Source: a virus. Taken from it: a stretch of DNA of 64,000 bases. The first letter of the stretch is position 1. Every line of letters starts with the position of its first letter. Under the pieces are notes generated by a model that worked only from the letters and a program-made list of their open reading frames with translations, was not told the DNA's origin and searched no databases. This document shows positions 1-64,000 of the stretch, piece after piece. Location of the stretch: the IMG/VR virus record IMGVR_UViG_3300029305_000264, positions 32,001 to 96,000 of that record, one strand, 5' to 3'. A program made the translations under genes and the position numbers.

Positions 1-63
1 AACATACAAACTTGCACATAATGCGATTTTTAAATACTGGCGGTGTTCTAGGGCTTTATAGCC

Positions 64-1497
64 TTAGAAACGCCAGTGTATTTGTATATCTTCCCCATCA
101 ATAACGATGTGGTCTATCAGTTCAGATATTGCCGTGTGTGTCGCGTAGCAGTCACCCGATTCTACCACACTTTCGAAAGCATCAACAACCGAAACGATTT
201 CTTCCTTTGTGATTGTCGGTGCGATTTCTTCGAGGTTTTCCAGTTCAGCTTCCAAGGACCGCTTTTCATCGTTCAGCGGATTCATTTTCGCTTTTACCAC
301 GGATAAATCAATTCCATCCATCGTGTACAAGTCCATCAATTTAGAAACTTGGCTTTCGATTTGTTCAATACGCTTCCGAAGCATCTTTTGCTTCGCGGAT
401 GTATCGACACTTTCCCGAAGTTCTTCGATGTATGCAGGTTCCGATTTCAAACGGCGGATTTCTCCGAAAATGATTTCTTCAAGTTCATAATCGCGGTAAG
501 TCTTATTTTTGCAATTCGGATTTTTCACTAATTTCGGATCGCTTTTAGACCTGCTATAACAAATATAATATCCGCGTTTCTTTCCCCATTTATCCCTTCC
601 GTTTGTTCTCCAATGGTATTTTGCCGTACAGCATCCGCACCATATCATGCCGCCGATGGGCGTTTTGTACCGTTTCCCCGGTTTGTACTTCTCGTTTTCC
701 TTGTCGCGTTCTGCCATAAGAGCCACGGCGCGTTCATAAGTCTTTTCGTCAATAAATCCATCGTGCAAGCCTTCGTATACTTTGCCCTTGTGGACTATCT
801 TTCCGATGTATATAGGATTCAGAATCAATTCCCGGATTGTTTGTCCTTGCCATTCTCCGTACTTGGTGCGATATCCTTTATCGTTCATAATCTTTGCGAT
901 TGAGTTTACCGGGGTGCGGCGCAGGAATAGATTATAAACTTCCTTTACCTGTTCCGCTTCGTATTCGTTTATTATGAGTTCTTCCGTTTCCTTATCGTAC
1001 CGGAAGCCGATAGGCACATTTCCGCCGCCTTTGTATTTACCTTCCTTGGCGCGCCCTTCTTTACCGTCAATCATTCTTTCCTTGATTCGGGAGCGTTCTA
1101 ATTCCGCAAAAACTGCGAGGATGCCCACCATAGCTTTTCCGAATGCGCTTGATGTATCGAATGATTCTGCCCTTGAAACAAAAGCCACATTCTGCGGTTC
1201 GAAAATCTTTTGAATCATATATAGGGTGTCAAATTGGCTTCGGGAAAGTCGGTCCAATTTATCAACAAGAATCATATCCGGGTGCAGTTTTGCGATTTCT
1301 TTAAGCATTTGTTTTAATGCCGGACGGTCCATAGTTCCGCCGGAATGCCCATCTTCAATATATACTTTGATAACTTCATATCCCATAGCTTCACAGTATT
1401 TTTGTAACCGATCCACTTGTTGCGGTATGGAGTAGCCTTCTTCGACTTGCAAAAGCGTTGATACACGCACATATATAAATACTCTTTTTTTCTGCAT
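64..1497 (-). CDS. int: Large serine recombinase (prophage 1 integrase)
   Basis: 477 aa. N-terminal resolvase motifs (VFIYVRVSTLLQ, DRLSRS), recombinase domain, Cys-rich zinc ribbon and C-terminal coiled coil. Clear paralogue of 39638-41149. Confidence 0.9.
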   Translation of the reverse strand: MQKKRVFIYVRVSTLLQVEEGYSIPQQVDRLQKYCEAMGYEVIKVYIEDGHSGGTMDRPALKQMLKEIAKLHPDMILVDKLDRLSRSQFDTLYMIQKIFEPQNVAFVSRAESFDTSSAFGKAMVGILAVFAELERSRIKERMIDGKEGRAKEGKYKGGGNVPIGFRYDKETEELIINEYEAEQVKEVYNLFLRRTPVNSIAKIMNDKGYRTKYGEWQGQTIRELILNPIYIGKIVHKGKVYEGLHDGFIDEKTYERAVALMAERDKENEKYKPGKRYKTPIGGMIWCGCCTAKYHWRTNGRDKWGKKRGYYICYSRSKSDPKLVKNPNCKNKTYRDYELEEIIFGEIRRLKSEPAYIEELRESVDTSAKQKMLRKRIEQIESQVSKLMDLYTMDGIDLSVVKAKMNPLNDEKRSLEAELENLEEIAPTITKEEIVSVVDAFESVVESGDCYATHTAISELIDHIVIDGEDIQIHWRF

Positions 1498-1565
1498 GAT
1501 TTTTTTCTCCCTTATGTTCTAATATGGTTCTATGGTGCATACATTTTTACTGTGAATTATTTCCA

Positions 1566-1594
1566 TTTACTTTTAAATATTTTGTGAATATAAT
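1566..1594 (+). promoter_or_regulatory. Candidate sigma-A promoter for micro-ORF 1647
   Basis: TTTACT, 17 bp spacer, TATAAT (1589-1594). Confidence 0.3.
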
Positions 1595-1646
1595 GTTTTT
1601 GATGATTTCAGAACATTCGTTCCGTCCCCGGCGAAAGGAGCCTGCC

Positions 1647-1745
1647 ATGAAAGAAGAATACATACAAAAAATTGTTGAATTACTTGAAAGGTGCAACGAC
1701 ATTCCGCTTCTTGATTTAATCCTCAAATTACTTCAAAAAAGCTGA
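1647..1745 (+). CDS. 32-aa helical micro-protein, convergent with the repressor gene
   Basis: ATG preceded by GGAG. Sequence MKEEYIQKIVELLERCNDIPLLDLILKLLQKS. A positional and pattern counterpart lies at 41290-41391. Its 3' end overlaps the repressor 3' end by 18 nt. Confidence 0.4.
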   Translation: MKEEYIQKIVELLERCNDIPLLDLILKLLQKS

Positions 1746-2108
1746 TAGCATTTGCCGGACTGCGGCGAACTTCGTTTCATCCAATGAATGCAAATCTTCC
1801 ACAACAGACATAAAATCCGAATCCATCCGCAGGCGAACCACGATATCCGCAAGGGCATTGTTTTCTGCCTGCATTTTTTTATGTTCTTCGCTTTTTTCTT
1901 CTATCAAATCCGATTTTAATATCCCGAAATAGTTTGCAAGTATTTCTATCTTATCTATCCGGGGATATTTCTTCGCTTTGATCCAATCGTTGAAAGTGGA
2001 TGCCGCAACACCTGCCACTTCCGCCACTTCCTTTTGTGTCTTTCCCGATATCCTCACATAATACGCGAGGTTCTTTGCCATTGTTTCTTTATTTCCTATG
2101 TTACTCAT
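1728..2108 (-). CDS. XRE-family CI-like repressor
   Basis: 126 aa with HTH KTQKEVAEVAGVAASTFNDWIK. AGGGAG RBS. Divergent from the cro-like gene across the operator region. Confidence 0.8.
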   Translation of the reverse strand: MSNIGNKETMAKNLAYYVRISGKTQKEVAEVAGVAASTFNDWIKAKKYPRIDKIEILANYFGILKSDLIEEKSEEHKKMQAENNALADIVVRLRMDSDFMSVVEDLHSLDETKFAAVRQMLSAFLK

Positions 2109-2149
2109 ATAATCACTCCCTTCTTTTGTGGGTAATTATATATTACACC

Positions 2150-2254
2150 AAATTCGCCCTAAAGTAAATTATTTTTTGAAAAAAATTCGCTAAAAGTGTT
2201 GACAAAATTATTTTAATATAGTATTATCATTCTTGGAAATTCGCTTAAAGCGAA
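2150..2254. promoter_or_regulatory. Three operator-like repeats (AAATTCGC..TAAAG)
   Basis: Copies at 2150-2164, 2183-2196 and 2237-2250. The third extends to the palindrome TTCGCTT-A-AAGCGAA (2240-2254), just downstream of the -10. Confidence 0.5.
2199..2227 (+). promoter_or_regulatory. Early rightward promoter
   Basis: TTGACA (2199-2204), 17 bp spacer, TATTAT (2222-2227), upstream of the cro-like gene. Confidence 0.6.
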
Positions 2255-2278
2255 AAACGAAAGGGGGTGCATCATAGT

Positions 2279-2485
2279 ATGCCGAAAATTACACTGAAAG
2301 CCGCAAGGGTAAACGCAGGACTTACACAAAAGGAAGCGGCAAAGAGAATCAATGTAAGCAATAAAACGCTTTGTAATTGGGAAAGCGGAGCATCAATGCC
2401 GAAGGTTGATAAGATTGATGCTATTTGCGATTTGTACAATATCGCATACGATAACATTATTTTTTTACCTAGCAATTCGCTTTAA
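2279..2485 (+). CDS. Cro-like XRE HTH protein
   Basis: 68 aa from ATG 2279 (AAGGGGG RBS 11 nt upstream). HTH LTQKEAAKRINVSNKTLCNWE. Confidence 0.75.
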   Translation: MPKITLKAARVNAGLTQKEAAKRINVSNKTLCNWESGASMPKVDKIDAICDLYNIAYDNIIFLPSNSL

Positions 2486-2502
2486 GCGGATTTAAAGCGA
2501 AT
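2475..2502. promoter_or_regulatory. Perfect 11-bp inverted repeat carrying the operator half-site
   Basis: ATTCGCTTTAA, GCGGAT spacer, TTAAAGCGAAT. It overlaps the cro stop codon. Confidence 0.5.
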
Positions 2503-2520
2503 AAGGAAGGAGCAGGCGGC

Positions 2521-2685
2521 ATGGTTTATCACCACTTAAAGGATGGAACAATCACGAAAGACATTAGCGGAGTGACGGTGCCGCGAGAGATTACAGAAAG
2601 ACTTATTGACATTGCAAGGAATGCAAGAAAGGAGTGCAAAGATGGGAAAGGAAATGACACTTGCGGAAGCAGTAAGAAAGAATGA
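2521..2685 (+). CDS. Small hypothetical protein (54 aa)
   Basis: ATG after GGAAGGAG. MVYHHLKDGTITKDISGVTVPREITERLIDIA.. aligns with the prophage 2 ORF 42152-42310. Confidence 0.4.
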   Translation: MVYHHLKDGTITKDISGVTVPREITERLIDIARNARKECKDGKGNDTCGSSKKE

Positions 2686-2791
2686 GGTTTTCGGTTATGA
2701 GTTTTTAATCGAGAACGGAGAAATCACCGGGGCGAATATTGAGGTTAAAGGAGAGGAAATATTCATCCCGGCGGAGTGGGGGTGCTTTTAA
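2642..2791 (+). CDS. Small hypothetical protein (49 aa)
   Basis: AGGAG lies 9 nt upstream of the ATG. MGKEMTLAEAVRKNE.. matches prophage 2 ORF 42270-42380 (MAMTLEEAVKAY..). Overlaps the previous ORF, and the same arrangement occurs in prophage 2. Confidence 0.4.
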   Translation: MGKEMTLAEAVRKNEVFGYEFLIENGEITGANIEVKGEEIFIPAEWGCF

Positions 2792-2985
2792 TGGGAATCC
2801 CGGACAATTACAGCGAATGGGAGCGACACGATGCGGAGCAGGAAGCGGCATTGCACCTGCTTCCGGTATGCAGCGAATGTGGCGAACACATACAGGCGGA
2901 AACCTGCTTCGTGGTAAATGATGAGATTATCTGCGAAGAATGTATGGAACAATTCCGGAAGTATACGGATGATTTGATGCGATAG
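2791..2985 (+). CDS. Small zinc-ribbon protein
   Basis: TAATG start overlap. Contains RHDAEQEA..LP.C.EC....C.EC. Homologue at 42531-42728. Confidence 0.5.
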   Translation: MGIPDNYSEWERHDAEQEAALHLLPVCSECGEHIQAETCFVVNDEIICEECMEQFRKYTDDLMR

Positions 2986-3102
2986 GGCATGAAAGGAGTA
3001 TATAAGGAATGATTCCCGACAATTACCGATGCGATGGGCAAATGAGCATTTTTGACTATTTACCGCAAAAGCAGCCAAGCGTTACGGAGAAAGGAGCAGA
3101 CG

Positions 3103-3339
3103 ATGAGCAAACAAACACAGACCGGGGATGTGCTTGCACATCTTATCAAACATGGAAGCATAACGAGCATCGAAGCAATTCAGAAATACGGATGCACCCG
3201 GTTGTCGGCAAGGATTTTCAATTACCGAAAGAAGGGGTATGAAATCGAAACCAAAAGAATCACGGTAAAAAACAGATATGAAAACGCGGCATCGGTTGCC
3301 GTGTACACGCTGATTTCAACGCCGGAAAAGGCAGGATAG
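3103..3339 (+). CDS. Winged-helix/HTH DNA-binding protein (HTH_39-like)
   Basis: AAAGGAG RBS. The motif LIKHGSITSIEAIQKYGCTRLSARIFNYRKKGYEI is typical of that phage HTH family (recalled). Confidence 0.5.
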   Translation: MSKQTQTGDVLAHLIKHGSITSIEAIQKYGCTRLSARIFNYRKKGYEIETKRITVKNRYENAASVAVYTLISTPEKAG

Positions 3340-3466
3340 GGGGTGAAGTGATGGCGGTTCCGGTACAGATTACGGCGATTATATGTATCACCTTGGTTGC
3401 GCTTTGTATTTTAACCAAGGACAACAAAAAGGAAGATTAAAAAAAGAGATAAGGAGTGTATGAGAA

Positions 3467-3673
3467 ATGGCAGGAACAACAATGACAATTAGTAATGGTG
3501 AGGGCGTATTGGTCCCGGTGTATGAATATGAGCAGTTGGTGCGCGACAGTGAAAGATTGTCGGTAGTGAAGAATTTGGTTGCAAATTCAAGTTATGTTGG
3601 CAAGGGTGATTTGCTTTTGGTCCTTGGTGTTGAGGAAGAACCGAAGGAGCAGGAAAAGGCAGGTGAGGAATAA
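3467..3673 (+). CDS. Hypothetical protein
   Basis: 68-aa ORF with coding-like composition, tightly packed in the early operon. Confidence 0.4.
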   Translation: MAGTTMTISNGEGVLVPVYEYEQLVRDSERLSVVKNLVANSSYVGKGDLLLVLGVEEEPKEQEKAGEE

Positions 3674-4134
3674 TGAATTTATTTGAGATTGATGCGGCAA
3701 TCCTTGATTGCGTGGATGTAGAAACCGGAGAGGTATTCGATGTGGACCGCTTCGAGGAACTGGAATTGACAAGGGAAGCGAAGATCGAGAATATCTGCCT
3801 TTGGATAAAGAACCTTAAAGCCGAAGCGGAAGCGTTAAAGGCGGAAAAGGATGCCTTTGCACAGCGGCAGAAGGCGGCGGAAAACAAGATGGAGAGTTTG
3901 AAGCGGTATATCTCCGGATATCTTGACGGAACGGCATTCGAGAGTGCGAAGGTAAAGGTTTCTTTTAGAAAGTCAGAATCTTTGGAAATTTCAGATGTAT
4001 ATAGAATCCCGGAAGATTTCTTGAAGTATCAAGAACCGTCCGTGGATAAGGCGGCATTGAAGAAGGCAATCAAGGATGGCGCAGCTATTGAGGGCGCGGA
4101 GATTGTCGAGAATTACAACATTCAGATTAAGTAA
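3673..4134 (+). CDS. Siphovirus Gp157-like protein
   Basis: 153 aa. N-terminal MNLFEID..L......TGE followed by a coiled-coil segment, as in the Gp157 family. Sits directly before the annealing-protein gene. Confidence 0.55.
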   Translation: MNLFEIDAAILDCVDVETGEVFDVDRFEELELTREAKIENICLWIKNLKAEAEALKAEKDAFAQRQKAAENKMESLKRYISGYLDGTAFESAKVKVSFRKSESLEISDVYRIPEDFLKYQEPSVDKAALKKAIKDGAAIEGAEIVENYNIQIK

Positions 4135-4147
4135 AGGGGGCGGCATT

Positions 4148-4672
4148 ATGGATTTGAAGTTTAGAACACTGAATGCAAACGAGATTGATTGCCGGGTGGC
4201 AACCATCAATCAGAAGGGCTTATCACTTCTTTTGTATAAGGATGCGCGAGTAGATCAGAACATTCTTGATGAAACAGTCGGTCCTATGAACTGGCAACGG
4301 CACCACAGCCGCGACAATGCAAACTGCACCGTTGCCCTTTGGGATGAAGATAAGCGGCAGTGGATAGAGAAGGAAGATACCGGAAAGGAATCTTTCACCG
4401 AAGCTGAAAAGGGGCTTGCATCCGATTCCTTCAAGCGTGCCTGCTTTAATTGGGGCATCGGGCGTGAATTGTATTCCGCACCGTTTATATGGATTTCTGC
4501 CGAAAACGCGGATATCAAACAGGGCGGAAGCGGCAAGTACCAGTGCTACGACAAATTCGCGGTGGAGCAGATTCTTTATGACGAAAGCAGGAACATTGTT
4601 GCACTGTCTATCAAGAACACATCCAAAGGGAAAAGGGTGTTTTTGATGGATAACAGGAAGAAGGATGCGTGA
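4148..4672 (+). CDS. Rad52/Sak-like single-strand annealing protein
   Basis: Motifs YKDARVDQNILDETVGPMNWQ and SDSFKRACFNWGIGRELY match the Rad52_Rad22 pattern (recalled). Confidence 0.6.
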   Translation: MDLKFRTLNANEIDCRVATINQKGLSLLLYKDARVDQNILDETVGPMNWQRHHSRDNANCTVALWDEDKRQWIEKEDTGKESFTEAEKGLASDSFKRACFNWGIGRELYSAPFIWISAENADIKQGGSGKYQCYDKFAVEQILYDESRNIVALSIKNTSKGKRVFLMDNRKKDA

Positions 4673-5217
4673 TGGAGTTTACCGGAAAATTAGTCGGCAT
4701 CACGAAGAACTGGCAAACAGACAAGTTCCAAATCACCTTCACGGTGAACGAGCATTCTGCAATCCAAGCGGCAAATGATATCCAATCATGTGAACGGTTG
4801 AGTATCCGCGCTGTGAAGCACCGGGCGAAGCGGTCCTTGGATGCAAACGCTTTATTGTGGGTATGCCTTGGAAAGATTGCGGATGCAATGGAAACACCCA
4901 CGGACAAATGGGAAATATACCTGCGGATGCTTAAACGGTATGGGAAGTATACGCATATTTGCGTGAAACCGAATGTTGTTGATGCGGTAAAGGCGCAATG
5001 GCGCGAATGCGAAGTGATCGGGGAAGTGAACATAAACGGACAGAAAGCGGTTCAGATGCTTTGCTATTTCGGAAGCAGTACATACGATACAAAGGAGTTC
5101 AGCCGCCTTCTTGATGGCGTGATTTCCGAAATGCAGGAAATGAAACTTGAAACGCCTGCATCCGAGGATATGCGCCGGGCGTTGGAACAATGGGAGAAAA
5201 TGAGCAATGGAAATTAG
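4672..5217 (+). CDS. NinB/Orf-like recombination mediator
   Basis: KRSLDANALLWVCLGKIA resembles lambda NinB RSLDQNRKLWACLGDV. TGATG start overlap. Confidence 0.45.
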   Translation: MEFTGKLVGITKNWQTDKFQITFTVNEHSAIQAANDIQSCERLSIRAVKHRAKRSLDANALLWVCLGKIADAMETPTDKWEIYLRMLKRYGKYTHICVKPNVVDAVKAQWRECEVIGEVNINGQKAVQMLCYFGSSTYDTKEFSRLLDGVISEMQEMKLETPASEDMRRALEQWEKMSNGN

Positions 5218-5656
5218 ACCAATTACATTTAGAGAAGCGTGCGATTTTATCAATAAGCACCATAGACACCATAAAGCAACGGTTGGATGCAAGTTTTCAT
5301 TAGGGCTGTATAAAGAAGAAAAATTAGTTGGTTGCGCTGTGTGCGGCAGACCTGTATCAAGGCACTTTGATAATGGAATCACTTGCGAGATTAACAGACT
5401 ATGCACGGACGGAACATATAATGCCTGTTCTATGCTGTATGGGGCTTGTTGCAGGGTTGCAAAAGAAATGGGTTACACGAAAATCATTACATATATTCTC
5501 GAAAGCGAGAATGGCGCAAGTTTGAAGGCAAGTGGCTTTATATGCGAAGGGAAAGCAGGCGGAACACACTGGACCGGAAAACGAAACAGAGGGCAAGAGA
5601 TACCAAGTGAATTTAAAACAAGATGGGTTCGCATTCTTAGAAAGGGCGAACAATGA
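5207..5656 (+). CDS. Small GNAT-fold-like protein (XF1762-family-like)
   Basis: 149 aa. Contains FINKHHRHHK, GRPVSRHFDNG, CTDGTYNACSMLYGA and GYTKIITY. Family name recalled, not searched. Confidence 0.45.
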   Translation: MEIRPITFREACDFINKHHRHHKATVGCKFSLGLYKEEKLVGCAVCGRPVSRHFDNGITCEINRLCTDGTYNACSMLYGACCRVAKEMGYTKIITYILESENGASLKASGFICEGKAGGTHWTGKRNRGQEIPSEFKTRWVRILRKGEQ

Positions 5657-5940
5657 AAAGATTACATAGTGTATTTACCGATGATATGGACCATTGCATG
5701 TTTACCGGGAGCGCCCCGGTGGAACGGCATCACATTTTTGGTGGAAGCAACAGAAAGAAATGTGAGAAATACGGCTTTATTGCCCCATTAAGACCGGATT
5801 TGCACCCAAACGGAGTATTTGCCGGGAAGGATGCAAAAGGCGTTGATTTGGCACTAAAAACAAAGGCACAAGCCTATTATGAAGAACACTACGGAACGAG
5901 GGAAGATTTCATCCGTGAGTTTGGGAAATCGTATTTATAA
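5653..5940 (+). CDS. Small HNH/NinG-like motif protein
   Basis: 95 aa. ATGA-coupled to the upstream gene. Contains ERHHIFGGSNRKKCEKYG..L.PDLH. Confidence 0.35.
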   Translation: MKRLHSVFTDDMDHCMFTGSAPVERHHIFGGSNRKKCEKYGFIAPLRPDLHPNGVFAGKDAKGVDLALKTKAQAYYEEHYGTREDFIREFGKSYL

Positions 5941-6088
5941 GCCCACAACAGCTTGATACAAACCGTCTGCAAGCTGTTTGGAATATGCACCACTTCTGAT
6001 TTTGCATATCACATCCGGTGCATTTGGTTCTACAAAACTATTCAAATCTCCCTACGGCTGTCAACCGTGGGGAGAGAAAGGAGAAAAC

Positions 6089-6691
6089 ATGAATCCCAAC
6101 ATTGCAAGGGTTAAGGCAATAGAGAAAAAGAACAAGGAAAGATTGCGCGCGATCAATCCGGCACTGGATGAAGGAAGCGGAATATACTTCCTGCTTCGGA
6201 ATGACGAAAGCGGCATCCGGTACGCATATATCGGGCAGGCGAAGCATATTTTGACACGCCTTGCACAGCATCTTGTCGGATATCAGCATATCGACTTGTC
6301 ACTGAAAAAGCGCGGATTGTTTGCGGAAGGCAATCCCTGCGGTTGGAAAGTTTGTGCAATGCACTTCCCGGAATCACAGCTTGACGAAAAGGAACAGCAC
6401 TACATACAGAAATACGCTTTAAACGGTTATCAGCTTTTAAATAAGACCGCAGGCGGACAAGGGGAAGGGAAATCACAGATTCACGAATACAAGCCTTCTA
6501 AGGGGTATAGAGAGGGTTTAAAGCAGGGGTACAAAAACGCAAGCCGGGAGATTTCGAATCTATTTGAAAAACATTTGAATGTATCACGGAAAAGTGAGAA
6601 ACCGAACAAAACACAGGAAAAGGCACTTTTGAAATTCAATGATTTTTTGAATTTTCATAAGGTGGAAAGTGAGGAGCCGGAAAATGATTAA
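6089..6691 (+). CDS. GIY-YIG nuclease-domain protein
   Basis: GIYFLLRN..IRYAYIGQAKHILTRLAQH followed by E..YI.KY..GY.LLNKT. GGAGA RBS. Confidence 0.6.
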   Translation: MNPNIARVKAIEKKNKERLRAINPALDEGSGIYFLLRNDESGIRYAYIGQAKHILTRLAQHLVGYQHIDLSLKKRGLFAEGNPCGWKVCAMHFPESQLDEKEQHYIQKYALNGYQLLNKTAGGQGEGKSQIHEYKPSKGYREGLKQGYKNASREISNLFEKHLNVSRKSEKPNKTQEKALLKFNDFLNFHKVESEEPEND

Positions 6692-7139
6692 GGAGTGTGG
6701 ATTTTGCGGAAAGCCTTTCGAGGTTGACGAAAAAAACCATGACGAAGTAAGAAGAAAATATTGCAGTGAAACTTGCCGATGCGGTGCAAGAAACAAACAG
6801 AACGCGGAGCGAATCAAAATCGGAAAGAAACAGTATAATGTCGAATGCGAAATCTGCGGAAAAGTGTTCATGACAAACAAATCAATAAAGTATACTTGCA
6901 GTCCGGAATGTAAGCAGAAACGGCATAATCTCATGCTAAGGAAAAACAACCAAGCGCGCCGGGAAGCAATAAAGAACGGCACCATTCCGAAGCCAGTGCG
7001 GAAGAAGCAGAAGAAGGTTGAAACACTTGCCGAGGTACAGCGGAAGGCAAGGGAAGCCGGAATGAGTTACGGACAGTATGTGCAGGCGGAGTACATAAGA
7101 AGAATGCAGGAAGGGAGAATGAAGGATGGCGGAGCGTAG
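6684..7139 (+). CDS. Double zinc-ribbon protein with C-terminal GMSYGQY motif (paralogue A)
   Basis: Two CxxCG..F...(K)YCSxxC units and the C-terminal REAGMSYGQYVQ. Paralogues at 8704-9126 and 50766-51227. Confidence 0.6.
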   Translation: MIKECGFCGKPFEVDEKNHDEVRRKYCSETCRCGARNKQNAERIKIGKKQYNVECEICGKVFMTNKSIKYTCSPECKQKRHNLMLRKNNQARREAIKNGTIPKPVRKKQKKVETLAEVQRKAREAGMSYGQYVQAEYIRRMQEGRMKDGGA

Positions 7140-7980
7140 AATGTTTACAAAGAAGGTTACGGATGATGATAATTTCATGGCGTTATCTTCATCGGCGCAG
7201 GCATTATATCTCCATTTGTCAATGAGTGCGGATGATGATGGATTTTGCAATCAAGTATCAATATCCATGTTCAAAGCGCATGCAAGCGTGCAAGACTTAC
7301 AGGCACTTTTAGAGAAAAGATATATCTATCAATTCGAAAACGGTGTAATTGTTATAAAGCATTGGAGAATGGCAAACGCGCTAAGAAAAGACAGATATAC
7401 ACCAACAGCATTTCAAGAGGAATTGGCGCATTTGGATATCAAAGAAAACGGCGCTTACACTTGGTTGCCAAATGGTTGCCAAGTGGTTGCCGAACGGTTG
7501 CCACAGGATAGGATAGGTAAGGATAGTATAGGTAAAGATAGTTTAGTAGATATTATTCCGGATTCTGCCGAACCGGAACCACCTGCCCCGAAAAAGAAAC
7601 CTGTCAAGCATAAATACGGTGAATACAAAAATGTACTTCTTACCGATGAGGAAATGGAAAAGCTGAAAGCAGAATATCCGGACCTTCCGGATCGTATCGA
7701 AAGACTTTCTTCCTATGTGGCATCAACCGGAAAGAGTTATAAAAGCCACTATGCAACCATCCGGAATTGGGCGCGTAAGGATGCAGAGAAACCGGGCAGA
7801 AAAGAAATCGTTCCTTCGTGGATGAACAAAAAGAATCAGTTTAATAATTTCCCGGAAAGACCTTCGGAAGATATAGGAGATTTGGAAGCGGCATTGTTGG
7901 GAGCCCCAAAAACAGCGGCGAATGATGAAGAAATCCGCAGAAGGGCGCAGGCATTAAAAGAACAATTTGGGGGTGCATGA
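7126..7980 (+). CDS. Phage replisome organizer
   Basis: N-terminal MFTKKV.DDDNFMALS..AQALYLHL...ADDDGF matches the replisome-organizer N domain. DnaD-like C-terminal ATIRNWARKD. Confidence 0.65.
   Translation: MAERRMFTKKVTDDDNFMALSSSAQALYLHLSMSADDDGFCNQVSISMFKAHASVQDLQALLEKRYIYQFENGVIVIKHWRMANALRKDRYTPTAFQEELAHLDIKENGAYTWLPNGCQVVAERLPQDRIGKDSIGKDSLVDIIPDSAEPEPPAPKKKPVKHKYGEYKNVLLTDEEMEKLKAEYPDLPDRIERLSSYVASTGKSYKSHYATIRNWARKDAEKPGRKEIVPSWMNKKNQFNNFPERPSEDIGDLEAALLGAPKTAANDEEIRRRAQALKEQFGGA
7462..7542. repeat. Iteron array (putative ori of prophage 1)
   Basis: TGGTTGCC at 7462, 7473 and 7484, and CGGTTGCC at 7495, giving an exact 11-bp period. These are followed by GGATAG/ATAGGTAA repeats at 7506-7542. 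Confidence 0.55.
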
Positions 7981-8432
7981 TGAAGGCTATTGATTACTTA
8001 GAACAGATCGAGAAGATGGATGCCAAAATCGAAACCAAGATGGAAGAATTGGAACGCCTGCAAGCATTGGCGGAGAAAACCACAGCTTCCCTTGGTGGTG
8101 AGAGGGTACAGGCATCCGGGAGCCAAACCAAACTGGAAGATTGCGTGATTAAGATTGTGAAGGTACAGAGTGAGATAAACGCAAGCATTGATAGGTTGGT
8201 AGATTACAAGAAAGAAGCAATGGAACTTATAGACCGTGCCTGCGATGCAGACTGCATCCGGTTATTGTACAAGCGGTATTTTTCGCGCATGAAGTGGGAA
8301 GAAATCGCGGTGGATATGAACTATACATATCAATGGATTTCCGGCGGACTGCATCAAAGGGCATTATCGCAGGTGCAAAAGGCACTGGATGAAAGGAGCA
8401 GAAATGACAGAGGAACAGAAAAGGAAGGTTAA
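7977..8432 (+). CDS. Sigma-70 region-4-like regulator (DUF1492-like)
   Basis: Coiled-coil N terminus, then LLYKRYF..MKWEEIAVDMNYTYQWISGGLHQRAL. Homologue at 49191-49643. Confidence 0.55.
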   Translation: MMKAIDYLEQIEKMDAKIETKMEELERLQALAEKTTASLGGERVQASGSQTKLEDCVIKIVKVQSEINASIDRLVDYKKEAMELIDRACDADCIRLLYKRYFSRMKWEEIAVDMNYTYQWISGGLHQRALSQVQKALDERSRNDRGTEKEG

Positions 8433-8703
8433 GGGGATTGCGGTATATTACGGAATAAAGTCGCAGGAGCAGGTTGCAATCGAGGAATGCGCGGAACTGA
8501 TACAGGCAATCACCAAGAGCAACCGGAGAAAGGACAGTGCAAAGGAATTTGTTGCAAGTATATCGGATATTGCCGAGGAGATTGCCGATGTGCTGATTAT
8601 GTGCGAGCAGCTTGCCTATTTGTACGGAATCGAAGCTGTAGTAAATGAGCAGATAGATTTCAAGATTGCCCGGCAGTTGGACCGGATGGAGAAAGGACAA
8701 TAA
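8404..8703 (+). CDS. MazG-like nucleotide pyrophosphohydrolase
   Basis: EExxE/EExxD-type motifs AIEECAELIQAI and IAEEIADVLIMCEQL. Confidence 0.55.
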   Translation: MTEEQKRKVKGIAVYYGIKSQEQVAIEECAELIQAITKSNRRKDSAKEFVASISDIAEEIADVLIMCEQLAYLYGIEAVVNEQIDFKIARQLDRMEKGQ

Positions 8704-9126
8704 ATGATTAAACAATGCAGGCATTGCGGCGGAAATTTTGAAGTGGATGCAAGCAATCAACACGAAAGAAGAATGGAGTATTGTTCCCAAAGATGCAGGA
8801 ACCGGGCGCACAAAGAGAGGAAGAAATTAGGTCCGGTGGAATTTGATAAAATCTGCCTTGAATGCGGCAAGGCGTACAAGGCGAAAAGATGCGACAGCGT
8901 TACTTGTAGTCCGGAATGCAATACCGAGAGAAACAAAAGGCGATCAAGGGAACAGGGTGCTGTATACCGTGAAAAAATGAGGGCGGAACGGTTGATGCTA
9001 AAAGCGCAACCGAAACCGAAGCCCATCGAAACCATTGACGAGATACAAGCCAAGGCAAAGGCAATGGGAATGAGTTACGGAAAATACCTTGCCTATGTGC
9101 AGATGCAGAAAGGAGCGTTGAAATGA
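8704..9126 (+). CDS. Double zinc-ribbon protein with GMSYGKY motif (paralogue B)
   Basis: CRHCGGNF..YCSQRCR, CLECGKAY..CSPEC and AMGMSYGKYLA. ATGA-coupled to the ThyX-like gene. Confidence 0.6.
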   Translation: MIKQCRHCGGNFEVDASNQHERRMEYCSQRCRNRAHKERKKLGPVEFDKICLECGKAYKAKRCDSVTCSPECNTERNKRRSREQGAVYREKMRAERLMLKAQPKPKPIETIDEIQAKAKAMGMSYGKYLAYVQMQKGALK

Positions 9127-9686
9127 TAGTAAGCAATGTAAATGTATACGGATTCGACAGTGCCGTGCGAGGCAGCAAGTTCCCAATGGCAACCACGGTA
9201 GAAGAATTAAACAGCAAAATTGTACCTACTACATATAAACTTGCGGTTTGCGAGAAGGGAAGCGGACACGATCAGTTTTTGACAGGTATTATCGTGCAGT
9301 TTGATTTGACATTCACTGTTAAGGCATGGACGGAAGCGGAACGATACCATTTTCTTGATTTTATTTCAAGTCAATCTACTATGCACCGGATAGCGAAGTT
9401 CGATTTAGACAATCAGTACAGCGAATATACGGATAAGCGTATGATTGCCATTATGAACGAGTTAAAGGATAGGTACAATGAAACGCAGGATTCGGAAGAT
9501 TATTTGCGACTTTTGTATTCTAATCCGTGCGGCTTTAAACTTACGGCGGCAATGACTACAAATTATCGGCAGTTAAAGACGATTTATTCGCAGAGGAAGA
9601 ACCACAGATTGCCGGAGTGGAGAGAGTTCTGTGCATGGGTGGAAACCTTGCCGTATGCAGAATTTATCACCGGGAAAGGAGAGTAA
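9123..9686 (+). CDS. ThyX-fold-like protein with degenerate RHR..S signature
   Basis: FLTGIIVQFDLTFTVKAWTEAERYHFLDFISSQSTMH and TTNYRQLKTIYSQRKNHRLPEWREF align by eye to the ThyX motif regions. The core is ~98% identical to 51233-51799. Confidence 0.5.
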   Translation: MIVSNVNVYGFDSAVRGSKFPMATTVEELNSKIVPTTYKLAVCEKGSGHDQFLTGIIVQFDLTFTVKAWTEAERYHFLDFISSQSTMHRIAKFDLDNQYSEYTDKRMIAIMNELKDRYNETQDSEDYLRLLYSNPCGFKLTAAMTTNYRQLKTIYSQRKNHRLPEWREFCAWVETLPYAEFITGKGE

Positions 9687-9688
9687 GT

Positions 9689-10204
9689 ATGTTTAAAGTT
9701 GGTGAAGAAGTTTTAATCAGATCAAAGGTATTAGAAGTAAATCCGGCAAACTTGACCTATGATTGCGAAATTGGAATCGGAGGAAGAAGATATGGCTACG
9801 AAATTCCGGCAGAGTGCATTGTTTTTACAGACAAAACCTATTCTGACGGTTTGAACGATGCGTGGGAGTTGGCGAAGAAGATTTACGACACAACACACGC
9901 AGATAGAAACAAAATATTCGGTATGGATAATTCTTGTAACGGAATAAAGAATGTGTTCGATATGTTCAAACCGGAAGAAGCCCTTGCCAAAATCGAAGCC
10001 TATGAGAAGGAAAAGGAAATCAAGGTGGGGGATGTGGTAGAGGATGAAGAAGGAACAAAGGCACTTGTCATTGACGAAGCCACAGAAAACACTTGCTTTG
10101 TTTTTACGGAAAACGGATGTGTTGAGGATTGGTACAAAATGGATTTGAAAAAGACCGGAAATAAAATTTCGATTGAATCATTGCTTCGGCAGATTGGAGA
10201 GTGA
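9689..10204 (+). CDS. Hypothetical protein
   Basis: 171-aa ORF from ATG 9689 with GGAGAG RBS. Confidence 0.5.
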   Translation: MFKVGEEVLIRSKVLEVNPANLTYDCEIGIGGRRYGYEIPAECIVFTDKTYSDGLNDAWELAKKIYDTTHADRNKIFGMDNSCNGIKNVFDMFKPEEALAKIEAYEKEKEIKVGDVVEDEEGTKALVIDEATENTCFVFTENGCVEDWYKMDLKKTGNKISIESLLRQIGE

Positions 10205-10208
10205 CGGA

Positions 10209-10382
10209 ATGAAGGACACTAGAGAATCACTAAAGCGGAAGTACAGAGCCGGGGAGATTACCGTAATTGAATTTCGGGATGGTTTGCAGGAAATCGAAGC
10301 CAAAGACCGAGAGCAACGAGAAAAACTGATAGAACGGTTAGAGCAGGAAAGCGAGGTAAGCGGAAATGAGTATGATTTTTAA
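10209..10382 (+). CDS. Conserved small hypothetical protein
   Basis: MKDTRESLKRKYRAGEITVIEFRDGLQEIEAKDRE aligns with 49748-49951. Confidence 0.5.
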   Translation: MKDTRESLKRKYRAGEITVIEFRDGLQEIEAKDREQREKLIERLEQESEVSGNEYDF

Positions 10383-10665
10383 TGATTTGAAAGAAAATGA
10401 AGATAATTTTTGTTTTGGTGGTTACATGAACGCATTGCCAGTTCAAAAGAAAAATACGGACATTGAAGAATTAAAGGCATACAGAGCAATCGGCACTGTT
10501 TCCGAGTTCCGAGAGTTGAAGGAAAAGGCAACGGCAAAGAGGCCGAAAACGAAAAAGTATGTTTGTCCAAACTGCAAAAGAACACTGAATGTAACGAGGT
10601 ATGATACTTATTGTGAGATTTGTTGCGGAAGGCTGTATGTTGATTGGAGCGAAGGAAAGGAGTGA
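10366..10665 (+). CDS. Zinc-ribbon protein
   Basis: 99 aa with CPNCKR...YCEICCG. Confidence 0.45.
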   Translation: MSMIFNDLKENEDNFCFGGYMNALPVQKKNTDIEELKAYRAIGTVSEFRELKEKATAKRPKTKKYVCPNCKRTLNVTRYDTYCEICCGRLYVDWSEGKE

Positions 10666-10669
10666 TAGC

Positions 10670-10912
10670 ATGGACAGAAATTGTGATAAGTGCATCCACC
10701 ACACAAGCGGAACGTGCGATTCTTGGAATTGCAAGATGCAGACGGTGGAAGGATTGGTAAAGGAAACGAGAGCAAAGGCAATCGAGGAATTTTCGGAACA
10801 GATAAAGGCAAGAGCGCATTCCACGGAGAGAAACGATTGGAGCGCAGATTACATGATTAGCATTTGGGAAAGCGTGATTGATGAAATCACAAATGAACTG
10901 AAAGGAGAGTGA
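10670..10912 (+). CDS. Cys-rich small protein
   Basis: MDRNCDKCIHHTSGTCDSWNC... GGAAAGGAG RBS. Confidence 0.45.
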   Translation: MDRNCDKCIHHTSGTCDSWNCKMQTVEGLVKETRAKAIEEFSEQIKARAHSTERNDWSADYMISIWESVIDEITNELKGE

Positions 10913-10916
10913 TACC

Positions 10917-11273
10917 ATGCGTATAGAGATTGAGATACCGAAGGAGTTTGAGGGAGATTACGATGCGGATAGGTTTAGTGATTTCTTTTCAAGAGCCGTG
11001 ATTGACATTGAAACCATGCAAGGAATGTGTGGTAGATATGAAGTGGAAACCGCAGAAATGCTCCGAAAGGCTTTTGTGGAGAGTAAACTTGCCTACGATG
11101 TGGAAGCGGTGGTTGCGGAACTGGAAGTAGAAAAAGAACGACACGAAAAGGATAGAACATATTGGTCTGAACACTCATGGAAAGATTCACTTATGTATAA
11201 CGAGTGCGATATGAGCGACAGAAAGGCGGATTGTTTTGATGCGGCAATCTCGATTGTCCGAGGAAAGGAGTAA
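10917..11273 (+). CDS. Hypothetical acidic protein
   Basis: 118-aa ORF in the packed + strand operon. Confidence 0.45.
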   Translation: MRIEIEIPKEFEGDYDADRFSDFFSRAVIDIETMQGMCGRYEVETAEMLRKAFVESKLAYDVEAVVAELEVEKERHEKDRTYWSEHSWKDSLMYNECDMSDRKADCFDAAISIVRGKE

Positions 11274-11276
11274 GGG

Positions 11277-11447
11277 ATGAAGAAAACAATTTGCATTTGC
11301 GACCATTGCGGAGAAGAATTTAATCCCATGAATGGTTATGAAGATACTGAAATTAGTGATTTTGATTTCGTGAAAAGAGTTGATTTATGTACGGATTGTT
11401 ACAATGAATTGTGCGAAATAGTAAGAGAGTTCGTCCATGTGGATTAG
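11277..11447 (+). CDS. Cys-rich mini-protein (56 aa)
   Basis: MKKTICICDHCGEEF...LCTDCYNELC. AGGAAAGGAG RBS. Not in the ORF track because it is under 60 aa. Confidence 0.4.
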   Translation: MKKTICICDHCGEEFNPMNGYEDTEISDFDFVKRVDLCTDCYNELCEIVREFVHVD

Positions 11448-11459
11448 AAAGGAGCAACC

Positions 11460-11636
11460 ATGACCGGAGAACGGAAAAGAGTGTGTTGTAATTGCGGCAA
11501 TAACATCCGAAAACAAGAAGATGATGCACACGTTAAATGCGAATGTGCCATAGACGGACACCGTATAGGATATGTAGAGTGTTTCGAGCATTGGTGCAGA
11601 CGATGGAAGAAGGAAAGGAAGTGGGAGCAACCATGA
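11460..11636 (+). CDS. Cys-rich mini-protein (58 aa)
   Basis: MTGERKRVCCNCGNN..KCECAIDGH..CFEHWC. AAAGGAG RBS. Confidence 0.4.
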   Translation: MTGERKRVCCNCGNNIRKQEDDAHVKCECAIDGHRIGYVECFEHWCRRWKKERKWEQP

Positions 11637-11728
11637 AAGATAAAATCAAAGAATATTTACCGTTGCTACTCTTGAAAGGTACGGTTTTCCTTGCGATTGC
11701 TGGATTTATGTTGATGTTGTGTGAATAG
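11633..11728 (+). CDS. 31-aa single-TM mini-protein
   Basis: MKDKIKEYLPLLLLKGTVFLAIAGFMLMLCE. ATGA overlap. Counterpart at 50190-50294. Confidence 0.35.
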   Translation: MKDKIKEYLPLLLLKGTVFLAIAGFMLMLCE

Positions 11729-11739
11729 GGGGTGTAAAA

Positions 11740-11859
11740 ATGGATCAGAAACCGAAATGCGGATTTGATGAAAAGGAACCATGTACAAAGAAGTGTATAT
11801 ATTTCGACACCTGCACCCGGAATCCGAATAAAAAGCGGAAAAAGAAACCGGAAACCTAG
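11740..11859 (+). CDS. Cys-rich basic mini-protein (39 aa)
   Basis: MDQKPKCGFDEKEPCTKKCIYFDTCTRNPNKKRKKKPET. GGGGGTG RBS. Confidence 0.3.
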   Translation: MDQKPKCGFDEKEPCTKKCIYFDTCTRNPNKKRKKKPET

Positions 11860-11911
11860 CAAAAAATGAAAAAAAGTTGAAAAGAGTTTGCAAAACTTTA
11901 TAAAACTTTGT

Positions 11912-11940
11912 GGTAATTTCATGACCGGGATATTATAATG
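11912..11940 (+). promoter_or_regulatory. Candidate late promoter (weak -35)
   Basis: TGGTAA, 17 bp spacer, TATAAT (11935-11940). Aligns with 51845-51873 in prophage 2 (shared AAAAGTTG and GATATTAT blocks). Confidence 0.35.
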
Positions 11941-11967
11941 TATAATGTAAGAAAGGTAAACAAAATA

Positions 11968-12417
11968 ATGTATAGCATATACAAAATTACAAACGATGTG
12001 AACGGAAAGGTTTACATCGGAAAAACGATGAAGCCGATTGATGCAAGGTGGAAGCAACATTGCTACAATGTGAAAACGATTCACAGATTCAAATTGCAAG
12101 AAGCAATAGAGAAGTACGGCGAAATGAATTTCACCATTGAAAAGATTGACGAAGCGGCAACGAACGAAGAAGCCTGCGAAAAGGAAATCTTTTGGATAAA
12201 GCACTACGACAGTATATATCCAAACGGATATAATTGCACAAAGGGCGGCACACACAGCGGCGGATGCCGGAAAGTAAAGAATGTTGAAACCGGAGAGGTT
12301 TTCGACACAATGACAGAAGCCGCAAAAAAGTACAATCGGCGCATACGCGCCATTGAACAGGTTCTTGATAAACCGCACCGAACAAGTGCAGGTTGTCATT
12401 GGATAACAATTACATAA
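11968..12417 (+). CDS. GIY-YIG homing endonuclease (I-TevI-like)
   Basis: MYSIYKITNDVNGKVYIGKT...R...H...E..WI..Y....NGYN, then a C-terminal DNA-binding-like region. Absent at the equivalent site of prophage 2. Confidence 0.75.
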   Translation: MYSIYKITNDVNGKVYIGKTMKPIDARWKQHCYNVKTIHRFKLQEAIEKYGEMNFTIEKIDEAATNEEACEKEIFWIKHYDSIYPNGYNCTKGGTHSGGCRKVKNVETGEVFDTMTEAAKKYNRRIRAIEQVLDKPHRTSAGCHWITIT

Positions 12418-12427
12418 GCGATTCATA

Positions 12428-12468
12428 AAAGGCACTGTCTACCATTTCGGACGGTGCCTTTTGTATTT
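12428..12468 (+). terminator. Intrinsic terminator 1 upstream of terS
   Basis: GGCACTGTC..GACGGTGCC stem (9-10 bp, 8-nt loop) followed by TTTTGTATTT. Confidence 0.65.
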
Positions 12469-12513
12469 AGCCTGCCGATATTCCCACTCCTTATATCGGT
12501 GGGCTTTTTGTTT
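12469..12513 (+). terminator. Intrinsic terminator 2 upstream of terS
   Basis: AGCCTGCCGATAT..ATATCGGTGGGCT stem (two G-U pairs) followed by TTTTTGTTT. Confidence 0.6.
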
Positions 12514-12543
12514 GGAGAAAAACAGAAAGGGCGGTGTTGCAGG

Positions 12544-12963
12544 ATGGCGAAGCTAACAGCAAAACAGCAGCGGTTCTGTGATGAGTATTTAATTGACTTG
12601 AATGCAACACAGGCGGCAATAAGAGCAGGATATTCGGAAAAGACAGCAAAACAGATTGCAAATGAGAACATGACAAAACCTTACTTGCGAGAATACATTG
12701 ACAAAAGGCTTGCAGAGAAGGACAAGGAACTGATTGCGGACCAAGACGAAATACTGAAATACCTTACCGCAGTTATGCGAGGAACCGAAACGGACGAACA
12801 GTGTGTTGTCGATCTGGAAGGCGGAGTGTCAAAGATTCCGGTGCGAAAGCAGGTAAACCAATTAAAGGCGGCAGAAATGCTTGCGAAACGATACGGATTG
12901 TTGGTTGACAAAATGGAAGTGGATGCGGATATGGAAATGACAATCAATGTCCGCCGGGTGTAG
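12544..12963 (+). CDS. terS: Terminase small subunit
   Basis: MAKLTAKQQRFCDEYLIDLNATQAAIRAGYSEKTA is the classic terminase-small (P27/Terminase_4) N terminus. Confidence 0.85.
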   Translation: MAKLTAKQQRFCDEYLIDLNATQAAIRAGYSEKTAKQIANENMTKPYLREYIDKRLAEKDKELIADQDEILKYLTAVMRGTETDEQCVVDLEGGVSKIPVRKQVNQLKAAEMLAKRYGLLVDKMEVDADMEMTINVRRV

Positions 12964-12966
12964 CTT

Positions 12967-14199
12967 ATGGATATTGATATCAACATGAACGCCTGCTTCG
13001 AGGAAGTGGATGATAGCAAGAAGCGGTATATAGTGATGAAGGGCAGTGCAGGTTCCGGGAAATCGGTTGATACTGCCATGAATTATATTTTGAGAATGAT
13101 GCAGGACAAGGGCAGGAACCTTGTGTGCATCCGTAAATCAGATATTACAAACCGTGACAGCACCTATGCAGAGTTGACAGGTGCTGTTTATCGGATGTTT
13201 GGAGCGCAGGCGGATAAATATTGGGATATAAAGCAAAGCCCATTGCAGCTTACTTGCAAGGCGAACGGAAACAAGATAATCTTCCGGGGCGTGAACGATG
13301 AGAAGCAACGAGAGAAGCTGAAATCTATCACCTTCCAAAAGGGCAAACTTACAGATGTATGGATAGAGGAAGCAACGGAAATCACGCAGGCAGACTTCGA
13401 AATAATAGACGATAGATTGCGTGGCGAACTTCCGCCGGGGCAGTTCTATCAAATACGATTGACTTTCAATCCGGTAAACAAGAATCACTGGATAAAGAAA
13501 GTCTTTTTTGATATTCCGGACGAAAATGTGCTTACACACCACAGCACATATCTAACAAATAGATTCATAGACGATGCGTACCGGGCGCGAATGGAACGAA
13601 GAAAGGTTGTCGATCCGGAAGGATATCAAATCTATGGATTGGGAGAATGGGGCGAAATTGGCGGTTTGATACTCCATAATTGGGAAGTCAAAGAGATTTC
13701 GCAGAATCCGGCAGATTACGATGATTTCGCAATCGGGCAGGACTTCGGATTCAACCATGCAAACGCAATTCTCCCGGTTGGATGGAAAGACGGTGATTTG
13801 TACATCACCAAAGAAATCTATGAGTTTGAAAAGGACACTTCGGAACTGATTGCCATTGCGGAGCAGATGGAGATACCGAAGAACCGGGAAATGTGGTGCG
13901 ATAGCGCGGAGCCGGACAGAATCAAGATGTGGAAGAAAGCAGGCTTCCGGGCAAAGGGCGTTGATAAGGGCGGTTCCGCAGGTTCCGTCAAGGCGCAAAT
14001 TGATTGGCTTAAACAGCGGAAAATATATGTGCATCCTTCCTGCACGAATACCATTAAGGAATTGCAACAGTGGAAATGGAAGAAGGATGAAAAGACCGGG
14101 GAATATTACGATGAGCCAGTATCGTTCCAAGACGATGCAATGGCGGCGTTGCGATATGTTCCGGAACGATGGAGAAAGCAAAAAGGTTGGCTTGTATAG
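12967..14199 (+). CDS. terL: Terminase large subunit (PBSX-like)
   Basis: 410 aa. Walker A KGSAGSGKS and a C-terminal nuclease region. ~80-85% identical to 52484-53719. Confidence 0.9.
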   Translation: MDIDINMNACFEEVDDSKKRYIVMKGSAGSGKSVDTAMNYILRMMQDKGRNLVCIRKSDITNRDSTYAELTGAVYRMFGAQADKYWDIKQSPLQLTCKANGNKIIFRGVNDEKQREKLKSITFQKGKLTDVWIEEATEITQADFEIIDDRLRGELPPGQFYQIRLTFNPVNKNHWIKKVFFDIPDENVLTHHSTYLTNRFIDDAYRARMERRKVVDPEGYQIYGLGEWGEIGGLILHNWEVKEISQNPADYDDFAIGQDFGFNHANAILPVGWKDGDLYITKEIYEFEKDTSELIAIAEQMEIPKNREMWCDSAEPDRIKMWKKAGFRAKGVDKGGSAGSVKAQIDWLKQRKIYVHPSCTNTIKELQQWKWKKDEKTGEYYDEPVSFQDDAMAALRYVPERWRKQKGWLV

Positions 14200-14214
14200 A
14201 AAGGCGGTGCAAAA

Positions 14215-15687
14215 GTGCTTAGAATTGAAGAAATAAAGCAGTTTATGGATGAAGATGCGGCATCCGCAAAAAAGAGGTTGGCGCGGCAGGGCGAAGCCTA
14301 TTACAACGGTGAGCATGACATACTGAACACGCGGTTATTTTATTACAATGCGGATGGAAATCTTGTAGAAGATAAGACAAGAAGCAATGTAAAGATTCCG
14401 CATCCGTTCTTCACGGAATTAGTAGACCAAGCAACACAGTATATCCTTTCCGGTGAAGGCGGCTTTATCCGGTCCGACAAACCGGAGTTACAAACGGAAC
14501 TGGATGCCTATTTCAACGAGAACGAAGATTTTGTTTCGGAACTGTCCGAGGTATTGACCGGATGCCAAACAAAGGGATTCGATTATATGCACGCATATAA
14601 GAACGCGGACAACAGAACGGCGTTTGCCTGCGCTGATTCAATCGGCGTTATTGAGGTAGAAGCAAGATTTGCGAGTGATGAAAAAGAGCATATCATTTAT
14701 TGGTATATTGACCGGGTAGATCGTGAAGGAAAGAGAATCAAGCGCATTATGGATTGGGATGCGGAGCAGGTTGCATATTATGTGCAGGCGGACAACGGAG
14801 AAATCGAGGTTGATACGATGGAACCGATAAATCCGAAGCCGCACACACTGTATGCAGAGGAAGGCAAGGAAAAGACCTACTATGATTCCTTCGGATATAT
14901 TCCTTTCTTCCGGTTGGATGGATGCAAGAAGCAGACTTCCGCATTAAAGCCGATTAAGCCGCTTATTGACGATTACGATGTAATGGCAAGCAGTCTTTCC
15001 AATAACCTTGCAGATTTCGATACTCCGATTCATGTTGTAAGAGGATTCGAGGGTGATAATCTTGATGTATTACAGCAGAACTTGAAAACGAAGAAACTTA
15101 TCGGGGTAAGTGAGGAAGGCGGCGTTGAGGTTCACACGGTAGACATTCCGTATCAAGCGCGGCAGGCGAAGTTGGAATTGGACGAAAAGAATATTTACCG
15201 TTTCGGCTTCGGCTTGAATCTGTCCGGTATGAAGGACACGGCGGCAACAACCAACATTGCAATCAAGGCGGCATATTCCCTGCTTGATTTGAAGTGTTCC
15301 AAGTTGGAAATCCGGTTGAAGCAGTTCCTGCGGAAGATTATCAAGGTTGTTATTGATGAAATCAACAAACAGCAGGGCACCGATTACCAAATGAAGGATG
15401 TATATTTCAGCTTTGAACATGAAATTATGTCAAACGAGCAGGAGAACGCACAGAACCGATTGACCGAAGCACAGAAGCGGCAGACGGAAATCACAACGCT
15501 TTTAAATATTGCGGCGCAGCTTGACAATGAAACCTTGATGCAGTTGATTTGCGAGCAGTTGGACCTTGATTACGATGATATCAAAGACAAACTTCCGAAT
15601 CCGGATGAAGCGGAGCAGGAAGTGAACGCGGCGCAGGCGGCATTGAACAATGCCCCGGTGGAAGAAGTAGGTGTTGCGGTTGAATAA
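14215..15687 (+). CDS. Portal protein (SPP1 gp6-like)
   Basis: 490 aa, GTG start. Position after terL. Conserved with 53886-55376. Confidence 0.85.
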   Translation: MLRIEEIKQFMDEDAASAKKRLARQGEAYYNGEHDILNTRLFYYNADGNLVEDKTRSNVKIPHPFFTELVDQATQYILSGEGGFIRSDKPELQTELDAYFNENEDFVSELSEVLTGCQTKGFDYMHAYKNADNRTAFACADSIGVIEVEARFASDEKEHIIYWYIDRVDREGKRIKRIMDWDAEQVAYYVQADNGEIEVDTMEPINPKPHTLYAEEGKEKTYYDSFGYIPFFRLDGCKKQTSALKPIKPLIDDYDVMASSLSNNLADFDTPIHVVRGFEGDNLDVLQQNLKTKKLIGVSEEGGVEVHTVDIPYQARQAKLELDEKNIYRFGFGLNLSGMKDTAATTNIAIKAAYSLLDLKCSKLEIRLKQFLRKIIKVVIDEINKQQGTDYQMKDVYFSFEHEIMSNEQENAQNRLTEAQKRQTEITTLLNIAAQLDNETLMQLICEQLDLDYDDIKDKLPNPDEAEQEVNAAQAALNNAPVEEVGVAVE

Positions 15688-17290
15688 ACGGCAGAAGGAA
15701 ATCATGCAGGTACAACTTGACAACGAAAAAGCGGTATTAAAGCAGTTGGAAAGCAATTATGAAGATGCACTTGGGGAAATCAACAGCAAGATTGAATTGT
15801 TGCTATCCCGGCAGGATGCCGATATGCAACATGTTATATACCAAGTAGAGTATCAGAAGGCATTGAAAACGCAGGTGCAGGCTATTCTTGAAACCTTGCA
15901 AACGAACGAATTTGAAACCATATCGGAGTACCTTACAAAGTCCTATGAAGATGGTTTTATTGGCACCATGTACGACTTGCAGGGGCAGGGAATACCGCTT
16001 ATCTTCCCGATAGACCAAGCGCAGGTTGTGGCGGCAGTAATGCACGAAACAAAGCTATCTGAAAGCCTTTATACTGCACTTGGAAAAGATGTTGTGGACC
16101 TGCGGAAGAAGATTGCCGGGGAAATTAGTCGCGGAATATCAACAGGCATGATGTATTCCGAGATTTCCCGGAATATTTCTTCATGGGCGCGTATTCCTAA
16201 GAATAACGCAATGCGGATTGCAAGAACCGAAGGGCATCGCATACAGGAAAGAGCAACGATGGATGCGCATATAAAGGCAAAGGATAAGGGCGCAGATATC
16301 GTGAAAGTATGGAGTGCCGCACTTGATAGCAGGACACGCGACACGCACAGGGAAGTTGACGGAGAAATCCGAGAGGTTGAAGAAGTATTCTCCAATGGTT
16401 TGTTATATCCCGGCGATCCGAGCGGCAGGGCGGAAGAAGTAGTGAACTGCCGTTGCCGATGCAATTCAAAGGCGCGGTGGTTATTGGGCGGAAGCTATAC
16501 CAAATGGAGCGAAGATGCCCCGGTGCTGATTGATGATGAAGGCACAACGCAATTTGCCATTGTGGATGATAGGAATTACGAAGGGTTCAAGAAACAGTAC
16601 AAGCAGGCATCCGAGCGTGTCCGAAGCGGCGTACAAAAGATAAATGATGCTGAAATTAGTATTCCTTTGAAAAAACTACAAAAAAGCGGAATTGAATACA
16701 ATGATGTAAAAGACCTTAAGAAATCACTAACAGATGCCGAAATAATAAGTAGATTGGGCGGCGGTGATATGACAAATGGTTCATGTTCATCGCTTGGGTT
16801 TGCATATATAGGCAATAAGTGCGGATATGATGTCTTGGATTTCAGAGGTGGAGAAAGCCGAAGTTTCTTTGGAAGAAATGGCAACATAAAAGAGATTGCA
16901 GAAATGCCGAATGTTAGAAGTACGATATTAAAAGAATACAATGATTTAAAAGCCGCATCTTCCTTGTTACAATCAATGGAACCAAACAAAGAATATTATT
17001 TATCGACAGGAAACCATGCTTCGATTGTAAAAAGAACAGAATCGGGATATATGTATTTGGAACTGCAATCGGCAACCGGAAACGGATTCAAGGAACTAAC
17101 AACAGATGTTTTGAAAAGAAGATTTGGATGTAAAAAAACTCATACGATTGCAGGCACGAAATATGAATCAACAAATGTATTGATCGAAGCTGAATCACTG
17201 CAAGAAAATGAGGAGTTCAGAAAAATTTTGGGCTATTTAAACACATCAGAAACAGGGCAAAAGAAAGGACTGAAAGGGCATGTTAAGTGA
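15671..17290 (+). CDS. MuF/SPP1 gp7-like head morphogenesis protein fused to a ~220-aa Cys/His C-terminal domain
   Basis: MuF motifs ARTEGHRIQERA and LDSRTRDTHREVDG in aa 1-280. The extension from ~aa 320 carries NGSCSSLGFAY and GNHASIVKR. The start may be TTG 15680. Confidence 0.8.
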   Translation: MLRLNKRQKEIMQVQLDNEKAVLKQLESNYEDALGEINSKIELLLSRQDADMQHVIYQVEYQKALKTQVQAILETLQTNEFETISEYLTKSYEDGFIGTMYDLQGQGIPLIFPIDQAQVVAAVMHETKLSESLYTALGKDVVDLRKKIAGEISRGISTGMMYSEISRNISSWARIPKNNAMRIARTEGHRIQERATMDAHIKAKDKGADIVKVWSAALDSRTRDTHREVDGEIREVEEVFSNGLLYPGDPSGRAEEVVNCRCRCNSKARWLLGGSYTKWSEDAPVLIDDEGTTQFAIVDDRNYEGFKKQYKQASERVRSGVQKINDAEISIPLKKLQKSGIEYNDVKDLKKSLTDAEIISRLGGGDMTNGSCSSLGFAYIGNKCGYDVLDFRGGESRSFFGRNGNIKEIAEMPNVRSTILKEYNDLKAASSLLQSMEPNKEYYLSTGNHASIVKRTESGYMYLELQSATGNGFKELTTDVLKRRFGCKKTHTIAGTKYESTNVLIEAESLQENEEFRKILGYLNTSETGQKKGLKGHVK

Positions 17291-17489
17291 TTTCTATAAA
17301 ATCAATGACAATGACAAGATATGGTGGATAGATGACCTTGAACAAGTCGGGCAGTTCTTGTTTAGCTTTGACAAAAAGAAAATCTATAATCTATTTGCGG
17401 ACTATCCGCACAATATGACGAAGGAAGAAAAAGAAATCTTTGACAAAGAAAATCCATATTGGAAAGAATTTTTCAAAGACAGAAAGTAA
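17280..17489 (+). CDS. Small acidic/aromatic protein (candidate immunity partner)
   Basis: 69 aa. Overlaps the MuF stop by 11 nt. No counterpart after the prophage 2 MuF gene. Confidence 0.45.
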   Translation: MLSDFYKINDNDKIWWIDDLEQVGQFLFSFDKKKIYNLFADYPHNMTKEEKEIFDKENPYWKEFFKDRK

Positions 17490-17497
17490 GGTATTAA

Positions 17498-17524
17498 GGG
17501 CAGTCAATCGGCTGTCCTTTTTGT
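17498..17524 (+). terminator. Intrinsic terminator
   Basis: GGGCAG, 8-nt loop, CTGTCC, then TTTTTGT. Confidence 0.55.
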
Positions 17525-17556
17525 ATGCAAAAAAATAAGAAAGTGAGGTAGAAAAG

Positions 17557-17829
17557 ATGGATTTTACGAATGTAGGAACGGTTGTTGCAATCGTGGTTAT
17601 TTGCTATTTGGTAGGATTGCTTTGCAAGCAGCTTCCGAAGGTAAAGGACAATTTCATTCCGTCCATTGTCGGCATTTTAGGCGGTGTTTTGGGCGTTGTT
17701 GGAATGTTTGTTATCCCGGACTTTCCGGCGAACAATGTACTGGATGCAATCGCAGTCGGTATTGTTTCCGGTTTGGCATCCACAGGAGCAAACCAAGCTG
17801 TAAAACAGATTAAAGAGGGGATGAAGTGA
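17557..17829 (+). CDS. Holin-family membrane protein
   Basis: 90 aa with 2-3 predicted TM segments (VVAIVVICYLVGLL, SIVGILGGVLGVVGMFVI, AIAVGIVSGLAS). Immediately precedes a PG hydrolase gene. Confidence 0.55.
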   Translation: MDFTNVGTVVAIVVICYLVGLLCKQLPKVKDNFIPSIVGILGGVLGVVGMFVIPDFPANNVLDAIAVGIVSGLASTGANQAVKQIKEGMK

Positions 17830-17830
17830 T

Positions 17831-18544
17831 ATGTCTATTAAGATCGGACATGCAGTAATGGACGAAAACGGAAAAGCAGGTTATGGCGGAGAGAAAGCCG
17901 GGGACCAAACCGGGAAAGAGATATGCACCCGGAAATGGTACAACGGCGGATGGAATGTATACCTTGAATGCACAAGCGAAAGACTTGCAAAGAAAGCCGC
18001 ACAGATTATGGAGCAGATTTGCAAGGATTCATCATACGGATATTCACAGCCGCGCAGATGGTTCGGATATAAGTCCATCGTAAAGAATGGCGGTGACATT
18101 TCCAAAGGTTCCGGCGGATTCGATTGTTCTTCCCTTGTTATTTCCTGCTATAAACTTGCCGGATTGAACATTGCGGCGGATGGATATACCGGGAACATGA
18201 GAGCGAAACTTCTTGCAACCGGGAAATTCCGTTTATACCAAGACGAAGAACATCTTGCAAGTGATAAGTTGGCAAAGGTTGGCGGAATCTTCTTGAAGGA
18301 AGGAAGCCATGTTGTAATGGCACTTGAGGACGGAAGCGGAACAAGCAAGATAGACTATTATCCGAAGTACACAGGCAAATCCGGAAGCCTTGTAGATGCG
18401 TTAAACAGCATCGGTGTTGACAGTTCCAAAGGACACCGGGCGCGCATTGCGGAAGTGAATGGAATTGTTGGGTACAGTTACACGGCAGCACAGAACAATA
18501 AAATGCTGAATCTGCTTAAAGCAGGAAAACTTATTAAGATTTAA
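17831..18544 (+). CDS. Peptidoglycan amidohydrolase / NlpC-P60-like hydrolase with C-terminal binding-like module
   Basis: GHAVMDENGKAGYGGEKAGDQTGKE, then FDCSSLV (Cys) and GSHVVM (His). The last ~60 aa are shared with endolysin 37953-38588. Confidence 0.6.
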   Translation: MSIKIGHAVMDENGKAGYGGEKAGDQTGKEICTRKWYNGGWNVYLECTSERLAKKAAQIMEQICKDSSYGYSQPRRWFGYKSIVKNGGDISKGSGGFDCSSLVISCYKLAGLNIAADGYTGNMRAKLLATGKFRLYQDEEHLASDKLAKVGGIFLKEGSHVVMALEDGSGTSKIDYYPKYTGKSGSLVDALNSIGVDSSKGHRARIAEVNGIVGYSYTAAQNNKMLNLLKAGKLIKI

Positions 18545-18570
18545 AAGCATCCTTCGGGGTGCTTTTATTA
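18544..18570 (+). terminator. Intrinsic terminator
   Basis: AAGCATCC, TTCG loop, GGGTGCTT, then TTATTATT. Confidence 0.55.
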
Positions 18571-18723
18571 TTATCGTTTTGTTGGCATCAACAGAACGAT
18601 TGACCGAAGCCCGAAGTCGATTAAAAGCACGGCAAAATTGCCCCGGATGCAGGGCACATATAAAAGGCATCTTGCCTGCGGCGGCACCGCAAATAAAAAC
18701 AGCGGCAAAGAAAGGAAGAAGAT

Positions 18724-19404
18724 ATGGAGTTTTTAAAAGAGTTGTTAGGTGCAGAACTTTTCGCACAGATTGAAAGCAAAATCAACGAACACAACGGCAA
18801 CGAAGCGAACAAGGATAAGCTGATTAAGATTGCAAACCTTGCTTCCGGCGAATATGTCGGCAAGGGAAAGTATGATGCCTTGAATGAATCGTTGAAAGGT
18901 AAGGAAGCGGAACTTTTATCCGCAAACGAGTTGATCGCAGAATTGAAGAAAGGGACCAAGGGAAACGAGGAATTGCAGGGCAAGATTACTGGCTACGAAT
19001 CGCAGGTGGCAGACTTGCAGGCACAGTTGCAGGAAACGAAAATCAAATCCGCAATCAAGGTTGCTTTGCTTTCGGAAAAGGCGGTTGATGTTGATTACTT
19101 GACATTCAAATTGAATGAAAAGCTGAAAGAGAAGGGCGAAACCTTATCACTTGATGAAAACGACAATATCAAGGGTTGGGATGCGTTAAAGGACGGACTG
19201 AAAACGCAGTTCCCGACAATGTTCGAATCTGCGAGTGGTAACAATATGCGCGTTCTTGGTGATAACAGATTACCTTCCGGGGATAACTCCACAGGCGGCA
19301 TCACGCAGGAGCAGTTCGCAAAGATGGGATATCAGAGCAGATTGAAATTGAAGCAGGAACAGCCGGATGTGTACGCACAAATGACTGGCAAAACAAATAA
19401 TTAA
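18724..19404 (+). CDS. Scaffolding protein (GP20-like)
   Basis: MEFLKELLG..L..QIE.K....G.EANKDK, coiled coil. N-terminal two-thirds very similar to 56659-57279. Confidence 0.7.
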   Translation: MEFLKELLGAELFAQIESKINEHNGNEANKDKLIKIANLASGEYVGKGKYDALNESLKGKEAELLSANELIAELKKGTKGNEELQGKITGYESQVADLQAQLQETKIKSAIKVALLSEKAVDVDYLTFKLNEKLKEKGETLSLDENDNIKGWDALKDGLKTQFPTMFESASGNNMRVLGDNRLPSGDNSTGGITQEQFAKMGYQSRLKLKQEQPDVYAQMTGKTNN

Positions 19405-19426
19405 ACGAAAAGAGAGGTAAAAAATT

Positions 19427-20281
19427 ATGGCTACTACTATGTTAGAGAACCTTATCAATGCAGAAGTTATGGCGGATATCATTTCCGCGAAGATTGATTC
19501 CAAGATTGTTGTTACTCCGTTCGCGAAGATTGACACCACCCTTGAAGCAAAGAACGCAGGTGACACTATCACCGTTCCGCAGTTCGCTTACATCGGTGAT
19601 GCAGAGGATGTTGCAGAGGGTATCGAGTGCGGCACCGTACTTCTTACCGCTACTACCACCAATGCAAAGGTTAAGAAGGCAATGAAGGCTGTTGAGTTGA
19701 CCGATGAAGCAGTTCTTTCCGGTTACGGCGATCCGGTAGGCGAAGCAAACGGACAGCTTGCAAAGTCCATCGCATCCAAGGTTGATGCAGATGCAATGGC
19801 AGCATTACAGACTGCACAGCTTAAGTATGACGGAATCGCATCCGCTATTTCTTACTCCGGCATCGTTGATGCGGTTGATATCTTCGAGGAAGAAGTAAAT
19901 TCTCCGAAGGTTATTTTCGTACATCCGAAGCAGGTTACGAAGTTAAGAAAGGATGCAGATTTCCTTGCCGCTGATAAGTTGGCAGAAACCGTTCGTGTAA
20001 GCGGTGCAATCGGTAAGATTTGCGGTTGTGAAGTTGTTCCGTCCAAGAAGGTTCCGGAGAACGAGGGCGGCACCGGATATGTTTGTCCGATTGTTAAGTT
20101 AAACGGTGACAATGAAACCGAGGATGAGAGCCCGGCATTGACCGTTTACAGAAAGCGCAATGTCAATGTTGAAACCGAGCGTTTCAGCCTTGCAAGAAAG
20201 ACTGCGGTTTCCGTTGATGAGATTTACACCGTTGCACTTTCCAATGCTTCCAAGGTAGTTCTTGCAACCTTCAAGAAGTAA
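19427..20281 (+). CDS. Major capsid protein
   Basis: 284 aa. Follows the scaffold gene. Strong RBS and biased codon usage. Not orthologous to the prophage 2 capsid. Confidence 0.65.
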   Translation: MATTMLENLINAEVMADIISAKIDSKIVVTPFAKIDTTLEAKNAGDTITVPQFAYIGDAEDVAEGIECGTVLLTATTTNAKVKKAMKAVELTDEAVLSGYGDPVGEANGQLAKSIASKVDADAMAALQTAQLKYDGIASAISYSGIVDAVDIFEEEVNSPKVIFVHPKQVTKLRKDADFLAADKLAETVRVSGAIGKICGCEVVPSKKVPENEGGTGYVCPIVKLNGDNETEDESPALTVYRKRNVNVETERFSLARKTAVSVDEIYTVALSNASKVVLATFKK

Positions 20282-20299
20282 TGAAAGGGGGCAATCCCT

Positions 20300-20821
20300 A
20301 TGATTATGACCGTTGAGGAATTAAAGCAACGCATAACCACAGACAAGCCGGATGATGTGCTGAAAGGAATGCTTGATGGTATCGAAATGTTTATTCGGAA
20401 CTATACAAACAATAACTTTCAGCACCGGGGCTTCCGGACCGTTGGAACAATCGAGGATGGCAAGTTATATTTGGATGCCGCAATGTTCAAGGTGGGTGAT
20501 ACCATACAGATTTCCGAATCGCATTTCAACGAGGGCTTGTATGTCGTTTCTGAAATCGAAGGGGATGTTGTCACGCTTCCGGGAGCATTGGACGAAACAG
20601 ATGTGCTTGTGACAAAGGTTGTCTATCCGCCGGATGTGAAGATGGGCGTTGCAAATATGATTCAGTGGGATTTGCAATACCGTCCGAAAGTAGGCGTGCA
20701 GTCCGAAACGATTTCCCGGCATACTGTGATGTATTTCAATATGGCGAACGAATGCGCCGCGGACGGATATCCGAAAGCGGTATTGGGTTTTTTGAAGCAA
20801 TACCACAAAGCGCGTTTTTAG
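20300..20821 (+). CDS. Head-tail connector (gp6-like adaptor)
   Basis: MIMTVEELKQRITTDKPDDVL..M. N terminus typical of the connector family. Homologue at 58602-59132. Confidence 0.6.
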   Translation: MIMTVEELKQRITTDKPDDVLKGMLDGIEMFIRNYTNNNFQHRGFRTVGTIEDGKLYLDAAMFKVGDTIQISESHFNEGLYVVSEIEGDVVTLPGALDETDVLVTKVVYPPDVKMGVANMIQWDLQYRPKVGVQSETISRHTVMYFNMANECAADGYPKAVLGFLKQYHKARF

Positions 20822-20832
20822 GGGGTGTTTAC

Positions 20833-21192
20833 ATGATAGGCGGCAACATTAAAGCAGTTTTGCAGGTAAGCACCACCACAAAGAACGAGATAGGCGAAAA
20901 GGTTCCGGCATGGCATGATGTGGTGGAATTGTTCGGTTGGCTTGACTTTAAGGGCGGCGAAGCGAAATACACCACATACAATGCCAAAGTAGACGAATCA
21001 ACGCACCTGTTTATTTGCGATTATTTGCCGATTCCTGCAACTTTAGAAATCGAAGGTAAAACGGTAAGGGTAAGCGCAGAAAATGCGCGTATGGTGGCAA
21101 ATTCGCAGAGATACGATGTAATGCTGATTGACAATCCTATGGGCTTGAATGCACAGTGGGAAATCTATCTGAAGCATACCGGGGGGCAGTGA
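20833..21192 (+). CDS. Head closure protein (SPP1 gp16-like)
   Basis: MIGGNIKAVLQVSTTTKNEIGEKVPAW pattern. Homologue at 59144-59476. Confidence 0.6.
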   Translation: MIGGNIKAVLQVSTTTKNEIGEKVPAWHDVVELFGWLDFKGGEAKYTTYNAKVDESTHLFICDYLPIPATLEIEGKTVRVSAENARMVANSQRYDVMLIDNPMGLNAQWEIYLKHTGGQ

Positions 21193-21194
21193 TT

Positions 21195-21605
21195 ATGGCG
21201 GTGCAATTTACGGACAACAGCGCACATGTAAAAGCGGTATTGAACGATGCTGCGATTGCCTATCTGTACGAAGCCGGAGAATCTTTATCTTCGCAGGTAG
21301 CGGACAATTCGCGCGTTGGTAGCGGACAGCTTAAAGGTTCATGGAATTACAGAGTTGATGAAGGCGAAGGTGTTTGCACCATCGGAAGCCCATTGCAGAA
21401 TGCAATATGGGAAGAATTTGGTACAGGTGATTTCGCACTTCACGGCAACGGCAGAAAAGGCGGTTGGTACTACCAAGACGAGAAGGGCAAGTGGCATCAT
21501 ACCTATGGTAAAAAGCCGCACCGGGCATTCCATCGTGCCTTTATCAGTTTGAAACCTGCCTTGATAAGAAGGGCAAAAGAGGTGCTGAAAGTGAGGATGA
21601 AATGA
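21195..21605 (+). CDS. HK97 gp10-like tail-completion protein
   Basis: SQVADNSRVGSGQLKGSW...SPLQNAIWEEFGTG. Homologue at 59478-59894. Confidence 0.6.
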   Translation: MAVQFTDNSAHVKAVLNDAAIAYLYEAGESLSSQVADNSRVGSGQLKGSWNYRVDEGEGVCTIGSPLQNAIWEEFGTGDFALHGNGRKGGWYYQDEKGKWHHTYGKKPHRAFHRAFISLKPALIRRAKEVLKVRMK

Positions 21606-21994
21606 GCAAAGCAGGATTGAAAATCATATCCGATGCAATGGATTCCTTGGGGCTTGCCTATTCCTTTATGCGTTACGATGTAGCAGAGGATGAAGATGCC
21701 CCGGAAACCTACTTTGTAGGTGAATACCAAGAAATCGAATCAACCGATGAATCCGGCTTGCAGGAAGCATCCTTCCTTCTGTCCGGGTTCACGCGCGGAT
21801 CGTGGCTTGCATTGGAAGATGCGAAAGAAGCAATATCCGCCTATTTTAACAAAGTGGGCGGAAATACAGTCATTGCGGACAATGGTTCCGCAGTGGCTAT
21901 TTTTTATGCAAACAGTTTGGTTGTTCCGACAGAGGATGCCGAACTTAAAAGAATCCAAATCAATTTAGATGTAAAAGAATGGAGCGTGAAATAA
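21602..21994 (+). CDS. Putative tail terminator / structural protein
   Basis: 130 aa. Called by position between the gp10-like and major tail genes. Homologue at 59903-60292. Confidence 0.4.
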   Translation: MSKAGLKIISDAMDSLGLAYSFMRYDVAEDEDAPETYFVGEYQEIESTDESGLQEASFLLSGFTRGSWLALEDAKEAISAYFNKVGGNTVIADNGSAVAIFYANSLVVPTEDAELKRIQINLDVKEWSVK

Positions 21995-22581
21995 TGTACG
22001 AAGAATTAAAGTCTAGCGGTATTACCGCAAAAACTCCGGAGAACATCATGCTTGGTGCAGGCACCATCCATAAGGGCTTGACATTGGCGGATGGCAAGTG
22101 GAATTTTGAAGAATCTCTTATCGGTGCTACTTCCGGCGGTTCCAAGGTAAGCATTGTTCCGGAGTTTATGGATATCGAAGTAGACGGTGCGCTTGTAGCT
22201 GTTAAGGGCTTAAAGCACAAAGTCGGTGAAACGGCAACGATGGAAGTGAACTTTGTTGAAATGACACCGGATATCTTGAAGATGTGCGTTGTTGGTGATG
22301 TTGCGGATTCCACGGTTTACGAAGGCTTTTCCGAAATCACTTCTCGCGCAAGAATCACCGAGGGTGATTACATCGAGAATCTTGCTTATGTAGGCAAAAA
22401 GACCAATGGAACGCCGATCATTATTATCTTCGAGCAGGCAATTTGTACTTCCGGCTTCGAGGTAGAGGGCAAGAACAAGGAAGCAGGCGTATTCACCGGA
22501 ACATTCCAGTGTGTAGCAGATGTTTCCCCGGAAGCAGACACCCTTCCGTGGCGCATTCTTTATCCGAAGCAGACTGCCTAG
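21994..22581 (+). CDS. Major tail protein
   Basis: TAATG start. 195 aa. Called by position before the chaperone pair. Homologue at 60294-60872. Confidence 0.6.
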   Translation: MYEELKSSGITAKTPENIMLGAGTIHKGLTLADGKWNFEESLIGATSGGSKVSIVPEFMDIEVDGALVAVKGLKHKVGETATMEVNFVEMTPDILKMCVVGDVADSTVYEGFSEITSRARITEGDYIENLAYVGKKTNGTPIIIIFEQAICTSGFEVEGKNKEAGVFTGTFQCVADVSPEADTLPWRILYPKQTA

Positions 22582-22606
22582 GATATAAAGTAAAGGAGAT
22601 TGAACA

Positions 22607-22969
22607 ATGGAGAATTACGAATTAAGACCGTTGGTTGCATCCGATATGGGCGCAATCTGTAAGATTATTTCCGCAATCGGAATCCGGGAGTTCAAGGAAT
22701 GCTTCAATGTTGAGGATTTCAAGGGCGAAGCAAAAGATGTTGAGAAAGTCGGTTTGAATGTTTTATTTGACATTGCAGGAATCGTGATTTCTAACATCCC
22801 GAAGGCGGAAAAAGAAATTCAGATGTTCGTTGCAAGTCTTACCGGGATGAAGCAGACGGATATTGCAAAGATGCCGTTTGCAGATTACGGCGAACTTATT
22901 GTTGAGATTGTAATGAAAGAGGATTTCCGCGATTTTTTCGGACGAGTTACGAAGTTGTTCAATCGGTAG
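22607..22969 (+). CDS. Tail assembly chaperone (gpG-like)
   Basis: 120 aa, acidic. Lies directly upstream of an ORF in the -1 frame and of the TMP. Confidence 0.6.
   Translation: MENYELRPLVASDMGAICKIISAIGIREFKECFNVEDFKGEAKDVEKVGLNVLFDIAGIVISNIPKAEKEIQMFVASLTGMKQTDIAKMPFADYGELIVEIVMKEDFRDFFGRVTKLFNR
22933..22939 (+). promoter_or_regulatory. Candidate -1 slippery heptamer T_TTT_TTC
   Basis: In the zero frame of the chaperone gene (gaT TTT TTC). The -1 frame is open from 22906 through ORF 22984-23277. Confidence 0.4.
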
Positions 22970-22983
22970 GATATATCAAATTG

Positions 22984-23277
22984 ATGGACTTGCTATCACA
23001 GAGATATGCAAGTCCATTTTTGATTATGGATGAATTTATCAGATTGCAACAGTTTCACGAATTTGTCTGTGAGATACTGAAAACCATTGCCGATGAAAAG
23101 GTGCATGAAGCGCGGTGGCAGTATTACTTGCATAAAGTTTGGGGGGATATGTCCTTCGATGATTATGTGAGGGAATGCGAAAAGCCGAAGCACGGCGAAC
23201 AGTACATGACAAACGAGGAAATCAGCAATGCGATAAGTGAATCAAGGGATATGTTGAAAGGCTTCGTGCCGGAATAG
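22984..23277 (+). CDS. Tail assembly chaperone second part (gpT-like; possibly made as a G-T fusion)
   Basis: MDLLSQRYASPFLIMDEF.. is conserved with 61303-61584. It is in the -1 frame relative to 22607-22969. Confidence 0.55.
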   Translation: MDLLSQRYASPFLIMDEFIRLQQFHEFVCEILKTIADEKVHEARWQYYLHKVWGDMSFDDYVRECEKPKHGEQYMTNEEISNAISESRDMLKGFVPE

Positions 23278-23287
23278 GAAAATGCTT

Positions 23288-25291
23288 ATGGAATTGTTTA
23301 AGTTATTGGGAACAATAGCAATAGACAATACAGAAGCGAACAACGCACTGGAAGGCACCACACAAAAGGCGCATGAATCCGCAAACGAAACCGAATCCGC
23401 CTTTTCAAAAATCGGCGGTGTTGCGAAGAATATTGCAATCGGCATCGGGGCGGCAGGGCTTGCCATTGGCGGTGCATTTGTCGGTGCGGTAGAAAGTACA
23501 AGAGAGTACAGGGCGGAAATGAACCTGCTTGATGCGGCATTTCAGACAGCAGGACACAGTTCCAAAGCCGCAAAGGACACCTATTCAGAACTTAACGCCG
23601 TGCTTGGAGATTCCGGGCAGGCGGTGGAAGCATCACAGCATCTTGCATTGATTGCGGACAACGAAAAGGAACTGTCCGATCTAACAGGTATTTTGACCGG
23701 AGTATATGCCACTTTCGGAGAATCGTTGCCGTTGGAAGGACTTGCAGAGGGCATCAATCATTCTGCATCCCTTGGAGAAGTGCAAGGAAGCCTTGCGGAT
23801 GCCTTGGAATGGTCCGGAATCACGGTTGAGGATTTCAACGATAAGTTGGCGAAGCTGAAAACCGAGGAAGAACGGCAGGATTTGATTGTAAAGACCTTAA
23901 AAGGCACTTACAGCGAAGCATCCGTGCAGTACAAAGAAACCAACAAGGATATCATGGAATCCCGGAAGGCGCAGGAACGCTTATCGGATGCAATGGCGAA
24001 GGTTGGTGAAATCGGGGAACCGATAATGACAGCACTTCGGAATGCGATTGCATCACTTGCAGAAAAGGCAATCCCGGTCCTTGAAGATATGGTGAATTGG
24101 TTCCGTGATGCTATCACATGGATAAAGCAGAACGAAGAAACCGTGCAAACATGGGTTGGCGTTATTATAGGCGCAACAACGGCAATCGGTGCCTTCGTTT
24201 TAATTATTTCATGGGGAAAGATAATGACCGCAGCGGCAAACGCCGTGAAGGTTGTTAGAACTGCCATGATTGCCTTTAATGCGGTATTGATGGCAAATCC
24301 TATTGGCTTGGTTGTGGCGGCTGTTGTGGGGCTTGTGGCGGCGTTTATTTACCTTTGGAACAATGTCGATGGCTTCCGGAACTTTTGGAAATCCGCATGG
24401 AACACGATAAAATCCCTTGCAAATTCCGCATGGAAGGCAATCCGGAAATACTTTTCGGATGCGTGGGCGGCTATTAAGAAAACATGGTCCGCGGTGACAG
24501 GGTACTTCCGGGGGATATGGAACGGAATCAAGTCTACTTTTAATTCTGTGAAATCGTGGTTTTCCCAAATTTTCCGGAACGCATGGAACGGTGTCAAGTC
24601 TATATGGAATGGAGCGCGTTCTTTCTTCTCCGGAATATGGTCCGGCATCCGTGGCGTTTTTGGTTCGGTTGCATCGTGGTTCCGCAATACCTTCCGGAAC
24701 GCATGGAACAATATCAAATCCGCTTTCAGCAGTTGGGGTTCCTTCTTCTCCGGGCTTTGGGGCAAGGTGAAAAGCAAATTCGGTTCAATCGGAACTTCCA
24801 TCGGAAACGCAATGGGAAATGCCGTGAAAAAAGGAATGAATGGTGCCTTATCCTTGGTGGAAGGTGCTATCAATAAGGGAATTGGACTGATAAACAGTGC
24901 AATCCGCCTTGCAAACAAACTTCCGGGAATCAATGTCGGAACCGTGTCGAAAATCTCCCTTCCGCGCCTTGCAAAAGGTGGTGTACTGGAGAAAGGGCAA
25001 GTCGGCATCTTAGAGGGTTCCGGTGCGGAAGCTGTTGTGCCGTTGGAAAACAACCGGGCATGGCTTTCCAATGTTGCGGAAGATTTGAACGAGTTACAAA
25101 GAACAGAAACAAAGCCGGGAAATGATGCGGATATCATTACCCGGATGAACAGAATAATTGCTTTGCTTGAAAATCTATTCGGTATGCAAATCCGGCTTGA
25201 TAGCGGCGCATTGGTTGGCGAATTGGCACCTGCGGTTGATGCAAGGCTTGGAAGGATGTACCGGACAGCAAGCAGAGGAAACGCACGATAA
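23288..25291 (+). CDS. Tape measure protein 1
   Basis: MELFKLLGTIAIDNTEAN.., coiled coils, a hydrophobic segment, W/F periodic repeats, and C-terminal KGGVLEKGQVGILEGSGAEAVVPL. Confidence 0.8.
   Translation: MELFKLLGTIAIDNTEANNALEGTTQKAHESANETESAFSKIGGVAKNIAIGIGAAGLAIGGAFVGAVESTREYRAEMNLLDAAFQTAGHSSKAAKDTYSELNAVLGDSGQAVEASQHLALIADNEKELSDLTGILTGVYATFGESLPLEGLAEGINHSASLGEVQGSLADALEWSGITVEDFNDKLAKLKTEEERQDLIVKTLKGTYSEASVQYKETNKDIMESRKAQERLSDAMAKVGEIGEPIMTALRNAIASLAEKAIPVLEDMVNWFRDAITWIKQNEETVQTWVGVIIGATTAIGAFVLIISWGKIMTAAANAVKVVRTAMIAFNAVLMANPIGLVVAAVVGLVAAFIYLWNNVDGFRNFWKSAWNTIKSLANSAWKAIRKYFSDAWAAIKKTWSAVTGYFRGIWNGIKSTFNSVKSWFSQIFRNAWNGVKSIWNGARSFFSGIWSGIRGVFGSVASWFRNTFRNAWNNIKSAFSSWGSFFSGLWGKVKSKFGSIGTSIGNAMGNAVKKGMNGALSLVEGAINKGIGLINSAIRLANKLPGINVGTVSKISLPRLAKGGVLEKGQVGILEGSGAEAVVPLENNRAWLSNVAEDLNELQRTETKPGNDADIITRMNRIIALLENLFGMQIRLDSGALVGELAPAVDARLGRMYRTASRGNAR
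24361..24800 (+). repeat. Coding quasi-periodic repeats in TMP1 (aromatic 7/11 spacing)
   Basis: FRNFWKSAWNTIKS..AWKAIRKYF..WNGIKSTF..WNGVKSIW.. Reiterated tggaa/atcaa DNA motifs. Confidence 0.6.
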
Positions 25292-25298
25292 ACGCACG

Positions 25299-25322
25299 GA
25301 AACACACGCCGTGTGTTTTTTA
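25299..25322 (+). terminator. Intrinsic terminator between the two TMP genes
   Basis: AAACACAC, GCC loop, GTGTGTTT, then TTTT. No equivalent in prophage 2. Confidence 0.5.
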
Positions 25323-25349
25323 ATGAACAAAAGAAGGGGGTGAATCCCT
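25322..25349 (+). promoter_or_regulatory. 28-nt block identical in both prophages (SD hairpin / 6-codon uORF)
   Basis: AATGAACAAAAGAAGGGGGTGAATCCCT is identical to 63513-63540. Contains ATG AAC AAA AGA AGG GGG TGA and an AAGGG/CCCTT stem. Confidence 0.45.
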
Positions 25350-25350
25350 T

Positions 25351-27636
25351 ATGGAACTTTTTAGGCTACTTGGAACGGTAGCTATTGACAACAGCGGAGC
25401 GAATGCAGCTATTGATGAAACTGTCGATAAGGCAGAAAAATCGCATGGGAAAATCGGATCGGCATTTGGCAAAGTCGGTTCAGCGGCGGTGAAAGTCGGA
25501 AAGACCGTTGCCGCAGGGCTTGCGGCAGGTGGCGCGGCGGTTGTGGCACTTACCAAAAGTGCATTGGATGGATATGCAGACTATGAACAGCTTGTAGGCG
25601 GTGTAGAAACGCTTTTCAAGAACAGCGGAGAAACGGTACTAAAATATGCGGAAAACGCATATAAAACAGCCGGAATGTCCGCGAATGAGTACATGGAAAC
25701 CGTCACATCCTTTTCTGCATCCTTGATTCAGAGTTTGGACGGTGACACAGCAAAGGCGGCAGAAAAGGCGAATTTGGCAATCACGGATATGTCCGACAAT
25801 GCAAACAAGATGGGAACGAGCATGGAAAGCATCCAAAATGCTTATCAAGGCTTCGCAAAGCAGAACTACACCATGCTTGACAATTTAAAGTTGGGCTACG
25901 GCGGAACCAAGGAAGAAATGCAACGCCTTCTTCGGGATGCGCAGGCAATCTCCGGGATTGAATACGACATTTCCAGTTATGCGGATGTAGTAGATGCAAT
26001 CCATGTAATACAAACGGAAATTGGTATCACAGGAACCACGGCGAAGGAAGCAAGTTCCACAATCTCCGGTTCTATTTCGTCCATGAAATCCGCATGGAAA
26101 AACCTTGTCGCAGGATTGGGAAATGAAAATGCCGATATTGGCGGATTGCTTGACCTATTCAGCGAAAGTGCAATCACCGTGGCAGGCAATGTGATTCCGA
26201 GGGTAGAAATAATCTTGAAAAAGATTGTCGAATTGATACCGAAATTGGCACCGAAAATCGCAAAAGCTATCCCGAAATTGATTTCTTCGTTATTGCCCAC
26301 GGTTATTTCTGCGGCGGTGTCCTTGATAGGAAGCCTTGCAGATGCGCTTCCGGATATTCTTGGAGCATTGATTGATGTTCTTCCGCTTTTTATTGATGGG
26401 GCAATGAAGATATTTGAAGCAATCGTTGGTGCGCTTCCGCAGTTGATGGAAATGCTATGCGATGCCCTGCCGGGACTGATTGAGGGCATAGTCGATTCCG
26501 GAATTATTACTTCCTTGATTGATTGTGCAGTGCAGTTGACATTGGCACTGATTGAAGCATTGCCGGATATTATTCAGCTTATTGTCGAGCAGCTTCCGAA
26601 GATTTTATCACAGATTGCCGAAGGGCTTGCGGCGGCGTTCCCGGTATTACTGGAAGCCGTGACCGGGCTTTTTGCGCAAATTTGGAACATGATTGCAGGC
26701 GGATTGCTTGGAACGGAAGCCACCTTCGAAGAATCCTTCGTTAACATCGAAGGGCTTTTCACCGGGCTTTGGGATGTGCTTTCCACAACATGGGAAACAT
26801 TAGGTGCGCCGATTTGGGAACTGATTCAATCCTGCGTTGGCACCGTGCGTGATGTATTTTCCGAGAAGATGCCGGAAATCAAGGAATTTGTTTCGGGCTG
26901 TTTTTCTGATATCGGTGTAATTTGGGAAGAACACTTGAAGCCGTGCTTTGAAGCAATCGGCAAATTCATTGATGAAGTCTTGGCACCTGTATTCGAAGAA
27001 GTGTTTACAAACTTCATCGGTCCGGCGGTTGATACTTGTTTCGAACATATCAAGAATATGTGGGAAAACACCTTAAAGCCTTGTCTTACCGGAATTATTG
27101 ACTTTATCACCGCAGTTTTCACCGGAGATTGGGAGAAGGCTTGGCAGGCGTTGGTTGACTTTGTGACAGGCATTTTTGAAGGCTTGGTAACGGCAGTAAA
27201 AACGCCTATCAATCTCATTATTGATGCGGTGAATGCGCTGATTGGCGGATTGAACAAATTACAGATTCCGGATTGGGTTCCGGAAATAGGCGGCAAGGGC
27301 ATCAACATTCCGCTGATTCCGAAACTGGAGCGCGGCGGCATCCTTGAAAAAGGGCAGGTTGGATTCCTTGAAGGAAACGGCGCAGAAGCGGTTGTTCCGT
27401 TAGATCAGAACGAAAAGTGGATTGGCAGGGTTGCGCAGGATATGGCAATGCAGGGCATCGGCGGCGGAATTGATTATGACCGTCTTTCCTATGCGGTTGT
27501 TGAAGCTATCCGCGAGGTAATACCGGAATTGCAGAATACACAGAGAATCGAAACGGACGAAAGCGGCATTTTCCGTGTAGTGCGTGACAGAGCGCGTGAA
27601 TACACACAGAAAACCGGGAATCCGGCGTTTGCGTAA
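25351..27636 (+). CDS. Tape measure protein 2 (TMP paralogue)
   Basis: MELFRLLGTVAIDNSGAN.., a TMP core-like region (..MSANEYMETV..NLKLGYGGTKEEMQRLL), ALP-rich helical repeats, and C-terminal RGGILEKGQVGFLEGNGAEAVVPL. Confidence 0.75.
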   Translation: MELFRLLGTVAIDNSGANAAIDETVDKAEKSHGKIGSAFGKVGSAAVKVGKTVAAGLAAGGAAVVALTKSALDGYADYEQLVGGVETLFKNSGETVLKYAENAYKTAGMSANEYMETVTSFSASLIQSLDGDTAKAAEKANLAITDMSDNANKMGTSMESIQNAYQGFAKQNYTMLDNLKLGYGGTKEEMQRLLRDAQAISGIEYDISSYADVVDAIHVIQTEIGITGTTAKEASSTISGSISSMKSAWKNLVAGLGNENADIGGLLDLFSESAITVAGNVIPRVEIILKKIVELIPKLAPKIAKAIPKLISSLLPTVISAAVSLIGSLADALPDILGALIDVLPLFIDGAMKIFEAIVGALPQLMEMLCDALPGLIEGIVDSGIITSLIDCAVQLTLALIEALPDIIQLIVEQLPKILSQIAEGLAAAFPVLLEAVTGLFAQIWNMIAGGLLGTEATFEESFVNIEGLFTGLWDVLSTTWETLGAPIWELIQSCVGTVRDVFSEKMPEIKEFVSGCFSDIGVIWEEHLKPCFEAIGKFIDEVLAPVFEEVFTNFIGPAVDTCFEHIKNMWENTLKPCLTGIIDFITAVFTGDWEKAWQALVDFVTGIFEGLVTAVKTPINLIIDAVNALIGGLNKLQIPDWVPEIGGKGINIPLIPKLERGGILEKGQVGFLEGNGAEAVVPLDQNEKWIGRVAQDMAMQGIGGGIDYDRLSYAVVEAIREVIPELQNTQRIETDESGIFRVVRDRAREYTQKTGNPAFA

Positions 27637-27647
27637 GGGGGTTCAGT

Positions 27648-28022
27648 ATGTATCAAGGTTATAGAATCAAAGTCAATGGAACCATCATTAGTGATTTTAT
27701 GATTAAGCGCGGAAGCTATAATTCCATGCCGAAAAGCCGCGTACTTGCATCCTATTACGATGCCGCAGGCAATCCGCATGAGGAATTAAGCCCGGTAAAG
27801 AAGATGGAAATAAATTTCACCATCCGGGAACATGACATGGAAGAACATCTTGCGATTATGTCTGCATTTCCGGAACGCAATGTATTTGTGGAATATTGGA
27901 ACGACACAACCGGAGCATATGCAACAGGTGTTTTCCGTGTGGAAGATATGAAAACACCACACAAGCACGCCGCAGGCGGAATCCGGTATGGTGAAATCCT
28001 TGTTAAGTTAAAGGAGAATTGA
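27648..28022 (+). CDS. Small tail-tip protein (Dit-position, not classic Dit)
   Basis: 124 aa. Immediately follows the TMP. Function assigned by position only. Confidence 0.4.
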   Translation: MYQGYRIKVNGTIISDFMIKRGSYNSMPKSRVLASYYDAAGNPHEELSPVKKMEINFTIREHDMEEHLAIMSAFPERNVFVEYWNDTTGAYATGVFRVEDMKTPHKHAAGGIRYGEILVKLKEN

Positions 28023-28024
28023 CG

Positions 28025-29905
28025 ATGGCAGATACAAAAGAATTTAAGGAACTTTTCAATCAGTCGGGCATTGCCAAAAGACTGATTATCCATTTCCCGA
28101 ATCTTTCTGTCACGCTTCGCAACGAAGATATTGTATCGGAAAGCATGGAAATCTCCGAAAGCCTTTGTTCGGAACCGGAACTTCGTTTCGGTTCCTGCGA
28201 AGCATCGGTATTTAAGCTGCGCATCATTGGCAATGTGATTCCGCTTATCGGGGAAACCTTTACGGTGTCAATGTATGTCGGGGATATTGTGGAACCTTTT
28301 GTGCTTGGCACCTATAAGGTAACATCCGACAAACCGACAGCAGACAGACGATTCCGGGATATTGTGGCGCATGATGCCATGTACGATATCATCAAAGCGG
28401 ATGTGGCGGCATGGTATAACAGCATTCTTCCGAAAGAGGACAGCACAATCACCCTTCGGGAGTTCCGCGATTCCTTCATGGAGCATTTTGGCGTGGAGCA
28501 GGAAGAAATCACCCTGCCAAATGATGAAATGGTTGTGGAGCGTACTATTGATCCGAAAGTGTTAAGTGGAAAAGATGTGCTTTCGGCTATTTGCGAAATC
28601 AACGGATGCTTCGGGCATATCGGGCGGAGTGGAAAGATGCAGTATGTCGTGCTTGAAGAATTTGTGGCAGGGCTTTTCCCTTCGAACGAATTATTCCCGG
28701 CGGAAGATTTGTTTCCTTCCGGTACCGAAACCATATCCGCGCATTACTACAAGGAATGCAAGTACGAAGATTACACCACAAAGCGAATCGGGAAACTGCA
28801 AATCCGGCAGGAAGAAAACGATATCGGGTGCATCATCGGCAATGGTGAGAATTGCTATATCGTTGAAGATAATTTCCTTGTGTATGGCAAGGATGCGGCG
28901 GCACTGGAAGCAATCGGGCAGAAGCTATTTGACATTATCAGTGTTTTATGGTATCGCCCGGCAAGAGTAACAGCAATCGGCAATCCGTGCATGGAAGTCG
29001 GAAGCGGAATCCGCATAGTGACACAGCGGCAAATCGTGGAAACCTACATTTTGGAGCGCACATTGAAGGGCATACAGGCGTTGTTTGACACCTACGATGC
29101 AAACGGCGAAGAAACCTATTCCGACAATGTAAATTCGGTGCAACAGTCCATTTTGCAGTTGAAGGGAAAGACCAACATCCTTTCCCGGACGGTGGAAGAA
29201 ACGAAATCCCGGATTGAGGATGTAAACAAAGGGTTGAGTTCTGAAATAAAGCAGACTGCGGATGCCATAAATCTATCTGTGGAAGATTTGGCGAATAATA
29301 CTGCATCGAGCATCACGGAACTTTCGGATCAGATTTCCCTTCGCGTTACCGCAGGCGAAGTAGATACCATGATTGACATTGCGTTGAATGAAATTACTAT
29401 CACAGCAGGGCAAATCAATCTTGATGGCTATGTTTCGGCAGGCGGCGGAAATTTCTCCATTGATGCAAACGGAAATCTTAAAATCAAAAACTCTTATCAT
29501 ACTGTTGAGATAGGGGATTCCGGTATTGAGGTTACTGCAAGCAATGGAAATGAAATTATTTACGGTTCCCATGCTGTTTGGTTTAGAAGTGGCGGAAATA
29601 CCGTTTCTCGAATTGAACTATACAACAATCAGCTTCGAGTTGTAACGCCGGGAACAGGCGGTTTTTATGTGGATGGGTACCGTGTTTTGACAACCAATGA
29701 TTCTATTTCCGCATCGGTTTCGTTGAATAGCGCAAATACAACCATTTCATATACCACTATCGGAAACATCAATATTATGTCCGCGAATGGTTATCAAGCG
29801 GAAAGTGGTTATAAGTACGGCAATATTGCAAGTACAGGTTGGGTGCAGGGAAAGATTGCGGTAATCAATGAAAGATTGGAAGCACTTGAAGCAAAGGTGG
29901 TGTAA
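28025..29905 (+). CDS. Tail-associated (Tal-position) structural protein
   Basis: ~626 aa from ATG 28025 (AAGGAG RBS). The N terminus resembles tail-tip hub proteins. Mid coiled coil and beta-rich C terminus. Confidence 0.5.
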   Translation: MADTKEFKELFNQSGIAKRLIIHFPNLSVTLRNEDIVSESMEISESLCSEPELRFGSCEASVFKLRIIGNVIPLIGETFTVSMYVGDIVEPFVLGTYKVTSDKPTADRRFRDIVAHDAMYDIIKADVAAWYNSILPKEDSTITLREFRDSFMEHFGVEQEEITLPNDEMVVERTIDPKVLSGKDVLSAICEINGCFGHIGRSGKMQYVVLEEFVAGLFPSNELFPAEDLFPSGTETISAHYYKECKYEDYTTKRIGKLQIRQEENDIGCIIGNGENCYIVEDNFLVYGKDAAALEAIGQKLFDIISVLWYRPARVTAIGNPCMEVGSGIRIVTQRQIVETYILERTLKGIQALFDTYDANGEETYSDNVNSVQQSILQLKGKTNILSRTVEETKSRIEDVNKGLSSEIKQTADAINLSVEDLANNTASSITELSDQISLRVTAGEVDTMIDIALNEITITAGQINLDGYVSAGGGNFSIDANGNLKIKNSYHTVEIGDSGIEVTASNGNEIIYGSHAVWFRSGGNTVSRIELYNNQLRVVTPGTGGFYVDGYRVLTTNDSISASVSLNSANTTISYTTIGNINIMSANGYQAESGYKYGNIASTGWVQGKIAVINERLEALEAKVV

Positions 29906-29908
29906 GGC

Positions 29909-30106
29909 ATGGGAATCAACACAGCAACGAAGAAGTTTCAAGAGGATTTGGTGAACACGATAAATAAAAGCGGCTTGCCGCCCTGTATAGTCGAAATGGT
30001 AGTGGAAAACACCCTTGCGGCAGTGCGGCGGCAGGTTGCAATAGCTTTGCAGACGGAAGCGGAAAGCGAGGTGGCAAAAGATGCAGAAAGCGTACAGGCG
30101 GATTGA
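29909..30106 (+). CDS. Hypothetical protein
   Basis: 65-aa ORF in the tail operon. Confidence 0.4.
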   Translation: MGINTATKKFQEDLVNTINKSGLPPCIVEMVVENTLAAVRRQVAIALQTEAESEVAKDAESVQAD

Positions 30107-30491
30107 ATGGGAAAACTATCCTTCCGGGAAAACGCCATTGAACGAAACAAACATGAACAAGATGGATGCCGCGATTGATGAACTGGATAATCGCATAATC
30201 GAACTTGATTTGAATATGCAGGCACCCATCACGGAAGCGGCGGCAAGTGCGGCAAATGCGCAGGCATCGGCAAATGCCGCGGCAGGAAGTGCAAGCGCGG
30301 CGGCGGCAAGTGAAAACAAGGCAAAGGCAAGTGAAGAAGTGTGTGTGGATGCCTTGGAAGAAGTCCGGCAGATAACACACAACACACAATTTGCTGTGAA
30401 CTTTACAACCGGGAATTTGGAATACAATGCACCGAAGTATGTGTTCGCAGTAAATAACCAAAGCGGAAATCTCGAATGGGGGGTGCGATAA
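30081..30491 (+). CDS. Tail-fibre N-terminal-like protein
   Basis: W.NYPSGKTPLNETNMNKMDAAIDELD motif typical of fibre N termini, followed by an Ala-rich coiled segment. Confidence 0.45.
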   Translation: MQKAYRRIEWENYPSGKTPLNETNMNKMDAAIDELDNRIIELDLNMQAPITEAAASAANAQASANAAAGSASAAAASENKAKASEEVCVDALEEVRQITHNTQFAVNFTTGNLEYNAPKYVFAVNNQSGNLEWGVR

Positions 30492-31165
30492 TGGAAAACG
30501 CAGGAAGAATTTTATTGATGCCGAAGGGTGACTATTCGGCATCCACTACATACGCAATGCTTGATATTGTAAACCATTCCGGGGCATCGTGGGTATGCAA
30601 GCAGGCTTGCACCGGGCAGACACCATCGGACAGCAACACAGCATATTGGCAGAGGTTAGGAATAGCGGTTGACCTTGCGAACTACTTACCGCTTGTTAAT
30701 AGTGCGACAATGGAAGTCAAGACTGCACAAGCGGCAACATTAACCTTAAACAATACAAATCCAACACATGGAGTAAATTACGTTCAGTATAAGAGTACGG
30801 TTGGCGATATGGGTTATTTGGGCTTTTCTGCAATCAACAACCCTGCATTTATGAGTACAGGTGGTGTAGTAAGTGACCTTCTCCACACTGGCAACAAGCC
30901 TACTGGCACTTACACTGGAAATGGTAGTGCTACGGCAAGAACTGTAAAAGTCGGTGGAGTTGGTAACTGTATCATGGTTAGAAGGGTTAGTTCGGAAGAT
31001 TTTGCAATCGTAACAGAAAGCGGATATATCGGAAGAAAGGGTGGTGTGGTAGTTACTGGCTCAGATGCGTATTGGACGAGAGATGGTGGAGGAAATTTGT
31101 ATATGGCTACAACATCGGAACTGTTTAATGCTAGTGGCGGAAGCTATTATTATGAGCTGTTATAA
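30491..31165 (+). CDS. Tail fibre / receptor-binding-like protein
   Basis: PKGDYSASTTYAMLDIVNHSGASWVCKQ...P......YWQRL motif common in fibre proteins. TAATG coupling. Confidence 0.45.
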   Translation: MENAGRILLMPKGDYSASTTYAMLDIVNHSGASWVCKQACTGQTPSDSNTAYWQRLGIAVDLANYLPLVNSATMEVKTAQAATLTLNNTNPTHGVNYVQYKSTVGDMGYLGFSAINNPAFMSTGGVVSDLLHTGNKPTGTYTGNGSATARTVKVGGVGNCIMVRRVSSEDFAIVTESGYIGRKGGVVVTGSDAYWTRDGGGNLYMATTSELFNASGGSYYYELL

Positions 31166-31179
31166 GAAAGGAGCATACC

Positions 31180-31557
31180 ATGAGCGAAATCTTAGAAAAT
31201 ATCGAAACTCCGATTGAGGAAGAAATCGTTGAAATTCCGCAGAGGGTAAATCCTTTCTGTGTTATTTCCAAGGGAACTACGGGAGAGTATGCGGTGAGGG
31301 ACATTCAGACTAATTCCGCATGGAGTGAAAATCCGTATGAAGATTATGCGGTTGTTCCCGATGATATGGTTGCAGATATTCTTGAAACGAAAGGGTTCTG
31401 TGACATTGTACTGAATGAGGACGGAACTGAGGTTGTGGAGTTTACTCCGAGAGAGATTCCGGAGATTCCGACACCGGAACCCGAAACACCGTCTTCCGAC
31501 AGTAACGTGTGGGATGAAATGGCACTCGCAATCGAGGAAGGGGTGAATGAGGTATGA
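31180..31557 (+). CDS. Hypothetical acidic protein
   Basis: 125-aa ORF with AAGGAG RBS. Confidence 0.45.
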   Translation: MSEILENIETPIEEEIVEIPQRVNPFCVISKGTTGEYAVRDIQTNSAWSENPYEDYAVVPDDMVADILETKGFCDIVLNEDGTEVVEFTPREIPEIPTPEPETPSSDSNVWDEMALAIEEGVNEV

Positions 31558-32006
31558 CAAGCAAAGATTTTGTGTTAGACACCATGCGAAAGTATGGAAG
31601 AAAAGTTGCAGAGGAATTGCAGGAGAAAGCAGAGAGTATGACCGGAACCGAACTGTATGAAGAATATGGTTTCATTCCTTCTTTCTATGCAGCATGTGCA
31701 AAGTGCAATATGCTTGATCGTCCGGTGGGTTTTGTGTGTCGTTCTCCGCAGGGCAGAGTTGTGAAGCTGTTGCAGCCGTATGACAGCACTGTATTCACAG
31801 CGGAACCGGAAGATTTGCCTGCACAGTGGGGATTCAAGTGGTCACAGGATCCGAAACACGCACTTCCGTATGTGGCAATTTCCACAAGTCCTTATGGCAC
31901 AGGGGATTGTTGCACCGAAGATGATGTTGTATATCGTTCCTTGATTGACAACAATGTTTGGAAGCCTTCTGAATATCCGCAGGGATGGGAAGCAGTAACG
32001 GAATAA
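31554..32006 (+). CDS. Hypothetical protein
   Basis: 150-aa ORF, ATGA-coupled. The first GGATCC site of the window lies here (31847). Confidence 0.45.
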   Translation: MTSKDFVLDTMRKYGRKVAEELQEKAESMTGTELYEEYGFIPSFYAACAKCNMLDRPVGFVCRSPQGRVVKLLQPYDSTVFTAEPEDLPAQWGFKWSQDPKHALPYVAISTSPYGTGDCCTEDDVVYRSLIDNNVWKPSEYPQGWEAVTE

Positions 32007-32048
32007 AACAAAAGATAACTTGCTAAACTGCAAAGAAAGGCAGGTTAT

Positions 32049-32687
32049 ATGAAAGGTGTAAATTTTGGGGATTTTCATTCATACCGTGATTTTTCCCTTA
32101 TCCTTTCACAAAAGACAATTGGAACACCATCACCAAAAACGGAAACCATTGAGATTCCGGGCGGTGATGGTGTTCTTGATTTAACGGAAGTTTTCGGAGA
32201 AGTTAAATATAACAATCGGAATCTGTCCTTTGAGTTTTCAAGCATTGTTCCGCAGTCTGATTTCATGGATCAGTTTTCACATATACAGGATGCCTTGCAT
32301 GGACAGAAGATGCAGATCGTTCTTGATGATGATCCGGAGTGGTATTATACCGGGCGAATCAGTGTGTCAGAATGGAAAGCTGATAAGAATATCGGAAAGT
32401 TGACAATTGATTGCGATTGTGATCCGTACAAAACAAAGCTATCTGAAACGGTAGTGACAGCACCGGTGAACGGTCCGAAAACGGTCATTCTCACGAACAG
32501 CAAAAGAAGTGTGATGCCGACAATAGACATCACCGGGGAAGTGGATCTGACCTTCGGATCAAATTTCTATTCGCTTTCTGAAGGCAGATATGACCTTCCT
32601 GCGGTTCGGTTGGTAAATGGGGAAAATACAATTCTATTAGACGGAGCAGGCACAGCAACCTTCATATACATCGAAAGGGGGTTGTGA
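32049..32687 (+). CDS. Distal tail protein (Dit, Sipho_tail-like)
   Basis: FHSYRDFSLIL....IGTPSPKTETIEIPGGDGVLDLTEVFGEVKYNNRNL is the classic Dit N terminus. Confidence 0.7.
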   Translation: MKGVNFGDFHSYRDFSLILSQKTIGTPSPKTETIEIPGGDGVLDLTEVFGEVKYNNRNLSFEFSSIVPQSDFMDQFSHIQDALHGQKMQIVLDDDPEWYYTGRISVSEWKADKNIGKLTIDCDCDPYKTKLSETVVTAPVNGPKTVILTNSKRSVMPTIDITGEVDLTFGSNFYSLSEGRYDLPAVRLVNGENTILLDGAGTATFIYIERGL

Positions 32688-32688
32688 T

Positions 32689-34089
32689 ATGTACCGGGTA
32701 CTTTGTGATTCATTCCTGCTTTATGATGACCGTTTGGAAGAATACAAGATCTTTTCCCCGAAGGTAGATTTGGAACTGAACAAAACAGGATACTTCACAT
32801 TCACGATCTATCCGGATCATCCAACATATGAATTCATCAGGAAGATGAAATCAATCATCACTGTCTATCAGGATGATTATTTGTTGTTCCGGGGAAGAGT
32901 GCTGAATGATGAAATAGGATTCTACAATGAAAAGTATGTGGAATGTGAAGGGGAAATGGCCTTCCTGATTGATTCAGTCATCAGGCCATATGAATTCACC
33001 GGAAGCATCACAGAATTCCTTCAGAAGCTTATTTCAGAACACAATGCACAGGTTGATGCAGATCGTCAGTTCACATTGGGAAATGTCACTGTGACGGATG
33101 CCGGGGAAACAGTTTCAATGACTTCCAATGACTACAAGAAGACTTGGGAAGTCATTACTGAATCACTTATCAACAAATATGGTGGATATGTGGACATCAG
33201 AAGGCAGGAAAATATCAGCTACATTGATTATTTGAATGACTTCACACTGCTGTCAGCACAGAAGATTGAGTTTGCAAAGAATCTGCTTGAAATGAAGCGG
33301 ATCCGGAAGGGTGATGAAATATCAACGGCACTGATTCCACTTGGTGCGAAGCTTGAAGGATCCGAAGAAAGACTGACAATCGAATCTGTGAATGATGGCC
33401 TTGACTATATCTTCGATGAAGATGCGGTCAAAGAGTATGGCATGATATTTGCAACAAATATATGGGATGATGTCACAATTGCTTCAAACCTTCTGCGGAA
33501 GGCGAAAGCACATCTTGCTTCACTTGTCAATACACCGGAAATCATCGAACTTTCAGCAGCCGATCTTGCGGCAATTGATAAGACGGTGACATCTTTCCAT
33601 GTGGGAACATATGTGAATGTGACAAGCAATCCGCACGGAATCAATCAGAATCTGTTGGTCAGGAAGCTGTCAATTGATCTGCTTGAACCTGCTGCAAACA
33701 AATTGGTCCTTGGTGGCATCGTGGAATCATTCACTGCAAAGACGGTCAGTGCATTCAATGTCACTGTCCGGGATGGGAAGGACGGAAAGGATGCTGCGGT
33801 CCTGCGGATTGATTCATCAAGGGGAACAGTGTTCAAAAACAATCAGATAACAACAACATTGACTGTTGTGATTTACTTTGGAGAAAATCGAATAACGAAC
33901 AAAGCTGAACTGACTGAATCATTTGGTGCATCTGCATATTTGGAATGGTCATGGCAGCGTATGGATGAAAGCACATTCGGTGTGATTTCTGCAAGTGATA
34001 GCAGAATCCGGGATCATGGTTTTTCCTTGGATCTCACACCTGCGGATGTGGACACGAAGGCAACATTCATGTGTAAATTGATTATTTGA
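32689..34089 (+). CDS. Tail-associated protein (Tal / Prophage_tail N-domain)
   Basis: YKIFSPKVDLELNKTGYFTFTIYPDHP...ITVYQDDYLLFRGRVL is typical of siphovirus Tal. The C terminus carries Ig-like fibre repeats. Confidence 0.7.
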   Translation: MYRVLCDSFLLYDDRLEEYKIFSPKVDLELNKTGYFTFTIYPDHPTYEFIRKMKSIITVYQDDYLLFRGRVLNDEIGFYNEKYVECEGEMAFLIDSVIRPYEFTGSITEFLQKLISEHNAQVDADRQFTLGNVTVTDAGETVSMTSNDYKKTWEVITESLINKYGGYVDIRRQENISYIDYLNDFTLLSAQKIEFAKNLLEMKRIRKGDEISTALIPLGAKLEGSEERLTIESVNDGLDYIFDEDAVKEYGMIFATNIWDDVTIASNLLRKAKAHLASLVNTPEIIELSAADLAAIDKTVTSFHVGTYVNVTSNPHGINQNLLVRKLSIDLLEPAANKLVLGGIVESFTAKTVSAFNVTVRDGKDGKDAAVLRIDSSRGTVFKNNQITTTLTVVIYFGENRITNKAELTESFGASAYLEWSWQRMDESTFGVISASDSRIRDHGFSLDLTPADVDTKATFMCKLII

Positions 34090-34108
34090 ATCCAAGGGGG
34101 AAATCATT

Positions 34109-34933
34109 ATGGCAGTTAAAATTTCAGATCAGATTTCTATTGTTGATGTTACTGATGCATATTCAGTCATTCTCACAAGTGATGCATACACCTTTGCAGG
34201 CACGACAACGGCAGCCAAGGCAGGAAGCACGACAACACAGGTCATTGCAATGAGAGGTGCAGAACAGCTTGCAGCTTCCGTTGTTTTGTCGGAGATTGTG
34301 GCACCATCGGGAGTGACAGTCACGAAGGACAATGACACAACAGCACCGACACTGACAATTGCGGTGACAACAGCAGTCACTTCAAATGGAGTTGTGAAGA
34401 TCCCGGTCCATGTCGGTGACATTGTGATCAACAAGGAATTTGCATTTTCCATTGCTTTCACAGGTGCAACCGGATCTTCAGGAAAGGGCATCAAGTCCAC
34501 AGAAATCAAATATCAGGCTGCTTCAAACGGAACAACGGTTCCAACAGGAACATGGAGTGACACGGTTCCTTCGGTCAATGCCGGGCAGTTCTTATGGACA
34601 CGGACGGTCATCACATACACCGACAATGCAACAACCACTTCATACAGTGTGGGAAGAAGCGGATCCAATGGGGCAAACGGTGCGGATGCAATCACCATGA
34701 CGATCACTTCTTCCAATGGCACCATTTTCAAGAATTCTGCAATCGAAACAACGCTGACTGCACATGTCTATAAGGCAGGGGCAGAATTGAACAGCACACA
34801 GATTGCGGCACTTGGAACTGTGAAATGGTACAAGGACGGTGGAACAACATCTGTGGCATCCGGAACAACGCTGACAATTGATGCAGGTGATGTTGCGAAC
34901 AAGGCAACCTATACTGCACAATTGGAAGGTTAG
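34109..34933 (+). CDS. Tail fibre / minor structural protein
   Basis: Thr/Ala-rich. Repeat ITSSNGTIFKNSAIETTLTAHVYKAG is shared with the Tal C terminus. Confidence 0.5.
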   Translation: MAVKISDQISIVDVTDAYSVILTSDAYTFAGTTTAAKAGSTTTQVIAMRGAEQLAASVVLSEIVAPSGVTVTKDNDTTAPTLTIAVTTAVTSNGVVKIPVHVGDIVINKEFAFSIAFTGATGSSGKGIKSTEIKYQAASNGTTVPTGTWSDTVPSVNAGQFLWTRTVITYTDNATTTSYSVGRSGSNGANGADAITMTITSSNGTIFKNSAIETTLTAHVYKAGAELNSTQIAALGTVKWYKDGGTTSVASGTTLTIDAGDVANKATYTAQLEG

Positions 34934-34936
34934 AAC

Positions 34937-35749
34937 ATGGCAGTCAAAGCAAGTGCAGCAGTCACACTTTCGGCCATTGTGGATGTTCAAGCGGTTTGGA
35001 AATTCTATTTGAAACAATCATCAACCTTGACTGCACCTTCCAAACCAACAACATTTCCACCTTCTTCAGCATGGGATGATACGGAACCGACATATGATCC
35101 CACAAAAACAGAAACATTGTATGTGGTTGATTGCAATGTGTTTTCCGATGGAACCTTTGAATATACCGAGGTTTCTATATCAACGGCATTTGAAGCTGCA
35201 AAGGCGGCCTATAACAAGGCAGTGAATGCGGAAACAGCAGCAAACGATGCGGCAAGCAGTGCGGACCGGAATGCAAGTGATATTGTCGAATTGGCAAGCA
35301 ATGCATTCACCGAGATTGCAAAGTCGCAGGATTCGGTGCTTTCGACAGTTTCAGAGCAGTATTATTTGAAGCAGGATGCAGAAAGGCTTGTGTCGGAAGT
35401 ATCGACACAGATCGAACAGACAAATGAAGATGTTGTGATCAGGTTCAATCAGTTCAATGCAGAACTTGAAGGCATAGTGAACGGAACTGATGCTGAATTT
35501 GAACAGATCAAGAAGTACATACGATTCATTGACGGAAGGATCCATCTTGGAGAAATCGGCAATGAACTGGAACTGCAAATCAGGAATGACCGGATTTCTT
35601 TCATTCAGAACGGTGCAGAAGTGGCATATCTAAGCAACAACAAACTGTATGTGGTGGATGGTGAGTTCACCAACAGCTTGCGGCTTGGAAACTTTGCTTT
35701 CACACCAAGAGCGAACGGAAACCTGTCATTCAAGAAAGTAGGTGTATGA
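34937..35749 (+). CDS. Minor structural protein (coiled coil)
   Basis: 270 aa. Sits in the tail-fibre cluster. Confidence 0.45.
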   Translation: MAVKASAAVTLSAIVDVQAVWKFYLKQSSTLTAPSKPTTFPPSSAWDDTEPTYDPTKTETLYVVDCNVFSDGTFEYTEVSISTAFEAAKAAYNKAVNAETAANDAASSADRNASDIVELASNAFTEIAKSQDSVLSTVSEQYYLKQDAERLVSEVSTQIEQTNEDVVIRFNQFNAELEGIVNGTDAEFEQIKKYIRFIDGRIHLGEIGNELELQIRNDRISFIQNGAEVAYLSNNKLYVVDGEFTNSLRLGNFAFTPRANGNLSFKKVGV

Positions 35750-37403
35750 CATGGCATCTTCAGGAACAATCAGTTCTGCATTTCTTGGATATAAGATACA
35801 GATTGCATGGTCAGTGACTTCACAATCCGTTGCAGACAACACATCCACTGTGGCAGTGAATGTGCAGCTTGTTTCCACCGGATCATCTTGGACAATCAAT
35901 TCAGGTGTAACAAAAAGCGGATCACTTTCCATCAATGGAACATCCTATGCATTCACATTCAATACTTCCCTGACCGGGAACCAAACAAAGACGATTCACA
36001 CAAGAACAGTGACTGTTCCACACAATGCTGATGGAACAAAGACCTGTTCTTTTTCGTGTTCTGCCGGGATTGCTGTCACGTTGTCCGGAACATATTATGG
36101 ATCTGTTTCAACATCCGGAACCGGAACATTCAACACGATTGCAAGGGCAACAACACCAACACTGTCTGCATATACGTTTGAAATTGGTTCGGCTGTGACG
36201 ATCAGCACACCAAGGGCATCAAGTGGGTTCAAACATATATTGGAGTATGTTTTCGGGTATCAATCAGGAATCATTGCACAGGGTGTTGATACATCGTATT
36301 CATGGACGGTTCCAATGCAGTTTTGCCTTGATGTTCCAAACGGAACAACAGGCTATGGAAGCATCATTTGCCATACATATTCAGGGAATACATTGATTGG
36401 TTCAAAAGAGATTTATTTCACAGCAACGGTTCCTGCATCTGTGGTTCCAACAATATCATCTGTGAGCGTGTCAGAAGGCACAGAAGGCATTGCAGCACAG
36501 TTCGGGGGATATGTCCAAGGGAAAAGCACTGTGAAGGTTTCTGTGGCTGCTTCCGGTGTTTATTACAGTAGTATCAGTTCATACAAAGTCACAGTTGACG
36601 GTGCGACATTCTATGGACAATCAATCACATCCGGAATCCTGACAACAGCAGGAACAAAAAGTGTGGTTGTGACGGTGACGGACAGCAGAGGAAGAACAGC
36701 AACATCAACACAGACAATCACAGTCCTTGCGTATACACCACCGACAATCACATCATTCACATGCAGCAGAACCGATGCAAGCGGTGTTGAAAACGATGAA
36801 GGAACCTATCTGAAGGCCAACATCAATTTCAGCATTGCTTCTGTGAACAGCAAGAACAGCCGGGCATGGTCCTTGCAATACAAGCGGCAATCAGCTTCAG
36901 AATGGGCCACCTTGACATCCGGAACTGTTTATGCATACAACAGCAGCTATCTTTCAACATCCGGGATCCTGTCGGGTGATTATGCCTTTGACATCAGGCT
37001 TGTCATTTCCGATTTCTTCACGACAGCGGAAAAGACTGTTCAGATTGGTACGGCATACACACTGATGGATTTTCATTCATCCGGGAAAGGTGTTGCATTC
37101 GGGAAGGTGTCGGAAAAAAGTGCCTTGGAAGTGAACATGGAAATATACGACAGAACGAATGTCATAGTGAGGAACGGCCTTGCATTCTATCAAGGTGATG
37201 GTCAAGCGGATCCTGACACTACGCAAGATCACCTGATACTGACTGAATACAAAACACCACCGGGGGGTGGGTTCTATTACATTATGACATTTTTCTACCA
37301 AAACAGGACAGGAAACAGAGCGCAGATTGCGGTTCCTTACAACAAGAACACAAAAATATATTTTAGATTTAACTTCAGCGGAACATGGTCCGAATGGCAA
37401 TGA
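35742..37403 (+). CDS. DUF859-like tail fibre / receptor-binding candidate
   Basis: 553 aa, Ser/Thr-rich beta protein. N-terminal pattern ..IAWSVTSQSVADNTSTVAVNVQL.. (family recalled). Confidence 0.5.
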   Translation: MYDMASSGTISSAFLGYKIQIAWSVTSQSVADNTSTVAVNVQLVSTGSSWTINSGVTKSGSLSINGTSYAFTFNTSLTGNQTKTIHTRTVTVPHNADGTKTCSFSCSAGIAVTLSGTYYGSVSTSGTGTFNTIARATTPTLSAYTFEIGSAVTISTPRASSGFKHILEYVFGYQSGIIAQGVDTSYSWTVPMQFCLDVPNGTTGYGSIICHTYSGNTLIGSKEIYFTATVPASVVPTISSVSVSEGTEGIAAQFGGYVQGKSTVKVSVAASGVYYSSISSYKVTVDGATFYGQSITSGILTTAGTKSVVVTVTDSRGRTATSTQTITVLAYTPPTITSFTCSRTDASGVENDEGTYLKANINFSIASVNSKNSRAWSLQYKRQSASEWATLTSGTVYAYNSSYLSTSGILSGDYAFDIRLVISDFFTTAEKTVQIGTAYTLMDFHSSGKGVAFGKVSEKSALEVNMEIYDRTNVIVRNGLAFYQGDGQADPDTTQDHLILTEYKTPPGGGFYYIMTFFYQNRTGNRAQIAVPYNKNTKIYFRFNFSGTWSEWQ

Positions 37404-37415
37404 GATATTAGAAAT

Positions 37416-37441
37416 CCACCTTTCAACAAGGTGGCCTTTTT
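37416..37441 (+). terminator. Intrinsic terminator after the fibre genes
   Basis: CCACCTT, TCAAC loop, AAGGTGG, then CCTTTTT. Confidence 0.6.
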
Positions 37442-37478
37442 AATATAAAAAACAAAAGAAAGGAAGGAACAAAGAAAC

Positions 37479-37739
37479 ATGGGAGCAGCATTAATTGCAG
37501 CCGGGGCATCAGTCGTTGTTGGTGTCCTTTCTTTGGTTGGTGTAATTATCACCAACAACAACAGTAACAGAAAGATTGAGAACCAATTAACAACAGCACA
37601 GGCAGTCACAGATTGCAAGATTGATGAACTGAAAAGGGAAGTCAGGGAACACAACAATTTTGCACGAAGAATGCCTGTTGTGGAAGAACAGATCAAGGTG
37701 ATCAATCACAGATTGGCAGATTTAGAGAAGAAAGGATAA
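37479..37739 (+). CDS. BhlA/UviB-style holin-like protein
   Basis: 86 aa. N-terminal TM (ALIAAGASVVVGVLSLVGVII) followed by a charged coiled coil. Confidence 0.45.
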   Translation: MGAALIAAGASVVVGVLSLVGVIITNNNSNRKIENQLTTAQAVTDCKIDELKREVREHNNFARRMPVVEEQIKVINHRLADLEKKG

Positions 37740-37745
37740 AAAAAG

Positions 37746-37934
37746 ATGAAAGAAAACGTGAAAGAACTTGTGAATCGACTTTCGAAACTGTTGACCATCA
37801 AATCTTTGGTGACTTTAATCATCACGGTTTTGTTTTCGTTGCTTGCTTATAAAGGGAGCATTCCGGAAGAAGTGAACACGGCATTCCTGATGATTATCGG
37901 TTTCTATTTTGGCACACAGGCCACAAAGGAATAA
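37746..37934 (+). CDS. Holin (two TM segments)
   Basis: 62 aa. Contains LVTLIITVLFSLLAY and AFLMIIGFYFG. Directly precedes the endolysin. Confidence 0.5.
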   Translation: MKENVKELVNRLSKLLTIKSLVTLIITVLFSLLAYKGSIPEEVNTAFLMIIGFYFGTQATKE

Positions 37935-37952
37935 TTTGAAAGGGTGATTTCT

Positions 37953-38588
37953 ATGAAAACCAACAAGGGATTGATTGATTTTGCAGCATCAAAGATCGGC
38001 ACACCTTATGTGTACGGAATGAAGGGTGCTGTCATGACAAGGGCAAAATATAATTGGCTGAAAAAGACCTATGGTTCTTTGGTATGGGATTCTGATGTCA
38101 AGAAGGTTGGAAAGGTATGCACTGACTGTTCCGGATTGATTTCATGGTACACCGGGAAGGAAAAGTCATCTTCCATGTTCAAGGCAGAAGCAAAGGTTGT
38201 GCATCCGATCAGTACGGTTGAAAATGCACCTGTTGGGGCAGCTGTTTGGAGAAAAGGACACATCGGAATCTATGTTGGCAATGGTTATGCAATCGAAGCA
38301 AGGGGATCCGCTTATGGTGTTGTAAGGACCAAGATTGCAAAAAGGGATTGGACACATTGGTTCCTGCTGAATGACATCACCTATGAAGCAGCAAAAGAGT
38401 ATTTCAAGAAGTACATAGGAACATCCGGAAGCATCGTGGATGCCTTGATCACCATCGGTGAATCCAGTTCATTTGCGTACCGGAAGACCATTGCACAGGC
38501 AAACGGAATCACCGGGTATGTCGGAACAGCTTCACAGAACACCACCATGCTTGCAAAATTAAAGAAGGGTACACTTATAAAGCCTTGA
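37953..38588 (+). CDS. NlpC/P60 endolysin with C-terminal binding-like module
   Basis: GTPYVYG...CTDCSGLI...GHIGIYVGNGYAIEA. C-terminal SGSIVDALITIG..IAQANGITGY.GTASQN is shared with 17831-18544. Confidence 0.75.
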   Translation: MKTNKGLIDFAASKIGTPYVYGMKGAVMTRAKYNWLKKTYGSLVWDSDVKKVGKVCTDCSGLISWYTGKEKSSSMFKAEAKVVHPISTVENAPVGAAVWRKGHIGIYVGNGYAIEARGSAYGVVRTKIAKRDWTHWFLLNDITYEAAKEYFKKYIGTSGSIVDALITIGESSSFAYRKTIAQANGITGYVGTASQNTTMLAKLKKGTLIKP

Positions 38589-38638
38589 CCTAGAAAGTGG
38601 CTGTATGGCCATCCTATGAGGTCACAGGGGCATGAGAA

Positions 38639-38671
38639 GGGCAGGGATATTCCCTGTCCTTTTTCTTTTTG
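38639..38671 (+). terminator. Strong intrinsic terminator after the lysis genes
   Basis: GGGCAGGGA, TAT loop, TCCCTGTCC, then TTTTTCTTTTT. Confidence 0.75.
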
Positions 38672-38756
38672 CCGAATAAATGTTCAGACTATCCTTCCAA
38701 GTATTATAGTAATATAATTAAACTACCAAATTTTACAAGAGAAGGAGTTGTTGCGT

Positions 38757-38912
38757 ATGGCAAAGAAGAAAGGCATTCCGGGGTTGTCCTTTAGTTGGAA
38801 ACGTGCGACAGGTGTCACCAAGGTAAAAAGAAGCATTGCAAAGGCAACAGGGATCCCGACAACCAAAAGCGGCAGAAGGGCAAAGGTTGGAAAGTTATTC
38901 GGTATTAAGTAA
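38757..38912 (+). CDS. 51-aa highly basic protein
   Basis: AAGGAG lies 8 nt before the ATG. MAKKKGIPGLSFSWKRATGVTKVKRSIAKATGIPTTKSGRRAKVGKLFGIK. The minus-strand track ORF 38723-38935 is its shadow. Confidence 0.45.
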   Translation: MAKKKGIPGLSFSWKRATGVTKVKRSIAKATGIPTTKSGRRAKVGKLFGIK

Positions 38913-38917
38913 AAACA

Positions 38918-38940
38918 AAGGGTGGAGTGATCCACCCTTT
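38918..38940. terminator. Bidirectional hairpin between convergent units
   Basis: AAGGGTGGA, GTGA loop, TCCACCCTT (perfect 9 bp). Lies between the stop codons at 38912 (+) and 38948 (-). Confidence 0.55.
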
Positions 38941-38947
38941 AAAATGT

Positions 38948-39046
38948 CTATTTTCCAAATCTTCTTGTTTCATATTCTTCCTGATCAATGATTCCCATGA
39001 CATAGAATTCAATATAGGCTGCAATGACTGAAAGCTTTCTTTTCAT
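38948..39046 (-). CDS. 32-aa micro-ORF coupled to the AP2 gene (SHOCT-like tail)
   Basis: ATGA overlap with the AP2 stop. MKRKLSVIAAYIEFYVMGIIDQEEYETRRFGK. Confidence 0.35.
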   Translation of the reverse strand: MKRKLSVIAAYIEFYVMGIIDQEEYETRRFGK

Positions 39047-39522
39047 TGTTTTTCGGTTCCTTTGATCATTTTTCTTGCAGCAATCCATTCAAGGAATGTT
39101 CCTTCGTTTATGTGCTTCACAGCTTCTTCCCGGACAATCTTTGCATCTTCCGGGAACATAAAGGATCCCAAGAAGTATTTCTTCTTTTTGTATGAGATAT
39201 TCAGCTGATACACACTTCCCTTTTTATGCAATCCCTTCACACCATGTTTGTTCAGCACTCTTTTTGTCGGCAGGTCATTCACCCATTGAAGGAAGGTTCC
39301 GTTTTCGATATATTCATCTGCCTTTTTTCTCATTGATTTTCCTTCCTCTATTGTGCTATAATTTCCAATATGGTATTTTTTGCCATTATGGACGATTGCA
39401 AGTGTGTATGTGTTCGATTCTTCACGATATGTCAAACCTTGCACACCTGTTTTGTTTTTGATGGCATCCGCTTTGACACCTGTTGAAATAATTGTTTTCC
39501 CATCTTCGATTCTGATCTTCAT
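39043..39522 (-). CDS. Tandem AP2-like DNA-binding protein (no nuclease domain)
   Basis: Two ~60-aa repeats: NKTGVQGLTY..Y.LAIVHNGKKYHIGNY.T.EEG...ENGTFLQW and NKHGVKGLHKKGSVYQLNISYKKKKYFLGSF..PEDA...NEGTFLEW. Confidence 0.55.
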   Translation of the reverse strand: MKIRIEDGKTIISTGVKADAIKNKTGVQGLTYREESNTYTLAIVHNGKKYHIGNYSTIEEGKSMRKKADEYIENGTFLQWVNDLPTKRVLNKHGVKGLHKKGSVYQLNISYKKKKYFLGSFMFPEDAKIVREEAVKHINEGTFLEWIAARKMIKGTEKQ

Positions 39523-39547
39523 TTGTATCGGCTTCCTTTCTGAAATC

Positions 39548-39595
39548 CGTTACAAGTCACAAGGATGGTTAAAACCATGCAAAGGACTTGTAACG
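39548..39595. repeat. 48-bp nested palindrome
   Basis: CGTTACAAGTC ... ATGGTT-AA-AACCAT ... GACTTGTAACG. Lies between the integrase 2 stop and the AP2 gene start. Confidence 0.6.
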
Positions 39596-39637
39596 AAAAT
39601 ATTATAAATTTTTTTCATTGGAAACTAGCCTGAAAAG

Positions 39638-41149
39638 CTAGAAATTCCAATGAATTAAGACATCCCCATCATCAATGATGATTTTTTCAATCAGTTCATT
39701 CAGCATGACATTGACCATGAATGAATTATTTTCAGCAAGGGCAGTTTTGAATTCATCAACCATGTTGAACACTTCCTGCTTTTCCTTTTTGAACGTGTTT
39801 TGTTTGATTCTTTCAAGGGTGCTTTCAAGCTTGGACCTTTCAGCATTCAGTGGTTCGATCTTTGCCTTGATTTCTTCCATAGGAATTGAACCGATAGAAT
39901 ACAAGTCCATCAGATTTGAAATCTGCTTCTTGATATATTCAATATTATTTTCGACAAGCTTTTTCTTTTCCGATTCATCAACAGAAGTGTGAATCTTGTC
40001 AATGTATTCCGGATCCGTTTTCAGCTTGAAGACTTCACCGAAAACCATCTTTTCAAGTGCGTGATCCCGGTATGTTTTATTTTTGCAATTCGGATCCTTT
40101 ATCATATCAGGATTGCTTTTTTCCCTTGAATAACAGATATAGTATGCACGGACGGAACCATCCTTGTTTTTGCCACCTGATCTGTAATGGTAACGAGATC
40201 CGCAGCAAGAACACCACAGAAGGCCGCCAAGGGGTGCTTTGTACCGTCTGCCTTGCTTCATGTGTTCGTTGGCAATTTCTCTTTCTGCCAATATTTCCTG
40301 TGCTTTGGCGAATGTTTTCATGTCAATGATCGGATCATGGCCACCTTCCACCCATTCCCCAAGATGTTTCAACTTGCCGATGTATGTCTGATTTTCAAGC
40401 ATCTTCCGGATCCTTGTTTCATTCCATGCACCTTTTCCCTTGCCTTTGCCGATGGAAGTTTTGAATCCCCGATCATTCATCATGGTCATGATTGTGTAAA
40501 TCGGTGTTCTTTGATTGAACAGTTTGAATACTTCTTGGACCTGCATGGCATCATATTCATTCACAACAAGATAACCTGTTTCTTCATCATAGTCATATCC
40601 GGTAGGGTAATAGGCACCACCACGATATTTTCCTTCTTTTGCCCGGCCTGCTTTTCCTTCCTTCATTCGTTCCTTGATTCTTTCCCTTTCAAGTTCAGCG
40701 AACACAGCAAGGATCCCGACCATTGCACGGCCGAAGGGTGTTGATGTGTCGAATGCTTCTGCTCTTGAAACGAAGGCAACATCATTTTCATTGAACACCT
40801 TCTGAATCAGATATAGTGTGTCAAACTGACTTCTTGAAAGTCGGTCCAATTTATCAACAAGAACAATGTCTGCCATTCCTCTTTCTATTTCTGAAATCAT
40901 TTCCTTCAGGGCAGGTCTGTCCATGTTGCCACCTGAATATCCCGGATCAACATACACCTTCACAAGCTGATATTCATAAGCTTCACAATATTTCTTCAGT
41001 CTTTCTTCCTGTTCACCAAGGGAATAGCCTTCTTCTGCCTGTTCCAAAGTAGAAACACGGATATATGCAAACACCCTTTTCTTGATTATTCGTGTTTCCG
41101 GATCCTGATGATATGCATTTGCCAATTTTTGTAAATTTCCCATGTCCAA
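39638..41149 (-). CDS. int: Large serine recombinase (prophage 2 integrase)
   Basis: 503 aa. VFAYIRVSTLEQ, DRLSRS, zinc ribbon and coiled coil. A CTAGC..GCTAG hairpin lies just after the stop. Confidence 0.9.
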   Translation of the reverse strand: MDMGNLQKLANAYHQDPETRIIKKRVFAYIRVSTLEQAEEGYSLGEQEERLKKYCEAYEYQLVKVYVDPGYSGGNMDRPALKEMISEIERGMADIVLVDKLDRLSRSQFDTLYLIQKVFNENDVAFVSRAEAFDTSTPFGRAMVGILAVFAELERERIKERMKEGKAGRAKEGKYRGGAYYPTGYDYDEETGYLVVNEYDAMQVQEVFKLFNQRTPIYTIMTMMNDRGFKTSIGKGKGKGAWNETRIRKMLENQTYIGKLKHLGEWVEGGHDPIIDMKTFAKAQEILAEREIANEHMKQGRRYKAPLGGLLWCSCCGSRYHYRSGGKNKDGSVRAYYICYSREKSNPDMIKDPNCKNKTYRDHALEKMVFGEVFKLKTDPEYIDKIHTSVDESEKKKLVENNIEYIKKQISNLMDLYSIGSIPMEEIKAKIEPLNAERSKLESTLERIKQNTFKKEKQEVFNMVDEFKTALAENNSFMVNVMLNELIEKIIIDDGDVLIHWNF

Positions 41150-41289
41150 TCCTCTTTTTCTACATTTTTTTTACTTTTCCGGTGCTATACTGTCACATAT
41201 AATTCACATTTATTTTTTATTTGCAACAAAAGTACGTTGTAAATTAGTGAATAGGAACAGTTGTTCTCATTTTGAAAGGAGCATTCACC

Positions 41290-41391
41290 ATGAAAGACAA
41301 CAAATCCCAATTGATTGAACTGATCGAAACACTAAATGAAGATCAAGTCATATATATCTTAAACCTGATAAAGAAGTTATTTGGAATCTGA
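41290..41391 (+). CDS. 33-aa helical micro-protein convergent with the repressor
   Basis: AAAGGAG RBS. MKDNKSQLIELIETLNEDQVIYILNLIKKLFGI. Its stop abuts the repressor stop. Confidence 0.4.
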   Translation: MKDNKSQLIELIETLNEDQVIYILNLIKKLFGI

Positions 41392-41730
41392 TCACTTCTT
41401 TCCAAGACTGTGAATTAGATTCCGCACTATTTCCTGATTGTTTTTATCAAGATTTAGAAATTCTTCAATCATATCCATTAAAGCATGGTCCAAAAGAATC
41501 CTTGCGTGTAGTTCGGCAGTTTCAACAGGGTTTGATTCAAAGATCAATTCTGAAGGTCTGATTCCCAAAGCATCTGCAAGTTTTCTTAACATGCTTCTTT
41601 TTATGTTCACAACTCTACCACTTTCATATTTTGCGATAGCAGACTTCTGAACACCAACAATGTTTCCAAGTTCTTCTTGTGTCAATCCTTTTGCAATTCT
41701 TGCTTCCTTTATCTTTTGACCGATTTCCAT
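41392..41730 (-). CDS. XRE-family CI-like repressor
   Basis: Start at MEIGQKIKEARIAKGLTQEELGNIVGVQKSAIAKYESG (AAGGTGGTG RBS). The track ORF extends 20 codons further upstream. Confidence 0.8.
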   Translation of the reverse strand: MEIGQKIKEARIAKGLTQEELGNIVGVQKSAIAKYESGRVVNIKRSMLRKLADALGIRPSELIFESNPVETAELHARILLDHALMDMIEEFLNLDKNNQEIVRNLIHSLGKK

Positions 41731-41821
41731 TATTTTCACCACCTTTTCATGATGTATCTTAATAATACACCTTTGTTTCCTAAAAATCAAATATTTTTTA
41801 CTGAAAATACAAGAAAGCCTA

Positions 41822-41850
41822 TTGACAAATAAAAATTATTGTAATATAGT
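41822..41850 (+). promoter_or_regulatory. Early rightward promoter
   Basis: TTGACA, 17 bp spacer, TATAGT. Confidence 0.6.
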
Positions 41851-41854
41851 AAAA

Positions 41855-41871
41855 GTGTCTTAATCAGACAC
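41855..41871. promoter_or_regulatory. Operator palindrome GTGTCT-N5-AGACAC
   Basis: Perfect 6-bp arms immediately downstream of the -10. Confidence 0.55.
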
Positions 41872-41908
41872 AACACAGAATATAGTGGTGAAAGCGAGGT
41901 GAACTACA

Positions 41909-42112
41909 ATGAATAGTGCTTTATTAAGAAGTATCATGGTTTTACATGGTGACACGAACAAGGATCTTGCAGACTTTCTTAAAATATCAGAAGTCAGTGT
42001 TTCCAATAAAATCAATGAAAACGGAACTGAATTCAAGCAGGGAGAGATTGCAAAGATCAAAGAGAAGTACGGTCTTACAATGGAGCAGGTGGAAAGTATT
42101 TTTTTTGCGTAA
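41909..42112 (+). CDS. Cro-like HTH protein
   Basis: 67 aa with HTH DLADFLKISEVSVSNKINE. Confidence 0.7.
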   Translation: MNSALLRSIMVLHGDTNKDLADFLKISEVSVSNKINENGTEFKQGEIAKIKEKYGLTMEQVESIFFA

Positions 42113-42114
42113 AG

Positions 42115-42131
42115 GTGTCTAATTTAGACAC
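42115..42131. promoter_or_regulatory. Second operator palindrome GTGTCT-N5-AGACAC
   Basis: Lies just after the cro stop, the same architecture as 2475-2502 in prophage 1. Confidence 0.5.
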
Positions 42132-42151
42132 AAGAAAGATGGAGTGGTGAT

Positions 42152-42310
42152 ATGGCAGTAATAAACATCAGGAAAGATGGAACAGTCGTTGAAGACATGT
42201 CAGATGTAATTATTCCAAAAGATATCATTGAACAAATCATGAAAATTGCAGAAAGGCAGGCAAGAGAAGATGGCAATGACACTCGAAGAAGCAGTAAAAG
42301 CGTATCTTGA
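42152..42310 (+). CDS. Small hypothetical protein (52 aa)
   Basis: MAVINIRKDGTVVEDMSDVIIPKDIIEQIMKIA. Counterpart of 2521-2685. Confidence 0.4.
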   Translation: MAVINIRKDGTVVEDMSDVIIPKDIIEQIMKIAERQAREDGNDTRRSSKSVS

Positions 42311-42380
42311 AGGTTGGGAAGTCATCGTGAATGATGGAAAGGTTGCCGGGATTGTAAGAAGAAAGGAGAAAAACGCATGA
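42270..42380 (+). CDS. Small hypothetical protein (36 aa)
   Basis: MAMTLEEAVKAYLEGWEVIVNDGKVAG. Counterpart of 2642-2791. Confidence 0.35.
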   Translation: MAMTLEEAVKAYLEGWEVIVNDGKVAGIVRRKEKNA

Positions 42381-42550
42381 AGAAATTATTTTGGATTGTT
42401 TCAGCAGTTGGCCTTATTTCATTGATGATCGGTGCTGCCGGGATGGACAGTGCATCATTGAAGGTTCCGGTTGTGATGGTGGTTGTTGGTGCGGTCCTTC
42501 TGCTGATCGGTGGGAAGGGGTTGGAACACTATGAACAGTTCGATTCTTGA
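42377..42550 (+). CDS. 57-aa two-TM membrane mini-protein
   Basis: ATGA overlap. MKKLFWIVSAVGLISLMIGAAG...VVMVVVGAVLLLIGG. Confidence 0.35.
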   Translation: MKKLFWIVSAVGLISLMIGAAGMDSASLKVPVVMVVVGAVLLLIGGKGLEHYEQFDS

Positions 42551-42728
42551 TAACTATCTTTGTTTTGCTAGGCATGATGCAGAGCAGGAAGCTTTGTTGG
42601 ACAAGCTGCCAAGGTGCTGCGAATGTGATCAACCGATCCAACAGGAAGATGCAGTGTATATCAATGATGAATGGATCTGTGATGACTGTCTTTCTTCGTA
42701 TCGAAGGGAAGTGAATCCGTATGAATAA
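42531..42728 (+). CDS. Small zinc-ribbon protein
   Basis: ARHDAEQEALLDKLPRCCECDQ...CDDC. Homologue of 2791-2985. Confidence 0.5.
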   Translation: MNSSILDNYLCFARHDAEQEALLDKLPRCCECDQPIQQEDAVYINDEWICDDCLSSYRREVNPYE

Positions 42729-43794
42729 ACATCAGCCGTGGGATTTGGCACAGATGCAAAGTCTTCCATTAGAAGCAAAGATCAGAATGACACAACAGCG
42801 GATCCGGATATGGTATGAACATTGGGATGGACAGGTTTATGTCAGCTTCTCCGGTGGCAAGGATTCAACGGTTCTGAAGCACATTGTTGATGGAATGTAT
42901 TCGGATGTTCCTGCGGTATTTGTAAACACCGGACTTGAATATCCGGAGATTCAGAAGTTTGCAAAGGATATTCAATCAGGGAAATATGATTGCTTCAATT
43001 CGGATGTTGAGATTATCAGACCGGAAATGCGATTTGATGAAGTGGTGAAAAAGTATGGTTATCCTGTTGTCAATAAGAATGTGGCACATATCATTGGAGT
43101 TGTGCAAAGGCAAGGGAAAGATTGTAAGACATACGGATATTTGCAGGGAGCAATTAAAAACGAAGAAGGAAAACCTTCAATATTCAACTGTGAAAAGTGG
43201 GAATTTCTTGTTGATAGCGGAATACCTATTTCATCAAACTGTTGTGATGTTATGAAGAAAAAACCATTAAAACAGTATCAAAAAGAAACAGGAAGAAAAG
43301 CAATTGTTGGAACGCTTGCAAGTGAAAGTCTACAAAGAAGAAACAACTGGATAAAAAATGGTTGCAATGCTTTTAATTCAAAAGAACCAAAATCACAGCC
43401 TTTGTCATTTTGGACTGAACAGGATATTTTGCACTATTTCAAAAAATACGAAATTCCATATTGTTCTGTATACGGTGACATTGTGATTGATGAAAAGGTG
43501 GATGGTGACAACATTCTTGAAGGTCAGATGAACATGATTGATTATCTTGGATGCCACACACAGGAAGACAGGTTGAAAACCACAGGTTGCGACAGAACTG
43601 GATGCATCTTCTGCATGTTTGGATGTCACTTGGAGAAGGAACCGAATAGATTCCAAAGGCTGAAAGAAACACATCCCCGGCAATATGAATATTGCATCAA
43701 TGGTGGTGAAATGGTGGATGGTAAATGGCAGCCATCGAAAGAAGGCCTTGGACTTGGTAAAGTCCTTGATTATATCGGTGTTCCTTATGAATAG
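42721..43794 (+). CDS. PAPS-reductase-family PP-loop protein (DndC/IbrA-like) with C-terminal Cys cluster
   Basis: 357 aa. PP-loop VSFSGGKDS. Cys motifs NCCDVMKKKP and CDRTGCIFCMFGC. Confidence 0.7.
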   Translation: MNKHQPWDLAQMQSLPLEAKIRMTQQRIRIWYEHWDGQVYVSFSGGKDSTVLKHIVDGMYSDVPAVFVNTGLEYPEIQKFAKDIQSGKYDCFNSDVEIIRPEMRFDEVVKKYGYPVVNKNVAHIIGVVQRQGKDCKTYGYLQGAIKNEEGKPSIFNCEKWEFLVDSGIPISSNCCDVMKKKPLKQYQKETGRKAIVGTLASESLQRRNNWIKNGCNAFNSKEPKSQPLSFWTEQDILHYFKKYEIPYCSVYGDIVIDEKVDGDNILEGQMNMIDYLGCHTQEDRLKTTGCDRTGCIFCMFGCHLEKEPNRFQRLKETHPRQYEYCINGGEMVDGKWQPSKEGLGLGKVLDYIGVPYE

Positions 43795-43805
43795 GTGGTG
43801 TCAGC

Positions 43806-44453
43806 ATGGTTGAAATGATTGTATTGAAAGACCGGGAAGAATGGTTAAAGAACAGGGATCGGATTGGTGGATCTGATGCTTCTGCAATCATTGGGATGAA
43901 TCCATACCGGACAAACATTGAATTGTGGCAGATAAAAACCGGGCAATTGGTTCCGGAAGATATTTCTGAACAACCTTATGTGAAGTATGGCACAAACGCA
44001 GAACAGCATCTTCGGGAACTGTTCAAATTGGATTTCCCGGAATATCAGGTTTTCTATGAGGAAAACAACATGTGGCTGAATGACAGATTTCCATTCGCAC
44101 ATGCTTCCTTGGATGGATGGTTGATTGATCAGGATGGAAGGAAAGGCATTTGGGAATGTAAAACAACCAACATACTGCAATCCATGCAGAAGGAAAAGTG
44201 GAATCACAGGATCCCGGATAACTACTACATACAGTTGCTGCATTATTTCATGGTGACAGAATTTGATTTTGCGGTCCTGAAGGCACAGTTGAAGTCGGAA
44301 TTCAATGGTGAAATCTATTTGCAAACGAAGCATTACAAGATCGAAAGAACAGAGGTTGAAGAAGATATTAAGTTTTTGGAATCTTCAGAAAGAAAGTTTT
44401 GGAAGCAGGTTCAGGACCGGAAAAGGCCTGATCTGATTCTTCCGGGAATATAA
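43806..44453 (+). CDS. YqaJ-like (lambda Exo-type) exonuclease
   Basis: W...R...IGGSDASAIIGMNPY.T...LW..KTG ... ASLDG...D....GIWECKTT. Confidence 0.75.
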   Translation: MVEMIVLKDREEWLKNRDRIGGSDASAIIGMNPYRTNIELWQIKTGQLVPEDISEQPYVKYGTNAEQHLRELFKLDFPEYQVFYEENNMWLNDRFPFAHASLDGWLIDQDGRKGIWECKTTNILQSMQKEKWNHRIPDNYYIQLLHYFMVTEFDFAVLKAQLKSEFNGEIYLQTKHYKIERTEVEEDIKFLESSERKFWKQVQDRKRPDLILPGI

Positions 44454-44467
44454 GAAAGGAGTGTGAC

Positions 44468-44992
44468 ATGCCAAAACTGATTGATTTGACCGGGCAAAGG
44501 ATTGGAAGGCTGTTTGTGGTTCAAAGATGCGGATCCCAAAACGGTCATGCAACTTGGTTGTGCAGGTGTGATTGCGGAAACGAAAAAATCATAAGCGTTT
44601 CATCGTTAAAACAAGGAACACAAAGCTGCGGTTGCCTGTGGGTGGAAGCAATAAATAATTGGAATCAGAGTGAAGAAAAGAAAAAGGTAACAGCATCATT
44701 GAAAACAACACACGGTGGCAGGGGATCCCGGCTTTATAGAATTTGGCGAGCAATGAAAACAAGGTGCAGGAATTCAAATGTTCCTTGTTTCCGGTATTAC
44801 GGTGGCAGGGGCATCCGGGTTTGTGATGAATGGGAAGGCAGTTTTCAGGCCTTTGCAGATTGGGCAATACAGAATGGATATGATGACAATCTGACTATTG
44901 ACCGGATTGACAATGATGGAAACTATGAACCTTCCAATTGTAGGTGGGTGACAATGGCAGAACAGAACAAAAATAAAAGAAAAAGGAGTTGA
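44468..44992 (+). CDS. HNH homing endonuclease
   Basis: LTGQRIGRL.V......G...W.C.CDCG, LYRIWRAMKTRC, and TIDRIDNDGNYEPSNCRWVT..EQ..N. Confidence 0.7.
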   Translation: MPKLIDLTGQRIGRLFVVQRCGSQNGHATWLCRCDCGNEKIISVSSLKQGTQSCGCLWVEAINNWNQSEEKKKVTASLKTTHGGRGSRLYRIWRAMKTRCRNSNVPCFRYYGGRGIRVCDEWEGSFQAFADWAIQNGYDDNLTIDRIDNDGNYEPSNCRWVTMAEQNKNKRKRS

Positions 44993-44997
44993 CGAAG

Positions 44998-45858
44998 ATG
45001 GAATTAAGAATCAAAGAAATCACGTTTCCGGAAGTGATAGATTTTAATTTTGAAGAGTTAAAGCAGGAAATCAGTGATCGTGTTGAAATGTACCGGAACT
45101 TGGTATACACGGATGATCAAATCAAACAGGCAAAGACGGACCGGGCAAATTTGAACAAATTTGTCAAGGCCCTTTCAGATGAAAGGATCAAGGTGAAGAA
45201 GCAGTGTTTGCAGGCTTATGAACCGTTTGAAGCAAAGGTGAATGAACTTTCTAAAATTGTGCAGGATTCGATTGCTGCGATTGGCACACAGATTTCCGAC
45301 TATGAGGAAAAGCAGAAGCAGGAGAAATTGGAGAAAATCAAGGCATATTGGCATGAAGTCCTTTCGGCTGACAAGGTTCCGGAAGCTGTCACATTCAATC
45401 AGATTTTCAACGAAAAGTGGCTGAATACTTCCGTTTCCCTGAAGTCCATACAGGAAGAAATGGATTCCCGGTTGGAGCAGATTGCAAAAGACCTTGCCAC
45501 ACTTTCAAATTTGCCCGAATTTGGCTTTGAAGCACAGCAGGTATATATTTCTACACTTGACATGAACAAGGCCATTGCTGAAGGTCACAGGATGTCAGAG
45601 ATAGCAAGGGCGAAGGCTGAAAGAGAAGCAGCAATGCGGAAGATCGAAGAAGAACAGAAGGCAAAGGCACAGGCTGCTGAAGCAGAACAGATTCCGGGGC
45701 AGGTGGAATTCACTGATTCAAAGTCATTTGATGCTATTGCTGAAGAAGCAAAGCCTGCAAGACAGTGGGTGAGGTTTCAGGCCTTTATGACAACGGAAGA
45801 TGCACTTGCATTGAAGGACTTTTTCAATCGCAGAAACATTGAATTCAAGGCAGTTTAG
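44998..45858 (+). CDS. DUF1351-like recombination-module protein
   Basis: Coiled-coil protein. F.EVIDFNFEELKQEI...V..Y..L.YTDDQIKQAK.DRA.LNK. Precedes recT, as in many Firmicute phages. Confidence 0.5.
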   Translation: MELRIKEITFPEVIDFNFEELKQEISDRVEMYRNLVYTDDQIKQAKTDRANLNKFVKALSDERIKVKKQCLQAYEPFEAKVNELSKIVQDSIAAIGTQISDYEEKQKQEKLEKIKAYWHEVLSADKVPEAVTFNQIFNEKWLNTSVSLKSIQEEMDSRLEQIAKDLATLSNLPEFGFEAQQVYISTLDMNKAIAEGHRMSEIARAKAEREAAMRKIEEEQKAKAQAAEAEQIPGQVEFTDSKSFDAIAEEAKPARQWVRFQAFMTTEDALALKDFFNRRNIEFKAV

Positions 45859-45878
45859 AAAGGAATAGGTGAAATGAT

Positions 45879-46739
45879 ATGGCAGTAAATAATAGTTTGG
45901 TAGCAAAGCAGAATCAGAGATTAGGCATCACAGCATATTTGACTGCTGATGCAGTGAAGAATCAGATCAACAGTGTTGTTGGCGGCAAGGATGGCACCAA
46001 GTTCATTTCTGCGGTGGTTTCCGCAGTGAATAACAATCCGGCACTTCAGGAATGCACAAATCAGTCAATTCTTTCGGCTGCACTTCTTGGACAGTCCTTG
46101 AACCTGTCACCTTCTCCGCAGTTGGGGCAGTATTACATGGTGCCTTTCAATGACAAGAACAAGGGCAAGGTGGCACAGTTTCAGCTTGGATATAAGGGTT
46201 ATATTCAGTTGGCAATCCGGTCCGGGCAGTACAAGAAATTGAATGTGCTTGCAATCAAGGAAGGTGAATTGATCCGGTTCGATCCTTTGAATGAAGAAAT
46301 CGAAGTGAAGCTGATTGATGATGAAGAAGCAAGGGAGCAGGCAGAAACCATTGGCTATTATGCAATGTTTGAATATACCAATGGATTCAAGAAGGCAATG
46401 TATTGGAGCAAGAAGAAGATGGAAGCACATGCCTTGAAGTATTCCAAGGGATATGCAGCAAAGAAGGGTTTCACCTTTTGGGAAAAGGACTTTGATGGAA
46501 TGGCCTTCAAGACAATGCTTCGGCAGCTGATCAGCAAATGGGGCATCATGTCAATTGAAATGCAGATGGCAATGGATGGTGACATGTCTGTGATCAATGA
46601 GGATGGCACAAAGACCTATGTTGAAAATGATGATTCCATCATTGAAGCACAGGTGACTGAAATTGATCAGGAAGAATCGGTTCCGGAAGCACCTTCTGAA
46701 GATGTAACGGATGCACAGGCTGCATTGTTCGGCAACTAG
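45879..46739 (+). CDS. recT: RecT single-strand annealing protein
   Basis: NNPALQECTNQSILSAALLGQSLNLSPSPQLGQYYMVPF...FQLGYKGYIQLAIRSGQY. Confidence 0.8.
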   Translation: MAVNNSLVAKQNQRLGITAYLTADAVKNQINSVVGGKDGTKFISAVVSAVNNNPALQECTNQSILSAALLGQSLNLSPSPQLGQYYMVPFNDKNKGKVAQFQLGYKGYIQLAIRSGQYKKLNVLAIKEGELIRFDPLNEEIEVKLIDDEEAREQAETIGYYAMFEYTNGFKKAMYWSKKKMEAHALKYSKGYAAKKGFTFWEKDFDGMAFKTMLRQLISKWGIMSIEMQMAMDGDMSVINEDGTKTYVENDDSIIEAQVTEIDQEESVPEAPSEDVTDAQAALFGN

Positions 46740-46754
46740 AAAGGGGGATGCATT

Positions 46755-47087
46755 ATGACCGGAAATGAATATCAGGTATTGGCGGCAAGAACTATCAATC
46801 ATGACCTTCAGACATGGCAGAAGGAACTTCATGCATTGCATGGAATGGTTGGTGAAATCGGGGAGATCCACAGCATTTGTCAAAAGTTATATCAGGGGCA
46901 TAGTTTCAACGAAGAACACATGAAGAAAGAAGTGGGTGATCTGCTTTGGTTCGTGGCTGAATATTGCACAGCACATGAATGGAAGCTTGAAGAAGTGATG
47001 CAGATGAACATTGACAAGCTGAAGGCAAGGTTCCCGGAAGGATTTGATGCGGAACACAGTCTGCACAGAAGGGAAGGTGACATCTAA
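46755..47087 (+). CDS. MazG-like nucleotide pyrophosphohydrolase
   Basis: YQ..A.RT....L.HALHGMVGEIGEI...KK....H.....KEVGDLLWFVAEYC. Confidence 0.6.
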   Translation: MTGNEYQVLAARTINHDLQTWQKELHALHGMVGEIGEIHSICQKLYQGHSFNEEHMKKEVGDLLWFVAEYCTAHEWKLEEVMQMNIDKLKARFPEGFDAEHSLHRREGDI

Positions 47088-47503
47088 TGAATAAATGGAC
47101 AGGCATCGGAAGATTGGTAAAGGATCCGGATGTGAGATACAGTCAGGGCGAAAAAGCCACTTGTGTTGCAAGATACACACTTGCAGTGAACAGAAGATTC
47201 AAAAGAGATAATGAACCGGAAGCGGATTTCATCAATTGTGTTGCCTTCGGAAAGCAGGGCGAATTTGCTGAAAAGTATCTTTCCAAGGGAATGAAGATTG
47301 CTGTTGTAGGAAGAATTCAGACCGGATCCTATGAAAAGGATGGTGTGAAGCACTTCACCACAGATATTGTTGTCGAAGAACATGAATTCTGCGAAAGCAA
47401 GGGAACCGGATCTGCAAGCAATGCAGCATCTGCACCACAGGTTGATCAGGATGGATTCATGAACATCCCGGATGGCATTGATGAAGAATTACCTTTCAAC
47501 TAG
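47087..47503 (+). CDS. ssb: Single-stranded DNA-binding protein
   Basis: MNKWTGIGRLVKDPDVRYSQGE..ARYTLAVNR, OB fold. Acidic tail DGIDEELPF. Confidence 0.85.
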   Translation: MNKWTGIGRLVKDPDVRYSQGEKATCVARYTLAVNRRFKRDNEPEADFINCVAFGKQGEFAEKYLSKGMKIAVVGRIQTGSYEKDGVKHFTTDIVVEEHEFCESKGTGSASNAASAPQVDQDGFMNIPDGIDEELPFN

Positions 47504-47517
47504 GGAGAAGGTGCAAC

Positions 47518-47904
47518 ATGGCTTGGAAAAGATACAGTGGCAACAAATATGGCAGCAAGAAGGTTGAAATTGATGGCATTGTCTTTGATTCCAAGAAGGA
47601 AGCAAAAAGGTTTCAGGAATTGTCCTTGCTTGAAAAAGCAGGGGCAATCCAAGGCCTGAACAGACAAGTCAAATATGTGCTGATTCCGGAGCAAAGGGAA
47701 CCTGACATCATCGGAAAAAGGGGTGGAAGGAAACCGGGGAAGCTGCTTGAAAGGGAATGTGCATATATTGCTGATTTTGTCTATTTTGATCATGGACTTG
47801 GAAAGATCATTGTGGAAGATACAAAAGGATTCCGCACCAAGGACTATATCATCAAAAGGAAATTGATGCTTTTTAGACATGGTATTCAGATAAAGGAGAT
47901 ATGA
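47518..47904 (+). CDS. DUF1064-like nuclease (putative junction resolvase)
   Basis: KYGSKKVEIDGIVFDSKKEAKRFQEL.LLEKAG.I..L.RQ ... YIADFVY....G..IVEDTKG. Confidence 0.55.
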   Translation: MAWKRYSGNKYGSKKVEIDGIVFDSKKEAKRFQELSLLEKAGAIQGLNRQVKYVLIPEQREPDIIGKRGGRKPGKLLERECAYIADFVYFDHGLGKIIVEDTKGFRTKDYIIKRKLMLFRHGIQIKEI

Positions 47905-48230
47905 GCATGGGAAGACTGAATGAATTGAAAACGACACAGGGCATTGTGCTTGAAGTCCTGAATGAACAGCCGATGGCAAGAAGCAGTGACAATTATTTGT
48001 GTTATATGGTTTATAAGATTGTAGGAAAGAAGAATGGTATTGATATAGATTCCATGTCAATGCCGACATTCTTCCTTCACATGAAGGAATATGGGTTCCC
48101 TTCAACGGAAACGATCAGAAGAACAAGACAGAAGATTCAGGCAGAGCATCCGGAACTTGCAGCTGAAGGAAATGTGGAAGCACAAAGGAATCTGAATGAA
48201 GAAGTGTTCCGGGAATACGCAAGGGGATGA
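47901..48230 (+). CDS. Conserved phage hypothetical protein
   Basis: 109 aa. ARSSDNYLCYMVY.... FPSTETIRRTRQKIQAEHPEL. Confidence 0.45.
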   Translation: MSMGRLNELKTTQGIVLEVLNEQPMARSSDNYLCYMVYKIVGKKNGIDIDSMSMPTFFLHMKEYGFPSTETIRRTRQKIQAEHPELAAEGNVEAQRNLNEEVFREYARG

Positions 48231-48234
48231 AATT

Positions 48235-49125
48235 ATGGCAGATGTGAAATGGATCAAGATCACAACAGACATTTTTGATGATGAAAAGATGCTTCTGATT
48301 GAATCATTGCCTGATGCAAATGCAATCATTGTCGTTTGGTTCAAGCTGCTTTGTTTGGCCGGGAAGATGAACAACAGTGGTGTGTTCGTGATGAATAACA
48401 GGATTGCATATACAGACAAGATGCTTTCAACGATCTTCCGGATGAAGGAATCAACAGTGCAGCTTGCATTGGAAACATTTGAACAGTTTGGAATGATTGA
48501 ATTGATTGATGGTGTGATCACTATTCCGAATTGGGGAAAGCATCAGAATTTGGACCAATTGGAAGAAAAGAAGCAGTACATGAAGGAATACATGAGGAAT
48601 TACAGAGAAAAACAGAAAAGTCTTTCATGTAAAACTAACAGTAAAACTAACAGTAAAGCTAATGTTAGCTGCCTAGAAGAAGATATAGAGAAAGAAATAG
48701 ATATAGATATAGAAATAGAGAAAGAGAAAGAAGAAAAGATCACCTGCAAGCAGGTGGTGGATCTGTATCATTCCATCTGTGTTTCATATCCATCTATCAA
48801 AACTATATCTGAAGCACGAAAGAAGGCCATAAATGCAAGATTGAAGGCATACAACCTTGATGATTTCCGGACATTATTTGAAAAGGCTGAAGCATCTTCC
48901 TTCCTGAAAGGTTCCAATGATAGAAATTGGTCAGCAAACTTCGATTGGATGATTAAGGATGCAAACATGGCAAAGATCATCGAAGGCAATTATGACAACA
49001 GAAAAGGAAGAACAGAACAGGTTCCTTCCTGGATCAAAAAGAACAGCTTCAATGACATCCCAAAGCAGGACTATGGTGATATGGATGCATTTGAAAAACA
49101 ATTGCTTGGGAATGGTGATCCCTGA
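48235..49125 (+). CDS. Phage replisome organizer
   Basis: MADVKWIKITTDIFDDEKMLLIESLPDANAIIVVWFKLLCLAGK is the classic N domain. C-terminal WSANFDWMIKDAN. Confidence 0.7.
   Translation: MADVKWIKITTDIFDDEKMLLIESLPDANAIIVVWFKLLCLAGKMNNSGVFVMNNRIAYTDKMLSTIFRMKESTVQLALETFEQFGMIELIDGVITIPNWGKHQNLDQLEEKKQYMKEYMRNYREKQKSLSCKTNSKTNSKANVSCLEEDIEKEIDIDIEIEKEKEEKITCKQVVDLYHSICVSYPSIKTISEARKKAINARLKAYNLDDFRTLFEKAEASSFLKGSNDRNWSANFDWMIKDANMAKIIEGNYDNRKGRTEQVPSWIKKNSFNDIPKQDYGDMDAFEKQLLGNGDP
48629..48738. repeat. Direct repeats plus purine/AT-rich tract (putative ori of prophage 2)
   Basis: GTAAAACTAACA twice, then GTAAAGCTAATG (12-bp period, 48629-48664). GCTAA-TG-TTAGC palindrome. GATATAGA/GAAATAGA repeats at 48681-48738. 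Confidence 0.5.
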
Positions 49126-49190
49126 CTTTGAAGAAAGAAGGGATCGCCTGAAGGCAAGATTGGCGAAAAAATATGGAAAGGGGAAAAGCA

Positions 49191-49643
49191 ATGAAAGCAA
49201 AGGACTATCTTCAGCAGGTCATTAAACTTGACAAGATGATTCAAAACAAGCTGATTGAAAAATATCAGTGGAAATCAATTGCACTGTCAACCGGATCCTG
49301 TTCTTCGGAACAGGAAAGGGTTCAGTCTTCCGGAAACAAAAGCAGAATGGAAGATGCAGTGATCAGATTGGTTGAAATGGAAGAAGAAATTGATAGATAC
49401 ATAGATGAATTGGTTGATACCAAGAAGGATGTTATCAAGACCATTGAAATGCTTCCTGTCACTGAATATGATGTTCTGCACAAGGTATACATACAGTTCA
49501 AAACACTTGATGAAGCTGCTGACATGATGGATAAATCATATTCATGGGCCACAACAGTTCATGGCCGGGCATTGAAGCATGTTCAGGAGATCTTGGAAAG
49601 GAAGGTGATGCATGATGTTTATGAAGAAATACTGCCTTCATGA
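49191..49643 (+). CDS. Sigma-70 region-4-like regulator (DUF1492-like)
   Basis: Homologue of 7977-8432. VLHKVYIQFKTLDEAADMMDKSYSWATTVHGRAL. Confidence 0.55.
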   Translation: MKAKDYLQQVIKLDKMIQNKLIEKYQWKSIALSTGSCSSEQERVQSSGNKSRMEDAVIRLVEMEEEIDRYIDELVDTKKDVIKTIEMLPVTEYDVLHKVYIQFKTLDEAADMMDKSYSWATTVHGRALKHVQEILERKVMHDVYEEILPS

Positions 49644-49747
49644 ATACACCATAATCCGTAAAAAGAAGTACCTGATCCGAAAGTGCGTGAAGTGCGGTCA
49701 CAAGATACGGTATGGAGCAGGACTGCTGTTGAGATTGGAGAGTGAAT

Positions 49748-49951
49748 ATGAAGGAAACTAGAGAAACCTTAAAGCAGAAGTACAAAGCAGGAGAAATCAC
49801 CATAAAGGAGTTTAAGAACGGACTTCAGGAGATCGAAACAAAGGACAGAGAATGTCGGGAGCAACTATTGGAGAGTTTAGATGATCCGCTGAAAGAAGGT
49901 GCTGAATGGCAGGAAGCAATGATGCGAACCTTCTTGGGTTCTAGGAAGTAA
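49748..49951 (+). CDS. Conserved small hypothetical protein
   Basis: MKETRETLKQKYKAGEITIKEFKNGLQEIETKDRE. Homologue of 10209-10382. Confidence 0.5.
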   Translation: MKETRETLKQKYKAGEITIKEFKNGLQEIETKDRECREQLLESLDDPLKEGAEWQEAMMRTFLGSRK

Positions 49952-49966
49952 GGAAAGGAGCAAGGG

Positions 49967-50176
49967 ATGAAAGAAGTCAAACATTATATTTGTGAAGTAT
50001 GCGGAACGGAATACAACGAGAAGTGGAAATGTTCTGATTGTGAAAAAGGGCATAAAAAGCCAATTGAGATTGTCAAAGCTAGTTATGTTTCTATCAGTAA
50101 TAACCAAACTGGTTATCCTATGAGAATTACTGTAAAAATGTCAGATGGAAGCGAACACACCTATAAAAGAGGGTGA
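49967..50176 (+). CDS. Zinc-ribbon protein
   Basis: 69 aa with CEVCG...CSDC. Confidence 0.45.
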   Translation: MKEVKHYICEVCGTEYNEKWKCSDCEKGHKKPIEIVKASYVSISNNQTGYPMRITVKMSDGSEHTYKRG

Positions 50177-50189
50177 GAAAGGAGCAGCC

Positions 50190-50294
50190 ATGAAGAATTT
50201 TTTTAAGGACTTTTTAAAAGAGTATGTGCCGATTGCACTGCTGCTTTCGGCTTTGTTTATGGCACTTGTGGGATTTTTGAATTTGATTGTGTAG
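50190..50294 (+). CDS. 34-aa single-TM mini-protein
   Basis: MKNFFKDFLKEYVPIALLLSALFMALVGFLNLIV. Counterpart of 11633-11728. Confidence 0.35.
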   Translation: MKNFFKDFLKEYVPIALLLSALFMALVGFLNLIV

Positions 50295-50307
50295 AAAAGG
50301 AGCAACA

Positions 50308-50769
50308 ATGAAAGAAGCGTTTGAGAAGATAAAGGAGAGGTTGGAAGAAAAGGCTGAGAAAAAAGAAATAAGCAGACGGCATATATTGCGAACCGAGGGT
50401 GACAGTAAAGACTACTGCTACTTTAACGGTATGGTTGAAGGACTTTTGGAAGCACAGAGAATCGTTTCCGAAGTCGAAGCGGAATATATCAATAAATCAA
50501 CAGAACATATCAATAAATCAAGTGATTGTTCAAGTAATTGGATTCCGGTTGAAGAACGATTGCCGGAAACAGACGATGATGTTTTGATTTATTATCAATA
50601 CAAAATTATGCAAGGTGTGAATGTCGTAGGATGGAAAGAAACGCAGGGAGTCGGATATTATTACAGTCCTTCTAATGATTGGATTTTTTATGGTGGCTTT
50701 GGTTTGGACCGTCACGCTATTGCATGGATGCCATTGCCGGAACCGTACAGAAGAAAGGAGCAGGGATGA
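50308..50769 (+). CDS. DUF551-like protein
   Basis: C-terminal WIPVEERLPETDDDVLIYY....AIAWMPLPEPY is the typical DUF551 pattern (recalled). Confidence 0.5.
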   Translation: MKEAFEKIKERLEEKAEKKEISRRHILRTEGDSKDYCYFNGMVEGLLEAQRIVSEVEAEYINKSTEHINKSSDCSSNWIPVEERLPETDDDVLIYYQYKIMQGVNVVGWKETQGVGYYYSPSNDWIFYGGFGLDRHAIAWMPLPEPYRRKEQG

Positions 50770-51227
50770 CAAAGAAAATATGTGCATACTGCGGAAAAGC
50801 TTTCCCGGTGGATGAAAACAGAGGAAGTGACAAGCAGAAAAAGTATTGTTCATTCGATTGCTATGACAGCATGAACAATAAGAGGTTTTATCAGAAAAAG
50901 AAAAGAGAAAAGGCCGGGGAAGTAGTATTGCTTGATAAATACTGCGAATACTGCGGAAAGCTTTTCAAAGCCGCAAAAGGTCCAACAAAGTATTGTGGCA
51001 AAGAATGCCGGGATAAGGCATCAAACGAAAACCGGAAGGCATATGGTGCAGAGTACAGAAAAAGAAAAAAACAAGAAAAGCTTCAGGAAGAAGAATCGAA
51101 GAAGCATGACAATCTGCACGAAGCAAACGCAAAGGCAAGGGCATTTGCAAAGGGCATGAGTTATGGCAAATATTATGCAATGCTATATGCACAGGAACAG
51201 ATGCATGATGCAAAGAAAAGAAGGTGA
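50766..51227 (+). CDS. Double zinc-ribbon protein with GMSYGKY motif (paralogue C)
   Basis: CAYCGKAF..KYCSFDC, CEYCGKLF..KYCGKEC and AKGMSYGKYYA. Immediately upstream of the ThyX-like gene. Confidence 0.6.
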   Translation: MTKKICAYCGKAFPVDENRGSDKQKKYCSFDCYDSMNNKRFYQKKKREKAGEVVLLDKYCEYCGKLFKAAKGPTKYCGKECRDKASNENRKAYGAEYRKRKKQEKLQEEESKKHDNLHEANAKARAFAKGMSYGKYYAMLYAQEQMHDAKKRR

Positions 51228-51232
51228 TGTGA

Positions 51233-51799
51233 ATGATTGTTGAAAATGTAAATGTGTATGGAATTGAAAATGCTGTTCGTGGCAGCAAGTTTCCGATGGC
51301 CATTGATGCAAGCAGCCTGAATGGAGAAATGACAGAAAGAACAGTGAAGCTTGCGACATGTGAAAAGGGAAGTGGTCATGATCAGTTTCTGACCGGGATC
51401 ATTGTTCAGTTTGACTTGACATTCACTGTGAAGGCATGGACCGAAGCTGAAAGGTATCATTTTCTTGATTTCATTTCAAGTCAGTCAACCATGCACCGGA
51501 TAGCAAAGTTTGATCTTGATAATCAGTATAGTGAATATACGGATCCAAGAATGATTGCAATAATGAATGAGTTGAAAGACAGATACAATGAAACGCAGGA
51601 TCCGGAAGATTATCTTCGACTGTTGTATTCCAATCCATGCGGATTCAAATTGACTGCTGCAATGACAACCAATTACAGACAGCTGAAGACGATATATTCA
51701 CAAAGAAAAAACCACAGACTGCCTGAATGGAAGGAATTTTGCAGATGGATTGAATCACTTCCGCATTCTTATTTCATCACAGGTGCTGAAAAGTGTTAA
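51233..51799 (+). CDS. ThyX-fold-like protein with degenerate signature
   Basis: 188 aa. Residues ~43-165 differ from 9123-9686 at only 2 positions, although ~20% of nucleotides differ (synonymous changes). Confidence 0.5.
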   Translation: MIVENVNVYGIENAVRGSKFPMAIDASSLNGEMTERTVKLATCEKGSGHDQFLTGIIVQFDLTFTVKAWTEAERYHFLDFISSQSTMHRIAKFDLDNQYSEYTDPRMIAIMNELKDRYNETQDPEDYLRLLYSNPCGFKLTAAMTTNYRQLKTIYSQRKNHRLPEWKEFCRWIESLPHSYFITGAEKC

Positions 51800-51844
51800 A
51801 AAATGTATGTATTGTGACTTTTTTGCGAAAAGTTGTATAACATG

Positions 51845-51873
51845 TGACTGAATTCCTGTGATATTATTAAAAT
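51845..51873 (+). promoter_or_regulatory. Candidate late promoter (weak -35)
   Basis: TGACTG, 17 bp spacer, TAAAAT. Alternative: TTGTGA (51812), 18 bp spacer, TATAAC. TGTGAC/TGTGAT repeats nearby. Confidence 0.3.
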
Positions 51874-51888
51874 GAAAAATGATTCATG

Positions 51889-51927
51889 AAGGTGTTGCTT
51901 CCGGTTGGTGGCAGCACCTTTTCCTTT
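51889..51927 (+). terminator. Leader terminator 1 upstream of terS
   Basis: AAGGTGTTGC..GCAGCACCTT stem followed by TTCCTTT. Confidence 0.55.
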
Positions 51928-51972
51928 GGCCTTGAATGATGCTCAATACTCCTGCATTCAGGGCCTTTTGTT
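51928..51972 (+). terminator. Leader terminator 2 upstream of terS
   Basis: GGCCTTGAATG, 16-nt loop, CATTCAGGGCC, then TTTTGTT. Confidence 0.55.
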
Positions 51973-51989
51973 CAAAGGTGGTGATTGTG

Positions 51990-52487
51990 ATGGCTAAACT
52001 AACAGCCAAACAGCAAAGATTCTGTGATGAATATCTGATTGACTTAAATGCCACACAAGCAGCTATAAGAGCGGGATATTCTGAAAAGACAGCAGCAGTA
52101 ATTGCAACAGAAAACCTAAGAAAACCTAACATCAAGGAATATATCGAAAATCGGCTTGCAGAGAAGGAAAAGGACCTGATTGCGGACCAAGATGAAGTGA
52201 TGAAGTACTTGACAGCGGTAATGCGAAGGGAAATGAAAGAATCTGTTGTTGTGACATTACAGAATAAAGTGGAAAAATGGGTGAAGGATGAAGATACAGG
52301 GAAATTGAAGAAGCAGACTGTCACAGAAGAAAGTCCGGCAGTTGTTGAAATTCCTGCAAGGCTGTCCGATTCCAACAAGGCCGCAGAACTTCTTGGAAAG
52401 CGTTATGGCCTGTATACAGAAAAGGTTGAAGCTGATGTTGACATGAGTTTGAATATCAGTGTTGATTATGGGGATGAAGATGAATGA
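51990..52487 (+). CDS. terS: Terminase small subunit
   Basis: MAKLTAKQQRFCDEYLIDLNATQAAIRAGYSEKTA. Confidence 0.85.
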   Translation: MAKLTAKQQRFCDEYLIDLNATQAAIRAGYSEKTAAVIATENLRKPNIKEYIENRLAEKEKDLIADQDEVMKYLTAVMRREMKESVVVTLQNKVEKWVKDEDTGKLKKQTVTEESPAVVEIPARLSDSNKAAELLGKRYGLYTEKVEADVDMSLNISVDYGDEDE

Positions 52488-53719
52488 ATATAAAAGTTCA
52501 GATGAATCCCGGATTCCGGGAAGTGGACCGAAGCAAAAAGCGGTATATTGTCATGAAAGGATCAGCCGGATCCGGAAAATCTGTTGATACTGCACAGAAT
52601 TACATTCTGCGATTGATGCAGGATCCAGGAAGAAACCTTGTGGCAATGAGAAAATCAGACATCAGCAACAGGGATTCAACCTTTGCTGAATTGACAGGTG
52701 CTTTATATAAGATGTTTGGTGATCAATATGATAAGTATTGGAAAGTAAACAAATCACCAATGGCATTGACATTCATTCCAAATGGAAATCAGATCATCTT
52801 CCGGGGAATGAATGATGATAGGCAAAGAGAAAAACTAAAGTCAATCACATTCCCAAAAGGGAAGCTGACAGATGTTTGGTTGGAAGAAGCAACGGAATTC
52901 ACACAGGCAGACTTGGAAATCATTGATGACCGTTTGCGTGGTGAACTTCCGGAAGGACAATTTTATCAGATCAGAATGACCTTCAATCCGGTGAACAAGA
53001 ATCATTGGATCAAGAAGGTCTTTTTCGATATTCCGGATCCGAATGTGCTGACACATCATTCAACATATCTTCAGAACCGTTTCATTGATGCTGCCTACAA
53101 GCAGCGAATGGAAAGAAGAAAGATTGTGGATCCTGAAGGGTATCAAATATATGGCCTTGGTGAATGGGGTGAAATCGGTGGATTGATCCTTCACAATTGG
53201 GAAGTGAAAGAGATCTCACAGAATCCTGCCGATTATGATGATTTTGCAATTGGTCAGGACTTTGGTTTCAACCATGCGAATGCAATCCTTCCATGCGGAA
53301 CCAAGGATGGTGACATCTACATCACGAAGGAAATATATGAATTTGAAAAGGACACATCAGAATTGATTGAAATGGCAAAGGCTGCTGACATACCACGAAA
53401 CAAGCAGATGTGGTGTGATTCAGCAGAACCGGACAGAATCAAGATGTGGCAGAAGGGTGGATATAACCGGGCAAAAGGTGTTGACAAGGGTGGTTCCGGT
53501 GGATCTGTGAAGGCACAGATTGATTATCTGAAGCAGCGGAAAATATATGTGCATCCTTCTTGTGTGAATACCATCAAGGAATTGCAGCAATGGAAATGGA
53601 AGAAGGATGACCGAACAGGGGAATATTTGGATGAACCTGTGGCATTCCAAGATGATGCAATGGCAGCCTTGCGTTATGTAATCGAAGGATGGAGAAAACA
53701 GAAGGGATGGCTTATATAG
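52484..53719 (+). CDS. terL: Terminase large subunit (PBSX-like)
   Basis: 411 aa with Walker A KGSAGSGKS. Confidence 0.9.
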   Translation: MNIKVQMNPGFREVDRSKKRYIVMKGSAGSGKSVDTAQNYILRLMQDPGRNLVAMRKSDISNRDSTFAELTGALYKMFGDQYDKYWKVNKSPMALTFIPNGNQIIFRGMNDDRQREKLKSITFPKGKLTDVWLEEATEFTQADLEIIDDRLRGELPEGQFYQIRMTFNPVNKNHWIKKVFFDIPDPNVLTHHSTYLQNRFIDAAYKQRMERRKIVDPEGYQIYGLGEWGEIGGLILHNWEVKEISQNPADYDDFAIGQDFGFNHANAILPCGTKDGDIYITKEIYEFEKDTSELIEMAKAADIPRNKQMWCDSAEPDRIKMWQKGGYNRAKGVDKGGSGGSVKAQIDYLKQRKIYVHPSCVNTIKELQQWKWKKDDRTGEYLDEPVAFQDDAMAALRYVIEGWRKQKGWLI

Positions 53720-53731
53720 AAAGGTGGTTGC

Positions 53732-53869
53732 ATGTTAAGAAGATTTATCAAAGAGTTTATCAAAAAGCATTTTGACTATCGCATTGTAGGTGAATACCTT
53801 GACCGGGAGCATGGGAACCATTACCGGGTTAAATACATCAAGAAGTGGTATTTGAGAAAGAACAGGTAA
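53732..53869 (+). CDS. 45-aa basic mini-protein
   Basis: MLRRFIKEFIKKHFDYRIVGEYLDREHGNHYRVKYIKKWYLRKNR. Inserted between terL and portal. No equivalent in prophage 1. Confidence 0.3.
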   Translation: MLRRFIKEFIKKHFDYRIVGEYLDREHGNHYRVKYIKKWYLRKNR

Positions 53870-53885
53870 GGAAAGGGGTGCAAAG

Positions 53886-55376
53886 ATGCTTTCAATTGAA
53901 GAAATAAAGCAGTTTATTGACGAAGACAGAAGTGCAGACAATAAAAGGTTTGCAAGGATCGGTCAGAGATACTACGAAGGGGAACACGACATCAAGCAAT
54001 ACCGGGTGTTCTATTATGATGCTGACGGAAAGATCCAGGAAGACACGACAAGGGCAAATGTGCGGAATGCACATCCGTTCTTTGCTGAATTGGTTGATCA
54101 GGTGGTGCAGTACATTCTTTCCGGGGATGATGGCCTGTTCAAGTCGGATGATCCGAAGCTTCAGGAAGAATTGGACACATACTTCAACAACAATGAAGAT
54201 TTTGCTTCTGAAGTGGCTGAACTTCTCACAGACAGCAGTGCAAAAGGCTTTGGCTATTTGTACGCATACAAGAATGCGGATGACCGGATTGCCTTTCAGT
54301 GTGCTGACAGCTTGGGTGTGATTGAGGTCCGGGAAAAGGACACTGATGATGGTTGTGCATATGTCATCTATCACTATATTGATAGAATCGACAAGGGCAG
54401 GAAGGAAATCACTAGAATCCAAGTGTGGGATGACAAGCAGGCATATTTCTATGTTATGGGATCCGATGGAAAGATCATTGAAGATGATTCTGTGAAGATC
54501 AATCCAAGACCGCACACCACATGGAAGAAGGAAAACGATGATTCCACCTATTTTGAAGGATTCGGGTTCATTCCGTTCTTCCGGTTGGATAACAACAAAA
54601 AGAAATTCAGTGACTTGAAACCGATCAAGGACCTGATTGATGACTATGATTTGATGGCAAGCAGCCTTTCAAACAATCTGATTGACTTTGACACACCGAT
54701 TCATGTTGTGAAGGGATTCCAAGGTGACAACCTTGATGAATTGCAGACCACTTTGAAGACCAAGAAGATCATCGGCACTGATGAAAATGGTGGTGTTGAG
54801 GTTCACACAGTCGATGTTCCGTATAAGGCACGACAGGCAAAATTGGAATTGGATGAAAAGAACATTTACAGATTCGGTTTCGGCTTGAATATGTCCGGTC
54901 TGAAGGACACTTCTGCAACCACTAACATTGCAATCAAGGCAATGTATTCCCTTCTTGACCTGAAGGCAACCAAGAAGGAAATCAAGCTGAAGCAGATGTT
55001 CCGGAAGATCCTGAAGATTGTCCTTGATGAAATCAATGAAATCAATGGCACTGATTATCAGCAGAAGGATGTATATTTCAATTTTGCACATGAAGTGATG
55101 TCCAATGCACAGGAGAATGCACAGATCGCATTGTTGGAAGCACAGGAGCAGCAGGCAAGAATCAACACACTGCTTTCCCTTGCAACACAGCTTGGAAATG
55201 AACTTCTGATGCAGAACATCTGTGATGTGCTTGACATCGACTATGAAGAAATCAAAGGAATGCTTCCGGATCCGGATGAAGCTGAAAATGAACTGAAGGC
55301 TGCACAGGGTGCTTTGAATGAGGTGATGACAGATGAACCGCAGACAGAAGGAAATGCTTCAAATATCCCTGAATAG
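53886..55376 (+). CDS. Portal protein (SPP1 gp6-like)
   Basis: 496 aa. Homologue of 14215-15687. Confidence 0.85.
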   Translation: MLSIEEIKQFIDEDRSADNKRFARIGQRYYEGEHDIKQYRVFYYDADGKIQEDTTRANVRNAHPFFAELVDQVVQYILSGDDGLFKSDDPKLQEELDTYFNNNEDFASEVAELLTDSSAKGFGYLYAYKNADDRIAFQCADSLGVIEVREKDTDDGCAYVIYHYIDRIDKGRKEITRIQVWDDKQAYFYVMGSDGKIIEDDSVKINPRPHTTWKKENDDSTYFEGFGFIPFFRLDNNKKKFSDLKPIKDLIDDYDLMASSLSNNLIDFDTPIHVVKGFQGDNLDELQTTLKTKKIIGTDENGGVEVHTVDVPYKARQAKLELDEKNIYRFGFGLNMSGLKDTSATTNIAIKAMYSLLDLKATKKEIKLKQMFRKILKIVLDEINEINGTDYQQKDVYFNFAHEVMSNAQENAQIALLEAQEQQARINTLLSLATQLGNELLMQNICDVLDIDYEEIKGMLPDPDEAENELKAAQGALNEVMTDEPQTEGNASNIPE

Positions 55377-56385
55377 TGAAAAGGAAGTCCTGAAAAGACT
55401 GACTGAAAACTATCAGGATGCATTGGCAGAGGTTGAAACAAGAATTGCAATCCTTCAGATGCGTGGGGATGCCGATCTTCAACATGTCATCTACCAAGTA
55501 GAATATCAGAAGCAGTTGAAATCACAGATTGAAACAATCTTGGAGCAGCTGCACAATGATAATTTTGAAACAGTTTCTGAATATCTGACAAAGTGCTATG
55601 AACAGGGATTCATCGGCACTTTGTATGATATACAAGGGCAGGGGATTCCATTGGTGTTCCCGATTGATCAGGAAATGGTTGCAGCTGCAATTCAGCATGA
55701 AACACAGCTGTCAACATCCCTTTATGCGGCACTTGGAAAGGACACCAAGGATCTTTCCAAGAAGATTGCTTCGGAAATCAGCCGGGGGATCACAAGCAAT
55801 GCAATGTATAACGAGATTGCAAGAAACCTTTCAGCATATGCAGGAATCAGCAAAAACAATGCAATGCGTATTGCAAGGACAGAAGGCCACAGAATCCAAA
55901 ACAAGGCCATTTCCAATGCACAGCACCATGCAAAGGACCGGGGAGCCGATATTGTGAAGATTTGGAGTGCTGCACTTGACAGCAAAACAAGAGATACACA
56001 CAGATTGCTTGATGGACAGGTCCGGGAATTGGATGAACCGTTTGAAATCTATGGCATGGAAGCAATGGAACCGGGTGGATTCGGTGAACCTTCCGAAGAC
56101 ATCAATTGCAGATGCCGATGTGATTCAAAGGCAAGGTGGTTGCTTGGAGAGGAAGAAACAAAATACATTGGTGATACTGACAAGATGTCCGATGATGACC
56201 TTGAACCGATTGCCGGGAAGCTTGGGATCTCCGTTGATGCATTGCGGCAATACAAGGATGAAATCATCCCGGTGAAGGCAAGAAACTATGATGATTTCAA
56301 AAGGCAGTATGACAAGATCTATAATTATCGCAACTCTGAAGAATACAAGAAAGCACAGGAAAGGATTGCAGGTAAAGAAGAATGA
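55333..56385 (+). CDS. MuF/SPP1 gp7-like head morphogenesis protein (no C-terminal extension)
   Basis: 350 aa. ARTEGHRIQNKA and LDSKTRDTHRLLDG. Confidence 0.8.
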   Translation: MNRRQKEMLQISLNSEKEVLKRLTENYQDALAEVETRIAILQMRGDADLQHVIYQVEYQKQLKSQIETILEQLHNDNFETVSEYLTKCYEQGFIGTLYDIQGQGIPLVFPIDQEMVAAAIQHETQLSTSLYAALGKDTKDLSKKIASEISRGITSNAMYNEIARNLSAYAGISKNNAMRIARTEGHRIQNKAISNAQHHAKDRGADIVKIWSAALDSKTRDTHRLLDGQVRELDEPFEIYGMEAMEPGGFGEPSEDINCRCRCDSKARWLLGEEETKYIGDTDKMSDDDLEPIAGKLGISVDALRQYKDEIIPVKARNYDDFKRQYDKIYNYRNSEEYKKAQERIAGKEE

Positions 56386-56531
56386 AATGTAAATACATGA
56401 TTGAAAAAACACTGCATCCGACTTCTGCTTCATGTATTGTCCGGATGTGGTGCAAGATCAAAAACAAGTTTTGTATTGGGAAATGTGATCAATACAAAGA
56501 AATGAAAGAGAAGAAAGGCAGTCAAAAATAG
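56382..56531 (+). CDS. 49-aa Cys-rich mini-protein
   Basis: ATGA overlap with the MuF stop. MKCKYMIEKTLHPTSASCIVRMWCKIKNKFCIGKCDQYKE.. Confidence 0.3.
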   Translation: MKCKYMIEKTLHPTSASCIVRMWCKIKNKFCIGKCDQYKEMKEKKGSQK

Positions 56532-56543
56532 ACTGCTTTTTTA
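56518..56543 (+). terminator. Intrinsic terminator
   Basis: GCAGTC, AAAAATA loop, GACTGC, then TTTTTT. Confidence 0.65.
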
Positions 56544-56658
56544 TATGCCAAGAAGGGGGCATTTATCCCTTCAAATTTGTCCTGTCGCATGACATTAAAA
56601 CTAGGCTTGCAGTGGTGACACCACGATTAAAAACAACGCAAAAGAAAGGAAAGATGGT

Positions 56659-57279
56659 ATGGAATTTTTGAAGGAGATTTTGGGGGAAGACCTTTTCAAG
56701 CAGTTTTCCGAAAAAGTGAATGCCTACAATGGGGATGAAGCAAACAAGGACAAGCAAATCAAGCTTGCAAATCTGACATCCGGTGAATATGTAGGCAAGG
56801 GCAAGCATGATGCACTTCAGGCATTGTTCGATGGTCAGAAAACGGAACTGGAACAGGCAAATGGCCTGATCGCAGAACTGAAGAAGGGAACGAAGGGCAA
56901 TGAGGAATTGCAGGGCAAGATCACAGGCTATGAAACGCAGGTGGCAGACTTGCAGAAACAGCTTCAGGAAACGAAGATGAAATCTGCAATCAAGGTGGCA
57001 CTGCTTTCCGAAAAGGCACTTGATGTGGACTATCTCACTTTCAAGCTGAATGAAAAGCTGAATGCAGAGGGCAAATCCCTTGAACTTGACGAAAATGACA
57101 ACATCAAAGATTGGAAGACTTACAGTGACGGACTGAAGACACAGTTCCCGAACATGTATGAATCAGCTTCACAGAAGAAGATTGATGAAAACAAGCTTCC
57201 GGGTTCCGATGCCGGACATGGCAGTTCTGAACCGAAGTCACTTGCTGAAGCACTTCAGCAGCAATTTGAATCCAAATAA
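56659..57279 (+). CDS. Scaffolding protein (GP20-like)
   Basis: MEFLKEILGEDLFKQFSEKVNAYNGDEANKDKQIKLANL. Homologue of 18724-19404. Confidence 0.7.
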   Translation: MEFLKEILGEDLFKQFSEKVNAYNGDEANKDKQIKLANLTSGEYVGKGKHDALQALFDGQKTELEQANGLIAELKKGTKGNEELQGKITGYETQVADLQKQLQETKMKSAIKVALLSEKALDVDYLTFKLNEKLNAEGKSLELDENDNIKDWKTYSDGLKTQFPNMYESASQKKIDENKLPGSDAGHGSSEPKSLAEALQQQFESK

Positions 57280-57307
57280 CAGAAAAGAAAGGTAAATGGT
57301 GATTATT

Positions 57308-58279
57308 ATGGCTATGACATTAGCAGAAATGAAAGTCGGTATGGCCGACAAGGTAAGTCAGCAGATCGTTGACATCTTTTTGAGAAAGTCTGAAATTCTT
57401 CAGATGCTTCCGTTTGACAATTGTGTTTCTCCGTCTGCCGGTGGTGGCAGCACCTTGACTTATTCCTATGTTCAGAAGAAGCTTCCGGCAACCGCTGCAT
57501 TCAGAGCACTGAACAATGACTACACCGCAAATCAGGCAACTGTTGAAACGAAGACTGTTGCACTGAAGATCTTCGGTGGTTCCTTCGAGATGGACCGTGT
57601 GTTGAAGCAGGCTGAAGGCAAGTTCAACAACATGGCATATCAGTTCGAAGAGAAGATTGCAGCTGCAATTTCCCTTTTCCATTACACCTTGATCAATGGT
57701 AACAGCACCACAACAACGGATGAATTCGATGGCCTTGACAAGATGCTTGCAGGCACTGCTTCCGAATTCAACGCAGGTGATTCTGTGATTGATCTTTCCA
57801 CGATGGCAAACCTGAAGACCAACATGGATCAGTTCTATGAAATGCTTCAGAACCTTATCAAGAAGACCAACGCAGATGCACTTCTGATGAACACTGACAT
57901 GATCAGCAAGGTTCAGACCATTGCAAGACTTCTTGGCTACAAGACCGAAACCGAAGAAGCTTTCGGCAAGAGAGTGACCGTCATGGATGGTGTTCGTTTC
58001 ATGGATCTTGGCAATCATTACACTGTTTCCGGTGGCACTGTGACTGCAAATTCCTGTGTGAAGGTGAATTCCGGTGTTACTGACATCTATGCAGCGAAGT
58101 TCGATGTGAACAATGGTTTCCATGCAGCTTCCTTGACCGGAAACGGTGCAATCACTTCCTATGTTCCGGATTTCAGTCAGCCGGGTGCAGTGAAGAAGGG
58201 TGAAGTTGAAATGGTTGCAGCAACCGTTCTGAAGAACACTGCAAATGCAGGTGTACTCCGCAACATCAAGATTGCGTAA
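57308..58279 (+). CDS. Major capsid protein (different family from the prophage 1 capsid)
   Basis: ~323 aa. Follows the scaffold gene. ..LPFDNC.....GGGSTLTYSYVQKKLPATAAFRALNNDY pattern. Confidence 0.65.
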   Translation: MAMTLAEMKVGMADKVSQQIVDIFLRKSEILQMLPFDNCVSPSAGGGSTLTYSYVQKKLPATAAFRALNNDYTANQATVETKTVALKIFGGSFEMDRVLKQAEGKFNNMAYQFEEKIAAAISLFHYTLINGNSTTTTDEFDGLDKMLAGTASEFNAGDSVIDLSTMANLKTNMDQFYEMLQNLIKKTNADALLMNTDMISKVQTIARLLGYKTETEEAFGKRVTVMDGVRFMDLGNHYTVSGGTVTANSCVKVNSGVTDIYAAKFDVNNGFHAASLTGNGAITSYVPDFSQPGAVKKGEVEMVAATVLKNTANAGVLRNIKIA

Positions 58280-58293
58280 GTAAAAATGTGAAT

Positions 58294-58319
58294 GGTGCGG
58301 TGGCATAGTCTGCCGCACC
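58294..58319 (+). terminator. Hairpin after the capsid gene (attenuator-like, no U tract)
   Basis: GGTGCGGTGG..CTGCCGCACC stem of ~10 bp. Confidence 0.3.
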
Positions 58320-58343
58320 TTATAAAAGAAAGGATGAATCAAC

Positions 58344-58583
58344 ATGGCAAAGAATAATGCAGAAGTAAATGCAGAAGTAGAAGTAAAGGAAGAAGCAGCA
58401 GAAGCAAAGGCAAAGGCAAAGAAGGAAAAGAAGTGGTTGGTTAAGGTGAAGGCCAATCCGAATTTCTGTGGCATTGATGCCGGAAGTGTGCAGTTCGCAC
58501 ATGGTCAGGCAGTCATCACTGATGCAAGAATGGCAGCATGGTTCCGCAGTCATGAAGGCTATGAAGTGACGGATGCTGAATAA
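58344..58583 (+). CDS. Hypothetical head-module protein
   Basis: 79 aa. Lys/Glu/Ala-rich N terminus. No counterpart in prophage 1. Confidence 0.45.
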   Translation: MAKNNAEVNAEVEVKEEAAEAKAKAKKEKKWLVKVKANPNFCGIDAGSVQFAHGQAVITDARMAAWFRSHEGYEVTDAE

Positions 58584-58601
58584 TGAAAGGGGGAATCCCT
58601 G

Positions 58602-59132
58602 ATGATTATGACAGCAGAAGAATTCAAGACTTATGTGACAACCGATGTTGCAGATGCAGTGATTGAAGCAAAGCTTCAGGCAATCGAATTGCTGATCAGA
58701 AGACACACCAACAACAACTTTCAGCAAAGGGCAATCCGGACTGTTGGAACAATAGAGGATGGGAAGTTGTATTGTGATGTTTCCATGTTCAGGGCAGGTG
58801 ACACAATACAGATCACTGAATCGAATTTCAATGAAGGTCTTTATGTTGTTTCTAAGGTTGAAGAAGAAGGTGATGATGTCATTGCACTTCCGGGAACCTT
58901 GGATGAAACTGATGTCCTTGTGACGAAAGTTGCATATCCGATGGATGTGAAGATGGGTGTTGTGAACATGATGAAATGGGATCTTGAAAATAGGGATAAG
59001 GTTGGCATACAGTCTGAAACGCTTTCCCGGCATTCTGTGACCTATTTCAACATGGATGGGGATAATTCCACACTTGGTTTTCCGAAGTCCTTGATCGGCT
59101 TCCTACGGCCTTACATGAAGGCTAGATTCTAG
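58602..59132 (+). CDS. Head-tail connector (gp6-like adaptor)
   Basis: Homologue of 20300-20821. Confidence 0.6.
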   Translation: MIMTAEEFKTYVTTDVADAVIEAKLQAIELLIRRHTNNNFQQRAIRTVGTIEDGKLYCDVSMFRAGDTIQITESNFNEGLYVVSKVEEEGDDVIALPGTLDETDVLVTKVAYPMDVKMGVVNMMKWDLENRDKVGIQSETLSRHSVTYFNMDGDNSTLGFPKSLIGFLRPYMKARF

Positions 59133-59143
59133 GGGGTGATTGC

Positions 59144-59476
59144 ATGATTGGTGGCAATACAATTGCACAGTTTCAGATCAGCACCACAACCAAGAATGAA
59201 ATTGGTGAATCTGTGAAGTCATGGGAAACCATCCACAACATTGCAGGGTTCCTTGATCTTTCTTCCGGTGATTCCAAATACACGACATTCAATGCGAAGA
59301 TCCAGGAATCAACACATGTGTTTGTTTCTGATTGGAAGCAGCTTGATCCGTCTGTGAAGGCAGAAAACAGCAGAATGATTGTGAACAATGGTGTGTATGA
59401 TGTCATGTTGATTGATGATCCTATGGGATTGCACAAACAGCTTGAAATCTATCTGAAGTACACAGGGGGGCAGTGA
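59144..59476 (+). CDS. Head closure protein
   Basis: Homologue of 20833-21192. Confidence 0.6.
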   Translation: MIGGNTIAQFQISTTTKNEIGESVKSWETIHNIAGFLDLSSGDSKYTTFNAKIQESTHVFVSDWKQLDPSVKAENSRMIVNNGVYDVMLIDDPMGLHKQLEIYLKYTGGQ

Positions 59477-59477
59477 C

Positions 59478-59894
59478 ATGGCTGTTCATTTTGAAGATAA
59501 TTCAATGAGAGTTAGGGAAGAAATGAATCAGGCTGCAATTGCCTATCTGTATGAATCAGCGGAATCACTTGCTTCACAGACAGCAGACAATTCAAGAGTT
59601 GGAACCGGACAGCTGAAAAATTCATGGACCTACAAAGTCGATGAATCGAAGCTTGAAGCAGTGATCGGTTCACCACTTCAGAATGCTATATGGGAAGAAT
59701 TCGGAACAGGTGAATATGCCTTGAAGGGTGATGGCCGGAAAGGTGGTTGGGTGTACCGGGATGAAAAGACCGGGGAATTCCATCACACATATGGTAAAAC
59801 ACCAAACCGGGCATTGCAGAATGCATTCAACACATTGAAGAATGCCATCATCAGAAGGGCAACAGAGGTTCTGAAGGCCCGAATGGAAGAATAG
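59478..59894 (+). CDS. HK97 gp10-like tail-completion protein
   Basis: Homologue of 21195-21605. Confidence 0.6.
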   Translation: MAVHFEDNSMRVREEMNQAAIAYLYESAESLASQTADNSRVGTGQLKNSWTYKVDESKLEAVIGSPLQNAIWEEFGTGEYALKGDGRKGGWVYRDEKTGEFHHTYGKTPNRALQNAFNTLKNAIIRRATEVLKARMEE

Positions 59895-59902
59895 GAAGGT
59901 GA

Positions 59903-60292
59903 ATGATGACAACAGCAGCTTTGGGATTCATAAAAGATGCAATGGATTCAGCCGGGATTCCGTATGAATTTATGGAATTCACTTCTGATGTTTCTTCCGT
60001 TCCTGTGTATTGGGTAGGATCTTATTCTGAAGTGACACCGGATGCAGAAGATGGGGAGCAGGAAACGCAATTCATCTTGACAGGAACCGGAAAAGGAACA
60101 TGGTTGGATCTTGAACGACAGAAAGCAACAATTGAACAATTATTCCCTATGATTGGGGGAACCACAGCAGTCCTTCCGAATGGAAATGGGATTGCTGTTT
60201 TTTATGGGAATGCATTCCCTGTTCCAACAGGTGAAGGATCCCTGAAAAGATTGCAAATCAATCTAATAATTAAAGAATGGAAGGTGAATTGA
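59903..60292 (+). CDS. Putative tail terminator / structural protein
   Basis: Homologue of 21602-21994. Confidence 0.4.
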   Translation: MMTTAALGFIKDAMDSAGIPYEFMEFTSDVSSVPVYWVGSYSEVTPDAEDGEQETQFILTGTGKGTWLDLERQKATIEQLFPMIGGTTAVLPNGNGIAVFYGNAFPVPTGEGSLKRLQINLIIKEWKVN

Positions 60293-60293
60293 T

Positions 60294-60872
60294 ATGGCAG
60301 AAGCAGGAAAAAGTGGTGTTTCGGCTAACACTCCGAAGAAGGTTCTTTTTGGTGCAGGCACTATTCATAAGGGTTTGAAGTTTTCCGGTGATTCGTGGAA
60401 CTTTACGGAAACCATTGTCGGTGCAACTTCGGGTGGTTCCAAGTTTGAAGTCATTCCGACACTGACTGAAATTGAAGTGGATGGTGCATTGGTTCCGGTC
60501 AAGGGCCTGACACATAAGAAGACCGGAGAAGCGGCAACAATGGAAGTGAACTTCATTGAATTGACCGATGATGTCATGAAGGCGGCATTGATTGCACAGC
60601 TTGGCATTTCTGAAGATGATGCATATTCGGTGCTTGAATCCAAGCCGGACATTGAAGAAGGTGACTATTGGGATAACATTGCATTTGTAGGAAAGGATCT
60701 GAATGGTGGCAACATCATTGCTATTCTTCCGAATGCACTTTGTACTTCCGGCCTTTCCTTAGAAGGCAAGGATAAGGAAGCAAGCAAGCCTGCGGTGACT
60801 TTCGTTTGCACAGCAGACAGCACCGGGGAACTTGACAAGCTTCCTTGGAAGATTTATAGACCTGTAGCATAA
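60294..60872 (+). CDS. Major tail protein
   Basis: Homologue of 21994-22581. Confidence 0.6.
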   Translation: MAEAGKSGVSANTPKKVLFGAGTIHKGLKFSGDSWNFTETIVGATSGGSKFEVIPTLTEIEVDGALVPVKGLTHKKTGEAATMEVNFIELTDDVMKAALIAQLGISEDDAYSVLESKPDIEEGDYWDNIAFVGKDLNGGNIIAILPNALCTSGLSLEGKDKEASKPAVTFVCTADSTGELDKLPWKIYRPVA

Positions 60873-60889
60873 AAAAGGAGATTTGAACA

Positions 60890-61288
60890 ATGGGAGAAAC
60901 AAACATTGAAAAAGCTTATGTATTGAGGGAACTTCAGTCAAAGGATGTTTTCCTCATGTCAAGAATCATCAGCAAGATTGGAATCAAGGAATTCAAGTCC
61001 TGCTTTGAAACTGAAGAAGTTCAGAAATTGATCGCAGAAGGTACGGATGCAGCAGCATCTGTTGAAAGAATCGGTCTTTCTGTCATGGTGGACATTGCCG
61101 GGGTTGTATTGTCCAATGTTACACATGCGGAGCAGGACATCTATTCTTTCCTTGCAGATCTTTCCGGGAAGACTGCGAAAGACATTGCAGAACTTGATAT
61201 GGTTGTATTCGCTGAAATGATCATTGATGTGGTGCAGAAGGATCAGTTCAAGGATTTTATCAAGGTTGTTTCAAAATTGTTCAAATAG
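60890..61288 (+). CDS. Tail assembly chaperone (gpG-like)
   Basis: Homologue of 22607-22969. Confidence 0.6.
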   Translation: MGETNIEKAYVLRELQSKDVFLMSRIISKIGIKEFKSCFETEEVQKLIAEGTDAAASVERIGLSVMVDIAGVVLSNVTHAEQDIYSFLADLSGKTAKDIAELDMVVFAEMIIDVVQKDQFKDFIKVVSKLFK

Positions 61289-61302
61289 GGGAATTCAAAT
61301 TC

Positions 61303-61584
61303 ATGGACTTGCTATTCAAAAGATATGCAAGTCCATTTTTGTTGTTAGACCAATATATTTCTTCCGGGATGTTGTGTGAATTCATCATCGACTTCATGAA
61401 CATCCAAAATGAAGAAGCTATGTGGGATGTATGGATTCACAAGGTATTTGAACAGTCCTTCGATGAATACAAAGAAAAAGTATTCGCACATGCAAGGAAT
61501 GCTGTGAAACCTACAAAACAACAGCTTGAAACAACCATCAGAACATCACAACAAATTTTGAATTCCTTTGTTCCTGAAGAATAG
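61303..61584 (+). CDS. Tail assembly chaperone second part (gpT-like)
   Basis: MDLLFKRYASPFLLLDQY. In the -1 frame relative to 60890-61288, open from 61228. I saw no canonical heptamer in the overlap. Confidence 0.5.
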   Translation: MDLLFKRYASPFLLLDQYISSGMLCEFIIDFMNIQNEEAMWDVWIHKVFEQSFDEYKEKVFAHARNAVKPTKQQLETTIRTSQQILNSFVPEE

Positions 61585-61596
61585 AAAGGGAAAAGC

Positions 61597-63504
61597 ATGG
61601 AACTGTTCAGATTGTTTGGCACTATTGCCATCGACAATACAGAAGCGAACCATGCAATTGATGACACAGCAGAAAGGGCGAACAATTCACAGGACACTAT
61701 CAACAGTGCTTTTGGTGGAATTGGAAAGGCTGTTGTGTCAGCAGGCAAGATGATTGCAGGTGCAGGATTGGCCATTGGTGGATCCATCCTTGCAGTCACA
61801 GAAAGTACAAGAGATTATCGGGCAGAAATGGGATTGCTTGTTTCTGCCTATCAGACAGCAGGCCACAGTTCAGAAGTGGCAAAAAACACCTATTCTGATT
61901 TGAATGCAGTCATGGGTGATTCCGGTGCAGCTGTTGAAGCAGCACAGCACCTTTCATTGATTGCTGACAATGAATCGGAATTGAATGACATGACACACAC
62001 CTTGACCGGAGTTTATGCGACTTTCGGGGCATCATTGCCATTGGAAGGGTTGAGCGAAGCAATCAATCACAGCAGTTCTTTGGGAGAGGTACAGGGATCC
62101 TTGGCCGATGCATTGGAATGGTCCGGAATCACTGTTGATGACTTCAATGCACAGCTTGCAGAGTGTTCAACAGAGGAAGAAAGACAAGATCTGATCATGA
62201 AAACCTTACGGAACACATATGGCAAGGCTGCGGATCAGTACAAGGAAACCAACAAAGATGTGATGGAAGCAAGAAAGGCACAGGAAAAGCTTTCTGATGC
62301 CTTTGCAGACCTTGGTGCAGTGTTTGAACCAATAGTGACAAATATCAAAGGAAAGATTGCAGACATGGTTGCAGCAGCAGCACCGAAGATCCAGGAACTG
62401 ATTGACAAGATAAAGGATGCAATCACCTGGATCAAGGAGAATGAAAACACAATCCACACATGGGTTGCAGTCATTCTTGGTGCAGCAACATCCATCGGGA
62501 TCTTTCTTCTGATCATGAATTGGGGAACCATTATGACAGCAGCTGCAAAAGCAATCAGCACAGTCAGAAATGCAATCCTTTTATTCAATGCGGCACTTAT
62601 GGCAAATCCGATTGGAATCATTGTGGCACTGCTTGCAGGCCTTGTGGTTGCCTTCATCTATTTATGGAACAATGTTGAACCATTCAGACAGTTTTGGATC
62701 AATCTATGGGAGAAGATACAAGATGCCTGTTCAAAGGCTGCTTCCATACTGAAAACAAAATTCACTGAAATGTATAACAGCATGAAAGAAAAATTTGAAT
62801 CCATGAAGCAGAAGGCAACGGATATTTTCGATAATATCCGGAACACAATTTCTGAAAAAGTACAATCAGCAAAGGACAAGGCTGTTTCAGCTTTCCAATT
62901 GCTGAAATCGGGCCTGATTGATCCGATAGTTTCTGCCAAGAACAAGGTTGTTGAGGTCTTCGGATCCATCTATTCAACAATCAAGGAAAAGATTGAATCG
63001 GCAAGAAATGTGGTTGACAATGCCATCAAGAAAATCAAGGGATTCTTTAACATTGACTTGAAATTCAAGGCAATCAAGATGCCTTCAATCAGTGTGTCAT
63101 GGTCAAAGAAACCTGCAATTCTTGCAAAGGCAGCTGAACTTCTTAACATTCCCGGTGTTCCAAAGTTTTCTGTCAAGTGGAATGCAAAAGGTGGAATATT
63201 TGACAGGCCGACAGTGCTTCCAACGCTTGCAGGATGGCAAGGATTTGGTGAAGCAGGAGCAGAAGCAATCACACCTATTGACACACTTCTTGTGTTCGTC
63301 AGGGAAGCTGTGAAAGCAGAAAATGAACCTGTCATCTATTACATGCAAAGGATCATGTCAATATTGGCTGAATACATGCCACAGCTTGCAGAAAAGGATT
63401 CAAACATCGTTCTTGATGGGAATGCCTTGGTCAGCAGATTGGCACCAAGGATTGATCAGGAATTGGGTATATTATCAAACAGAAAAATGCGTGGGAATGT
63501 ATAA
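61597..63504 (+). CDS. Tape measure protein 1
   Basis: 635 aa. MELFRLFGTIAIDNTEANHAIDDT.. The N-terminal half closely matches 23288-25291. Confidence 0.8.
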   Translation: MELFRLFGTIAIDNTEANHAIDDTAERANNSQDTINSAFGGIGKAVVSAGKMIAGAGLAIGGSILAVTESTRDYRAEMGLLVSAYQTAGHSSEVAKNTYSDLNAVMGDSGAAVEAAQHLSLIADNESELNDMTHTLTGVYATFGASLPLEGLSEAINHSSSLGEVQGSLADALEWSGITVDDFNAQLAECSTEEERQDLIMKTLRNTYGKAADQYKETNKDVMEARKAQEKLSDAFADLGAVFEPIVTNIKGKIADMVAAAAPKIQELIDKIKDAITWIKENENTIHTWVAVILGAATSIGIFLLIMNWGTIMTAAAKAISTVRNAILLFNAALMANPIGIIVALLAGLVVAFIYLWNNVEPFRQFWINLWEKIQDACSKAASILKTKFTEMYNSMKEKFESMKQKATDIFDNIRNTISEKVQSAKDKAVSAFQLLKSGLIDPIVSAKNKVVEVFGSIYSTIKEKIESARNVVDNAIKKIKGFFNIDLKFKAIKMPSISVSWSKKPAILAKAAELLNIPGVPKFSVKWNAKGGIFDRPTVLPTLAGWQGFGEAGAEAITPIDTLLVFVREAVKAENEPVIYYMQRIMSILAEYMPQLAEKDSNIVLDGNALVSRLAPRIDQELGILSNRKMRGNV

Positions 63505-63512
63505 ACCACGAT

Positions 63513-63540
63513 AATGAACAAAAGAAGGGGGTGAATCCCT
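63513..63540 (+). promoter_or_regulatory. 28-nt block identical to 25322-25349
   Basis: AATGAACAAAAGAAGGGGGTGAATCCCT immediately before the TMP2 ATG. Confidence 0.45.
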
Positions 63541-63541
63541 G

Positions 63542-64000
63542 ATGGAACTTTTTAAGATATTCGGAAAGATTGCTATTGATAACAGTGAAGCAGTTGAGAA
63601 TATAGAAGAAACTTCGGAAAAGGCAGGCAAATTTGCGGAAGGTCTGAAGAAGGGTGCAGGAGTTGCTGCAAAGTTTGGCACAGCGGTTGTTGGTGGAACA
63701 CTTGCGGCAGGTGCTGCATTGACCGGAATTGCATCTTCTGCTGCATCCAATGCAGATGAAATCGACAAAATGTCAGCAAAGATTGGTATGTCAAAACAGG
63801 CATATCAGGAATGGTCCTATGTATTAGGACAGAATGGAATGGATGTCAATGGCCTTCAGATGGGAATGAAGACACTTGTGGCACAGATGGATGGTGCTGC
63901 AAGCGGTACGGAAAAAAGTGTTGAATTGTTTGAAGCATTAGGTGTTAGCATCTACGATTCCAACGGAGCAATGAAGAATCAGGAAGACATGTTCAAGGAA
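63542..64000 (+). CDS. Tape measure protein 2 (5' partial, runs off the window)
   Basis: MELFKIFGKIAIDNSEAVENIEET... ADEIDKMSAKIGMSKQAYQEWSYVLGQNGMD (TP901-type TMP core). Open to the window end. Not in the ORF track because there is no stop. Confidence 0.75.
   Translation, partial: MELFKIFGKIAIDNSEAVENIEETSEKAGKFAEGLKKGAGVAAKFGTAVVGGTLAAGAALTGIASSAASNADEIDKMSAKIGMSKQAYQEWSYVLGQNGMDVNGLQMGMKTLVAQMDGAASGTEKSVELFEALGVSIYDSNGAMKNQEDMFKE

Follow-up and report, generated by a model that had tools for sequence, protein, structure and literature searches.

The window analysed here, 64,000 nt of DNA in all (positions 32,001 to 96,000 of the IMG/VR record IMGVR_UViG_3300029305_000264), covers most of one phage genome, here denoted L, a short seam, and DNA of a second, related type, denoted R. 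The features that carry the argument are listed below (window coordinates, unless given as contig, that is, whole-record coordinates).

Genes and genome units in the record

1..30353, no strand assigned: window part of the L-type genome (contig 24355-62353), delineated by composition and word counts
64..1497, minus strand: large serine recombinase (integrase) of the L genome (Pfam Resolvase, Recombinase, Zn_ribbon_recom)
12967..14199, plus strand: terminase large subunit (TerL) of L, with 0 GGATCC and the G-S-G codons GGT TCC GGG
30081-30491 and 30476-31165, plus strand: two small tail-fibre-like genes (weak PHROG tail-fibre matches) that hold the seam
30354..30640, plus strand: L/R seam of about 287 bp, near-identical to contig 24355-24640
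30641..64000, no strand assigned: R-type DNA that runs on to contig 114814 and then round to contig 1-24354, delineated by word counts
32049-32687, plus strand: R-type distal tail protein Dit
32689-34089, plus strand: R-type tail protein Tal
39638..41149, minus strand: large serine recombinase (integrase) of an R genome
44334..44462, plus strand: internal copy of the terminal repeat of the record, identified from exact repeats
52484..53719, plus strand: TerL of R, 83% identical to the L copy at the amino acid level
contig 25907-28136, outside the window: L-type Dit/Tal counterparts

The complete record (114,938 bp) consists of three co-linear units of 38.0-38.5 kb each, arranged head to tail and derived from related phages: the same gene order is repeated in each of the three, and the copies are non-identical, with 67-95% identity between them. 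The L unit, which begins 7.6 kb to the left of the window, is followed and preceded by R-type DNA. Every gene examined is a phage gene, including a serine integrase and a repressor that are own to each unit (the L and R recombinases are 53% identical), and no host genes were seen among the genes examined. A tRNA-Gly predicted by ARAGORN at 54085 lies within the portal ORF, has no Rfam support and was treated as a false positive. A GenBank search for close phage records yielded none; where the nearest relatives have a named host, it is one of various gut Clostridia, at no more than 84% TerL identity. The ends of the record overlap by 124 bp; IMG/VR assigns it to the class with direct terminal repeats (DTR), and in both IMG/VR and CheckV it is entered as a complete DTR genome.

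The transition from L to R is abrupt. The compositional break that the original prediction placed at about 28.5-31.8 kb indeed lies there, between the last CGCG at window position 30296 and the first GATC at 31716. To its right, the R-type stretch carries all 34 GGATCC sites of the window along with normal numbers of GATC and GGCC; it contains no CGCG and few or no GCGC, GATATC, TGCGCA and TGTACA. The GGATCC step thus marks where two related temperate phage genomes of ~38 kb meet, each with its own set of lost words; the step is real, and many words change at it together. With a probability of roughly 0.8, we conclude that the window straddles the join of two distinct, related temperate siphovirus genomes, each of ~38 kb and from phages of gut or rumen Clostridia, that each lineage has purged different restriction words, and that the serial arrangement is most likely an assembly path.

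Seams between the units

The junctions between units fall on exact repeats, one of 234 bp and one of 127 bp. The former, the longest exact repeat in the record, occupies window positions 30406-30639, inside the seam, and recurs at contig 24407-24640, the two copies being 37,999 bp apart, whereas the DNA that flanks the seam is only 50-79% identical. The two seam genes have counterparts at contig 24037-25136 that hit the same tail-fibre family. This second locus, 38 kb upstream, is a reciprocal junction: at contig 24355, R-type tail set A passes into L-type set B. The internal repeat at window 44334..44462 matches the end of the record exactly over 127 bp and its start over 126 bp (match pairs, in contig coordinates, 76334/114812, 1/76337 and 1/114815; offset of the 127-bp repeat, 38,478), and probably represents a second seam, joining two R-type genomes.

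The original prediction interpreted the break as lying inside a mosaic prophage 1, the tail-tip B and lysis module of which had been recombined in from the lineage of prophage 2, the older part having evolved under restriction of a BamHI-type (GGATCC) site. The location of the seam is compatible with such an event, given that a 234-bp identical stretch within tail-fibre genes is a typical phage exchange point and that this segment, like those left by mosaic exchange of tail-fibre and host-range modules among temperate phages, is followed by divergent C-termini. However, the reciprocal junction at contig 24355 would demand two reciprocal recombinants side by side, and L possesses its own Dit, Tal and tail genes at contig 25.9-30.1 kb. 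Furthermore, an independent contig from another sample, G001, is L-type over 33 kb, with the same word profile as L (33 GATC, 0 GGATCC), and stays L-type over its distal-tail and lysis genes; in it, the head/tail module of L is contiguous with the L-type Dit/Tal stretch located to the left of the window, at 90-94% identity. Because the distal-tail and lysis end of L sits just left of the window and G001 confirms this order, a mosaic prophage 1 is unsupported, and we regard the combination of a mosaic with BamHI-type restriction as very unlikely. The reciprocal arrangement, together with G001, indicates whole genomes in series rather than one recombinant. What stands of the original claim is the assignment of the DNA on the right-hand side of the break to the lineage of prophage 2; the break itself is a seam between genomes. 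Tandem integrated prophages are not supported either: the ends of the record overlap, no host gene was seen, and the composition switches in the tail module, 8-9 kb away from the integrases.

How the three units came to be in series is a separate question. The head-to-tail arrangement most likely arose in assembly: three related circular genomes, present together and with exact repeats in common, would have been traversed as one path in a k=127 de Bruijn graph, a reading with which the 127-bp junction repeat fits because it is also the terminal repeat of the record. Sequence is insufficient as proof of an assembly origin, given that the 234-bp identity would be expected from homologous recombination as well. 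It also counts against the main reading that searches for a second contig with either junction, by protein similarity or by exact 32-mers, detected none. The three-unit circle might exist physically, as a cointegrate or hetero-concatemer that co-resident related phages produced through homologous recombination, and the seam would then be biological. Were circles to recombine at a common segment, a copy of it would end up at each junction, precisely as observed, and the phages encode recombination genes, namely RecT and YqaJ in R and a Rad52-like protein in L. Nevertheless, we consider this alternative unlikely: at 115 kb, the record has three times the length of a genome in this family, in which the contigs with TerL relatives, mere fragments excluded, are mostly 30-44 kb long; a junction repeat of exactly 127 bp coincides with the terminal repeat, the signature of a k-mer graph; the record is without host DNA; and concatenated IMG/VR genomes are regarded as assembly artefacts (Nayfach et al. 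2020, PMC8116208).

The assembly path would resemble the concatenations flagged by CheckV (PMC8116208) in that the length is about three times that expected, the gene order is repeated, and the terminal repeat is of k-mer size. Unlike those cases, the copies here are diverged, so that a k-mer multiplicity check would miss a record that is listed as "complete" at 115 kb but comprises three genomes. Given this three-genome structure, readings of the record as nested or tandem prophages, or as containing doubled modules, need to be revisited.

Words lost from the two lineages

Exact search of the window detects 34 GGATCC sites, with none before position 31847, so the reported absence from 1-31846 is borne out by computation; the earlier list of 33 sites requires two corrections, the addition of 33299, which was overlooked, and the replacement of 54469 by 54459. 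Dinucleotide-preserving shuffles of the whole window produce 13.6 ± 3.4 sites (maximum 22), and under random placement the chance of all 34 falling in the right half is ~0.5^34, or roughly 1e-10. Whether composition accounts for the step depends on the side. For the left part, the expectation drops from 6.1 sites under a first-order Markov model to 2.3 at order 3 (4-mer counts) and 1.2 at order 4 (5-mer counts), so that the observed zero is close to the expectation from local 4-mers and 5-mers and is unsurprising because GATC is locally scarce. For the right part, the 34 sites exceed every null (7.2 first-order, 12.2 from 4-mers, 22.3 from 5-mers), that is, by a factor of 4.7 over dinucleotide composition and about 1.5 over the 5-mer Markov model; across both R copies, synonymous-codon shuffling gives 21.6 sites against 64 observed (2.9-fold, z = +10). 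The enrichment is therefore genuine, although its size, originally put at about 6-fold, was overstated.

The losses in L extend far beyond GGATCC. In 5-kb bins along the whole record, GGATCC, TGATCA, CAATTG, GAATTC, AAGCTT, ATGCAT, CAGCTG, AGATCT and GGCC are missing from a 38-kb island (contig 24.35-62.35 kb) that coincides with L, and GATC is about 7-fold lower there than in the rest of the record; conversely, CGCG is confined to this island, which also holds most of the GCGC, GATATC and TGCGCA of the record. When codons are shuffled so as to keep proteins and codon usage, GATC occurs 30 times in L against 149 expected, GGCC 0 against 57, ACGT once against 84, and GGATCC 0 against 7.2. Partitioned by flanking bases, GATC is lost completely as RGATCY (0 of 34 expected), TGATCA (0 of 7) and CGATCG (0 of 11), with 30 of 96 expected sites retained in the other classes. 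Among the 64 hexamer palindromes, 36 are absent from L coding sequence (GAATTC, AAGCTT, CAATTG, ATGCAT and others being at zero), at least 19 have been lost, and the summed count is 230 against 500 expected.

These data bear directly on the proposal that the left part evolved under selection against a BamHI-type site. The complete absence of RGATCY, GGATCC included, is compatible with such selection. However, GGATCC shows no depletion in L beyond the loss of GATC and of 5-mers (0 against 2.3 and 1.2), RGATCY, TGATCA and CGATCG are equally absent, and dozens of unrelated words have been purged too. If GATC were not avoided, 8.6 ± 2.5 GGATCC sites would be expected in L; when GATC is held down in the null, 30% of the samples contain none. 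The zero for GGATCC thus follows from its being a subset of the GATC purge, and the loss of this site is one facet of a wide purge of GATC, GGCC, ACGT and hexamer palindromes rather than a signal specific to BamHI.

The R genomes have lost other words. Under the same codon shuffle, CGCG is found 0 times against 50 expected, GCGC 13 against 75 and GATATC 2 against 36, TTCGAA is also purged, and TCGA, TTAA and GTAC are strongly depleted; GATC is kept (405 against 363). Of the 64 hexamer palindromes, 29 are absent, and the summed count is 761 against 1006 expected. Both L and R are devoid of ATCGAT, CTGCAG and CCATGG and of nearly all CCAGV; the purged 5-mers include GACGC. Overall, the losses concentrate on palindromes, with many exact zeros. 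Among relatives, many other purge sets occur; GATC, for example, is absent from L066, L067, L074 and L076, and CCGG from L019.

Proposed restriction pressure and the excess of GGATCC

In both lineages, the purged words fall below a null that preserves protein sequence and codon usage, and the avoided words are short palindromes or Type IIS-like, of the kind that restriction enzymes recognise. Each lineage has shed short words of this kind through synonymous changes, in two differing sets. L purged GATC, most fully as RGATCY, TGATCA and CGATCG, along with GGCC, ACGT and about twenty hexamer palindromes; R purged CGCG, GCGC, GATATC and TTCGAA while keeping GATC, so that GGATCC is free to occur there and is moderately over-represented. 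The sets probably differ because the lineages passed through host strains whose Type II restriction-modification repertoires differed. The counts, the nulls, the three-unit structure, the repeat at the seam and contig G001 are direct results; restriction pressure, the differing hosts, any tie to particular enzymes and the assembly origin of the concatenation are inferences from them. The synonymous route was part of the original prediction and agrees with the TerL comparison: at 83% amino acid identity, a conserved GSG is encoded as GGTTCC in L and as GGATCC in R, and the R gene contains four GGATCC sites where relatives use several synonymous variants. The codon example given originally, the peptide GSAGSGKS written with different codons in two homologues, is correct.

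A different cause for the L/R contrast would be a mutational or codon-usage signature of two hosts, without selection on sites, or a DNA modification that guards GATC in R. The L and R units do differ in GC content, codon usage and the content of CG-containing words, and one R copy encodes a PAPS-reductase-like protein, a kind of gene sometimes linked to DNA modification. Against a mutational signature, the purged words remain at z = -8 to -14 when the null keeps the proteins and codon usage of each unit, and the losses centre on palindromes and reach exact zero. As for modification, the PAPS-reductase-like gene is present in just one of the two R copies and was discarded as a marker of an R-type modification; a phage methyltransferase as the reason why R keeps GATC was likewise rejected, no methyltransferase domain (PF00145, C5; PF02086, Dam-type; PF01555, N6/N4) having been found in the record. 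Altogether, a cause other than site selection appears highly improbable.

Site avoidance is a long-established anti-restriction strategy of dsDNA phages (Rusinov et al. 2018, PMC6286503), and the principle itself is not new here. As in the surveyed phages, the words that have disappeared through synonymous changes are mostly palindromic and Type II-like, close relatives differ in the words they lack, and a phage methyltransferase is not needed. Two aspects differ: these phages are temperate (serine integrase, repressor) yet have fully eliminated dozens of words, and two lineages with contrasting purges occur within a single database record. In that survey, full elimination of sites is less common among temperate phages (PMC6286503). 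The present phages, which encode integrases, run counter to this trend, a point against the restriction reading.

Two related temperate phages of Clostridia, from one sample, present near-complementary purge sets, GATC and GGCC as opposed to CGCG and GCGC. Together with the wider TerL family and its many more purge sets, they would form a small natural set in which the loss of words could be compared with the restriction-modification repertoires of the hosts, once these are known.

The excess of GGATCC in R is a distinct matter. In a synonymous MCMC constrained by forbidding 118 avoided words, 29.5 ± 4.6 sites are expected against the 64 observed; the constraint lifts the expectation only from 21.6 to 29.5, so the excess is not a by-product of the avoidance of other words. 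Nor does it stem from a Gly-Ser codon pair, as all three frames are used (22, 18 and 16 sites, plus-strand genes). No longer motif surrounds GGATCC, save for a frequent overlap with CCGG (23 of 67 sites). In R, GGATCC ranks 13th among the 4096 hexamers, and TGATCA and CCGG-containing words are over-represented too. In both lineages and on both strands, the asymmetric CCAGV/BCTGG is nearly gone (23 of 405 expected in R, 34 of 160 in L). Simple palindromic Type II avoidance does not account for the excess of GGATCC, TGATCA and CCGG-containing words or for the loss of CCAGV. There is a small chance, in our estimate, that these biases stem from some process of the host by which particular words are generated or shielded, for example, directional short-patch mismatch repair tied to a methylase, or else from a defence system whose target is short and asymmetric, a type of target whose avoidance is not commonly observed in phages. 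A VSP-like directional conversion of CTGG/CCAG to CCGG was considered and set aside, the codon data being mixed: CCA before G is replaced by CCT and CCG alike, and NCT before GG mainly by NCC. The surviving CCAGV sites are CCAGT in nearly all cases in L and in 14 of 25 in R.

The GGATCC step and the words that switch with it

An exact search located 34 GGATCC sites in the window, every one at or beyond position 31847, in agreement with the original prediction, whose list of 33 sites was otherwise correct but omitted 33299 and gave 54459 as 54469. Dinucleotide-preserving shuffles of the window yielded 13.6 ± 3.4 sites per 64 kb, so that the split of 0 versus 34 is far outside chance. The break concerns more words than GGATCC. 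When all 64 hexamer palindromes were counted in both halves of the window, GGATCC, TGATCA, CAATTG, GAATTC, AAGCTT, ATGCAT, CAGCTG and AGATCT were absent on the left and present in 7-34 copies each on the right; GATATC, TGCGCA and TGTACA were common on the left and at zero or near zero on the right, and TTTAAA dropped from 15 copies to 2. Among the 4-mers, GATC is about 7-fold lower and GGCC is missing on the left; CGCG is missing and GCGC almost so on the right. The codons of the Walker-A region of the terminase large subunit (TerL) differ as predicted (left, ggc agt gca ggt tcc ggg; right, gga tca gcc gga tcc gga). The original interpretation is partly supported: the compositional break, the silent removal of sites and the assignment of the DNA right of the break to a second lineage all hold.

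Three genomes in one record

The cause of the step is a seam, where two genomes that have each purged a different set of several words meet. The window covers bases 32001-96000 of the IMG/VR record (114,938 bp; listed as 100% complete, with direct terminal repeats), which comprises, in self-comparison, three co-linear units of about 38 kb. In 5-kb bins, the left-type composition forms an island (L) from about 24.35 to about 62.35 kb of the whole record (hereafter, contig), with right-type DNA (R) on either side. Identity is 80-95% between the two R units and 67-79% between L and the R units. Genes for a large serine recombinase, an HTH repressor, a terminase, a portal, tape-measure proteins and tail proteins are present separately in every unit; those early genes that were examined serve phage replication and recombination, and no host genes were seen among the genes examined in the record. 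Contigs in IMG/VR that carry TerL relatives, mere fragments excluded, are mostly 30-44 kb long; the natural genome is therefore about 38 kb, and three such genomes make up the record. The L and R integrases share only 53% sequence identity, consistent with different integration sites or hosts for these phages.

The break had been placed inside a single mosaic prophage, a reading that is not supported. The L island extends left of the window, where contig 25.9-30.1 kb encodes a distal tail protein (Dit), a Tal and a tail protein of 646 aa that are the island's own. G001, an independent contig of 33 kb from a different sample, is L-type over its full length, with L head and tail genes (82-89% identity) directly joined to that L-type distal-tail stretch (90-94% identity). 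Thus, L is a coherent unit of about 38 kb, and window 30.6-38 kb, with its R-type tail and lysis genes, is part of another genome.

L markers end at window 30296, and R markers begin at 31716. Within this interval, identity between window 30354-30640 and contig 24355-24640 is 99-100%, compared with only 50-79% in the flanks. No exact repeat of the record is longer than the one located here (234 bp, window 30406-30639, offset 37,999 bp); the second longest is 142 bp, at 3613/79517, and the third, 127 bp (contig 76334/114812, offset 38,478 bp), overlaps the 124-126-bp terminal repeat of the record. A de Bruijn path with k=127 through three related circular genomes would leave k-mer-sized repeats as the junctions and as the apparent terminal repeat. 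Concatenated IMG/VR genomes are probable assembly artefacts according to the CheckV authors (PMC8116208); a k-mer multiplicity check would miss this record because the unit copies are diverged. The sequence would look no different if homologous recombination had produced a true cointegrate, an origin that we consider unlikely.

Additional features of the units:
Window 42721-43794 (+): PAPS-reductase-domain protein, 357 aa, in one of the three units only
Window 5978-6691 and 11938-12417 (+): genes with a GIY-YIG endonuclease domain, both in the L genome
Window 44468-44992 (R): no match to a Pfam family
Contig 99820-101589 (locus L003, 3820-5589): a single 589-aa virion structural protein at the seam equivalent of the third unit, versus four small fibre-like genes at the other two junctions
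Window 54085-54157 (+) and contig 9702-9774: tRNA-Gly(tcc) called by ARAGORN within the portal ORF of both R copies, likely a false positive because Rfam finds nothing there

Purge sets of the two lineages

Expected counts were obtained by shuffling synonymous codons inside each unit, with proteins and codon usage kept.

Observed/expected word counts under the codon-shuffle null
GATC: L 30/149 (z = -12); R 405/363
GGCC: L 0/57; R 116/79
ACGT: L 1/84; R 17/135
GGATCC: L 0/7.2; R 64/21.6 (z = +10)
CGCG: L 84/101; R 0/50
GCGC: L 108/100; R 13/75
TCGA: L 92/133; R 119/271
TTAA: L 92/169; R 94/371
ATCGAT: L 0/19; R 0/43
CTGCAG: L 0/8.2; R 0/37
GATATC: L 28/18; R 2/36

Palindromic hexamers sum to 230 observed versus 500 expected in L and 761 versus 1006 in R, and 36 and 29 of the 64, respectively, have no copy at all. 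By flank class, L GATC counts (observed/expected) are 0/34 for RGATCY, 0/7 for TGATCA, 0/11 for CGATCG and 30/96 for the others; the GGATCC loss therefore falls within a nested purge of GATC, fullest for RGATCY and the palindromic hexamers. Under avoidance of non-GATC words only, constrained MCMC gives 8.6 ± 2.5 GGATCC in L. The proposed selection against a BamHI-type site specifically is not borne out, GGATCC being one part of this multi-word purge, with only 2.3 or 1.2 sites expected in the left part when its 4-mers or 5-mers, respectively, set the expectation; a BamHI-like enzyme may have contributed, but no evidence singles it out. G001 contains 33 GATC and no GGATCC, TGATCA, CAATTG, GAATTC, AAGCTT or CAGCTG.

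Of the 32 GATC remaining in L (window 1-30353 plus contig 24355-32000), 25 are CG-flanked (CGATC or GATCG) and none is inside a palindromic hexamer; the pattern in G001 is similar. One possibility is that an overlapping modification shields the surviving sites.

The 6-fold enrichment claimed for the right side is real as an excess, although its size is about 1.5-3-fold depending on the null, with observed counts above those expected under the codon-shuffle, forbidden-word and 5-mer nulls. Forbidding 118 avoided words in the null raises the expected count to no more than 29.5 ± 4.6, and 5-mer (flank) counts give about 45 versus 67 observed in both R units. GGATCC ranks 13th among the 4096 hexamers in R and is spread over the three reading frames (22/18/16 for plus-strand genes), with no longer consensus around the sites; 23 of the 67 overlap CCGG. 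The four sites in R TerL are at positions where relatives carry GGATCC among several synonymous variants.

Avoidance among relatives and words lost in both lineages

Relatives of TerL are found in gut and rumen Clostridia, as prophages or contigs, including Ruminococcus, Eubacterium ramulus, Lachnospiraceae and Acutalibacteraceae. Purge sets vary widely over about 100 related loci: GATC is at zero over about 20 kb in four (L066, L067, L074, L076), CCGG is absent in L019 and CGCG in many, one entire subgroup is without CAATTG and GAATTC, and L093 lacks GGCC, CGCG, GCGC and CCGG together. Purge sets thus form a series of distinct combinations across the family. The pattern is the classic one for restriction-site avoidance, a known kind of phenomenon surveyed by Rusinov et al. 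2018 (PMC6286503). In that survey, full site elimination was rarer in temperate phages, which places the integrase-bearing L and R phages at the strong end. No methyltransferase domain was found in the record.

Record-wide, CCAG/CTGG is nearly absent on both strands of both lineages (23 observed versus 405 expected in R; 34 versus 160 in L). CCAGT accounts for nearly all remaining CCAG in L and for 14 of 25 in R; because the survivors are mostly CCAGT, CCAGV/BCTGG is the word avoided. An excess of CCGG and TCCGGA apparently compensates for this loss, and TCTGGA stands at 0/31. G001 and locus L006 behave in the same way; most relatives do not. Most R CCAG sites other than CCAGT belong to GATCCAGGAA, present in 7 copies across both R units, which may represent either a coding motif (Asp-Pro-Gly) that recurs or a site under protection.

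Follow-up and report, generated by a model that had tools for sequence, protein, structure and literature searches.

What might a MuF head protein do when, in one of two prophages that lie in the same stretch of viral DNA, it carries a long additional C terminus followed by a small overlapping gene? The window (the whole 64-kb stretch that we analyzed) contains both prophages, and a first-pass annotation had read the longer version, in prophage 1, as a MuF polymorphic toxin with an adjacent immunity gene. MuF toxins are common in prophages of gut Bacillota, and gp7 of phage SPP1, incorporated into the capsid at the portal, exits together with the DNA. To our knowledge, the MuF toxins tested so far are ADP-ribosyltransferase and (p)ppApp-synthetase examples only. 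The MuF toxin class and its rule of a small downstream open reading frame (ORF) have been described (PMC5576092; PMC3482391). Our analysis supports every part of that reading that could be examined by computation: gene 15671-17290 and the DUF7675 gene that follows it are probably a MuF polymorphic toxin/immunity pair, in which the C-terminal domain would be toxic and DUF7675 would neutralize it. Both the toxin family and the immunity family are new; the MuF toxin class was already known. The features of the locus are as follows.

12967-14199: terminase gene
14215-15687: SPP1-type portal gene (PF05133), directly upstream of the MuF-toxin gene
15671-17290, + strand: putative MuF-toxin fusion gene, 539 aa, GTG start (ORF list; Pfam Phage_Mu_F)
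15671-16630, + strand: MuF head-morphogenesis (delivery) module, aa 1 to 320, common to the short MuF of prophage 2
16670-17287, + strand: C-terminal Cys-His domain with a predicted papain fold, putative toxin, aa 334 to 539 (HMM envelope)
16784-16786, + strand: codon of C372 in the GSCSS motif, predicted catalytic nucleophile (invariance, model, Tox-PL1 alignment)
17015-17017, + strand: codon of H449, predicted catalytic base (invariance, model, Tox-PL1 alignment)
17060-17068, + strand: codons of E464-L465-Q466 in the YLELQ motif, which corresponds to DxQ in Tox-PL1 and is predicted to supply the third catalytic residue and one residue of the substrate site
17280-17489, + strand: DUF7675 gene, 69 aa, predicted immunity/inhibitor protein (Pfam PF24723)
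17496-17527, + strand: intrinsic-terminator-like hairpin and T-tract, which would close the toxin/immunity unit (sequence)
18724-19404: scaffold gene
19427-20281: capsid gene
39638-41149: serine recombinase gene at the prophage end
55333-56385: MuF gene of prophage 2, 350 aa

The gene order terminase, portal, MuF, scaffold, capsid, with a recombinase at the prophage end, is that of a temperate-phage head module. Phage_Mu_F was found by Pfam at aa 146 to 263 of the long protein (E = 2.7e-19; score 70.4 bits, cutoff 29.6), and the ORF list agrees with the lengths given earlier for the two MuF proteins (539 and 350 aa). BLASTP aligned them at 56% identity over aa 4 to 317 of the long protein and revealed no significant similarity past aa 317; the extension is therefore ∼220 aa long and starts near nucleotide 16631, in keeping with the limit of about aa 320 in the first-pass annotation. 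The TGA stop codon of the MuF-toxin gene occupies 17288-17290 and the ATG of DUF7675 (17280) lies inside the MuF ORF, which gives an 11-nt overlap (17280-17290). An HMM search of the ORFs in all six frames of the window identified one copy each of the Cys-His domain and DUF7675, both in prophage 1, and neither of them in prophage 2, where the small ORF had already been described as missing. A chance ORF, a mis-called extension, or a frameshift was rejected as an explanation: the same protein, called at 528 or 539 aa, recurs with the identical gene order in independent metagenome contigs. That the extension and the small ORF are not a product of chance also follows from the DUF7675 match, the database homologues, and the invariance of C372 and H449 described below.

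Is the extension a fixed part of this head protein? The MuF module (aa 1 to 320) has 4928 homologues, and the closest 120 are 68 to 100% identical to it. Among these 120, 23 are short proteins without any extension, and the other 97 end in at least 20 unrelated extension clusters, so that a survey of the orthologues bears out the expected variability of their C termini. The Cys-His domain of prophage 1 occurs in only 2 of the 120. Extensions of the other close orthologues include CdiA_C, ART-PolyVal, Ntox50, ADPrib_exo_Tox, Gln_amidase (Tox-PL1), and DUF6883, with two ADP-ribosyltransferase families among them. A MuF domain (PF04233) encoded after the portal gene, a variable extension, a downstream ORF shorter than 150 aa, and a Bacillota-type prophage are all shared with the described MuF polymorphic toxins (PMC3482391; PMC5576092), and on these features the prophage-1 gene appears to belong to the class to which it had been assigned. 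It differs from them in two respects. Its C-terminal domain has no Pfam model and is not among the class-defining toxin domains, so it would fall into the category "extension without known domain" of Jamet 2017 (PMC5576092), and its downstream ORF is itself a member of a conserved family.

The Cys-His extension is a conserved domain family without a Pfam or NCBIfam model. Pfam did not match aa 301 to 539 or aa 321 to 539 even at E ≤ 10, and sequence searches of Pfam, NCBIfam, and the PDB found no match to the extension whether the query was a single sequence or a profile, in agreement with the earlier remark that it was not recognizable as a named toxin type. The domain nevertheless matches phrog_7104 (E = 1.4e-56) and has 112 word-indexed homologues and ∼1050 cluster representatives at E ≤ 1e-3 (clusters at 50% identity). 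Its hosts are pneumococcal and other streptococcal prophages, a rumen Butyrivibrio phage, Bacteroidota, Spirochaetota, and Fusobacterium-related genomes. In the 150 best listed family members, the domain ends 0 to 2 residues from the protein C terminus. When 90 family representatives were scanned with Pfam, two were found to contain an ADPrib_exo_Tox domain as well, and no other toxin or enzyme domain was recognized in the rest. The strings NGSCSSLGFAY and GNHASIVKR place the Cys at residue 372 and the His at residue 449, the two residues that had been singled out as key, and both of these, together with E464 and Q466, are invariant in alignments of 51, 68, and 90 sequences. The full invariant set is G370, S371, C372, S374, D390, R392, G394, S396, F400, H449, E464, Q466, R484, F485, N524, and T525.

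We then asked what fold these residues might belong to. The AF2 model of the Cys-His domain had a pLDDT of 87.7 and a pTM of 0.83, and its DSSP assignment revealed a helix (371-383) that starts at S371/C372, a strand (449-455) that starts at H449, and a further strand (460-464) that ends at E464. In its secondary structure, the model has a papain-like (clan CA-type) arrangement, with the Cys at the N terminus of a helix, the His on a strand, and the Glu on the next strand. Foldseek comparisons point the same way: 26 of the 30 best PDB matches were papain-fold thiol enzymes, including UfSP, phytochelatin synthase (probability 0.94), the Josephin-like BpJOS, PaTox-P, lymphostatin, staphopain, and Mcf. 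Since even the best of these PDB matches had an E of 2e-3, with weak TM values of 0.3 to 0.4, we took them as evidence of fold class only and not of function, and the likeness to phytochelatin synthase and UfSP was dropped as a functional lead. In BFVD, Foldseek returned a protein whose annotation reads "Papain fold toxin 1, glutamine deamidase" (E = 2.7e-4; probability 1.0; TM 0.43). The earlier comparison of the two strings with papain motifs held for the predicted fold and for the placement of the catalytic residues and did not extend to the motifs themselves.

Several observations suggest that the domain is a distant relative of Tox-PL1 (PF15644, Gln_amidase) and not a member of that family; the link rests on an hhalign score above all controls and on the BFVD match. 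When 66 family members were aligned by hhalign with a profile of four MuF-linked Tox-PL1 sequences, the score was 32.7 (P = 2.4e-4; 103 columns), compared with 10.9 to 17.2 for eight other extension clusters and a maximum of 23.4 in 100 column shuffles. Comparisons with single Tox-PL1 sequences were weak (E = 0.016 to 0.064). The alignment registered C with C, H with H, and ExQ with DxQ. The described Tox-PL1 signature is NC-H-DxQ (PMC3482391), and the prophage-1 family has SC...H...ExQ in the same order and at similar spacing, with two positions substituted (N to S and D to E). The two families have in common the string "GYDV", which follows the Cys helix, and the string "H..[VI]......G...YL[DE].Q". 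They share a papain fold by model, in which a helix-borne Cys, a strand-borne His, and [D/E]xQ come in the same order, and a C-terminal site on MuF and type-VII-secretion-type toxins (PMC3482391). Genuine Tox-PL1 even replaces the Cys-His domain in close orthologues of the same MuF. The differences are nonetheless considerable. The PF15644 HMM recognizes P0451 and P0484 at E of ∼2e-13 but matched none of the family members in sets of 51, 68, or 90. The Cys-His domain is larger (∼190 to 205 aa versus 114 positions in the Pfam model) and has an additional N-terminal GGGDxT, as well as a conserved FRGGxS loop and a conserved tail LGYINT...QxKGxxGxxK at the C terminus. The partners differ too: DUF7675 accompanies the Cys-His domain, whereas unrelated small ORFs lie downstream of canonical Tox-PL1 MuF genes.

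The small ORF had been described as acidic and aromatic, and its product indeed has a pI of 5.0 and 15 F, W, or Y among its 69 residues. It belongs to Pfam DUF7675 (PF24723; E = 3.1e-35; score 120.3 bits, cutoff 27), with residues 5 to 69 covering profile positions 1 to 65 of 65, and it has 1376 database homologues. The proposed pairing with the Cys-His domain extends far beyond this prophage: in 64 of 65 species-level GTDB loci from several phyla, DUF7675 directly adjoins the toxin gene at its 3' end, and the sole exception lies at a contig end. The two genes lie on the same strand and overlap or abut mostly in Bacillota and are convergent mostly in Bacteroidota; the 11-nt overlap recurs in Streptococcus phage IPP68, Butyrivibrio virus Ceridwen, and locus L001. 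Distances within the two families correlate (Mantel r = 0.45, a value reached by 0 of 2000 permutations). On this sequence evidence, DUF7675 is probably the cognate antidote of the Cys-His domain. Immunity proteins normally diverge fast, whereas the mean pairwise identity of DUF7675 is 53% versus 43% for the toxin (higher in 84% of pairs), and database matches across Fusobacterium, Eubacteriales, and Saccharibacteria are 71 to 86% identical. Conservation this high, unusual for an immunity protein, leaves room for a role as cofactor, chaperone, or substrate mimic. The DUF7675 sequence contains no signal peptide or transmembrane segment, and a Foldseek search with its model found no structural analogue (best E = 4.3). 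Promoter-like sites that could serve DUF7675 in the lysogen numbered 6, versus 6.3 expected from shuffled sequence. Our literature search found no paper on DUF7675, and on MuF-linked papain toxins with an immunity protein it found nothing specific to the Cys-His domain family.

Does the pair occur apart from phage head genes? Judged from its sequence contexts, it is a mobile cassette found on MuF1, on MuF2 (Phage_min_cap2), and on a helical N-terminal domain. Non-phage N termini carry it beside EssC-like ATPases (FtsK_SpoIIIE), which adjoin the toxin gene in loci L001, L015, and L021. Locus L001 reads, in order, EssC-like ATPase, a sibling gene, the Cys-His-domain gene, DUF7675, and orphan genes that consist of the N terminus only; the sibling joins the N terminus of the toxin to a WHH/colicin-DNase domain, and this helical N terminus is common to the WHH-nuclease toxin and the orphans. 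Pfam did not match an LXG domain in the EssC-linked relatives, and a WXG100 match on a neighboring 91-aa protein was below threshold (E = 0.0046). The pair is also found in isolation among housekeeping genes, and the isolated phage Butyrivibrio virus Ceridwen carries the cassette.

Taken together as a MuF toxin/immunity pair, these features suggest the following mechanism. The N-terminal 320 aa would act as an SPP1-gp7-type minor head protein, presumably packaged and injected by the virion. The C-terminal ∼200 aa would form a papain-fold enzyme with a Cys372-His449-Glu464 center plus Gln466 and invariant Asp, Arg, Ser, and Asn residues, a divergent and larger relative of the Tox-PL1/OspI-type clade. 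That clade comprises protein glutamine deamidases, peptidases, and transglutaminase-like enzymes, and PF15644 includes Shigella OspI, a UBC13 glutamine deamidase. The most likely target would be a cytoplasmic protein of the recipient cell, which could be deamidated or cleaved by covalent thiol catalysis. DUF7675, probably translated together with the toxin from the overlapping gene, would most likely bind and block it in the producing cell and in carriers of the cassette, which appears to have been grafted onto several delivery modules.

Several known systems come close to this proposal. Bxa/Bsi/BAH and Apk2/Aph1 are prophage MuF-domain toxins with antibacterial activity that are neutralized by adjacently encoded immunity proteins (PMC11699363; PMC12226406; PMC10083569), as demonstrated experimentally for Bxa (PMC11699363); their chemistries differ from the one predicted here, being ADP-ribosyltransferase and (p)ppApp synthetase. 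MuF fusions to a predicted glutamine deamidase, always with a small ORF, occur in Bacteroidales (PMC11699363); these could belong to the Cys-His family or to canonical PF15644. In Cpe1-Cpi1 of Escherichia coli, the toxin is a papain-like cysteine protease of T6SS/CDI systems and cuts GyrB/ParE (PMC12136450). Like the prophage-1 pair, it combines a papain-fold Cys-His domain at the C terminus of polymorphic delivery modules with an adjacent small partner. Cpe1 is antibacterial, acts in the cytoplasm, and is neutralized by its partner, and the prophage-1 pair is predicted to resemble it in these respects. Cpe1 differs in that it is a peptidase of the C39/ComA-like type, has a Cys-His-Asp triad, and is delivered by T6SS or CDI in Gram-negative bacteria; it was not among the Foldseek matches of the Cys-His domain, and Cpi1 is unrelated to DUF7675.

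Might the enzyme instead serve the phage itself? Phage T4 provides an analogy in Alt, an ADP-ribosyltransferase packaged in the head. A capsid-delivered papain-fold enzyme could likewise act as a host-takeover or anti-defense effector at the start of infection, with DUF7675 silencing it during virion production, a reading that we regard as rather improbable. It would fit the MuF location, which implies co-ejection with DNA (SPP1 gp7; PMC5576092), the specific deamidase activity of the Tox-PL1 relative OspI, which is not a general protease (PMC10318531), the fact that both partners are strongly conserved from phylum to phylum, as expected of a single conserved target, and the presence of the cassette in an isolated phage (Ceridwen). 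Such an effector is, however, difficult to reconcile with cassettes that lack phage genes and lie beside EssC-like ATPases, WHH/colicin-DNase toxin arrays, and orphan N-terminal modules, surroundings that point to an interbacterial toxin, with isolated pairs among housekeeping genes, or with the classical nuclease and ADP-ribosyltransferase toxins that orthologous MuF proteins carry instead. The same cassettes on non-phage N termini count against a peptidase that processes or releases head components during assembly or ejection (by cutting the scaffold, MuF, or a cargo), with DUF7675 as a temporary inhibitor or assembly factor. Such processing has been proposed for some MuF-Tox-PL1 proteins (Zhang et al. 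2012, PMC3482391), no prohead protease was recognized between the portal and capsid genes of prophage 1 in the ORF list or by Pfam, and in the two ADPrib_exo_Tox-bearing members the Cys-His domain might release the other toxin. Assembly does not need the extension, however, since none is present on the MuF of the prophage-2 head module or on 23 of the 120 closest orthologues; Pfam recognized no releasable toxin or enzyme domain in 88 of 90 representatives, and an obligatory dedicated partner gene points to self-protection. We consider this peptidase the least probable of the readings discussed here.

The role of DUF7675 can also be read in other ways. It could be a chaperone, activator, or adaptor that folds, stabilizes, or loads the domain, which we think very unlikely. 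Its conservation, unusual in exceeding that of the toxin, and the lack of a structural analogue among known immunity proteins in the Foldseek search would suit such a helper. Yet its gene lies downstream and translationally coupled, the typical position of an immunity gene; a small ORF of its own follows each type of MuF toxin (PMC5576092); and the protein lacks a signal peptide and transmembrane segment. Convergent transcription in Bacteroidota would moreover allow DUF7675 to be expressed independently of the toxin gene, which suits the protection of carriers that do not produce the toxin. A bolder version of the toxin/immunity reading, unlikely in our judgment, is that the capsid-delivered or type-VII-secreted enzyme covalently modifies one universally conserved bacterial protein, for example by OspI-like deamidation, and that DUF7675 mimics the recognition surface of this target. 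If so, the sequence of DUF7675 would itself give a direct lead to the target, phage particles would serve as protein-injection devices between bacteria of gut communities, and the pair would be an unusually conserved, cross-phylum toxin/antidote cassette.

With a toxin/immunity pair as the preferred reading, the analysis improves the annotation and reveals no new kind of system. It defines a sizeable domain family that had no Pfam or NCBIfam annotation, adds a putative toxin/antidote family to a known class, and provides a first functional hypothesis for DUF7675, that of a cognate immunity protein. C372, H449, and E464/Q466 are precise targets for mutation, and the MuF of prophage 2, without the cassette, is a natural control in the same window.

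We also considered whether the holin and ELLD genes immediately 3' of DUF7675 are parts of the cassette and rejected them, as they are absent from all 65 other loci; in the closest relatives (L048, L049, and L052), the scaffold gene follows DUF7675 directly. A terminator had been noted after the small ORF, and at that site we found the hairpin AAGGGCAGTC-AATC-GGCTGTCCTT (17496-17519; 10-bp stem with 5 GC pairs and a 4-nt loop) followed by TTTTGT, with TTTTGTATGC directly 3' of this terminator-like hairpin.

The packaging/head module of the window is of the standard siphovirus type and lies on the plus strand. In the first of two tandem prophages (prophage 1), the MuF gene of this module carries a C-terminal extension and is followed by a small open reading frame (ORF), as shown below together with the prophage-2 counterpart.

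Features of the window
12967-14199, plus strand: terminase large subunit of the siphovirus packaging/head module
14215-15687, plus strand: SPP1-type portal (PF05133, E=5e-55)
15671-17290, plus strand: MuF ORF, 539 aa, with Phage_Mu_F at aa 146-263 (E=2.7e-19)
17280-17489, plus strand: small ORF, 69 aa, full-length match to Pfam DUF7675 (E=3e-35)
17496-17519: GC-rich 10-bp hairpin with T-tract, 3' of the small ORF
17557-17829, plus strand: holin, 90 aa (Phage_holin_5_2)
17831-18544, plus strand: endolysin-like ELLD / NlpC-P60-type protein, 237 aa
18724-19404, plus strand: scaffold
19427-20281, plus strand: major capsid
39638-41149, minus strand: large serine recombinase gene, between the two prophages
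55333-56385: prophage-2 MuF, 350 aa, in the same module as in prophage 1

The prophages occupy ∼2000-41150 and ∼41400-64000, and their packaging/head modules are syntenic and clearly homologous (phmmer: terminase, E=1e-241; portal, 2e-207; MuF N-domain, 2e-118; scaffold, 8e-79). The two MuF proteins are 56% identical across aa 4-317 and unrelated beyond. The ATG of the small ORF lies 11 nt inside the MuF ORF (GGG CATG TTA AGTGA, in which ATG is the small-ORF start and TGA the MuF stop), and an HMM search of all six-frame ORFs of the window found one copy each of the extension domain and the small ORF. Thus, the observations of the first-pass annotation (MuF lengths, shared N-terminal part, overlap, hairpin, and absence of the small ORF from prophage 2) were all confirmed. 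The MuF start is ambiguous between GTG 15671 (539 aa; 17-nt overlap with the portal stop) and 15704; metagenome gene callers place it at the ATG 11 codons downstream (528 aa, P0113). We favor the 539-aa form because both the orthologue P0371 and the prophage-2 protein start at the position equivalent to 15671.

The extension varies among relatives, as would be expected of the MuF polymorphic-toxin/immunity-like pair that the first-pass annotation had proposed. Of the 120 top-scoring homologues to the first 320 aa of MuF (68-100% identity), 23 had no extension, and the extensions of the other 97 fell into at least 20 mutually unrelated clusters. Those that could be named were CdiA_C tRNase, Ntox50, ART-PolyVal, ADPrib_exo_Tox, Gln_amidase, and DUF6883; the prophage-1 domain itself occurred in only 2 of the 120. 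The second-largest cluster (14 of the 97: P0373, P0385, and 12 related proteins) carries an HE[IV]GH (HExxH) motif in its C-terminal ∼220-240 aa and has no Pfam match; it probably represents a further MuF toxin domain, of metallopeptidase type and likewise unnamed.

The extension (aa 334-539; pI 8.7) is a genuine domain, conserved yet unnamed. It gave no NCBIfam match and no PDB sequence match, and its sole database family match was PHROG 7104, an entry with no assigned function. A word-indexed search returned 112 homologues at 38-57% identity, and an exhaustive profile search found the domain in 1050 cluster-50 representatives at E≤1e-3 (811 at E≤1e-30). In the 150 best of these 1050, the domain ends at the protein C-terminus or within 2 residues of it. 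Three alignments (51, 68, and 90 sequences) agreed on the invariant positions G370, S371, C372, S374, D390, R392, G394, S396, F400, H449, E464, Q466, R484, F485, N524, and T525. C372 and H449, picked out in the first-pass annotation as papain-like, are thus among these invariant positions.

A confident AlphaFold2 model built from the 51-sequence alignment (mean pLDDT 87.7, pTM 0.83) placed C372 at a helix N-terminus, H449 first in a beta-strand, and E464 last in the next strand, which in the model is the papain-fold arrangement. Foldseek matches to the PDB were weak (best E=2e-3, TM 0.3-0.4), and 26 of the 30 best were papain-fold thiol enzymes, including UfSP1/2, phytochelatin-synthase-like Alr0975 (prob 0.94), a Josephin-like clippase, PaTox-P, lymphostatin, staphopain, and Mcf. 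The best nonfamily match in BFVD was a phage protein labeled "Papain fold toxin 1, glutamine deamidase" (E=2.7e-4, prob 1.0, TM 0.43). Papain fold toxin 1 (PF15644) is Tox-PL1, defined by the signature NC-H-DxQ and reported in fusions with MuF and with WXG domains of type VII secretion (Zhang et al. 2012, PMC3482391); its deamidase label derives from Shigella OspI (PMC10318531).

The extension-domain family has SC-H-ExQ in the identical order. Two close orthologues of the prophage-1 MuF, P0451 and P0484, carry a genuine PF15644 domain at the equivalent position, and by eye these share with the extension domain "GYDV" after the Cys helix and "H..V......G...YL[DE].Q". When 66 family members were aligned with a 4-sequence Tox-PL1 alignment (hhalign), the score was 32.7 (P=2.4e-4) across 103 columns, and the Cys, His, and [D/E]xQ positions of the two lined up. 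Scores were clearly lower for eight other MuF extension clusters (10.9-17.2), 100 column-shuffled Tox-PL1 alignments (mean 12.6±2.6, maximum 23.4), and the reversed alignment (16.5). We conclude that the family is a distinct, larger sister family of Tox-PL1. Membership in PF15644 as that model now stands was rejected, with no Pfam match to the extension domain even at E≤10.

DUF7675 has 1376 homologues in databases, and our literature search found no paper mentioning it. When GTDB was scanned with one genome per species, 65 loci encoded the extension domain, from Clostridia, Lachnospiraceae, Oscillospiraceae, Megasphaera, Peptoniphilus, Prevotella, Alistipes, Muribaculaceae, Chryseobacterium, Bergeyella, Treponema, Fibrobacter, Actinobacillus, and Eggerthella. 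A DUF7675 gene directly adjoined the toxin gene on its 3' side in 64; in the remaining locus, the sequence stops 40 nt past the toxin gene. The partner was codirectional in 43 of the 64, mostly in Bacillota, and often overlapped the toxin gene (11 nt in the cases checked; the identical overlap occurs in Streptococcus phage IPP68, Butyrivibrio virus Ceridwen, and metagenome locus L001). In the other 21, mostly in Bacteroidota, it was convergent on the opposite strand and abutted the toxin stop codon (among them L003, L009, L014, L017, L022, L031, L036-L038, L041, L050, L058, L061, L063, and L067-L069). These arrangements point to translational coupling in one lineage and independent transcription in the other. 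The small ORFs downstream of canonical Tox-PL1 MuF genes are unrelated to DUF7675, which makes DUF7675 specific to the extension domain. Pairwise identities of the two proteins were correlated (Mantel r=0.45, reached by 0 of 2000 permutations). The DUF7675 protein is acidic (pI 5.0) and 22% aromatic, without signal peptide or transmembrane segment; AlphaFold2 (pLDDT 84) models it as a small beta-alpha fold, for which Foldseek returned no analogue in the PDB.

The domain also occurs on varied N-termini. Among the 90 best family representatives, 31 had Phage_Mu_F, 9 Phage_min_cap2, and 3 VG15; the rest had no Pfam domain, except two in which ADPrib_exo_Tox is present in addition to the papain-fold domain. 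These two may be dual toxins, or their papain-fold domain may be a releasing peptidase. Locus L001, on a metagenome scaffold, holds a type-VII-secretion-like polymorphic toxin array (1666-9535) in the order EssC-like FtsK/SpoIIIE ATPase (1112 aa), WHH/colicin-DNase toxin, extension domain with DUF7675, two orphans, and a 91-aa WXG100-like protein. The nuclease and the extension domain share a ∼130-aa helical N-terminus ("MAKYAIS.EG"; no Pfam model for this trafficking domain), which alone makes up the orphans. The toxin gene has EssC-like neighbors in L015 and L021 as well, and in L003 the pair stands alone amid housekeeping genes. Such varied extensions and N-termini are hallmarks of a toxin/immunity cassette recombining among delivery modules.

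MuF proteins of the SPP1 gp7 type are incorporated at the portal and exit the capsid with the DNA, and therefore a C-terminal MuF enzyme should reach the cytoplasm of the injected cell. Such delivery has been proposed previously (Zhang 2012, PMC3482391; Jamet 2017, PMC5576092). The extension domain, so delivered, would act by thiol catalysis on a cytoplasmic protein, possibly by deamidation or cleavage, as enzymes of its nearest clade are known to do. Translational coupling would supply DUF7675, which would block the enzyme within the producer; in Bacteroidota, as its own transcription unit, it would keep carriers protected while late genes are off. The window itself gave no promoter evidence for lysogenic expression of DUF7675. 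What we observed comprises the architecture, the invariant Cys, His, Glu, and Gln, the papain fold, the obligatory partner, the polymorphism, and the covariation. We regard the toxin/immunity reading as likely, and hold any specific chemistry with far less confidence.

One feature sits poorly with an immunity protein. DUF7675 is better conserved than its toxin (mean identity, 53% versus 43%; the higher of the two in 84% of pairs), whereas toxin/immunity pairs usually show the reverse: its 120 best-scoring matches of the 1376 were 71-100% identical, and 22 of 69 positions were invariant, including W16, G24, FSFD 28-31, DYP 41-43, ENP 57-59, and W61. Because this conservation is atypical, DUF7675 could instead be a cofactor, chaperone, or substrate mimic. 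Phage-borne copies of the domain could likewise be injected host-takeover or anti-defense effectors. A head-processing role is unlikely, since the orthologous prophage-2 module and 23 of the 120 orthologues manage without the domain.

MuF toxins are an established class, and experiments have validated it for other domains, namely Bxa (PMC11699363) and Apk2, and an antibacterial papain-fold toxin with an immunity protein has been described (Cpe1/Cpi1; PMC12136450). New here are the extension-domain toxin family and the assignment of DUF7675 to it as partner, a finding that is useful and directly testable and would not surprise a specialist.

The holin/ELLD pair forms an insert (17557-18567) that separates the toxin/DUF7675 unit from the scaffold gene and has its own terminator-like hairpin (18542-18567). 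It lies inside the head module, away from the usual end-of-genome lysis position. This insert is absent from prophage 2 and from the closest relatives, L048, L049, and L052. A second NlpC/P60 protein (37944-38588), weakly similar to the ELLD protein (E=2e-14), occupies the normal lysis position.
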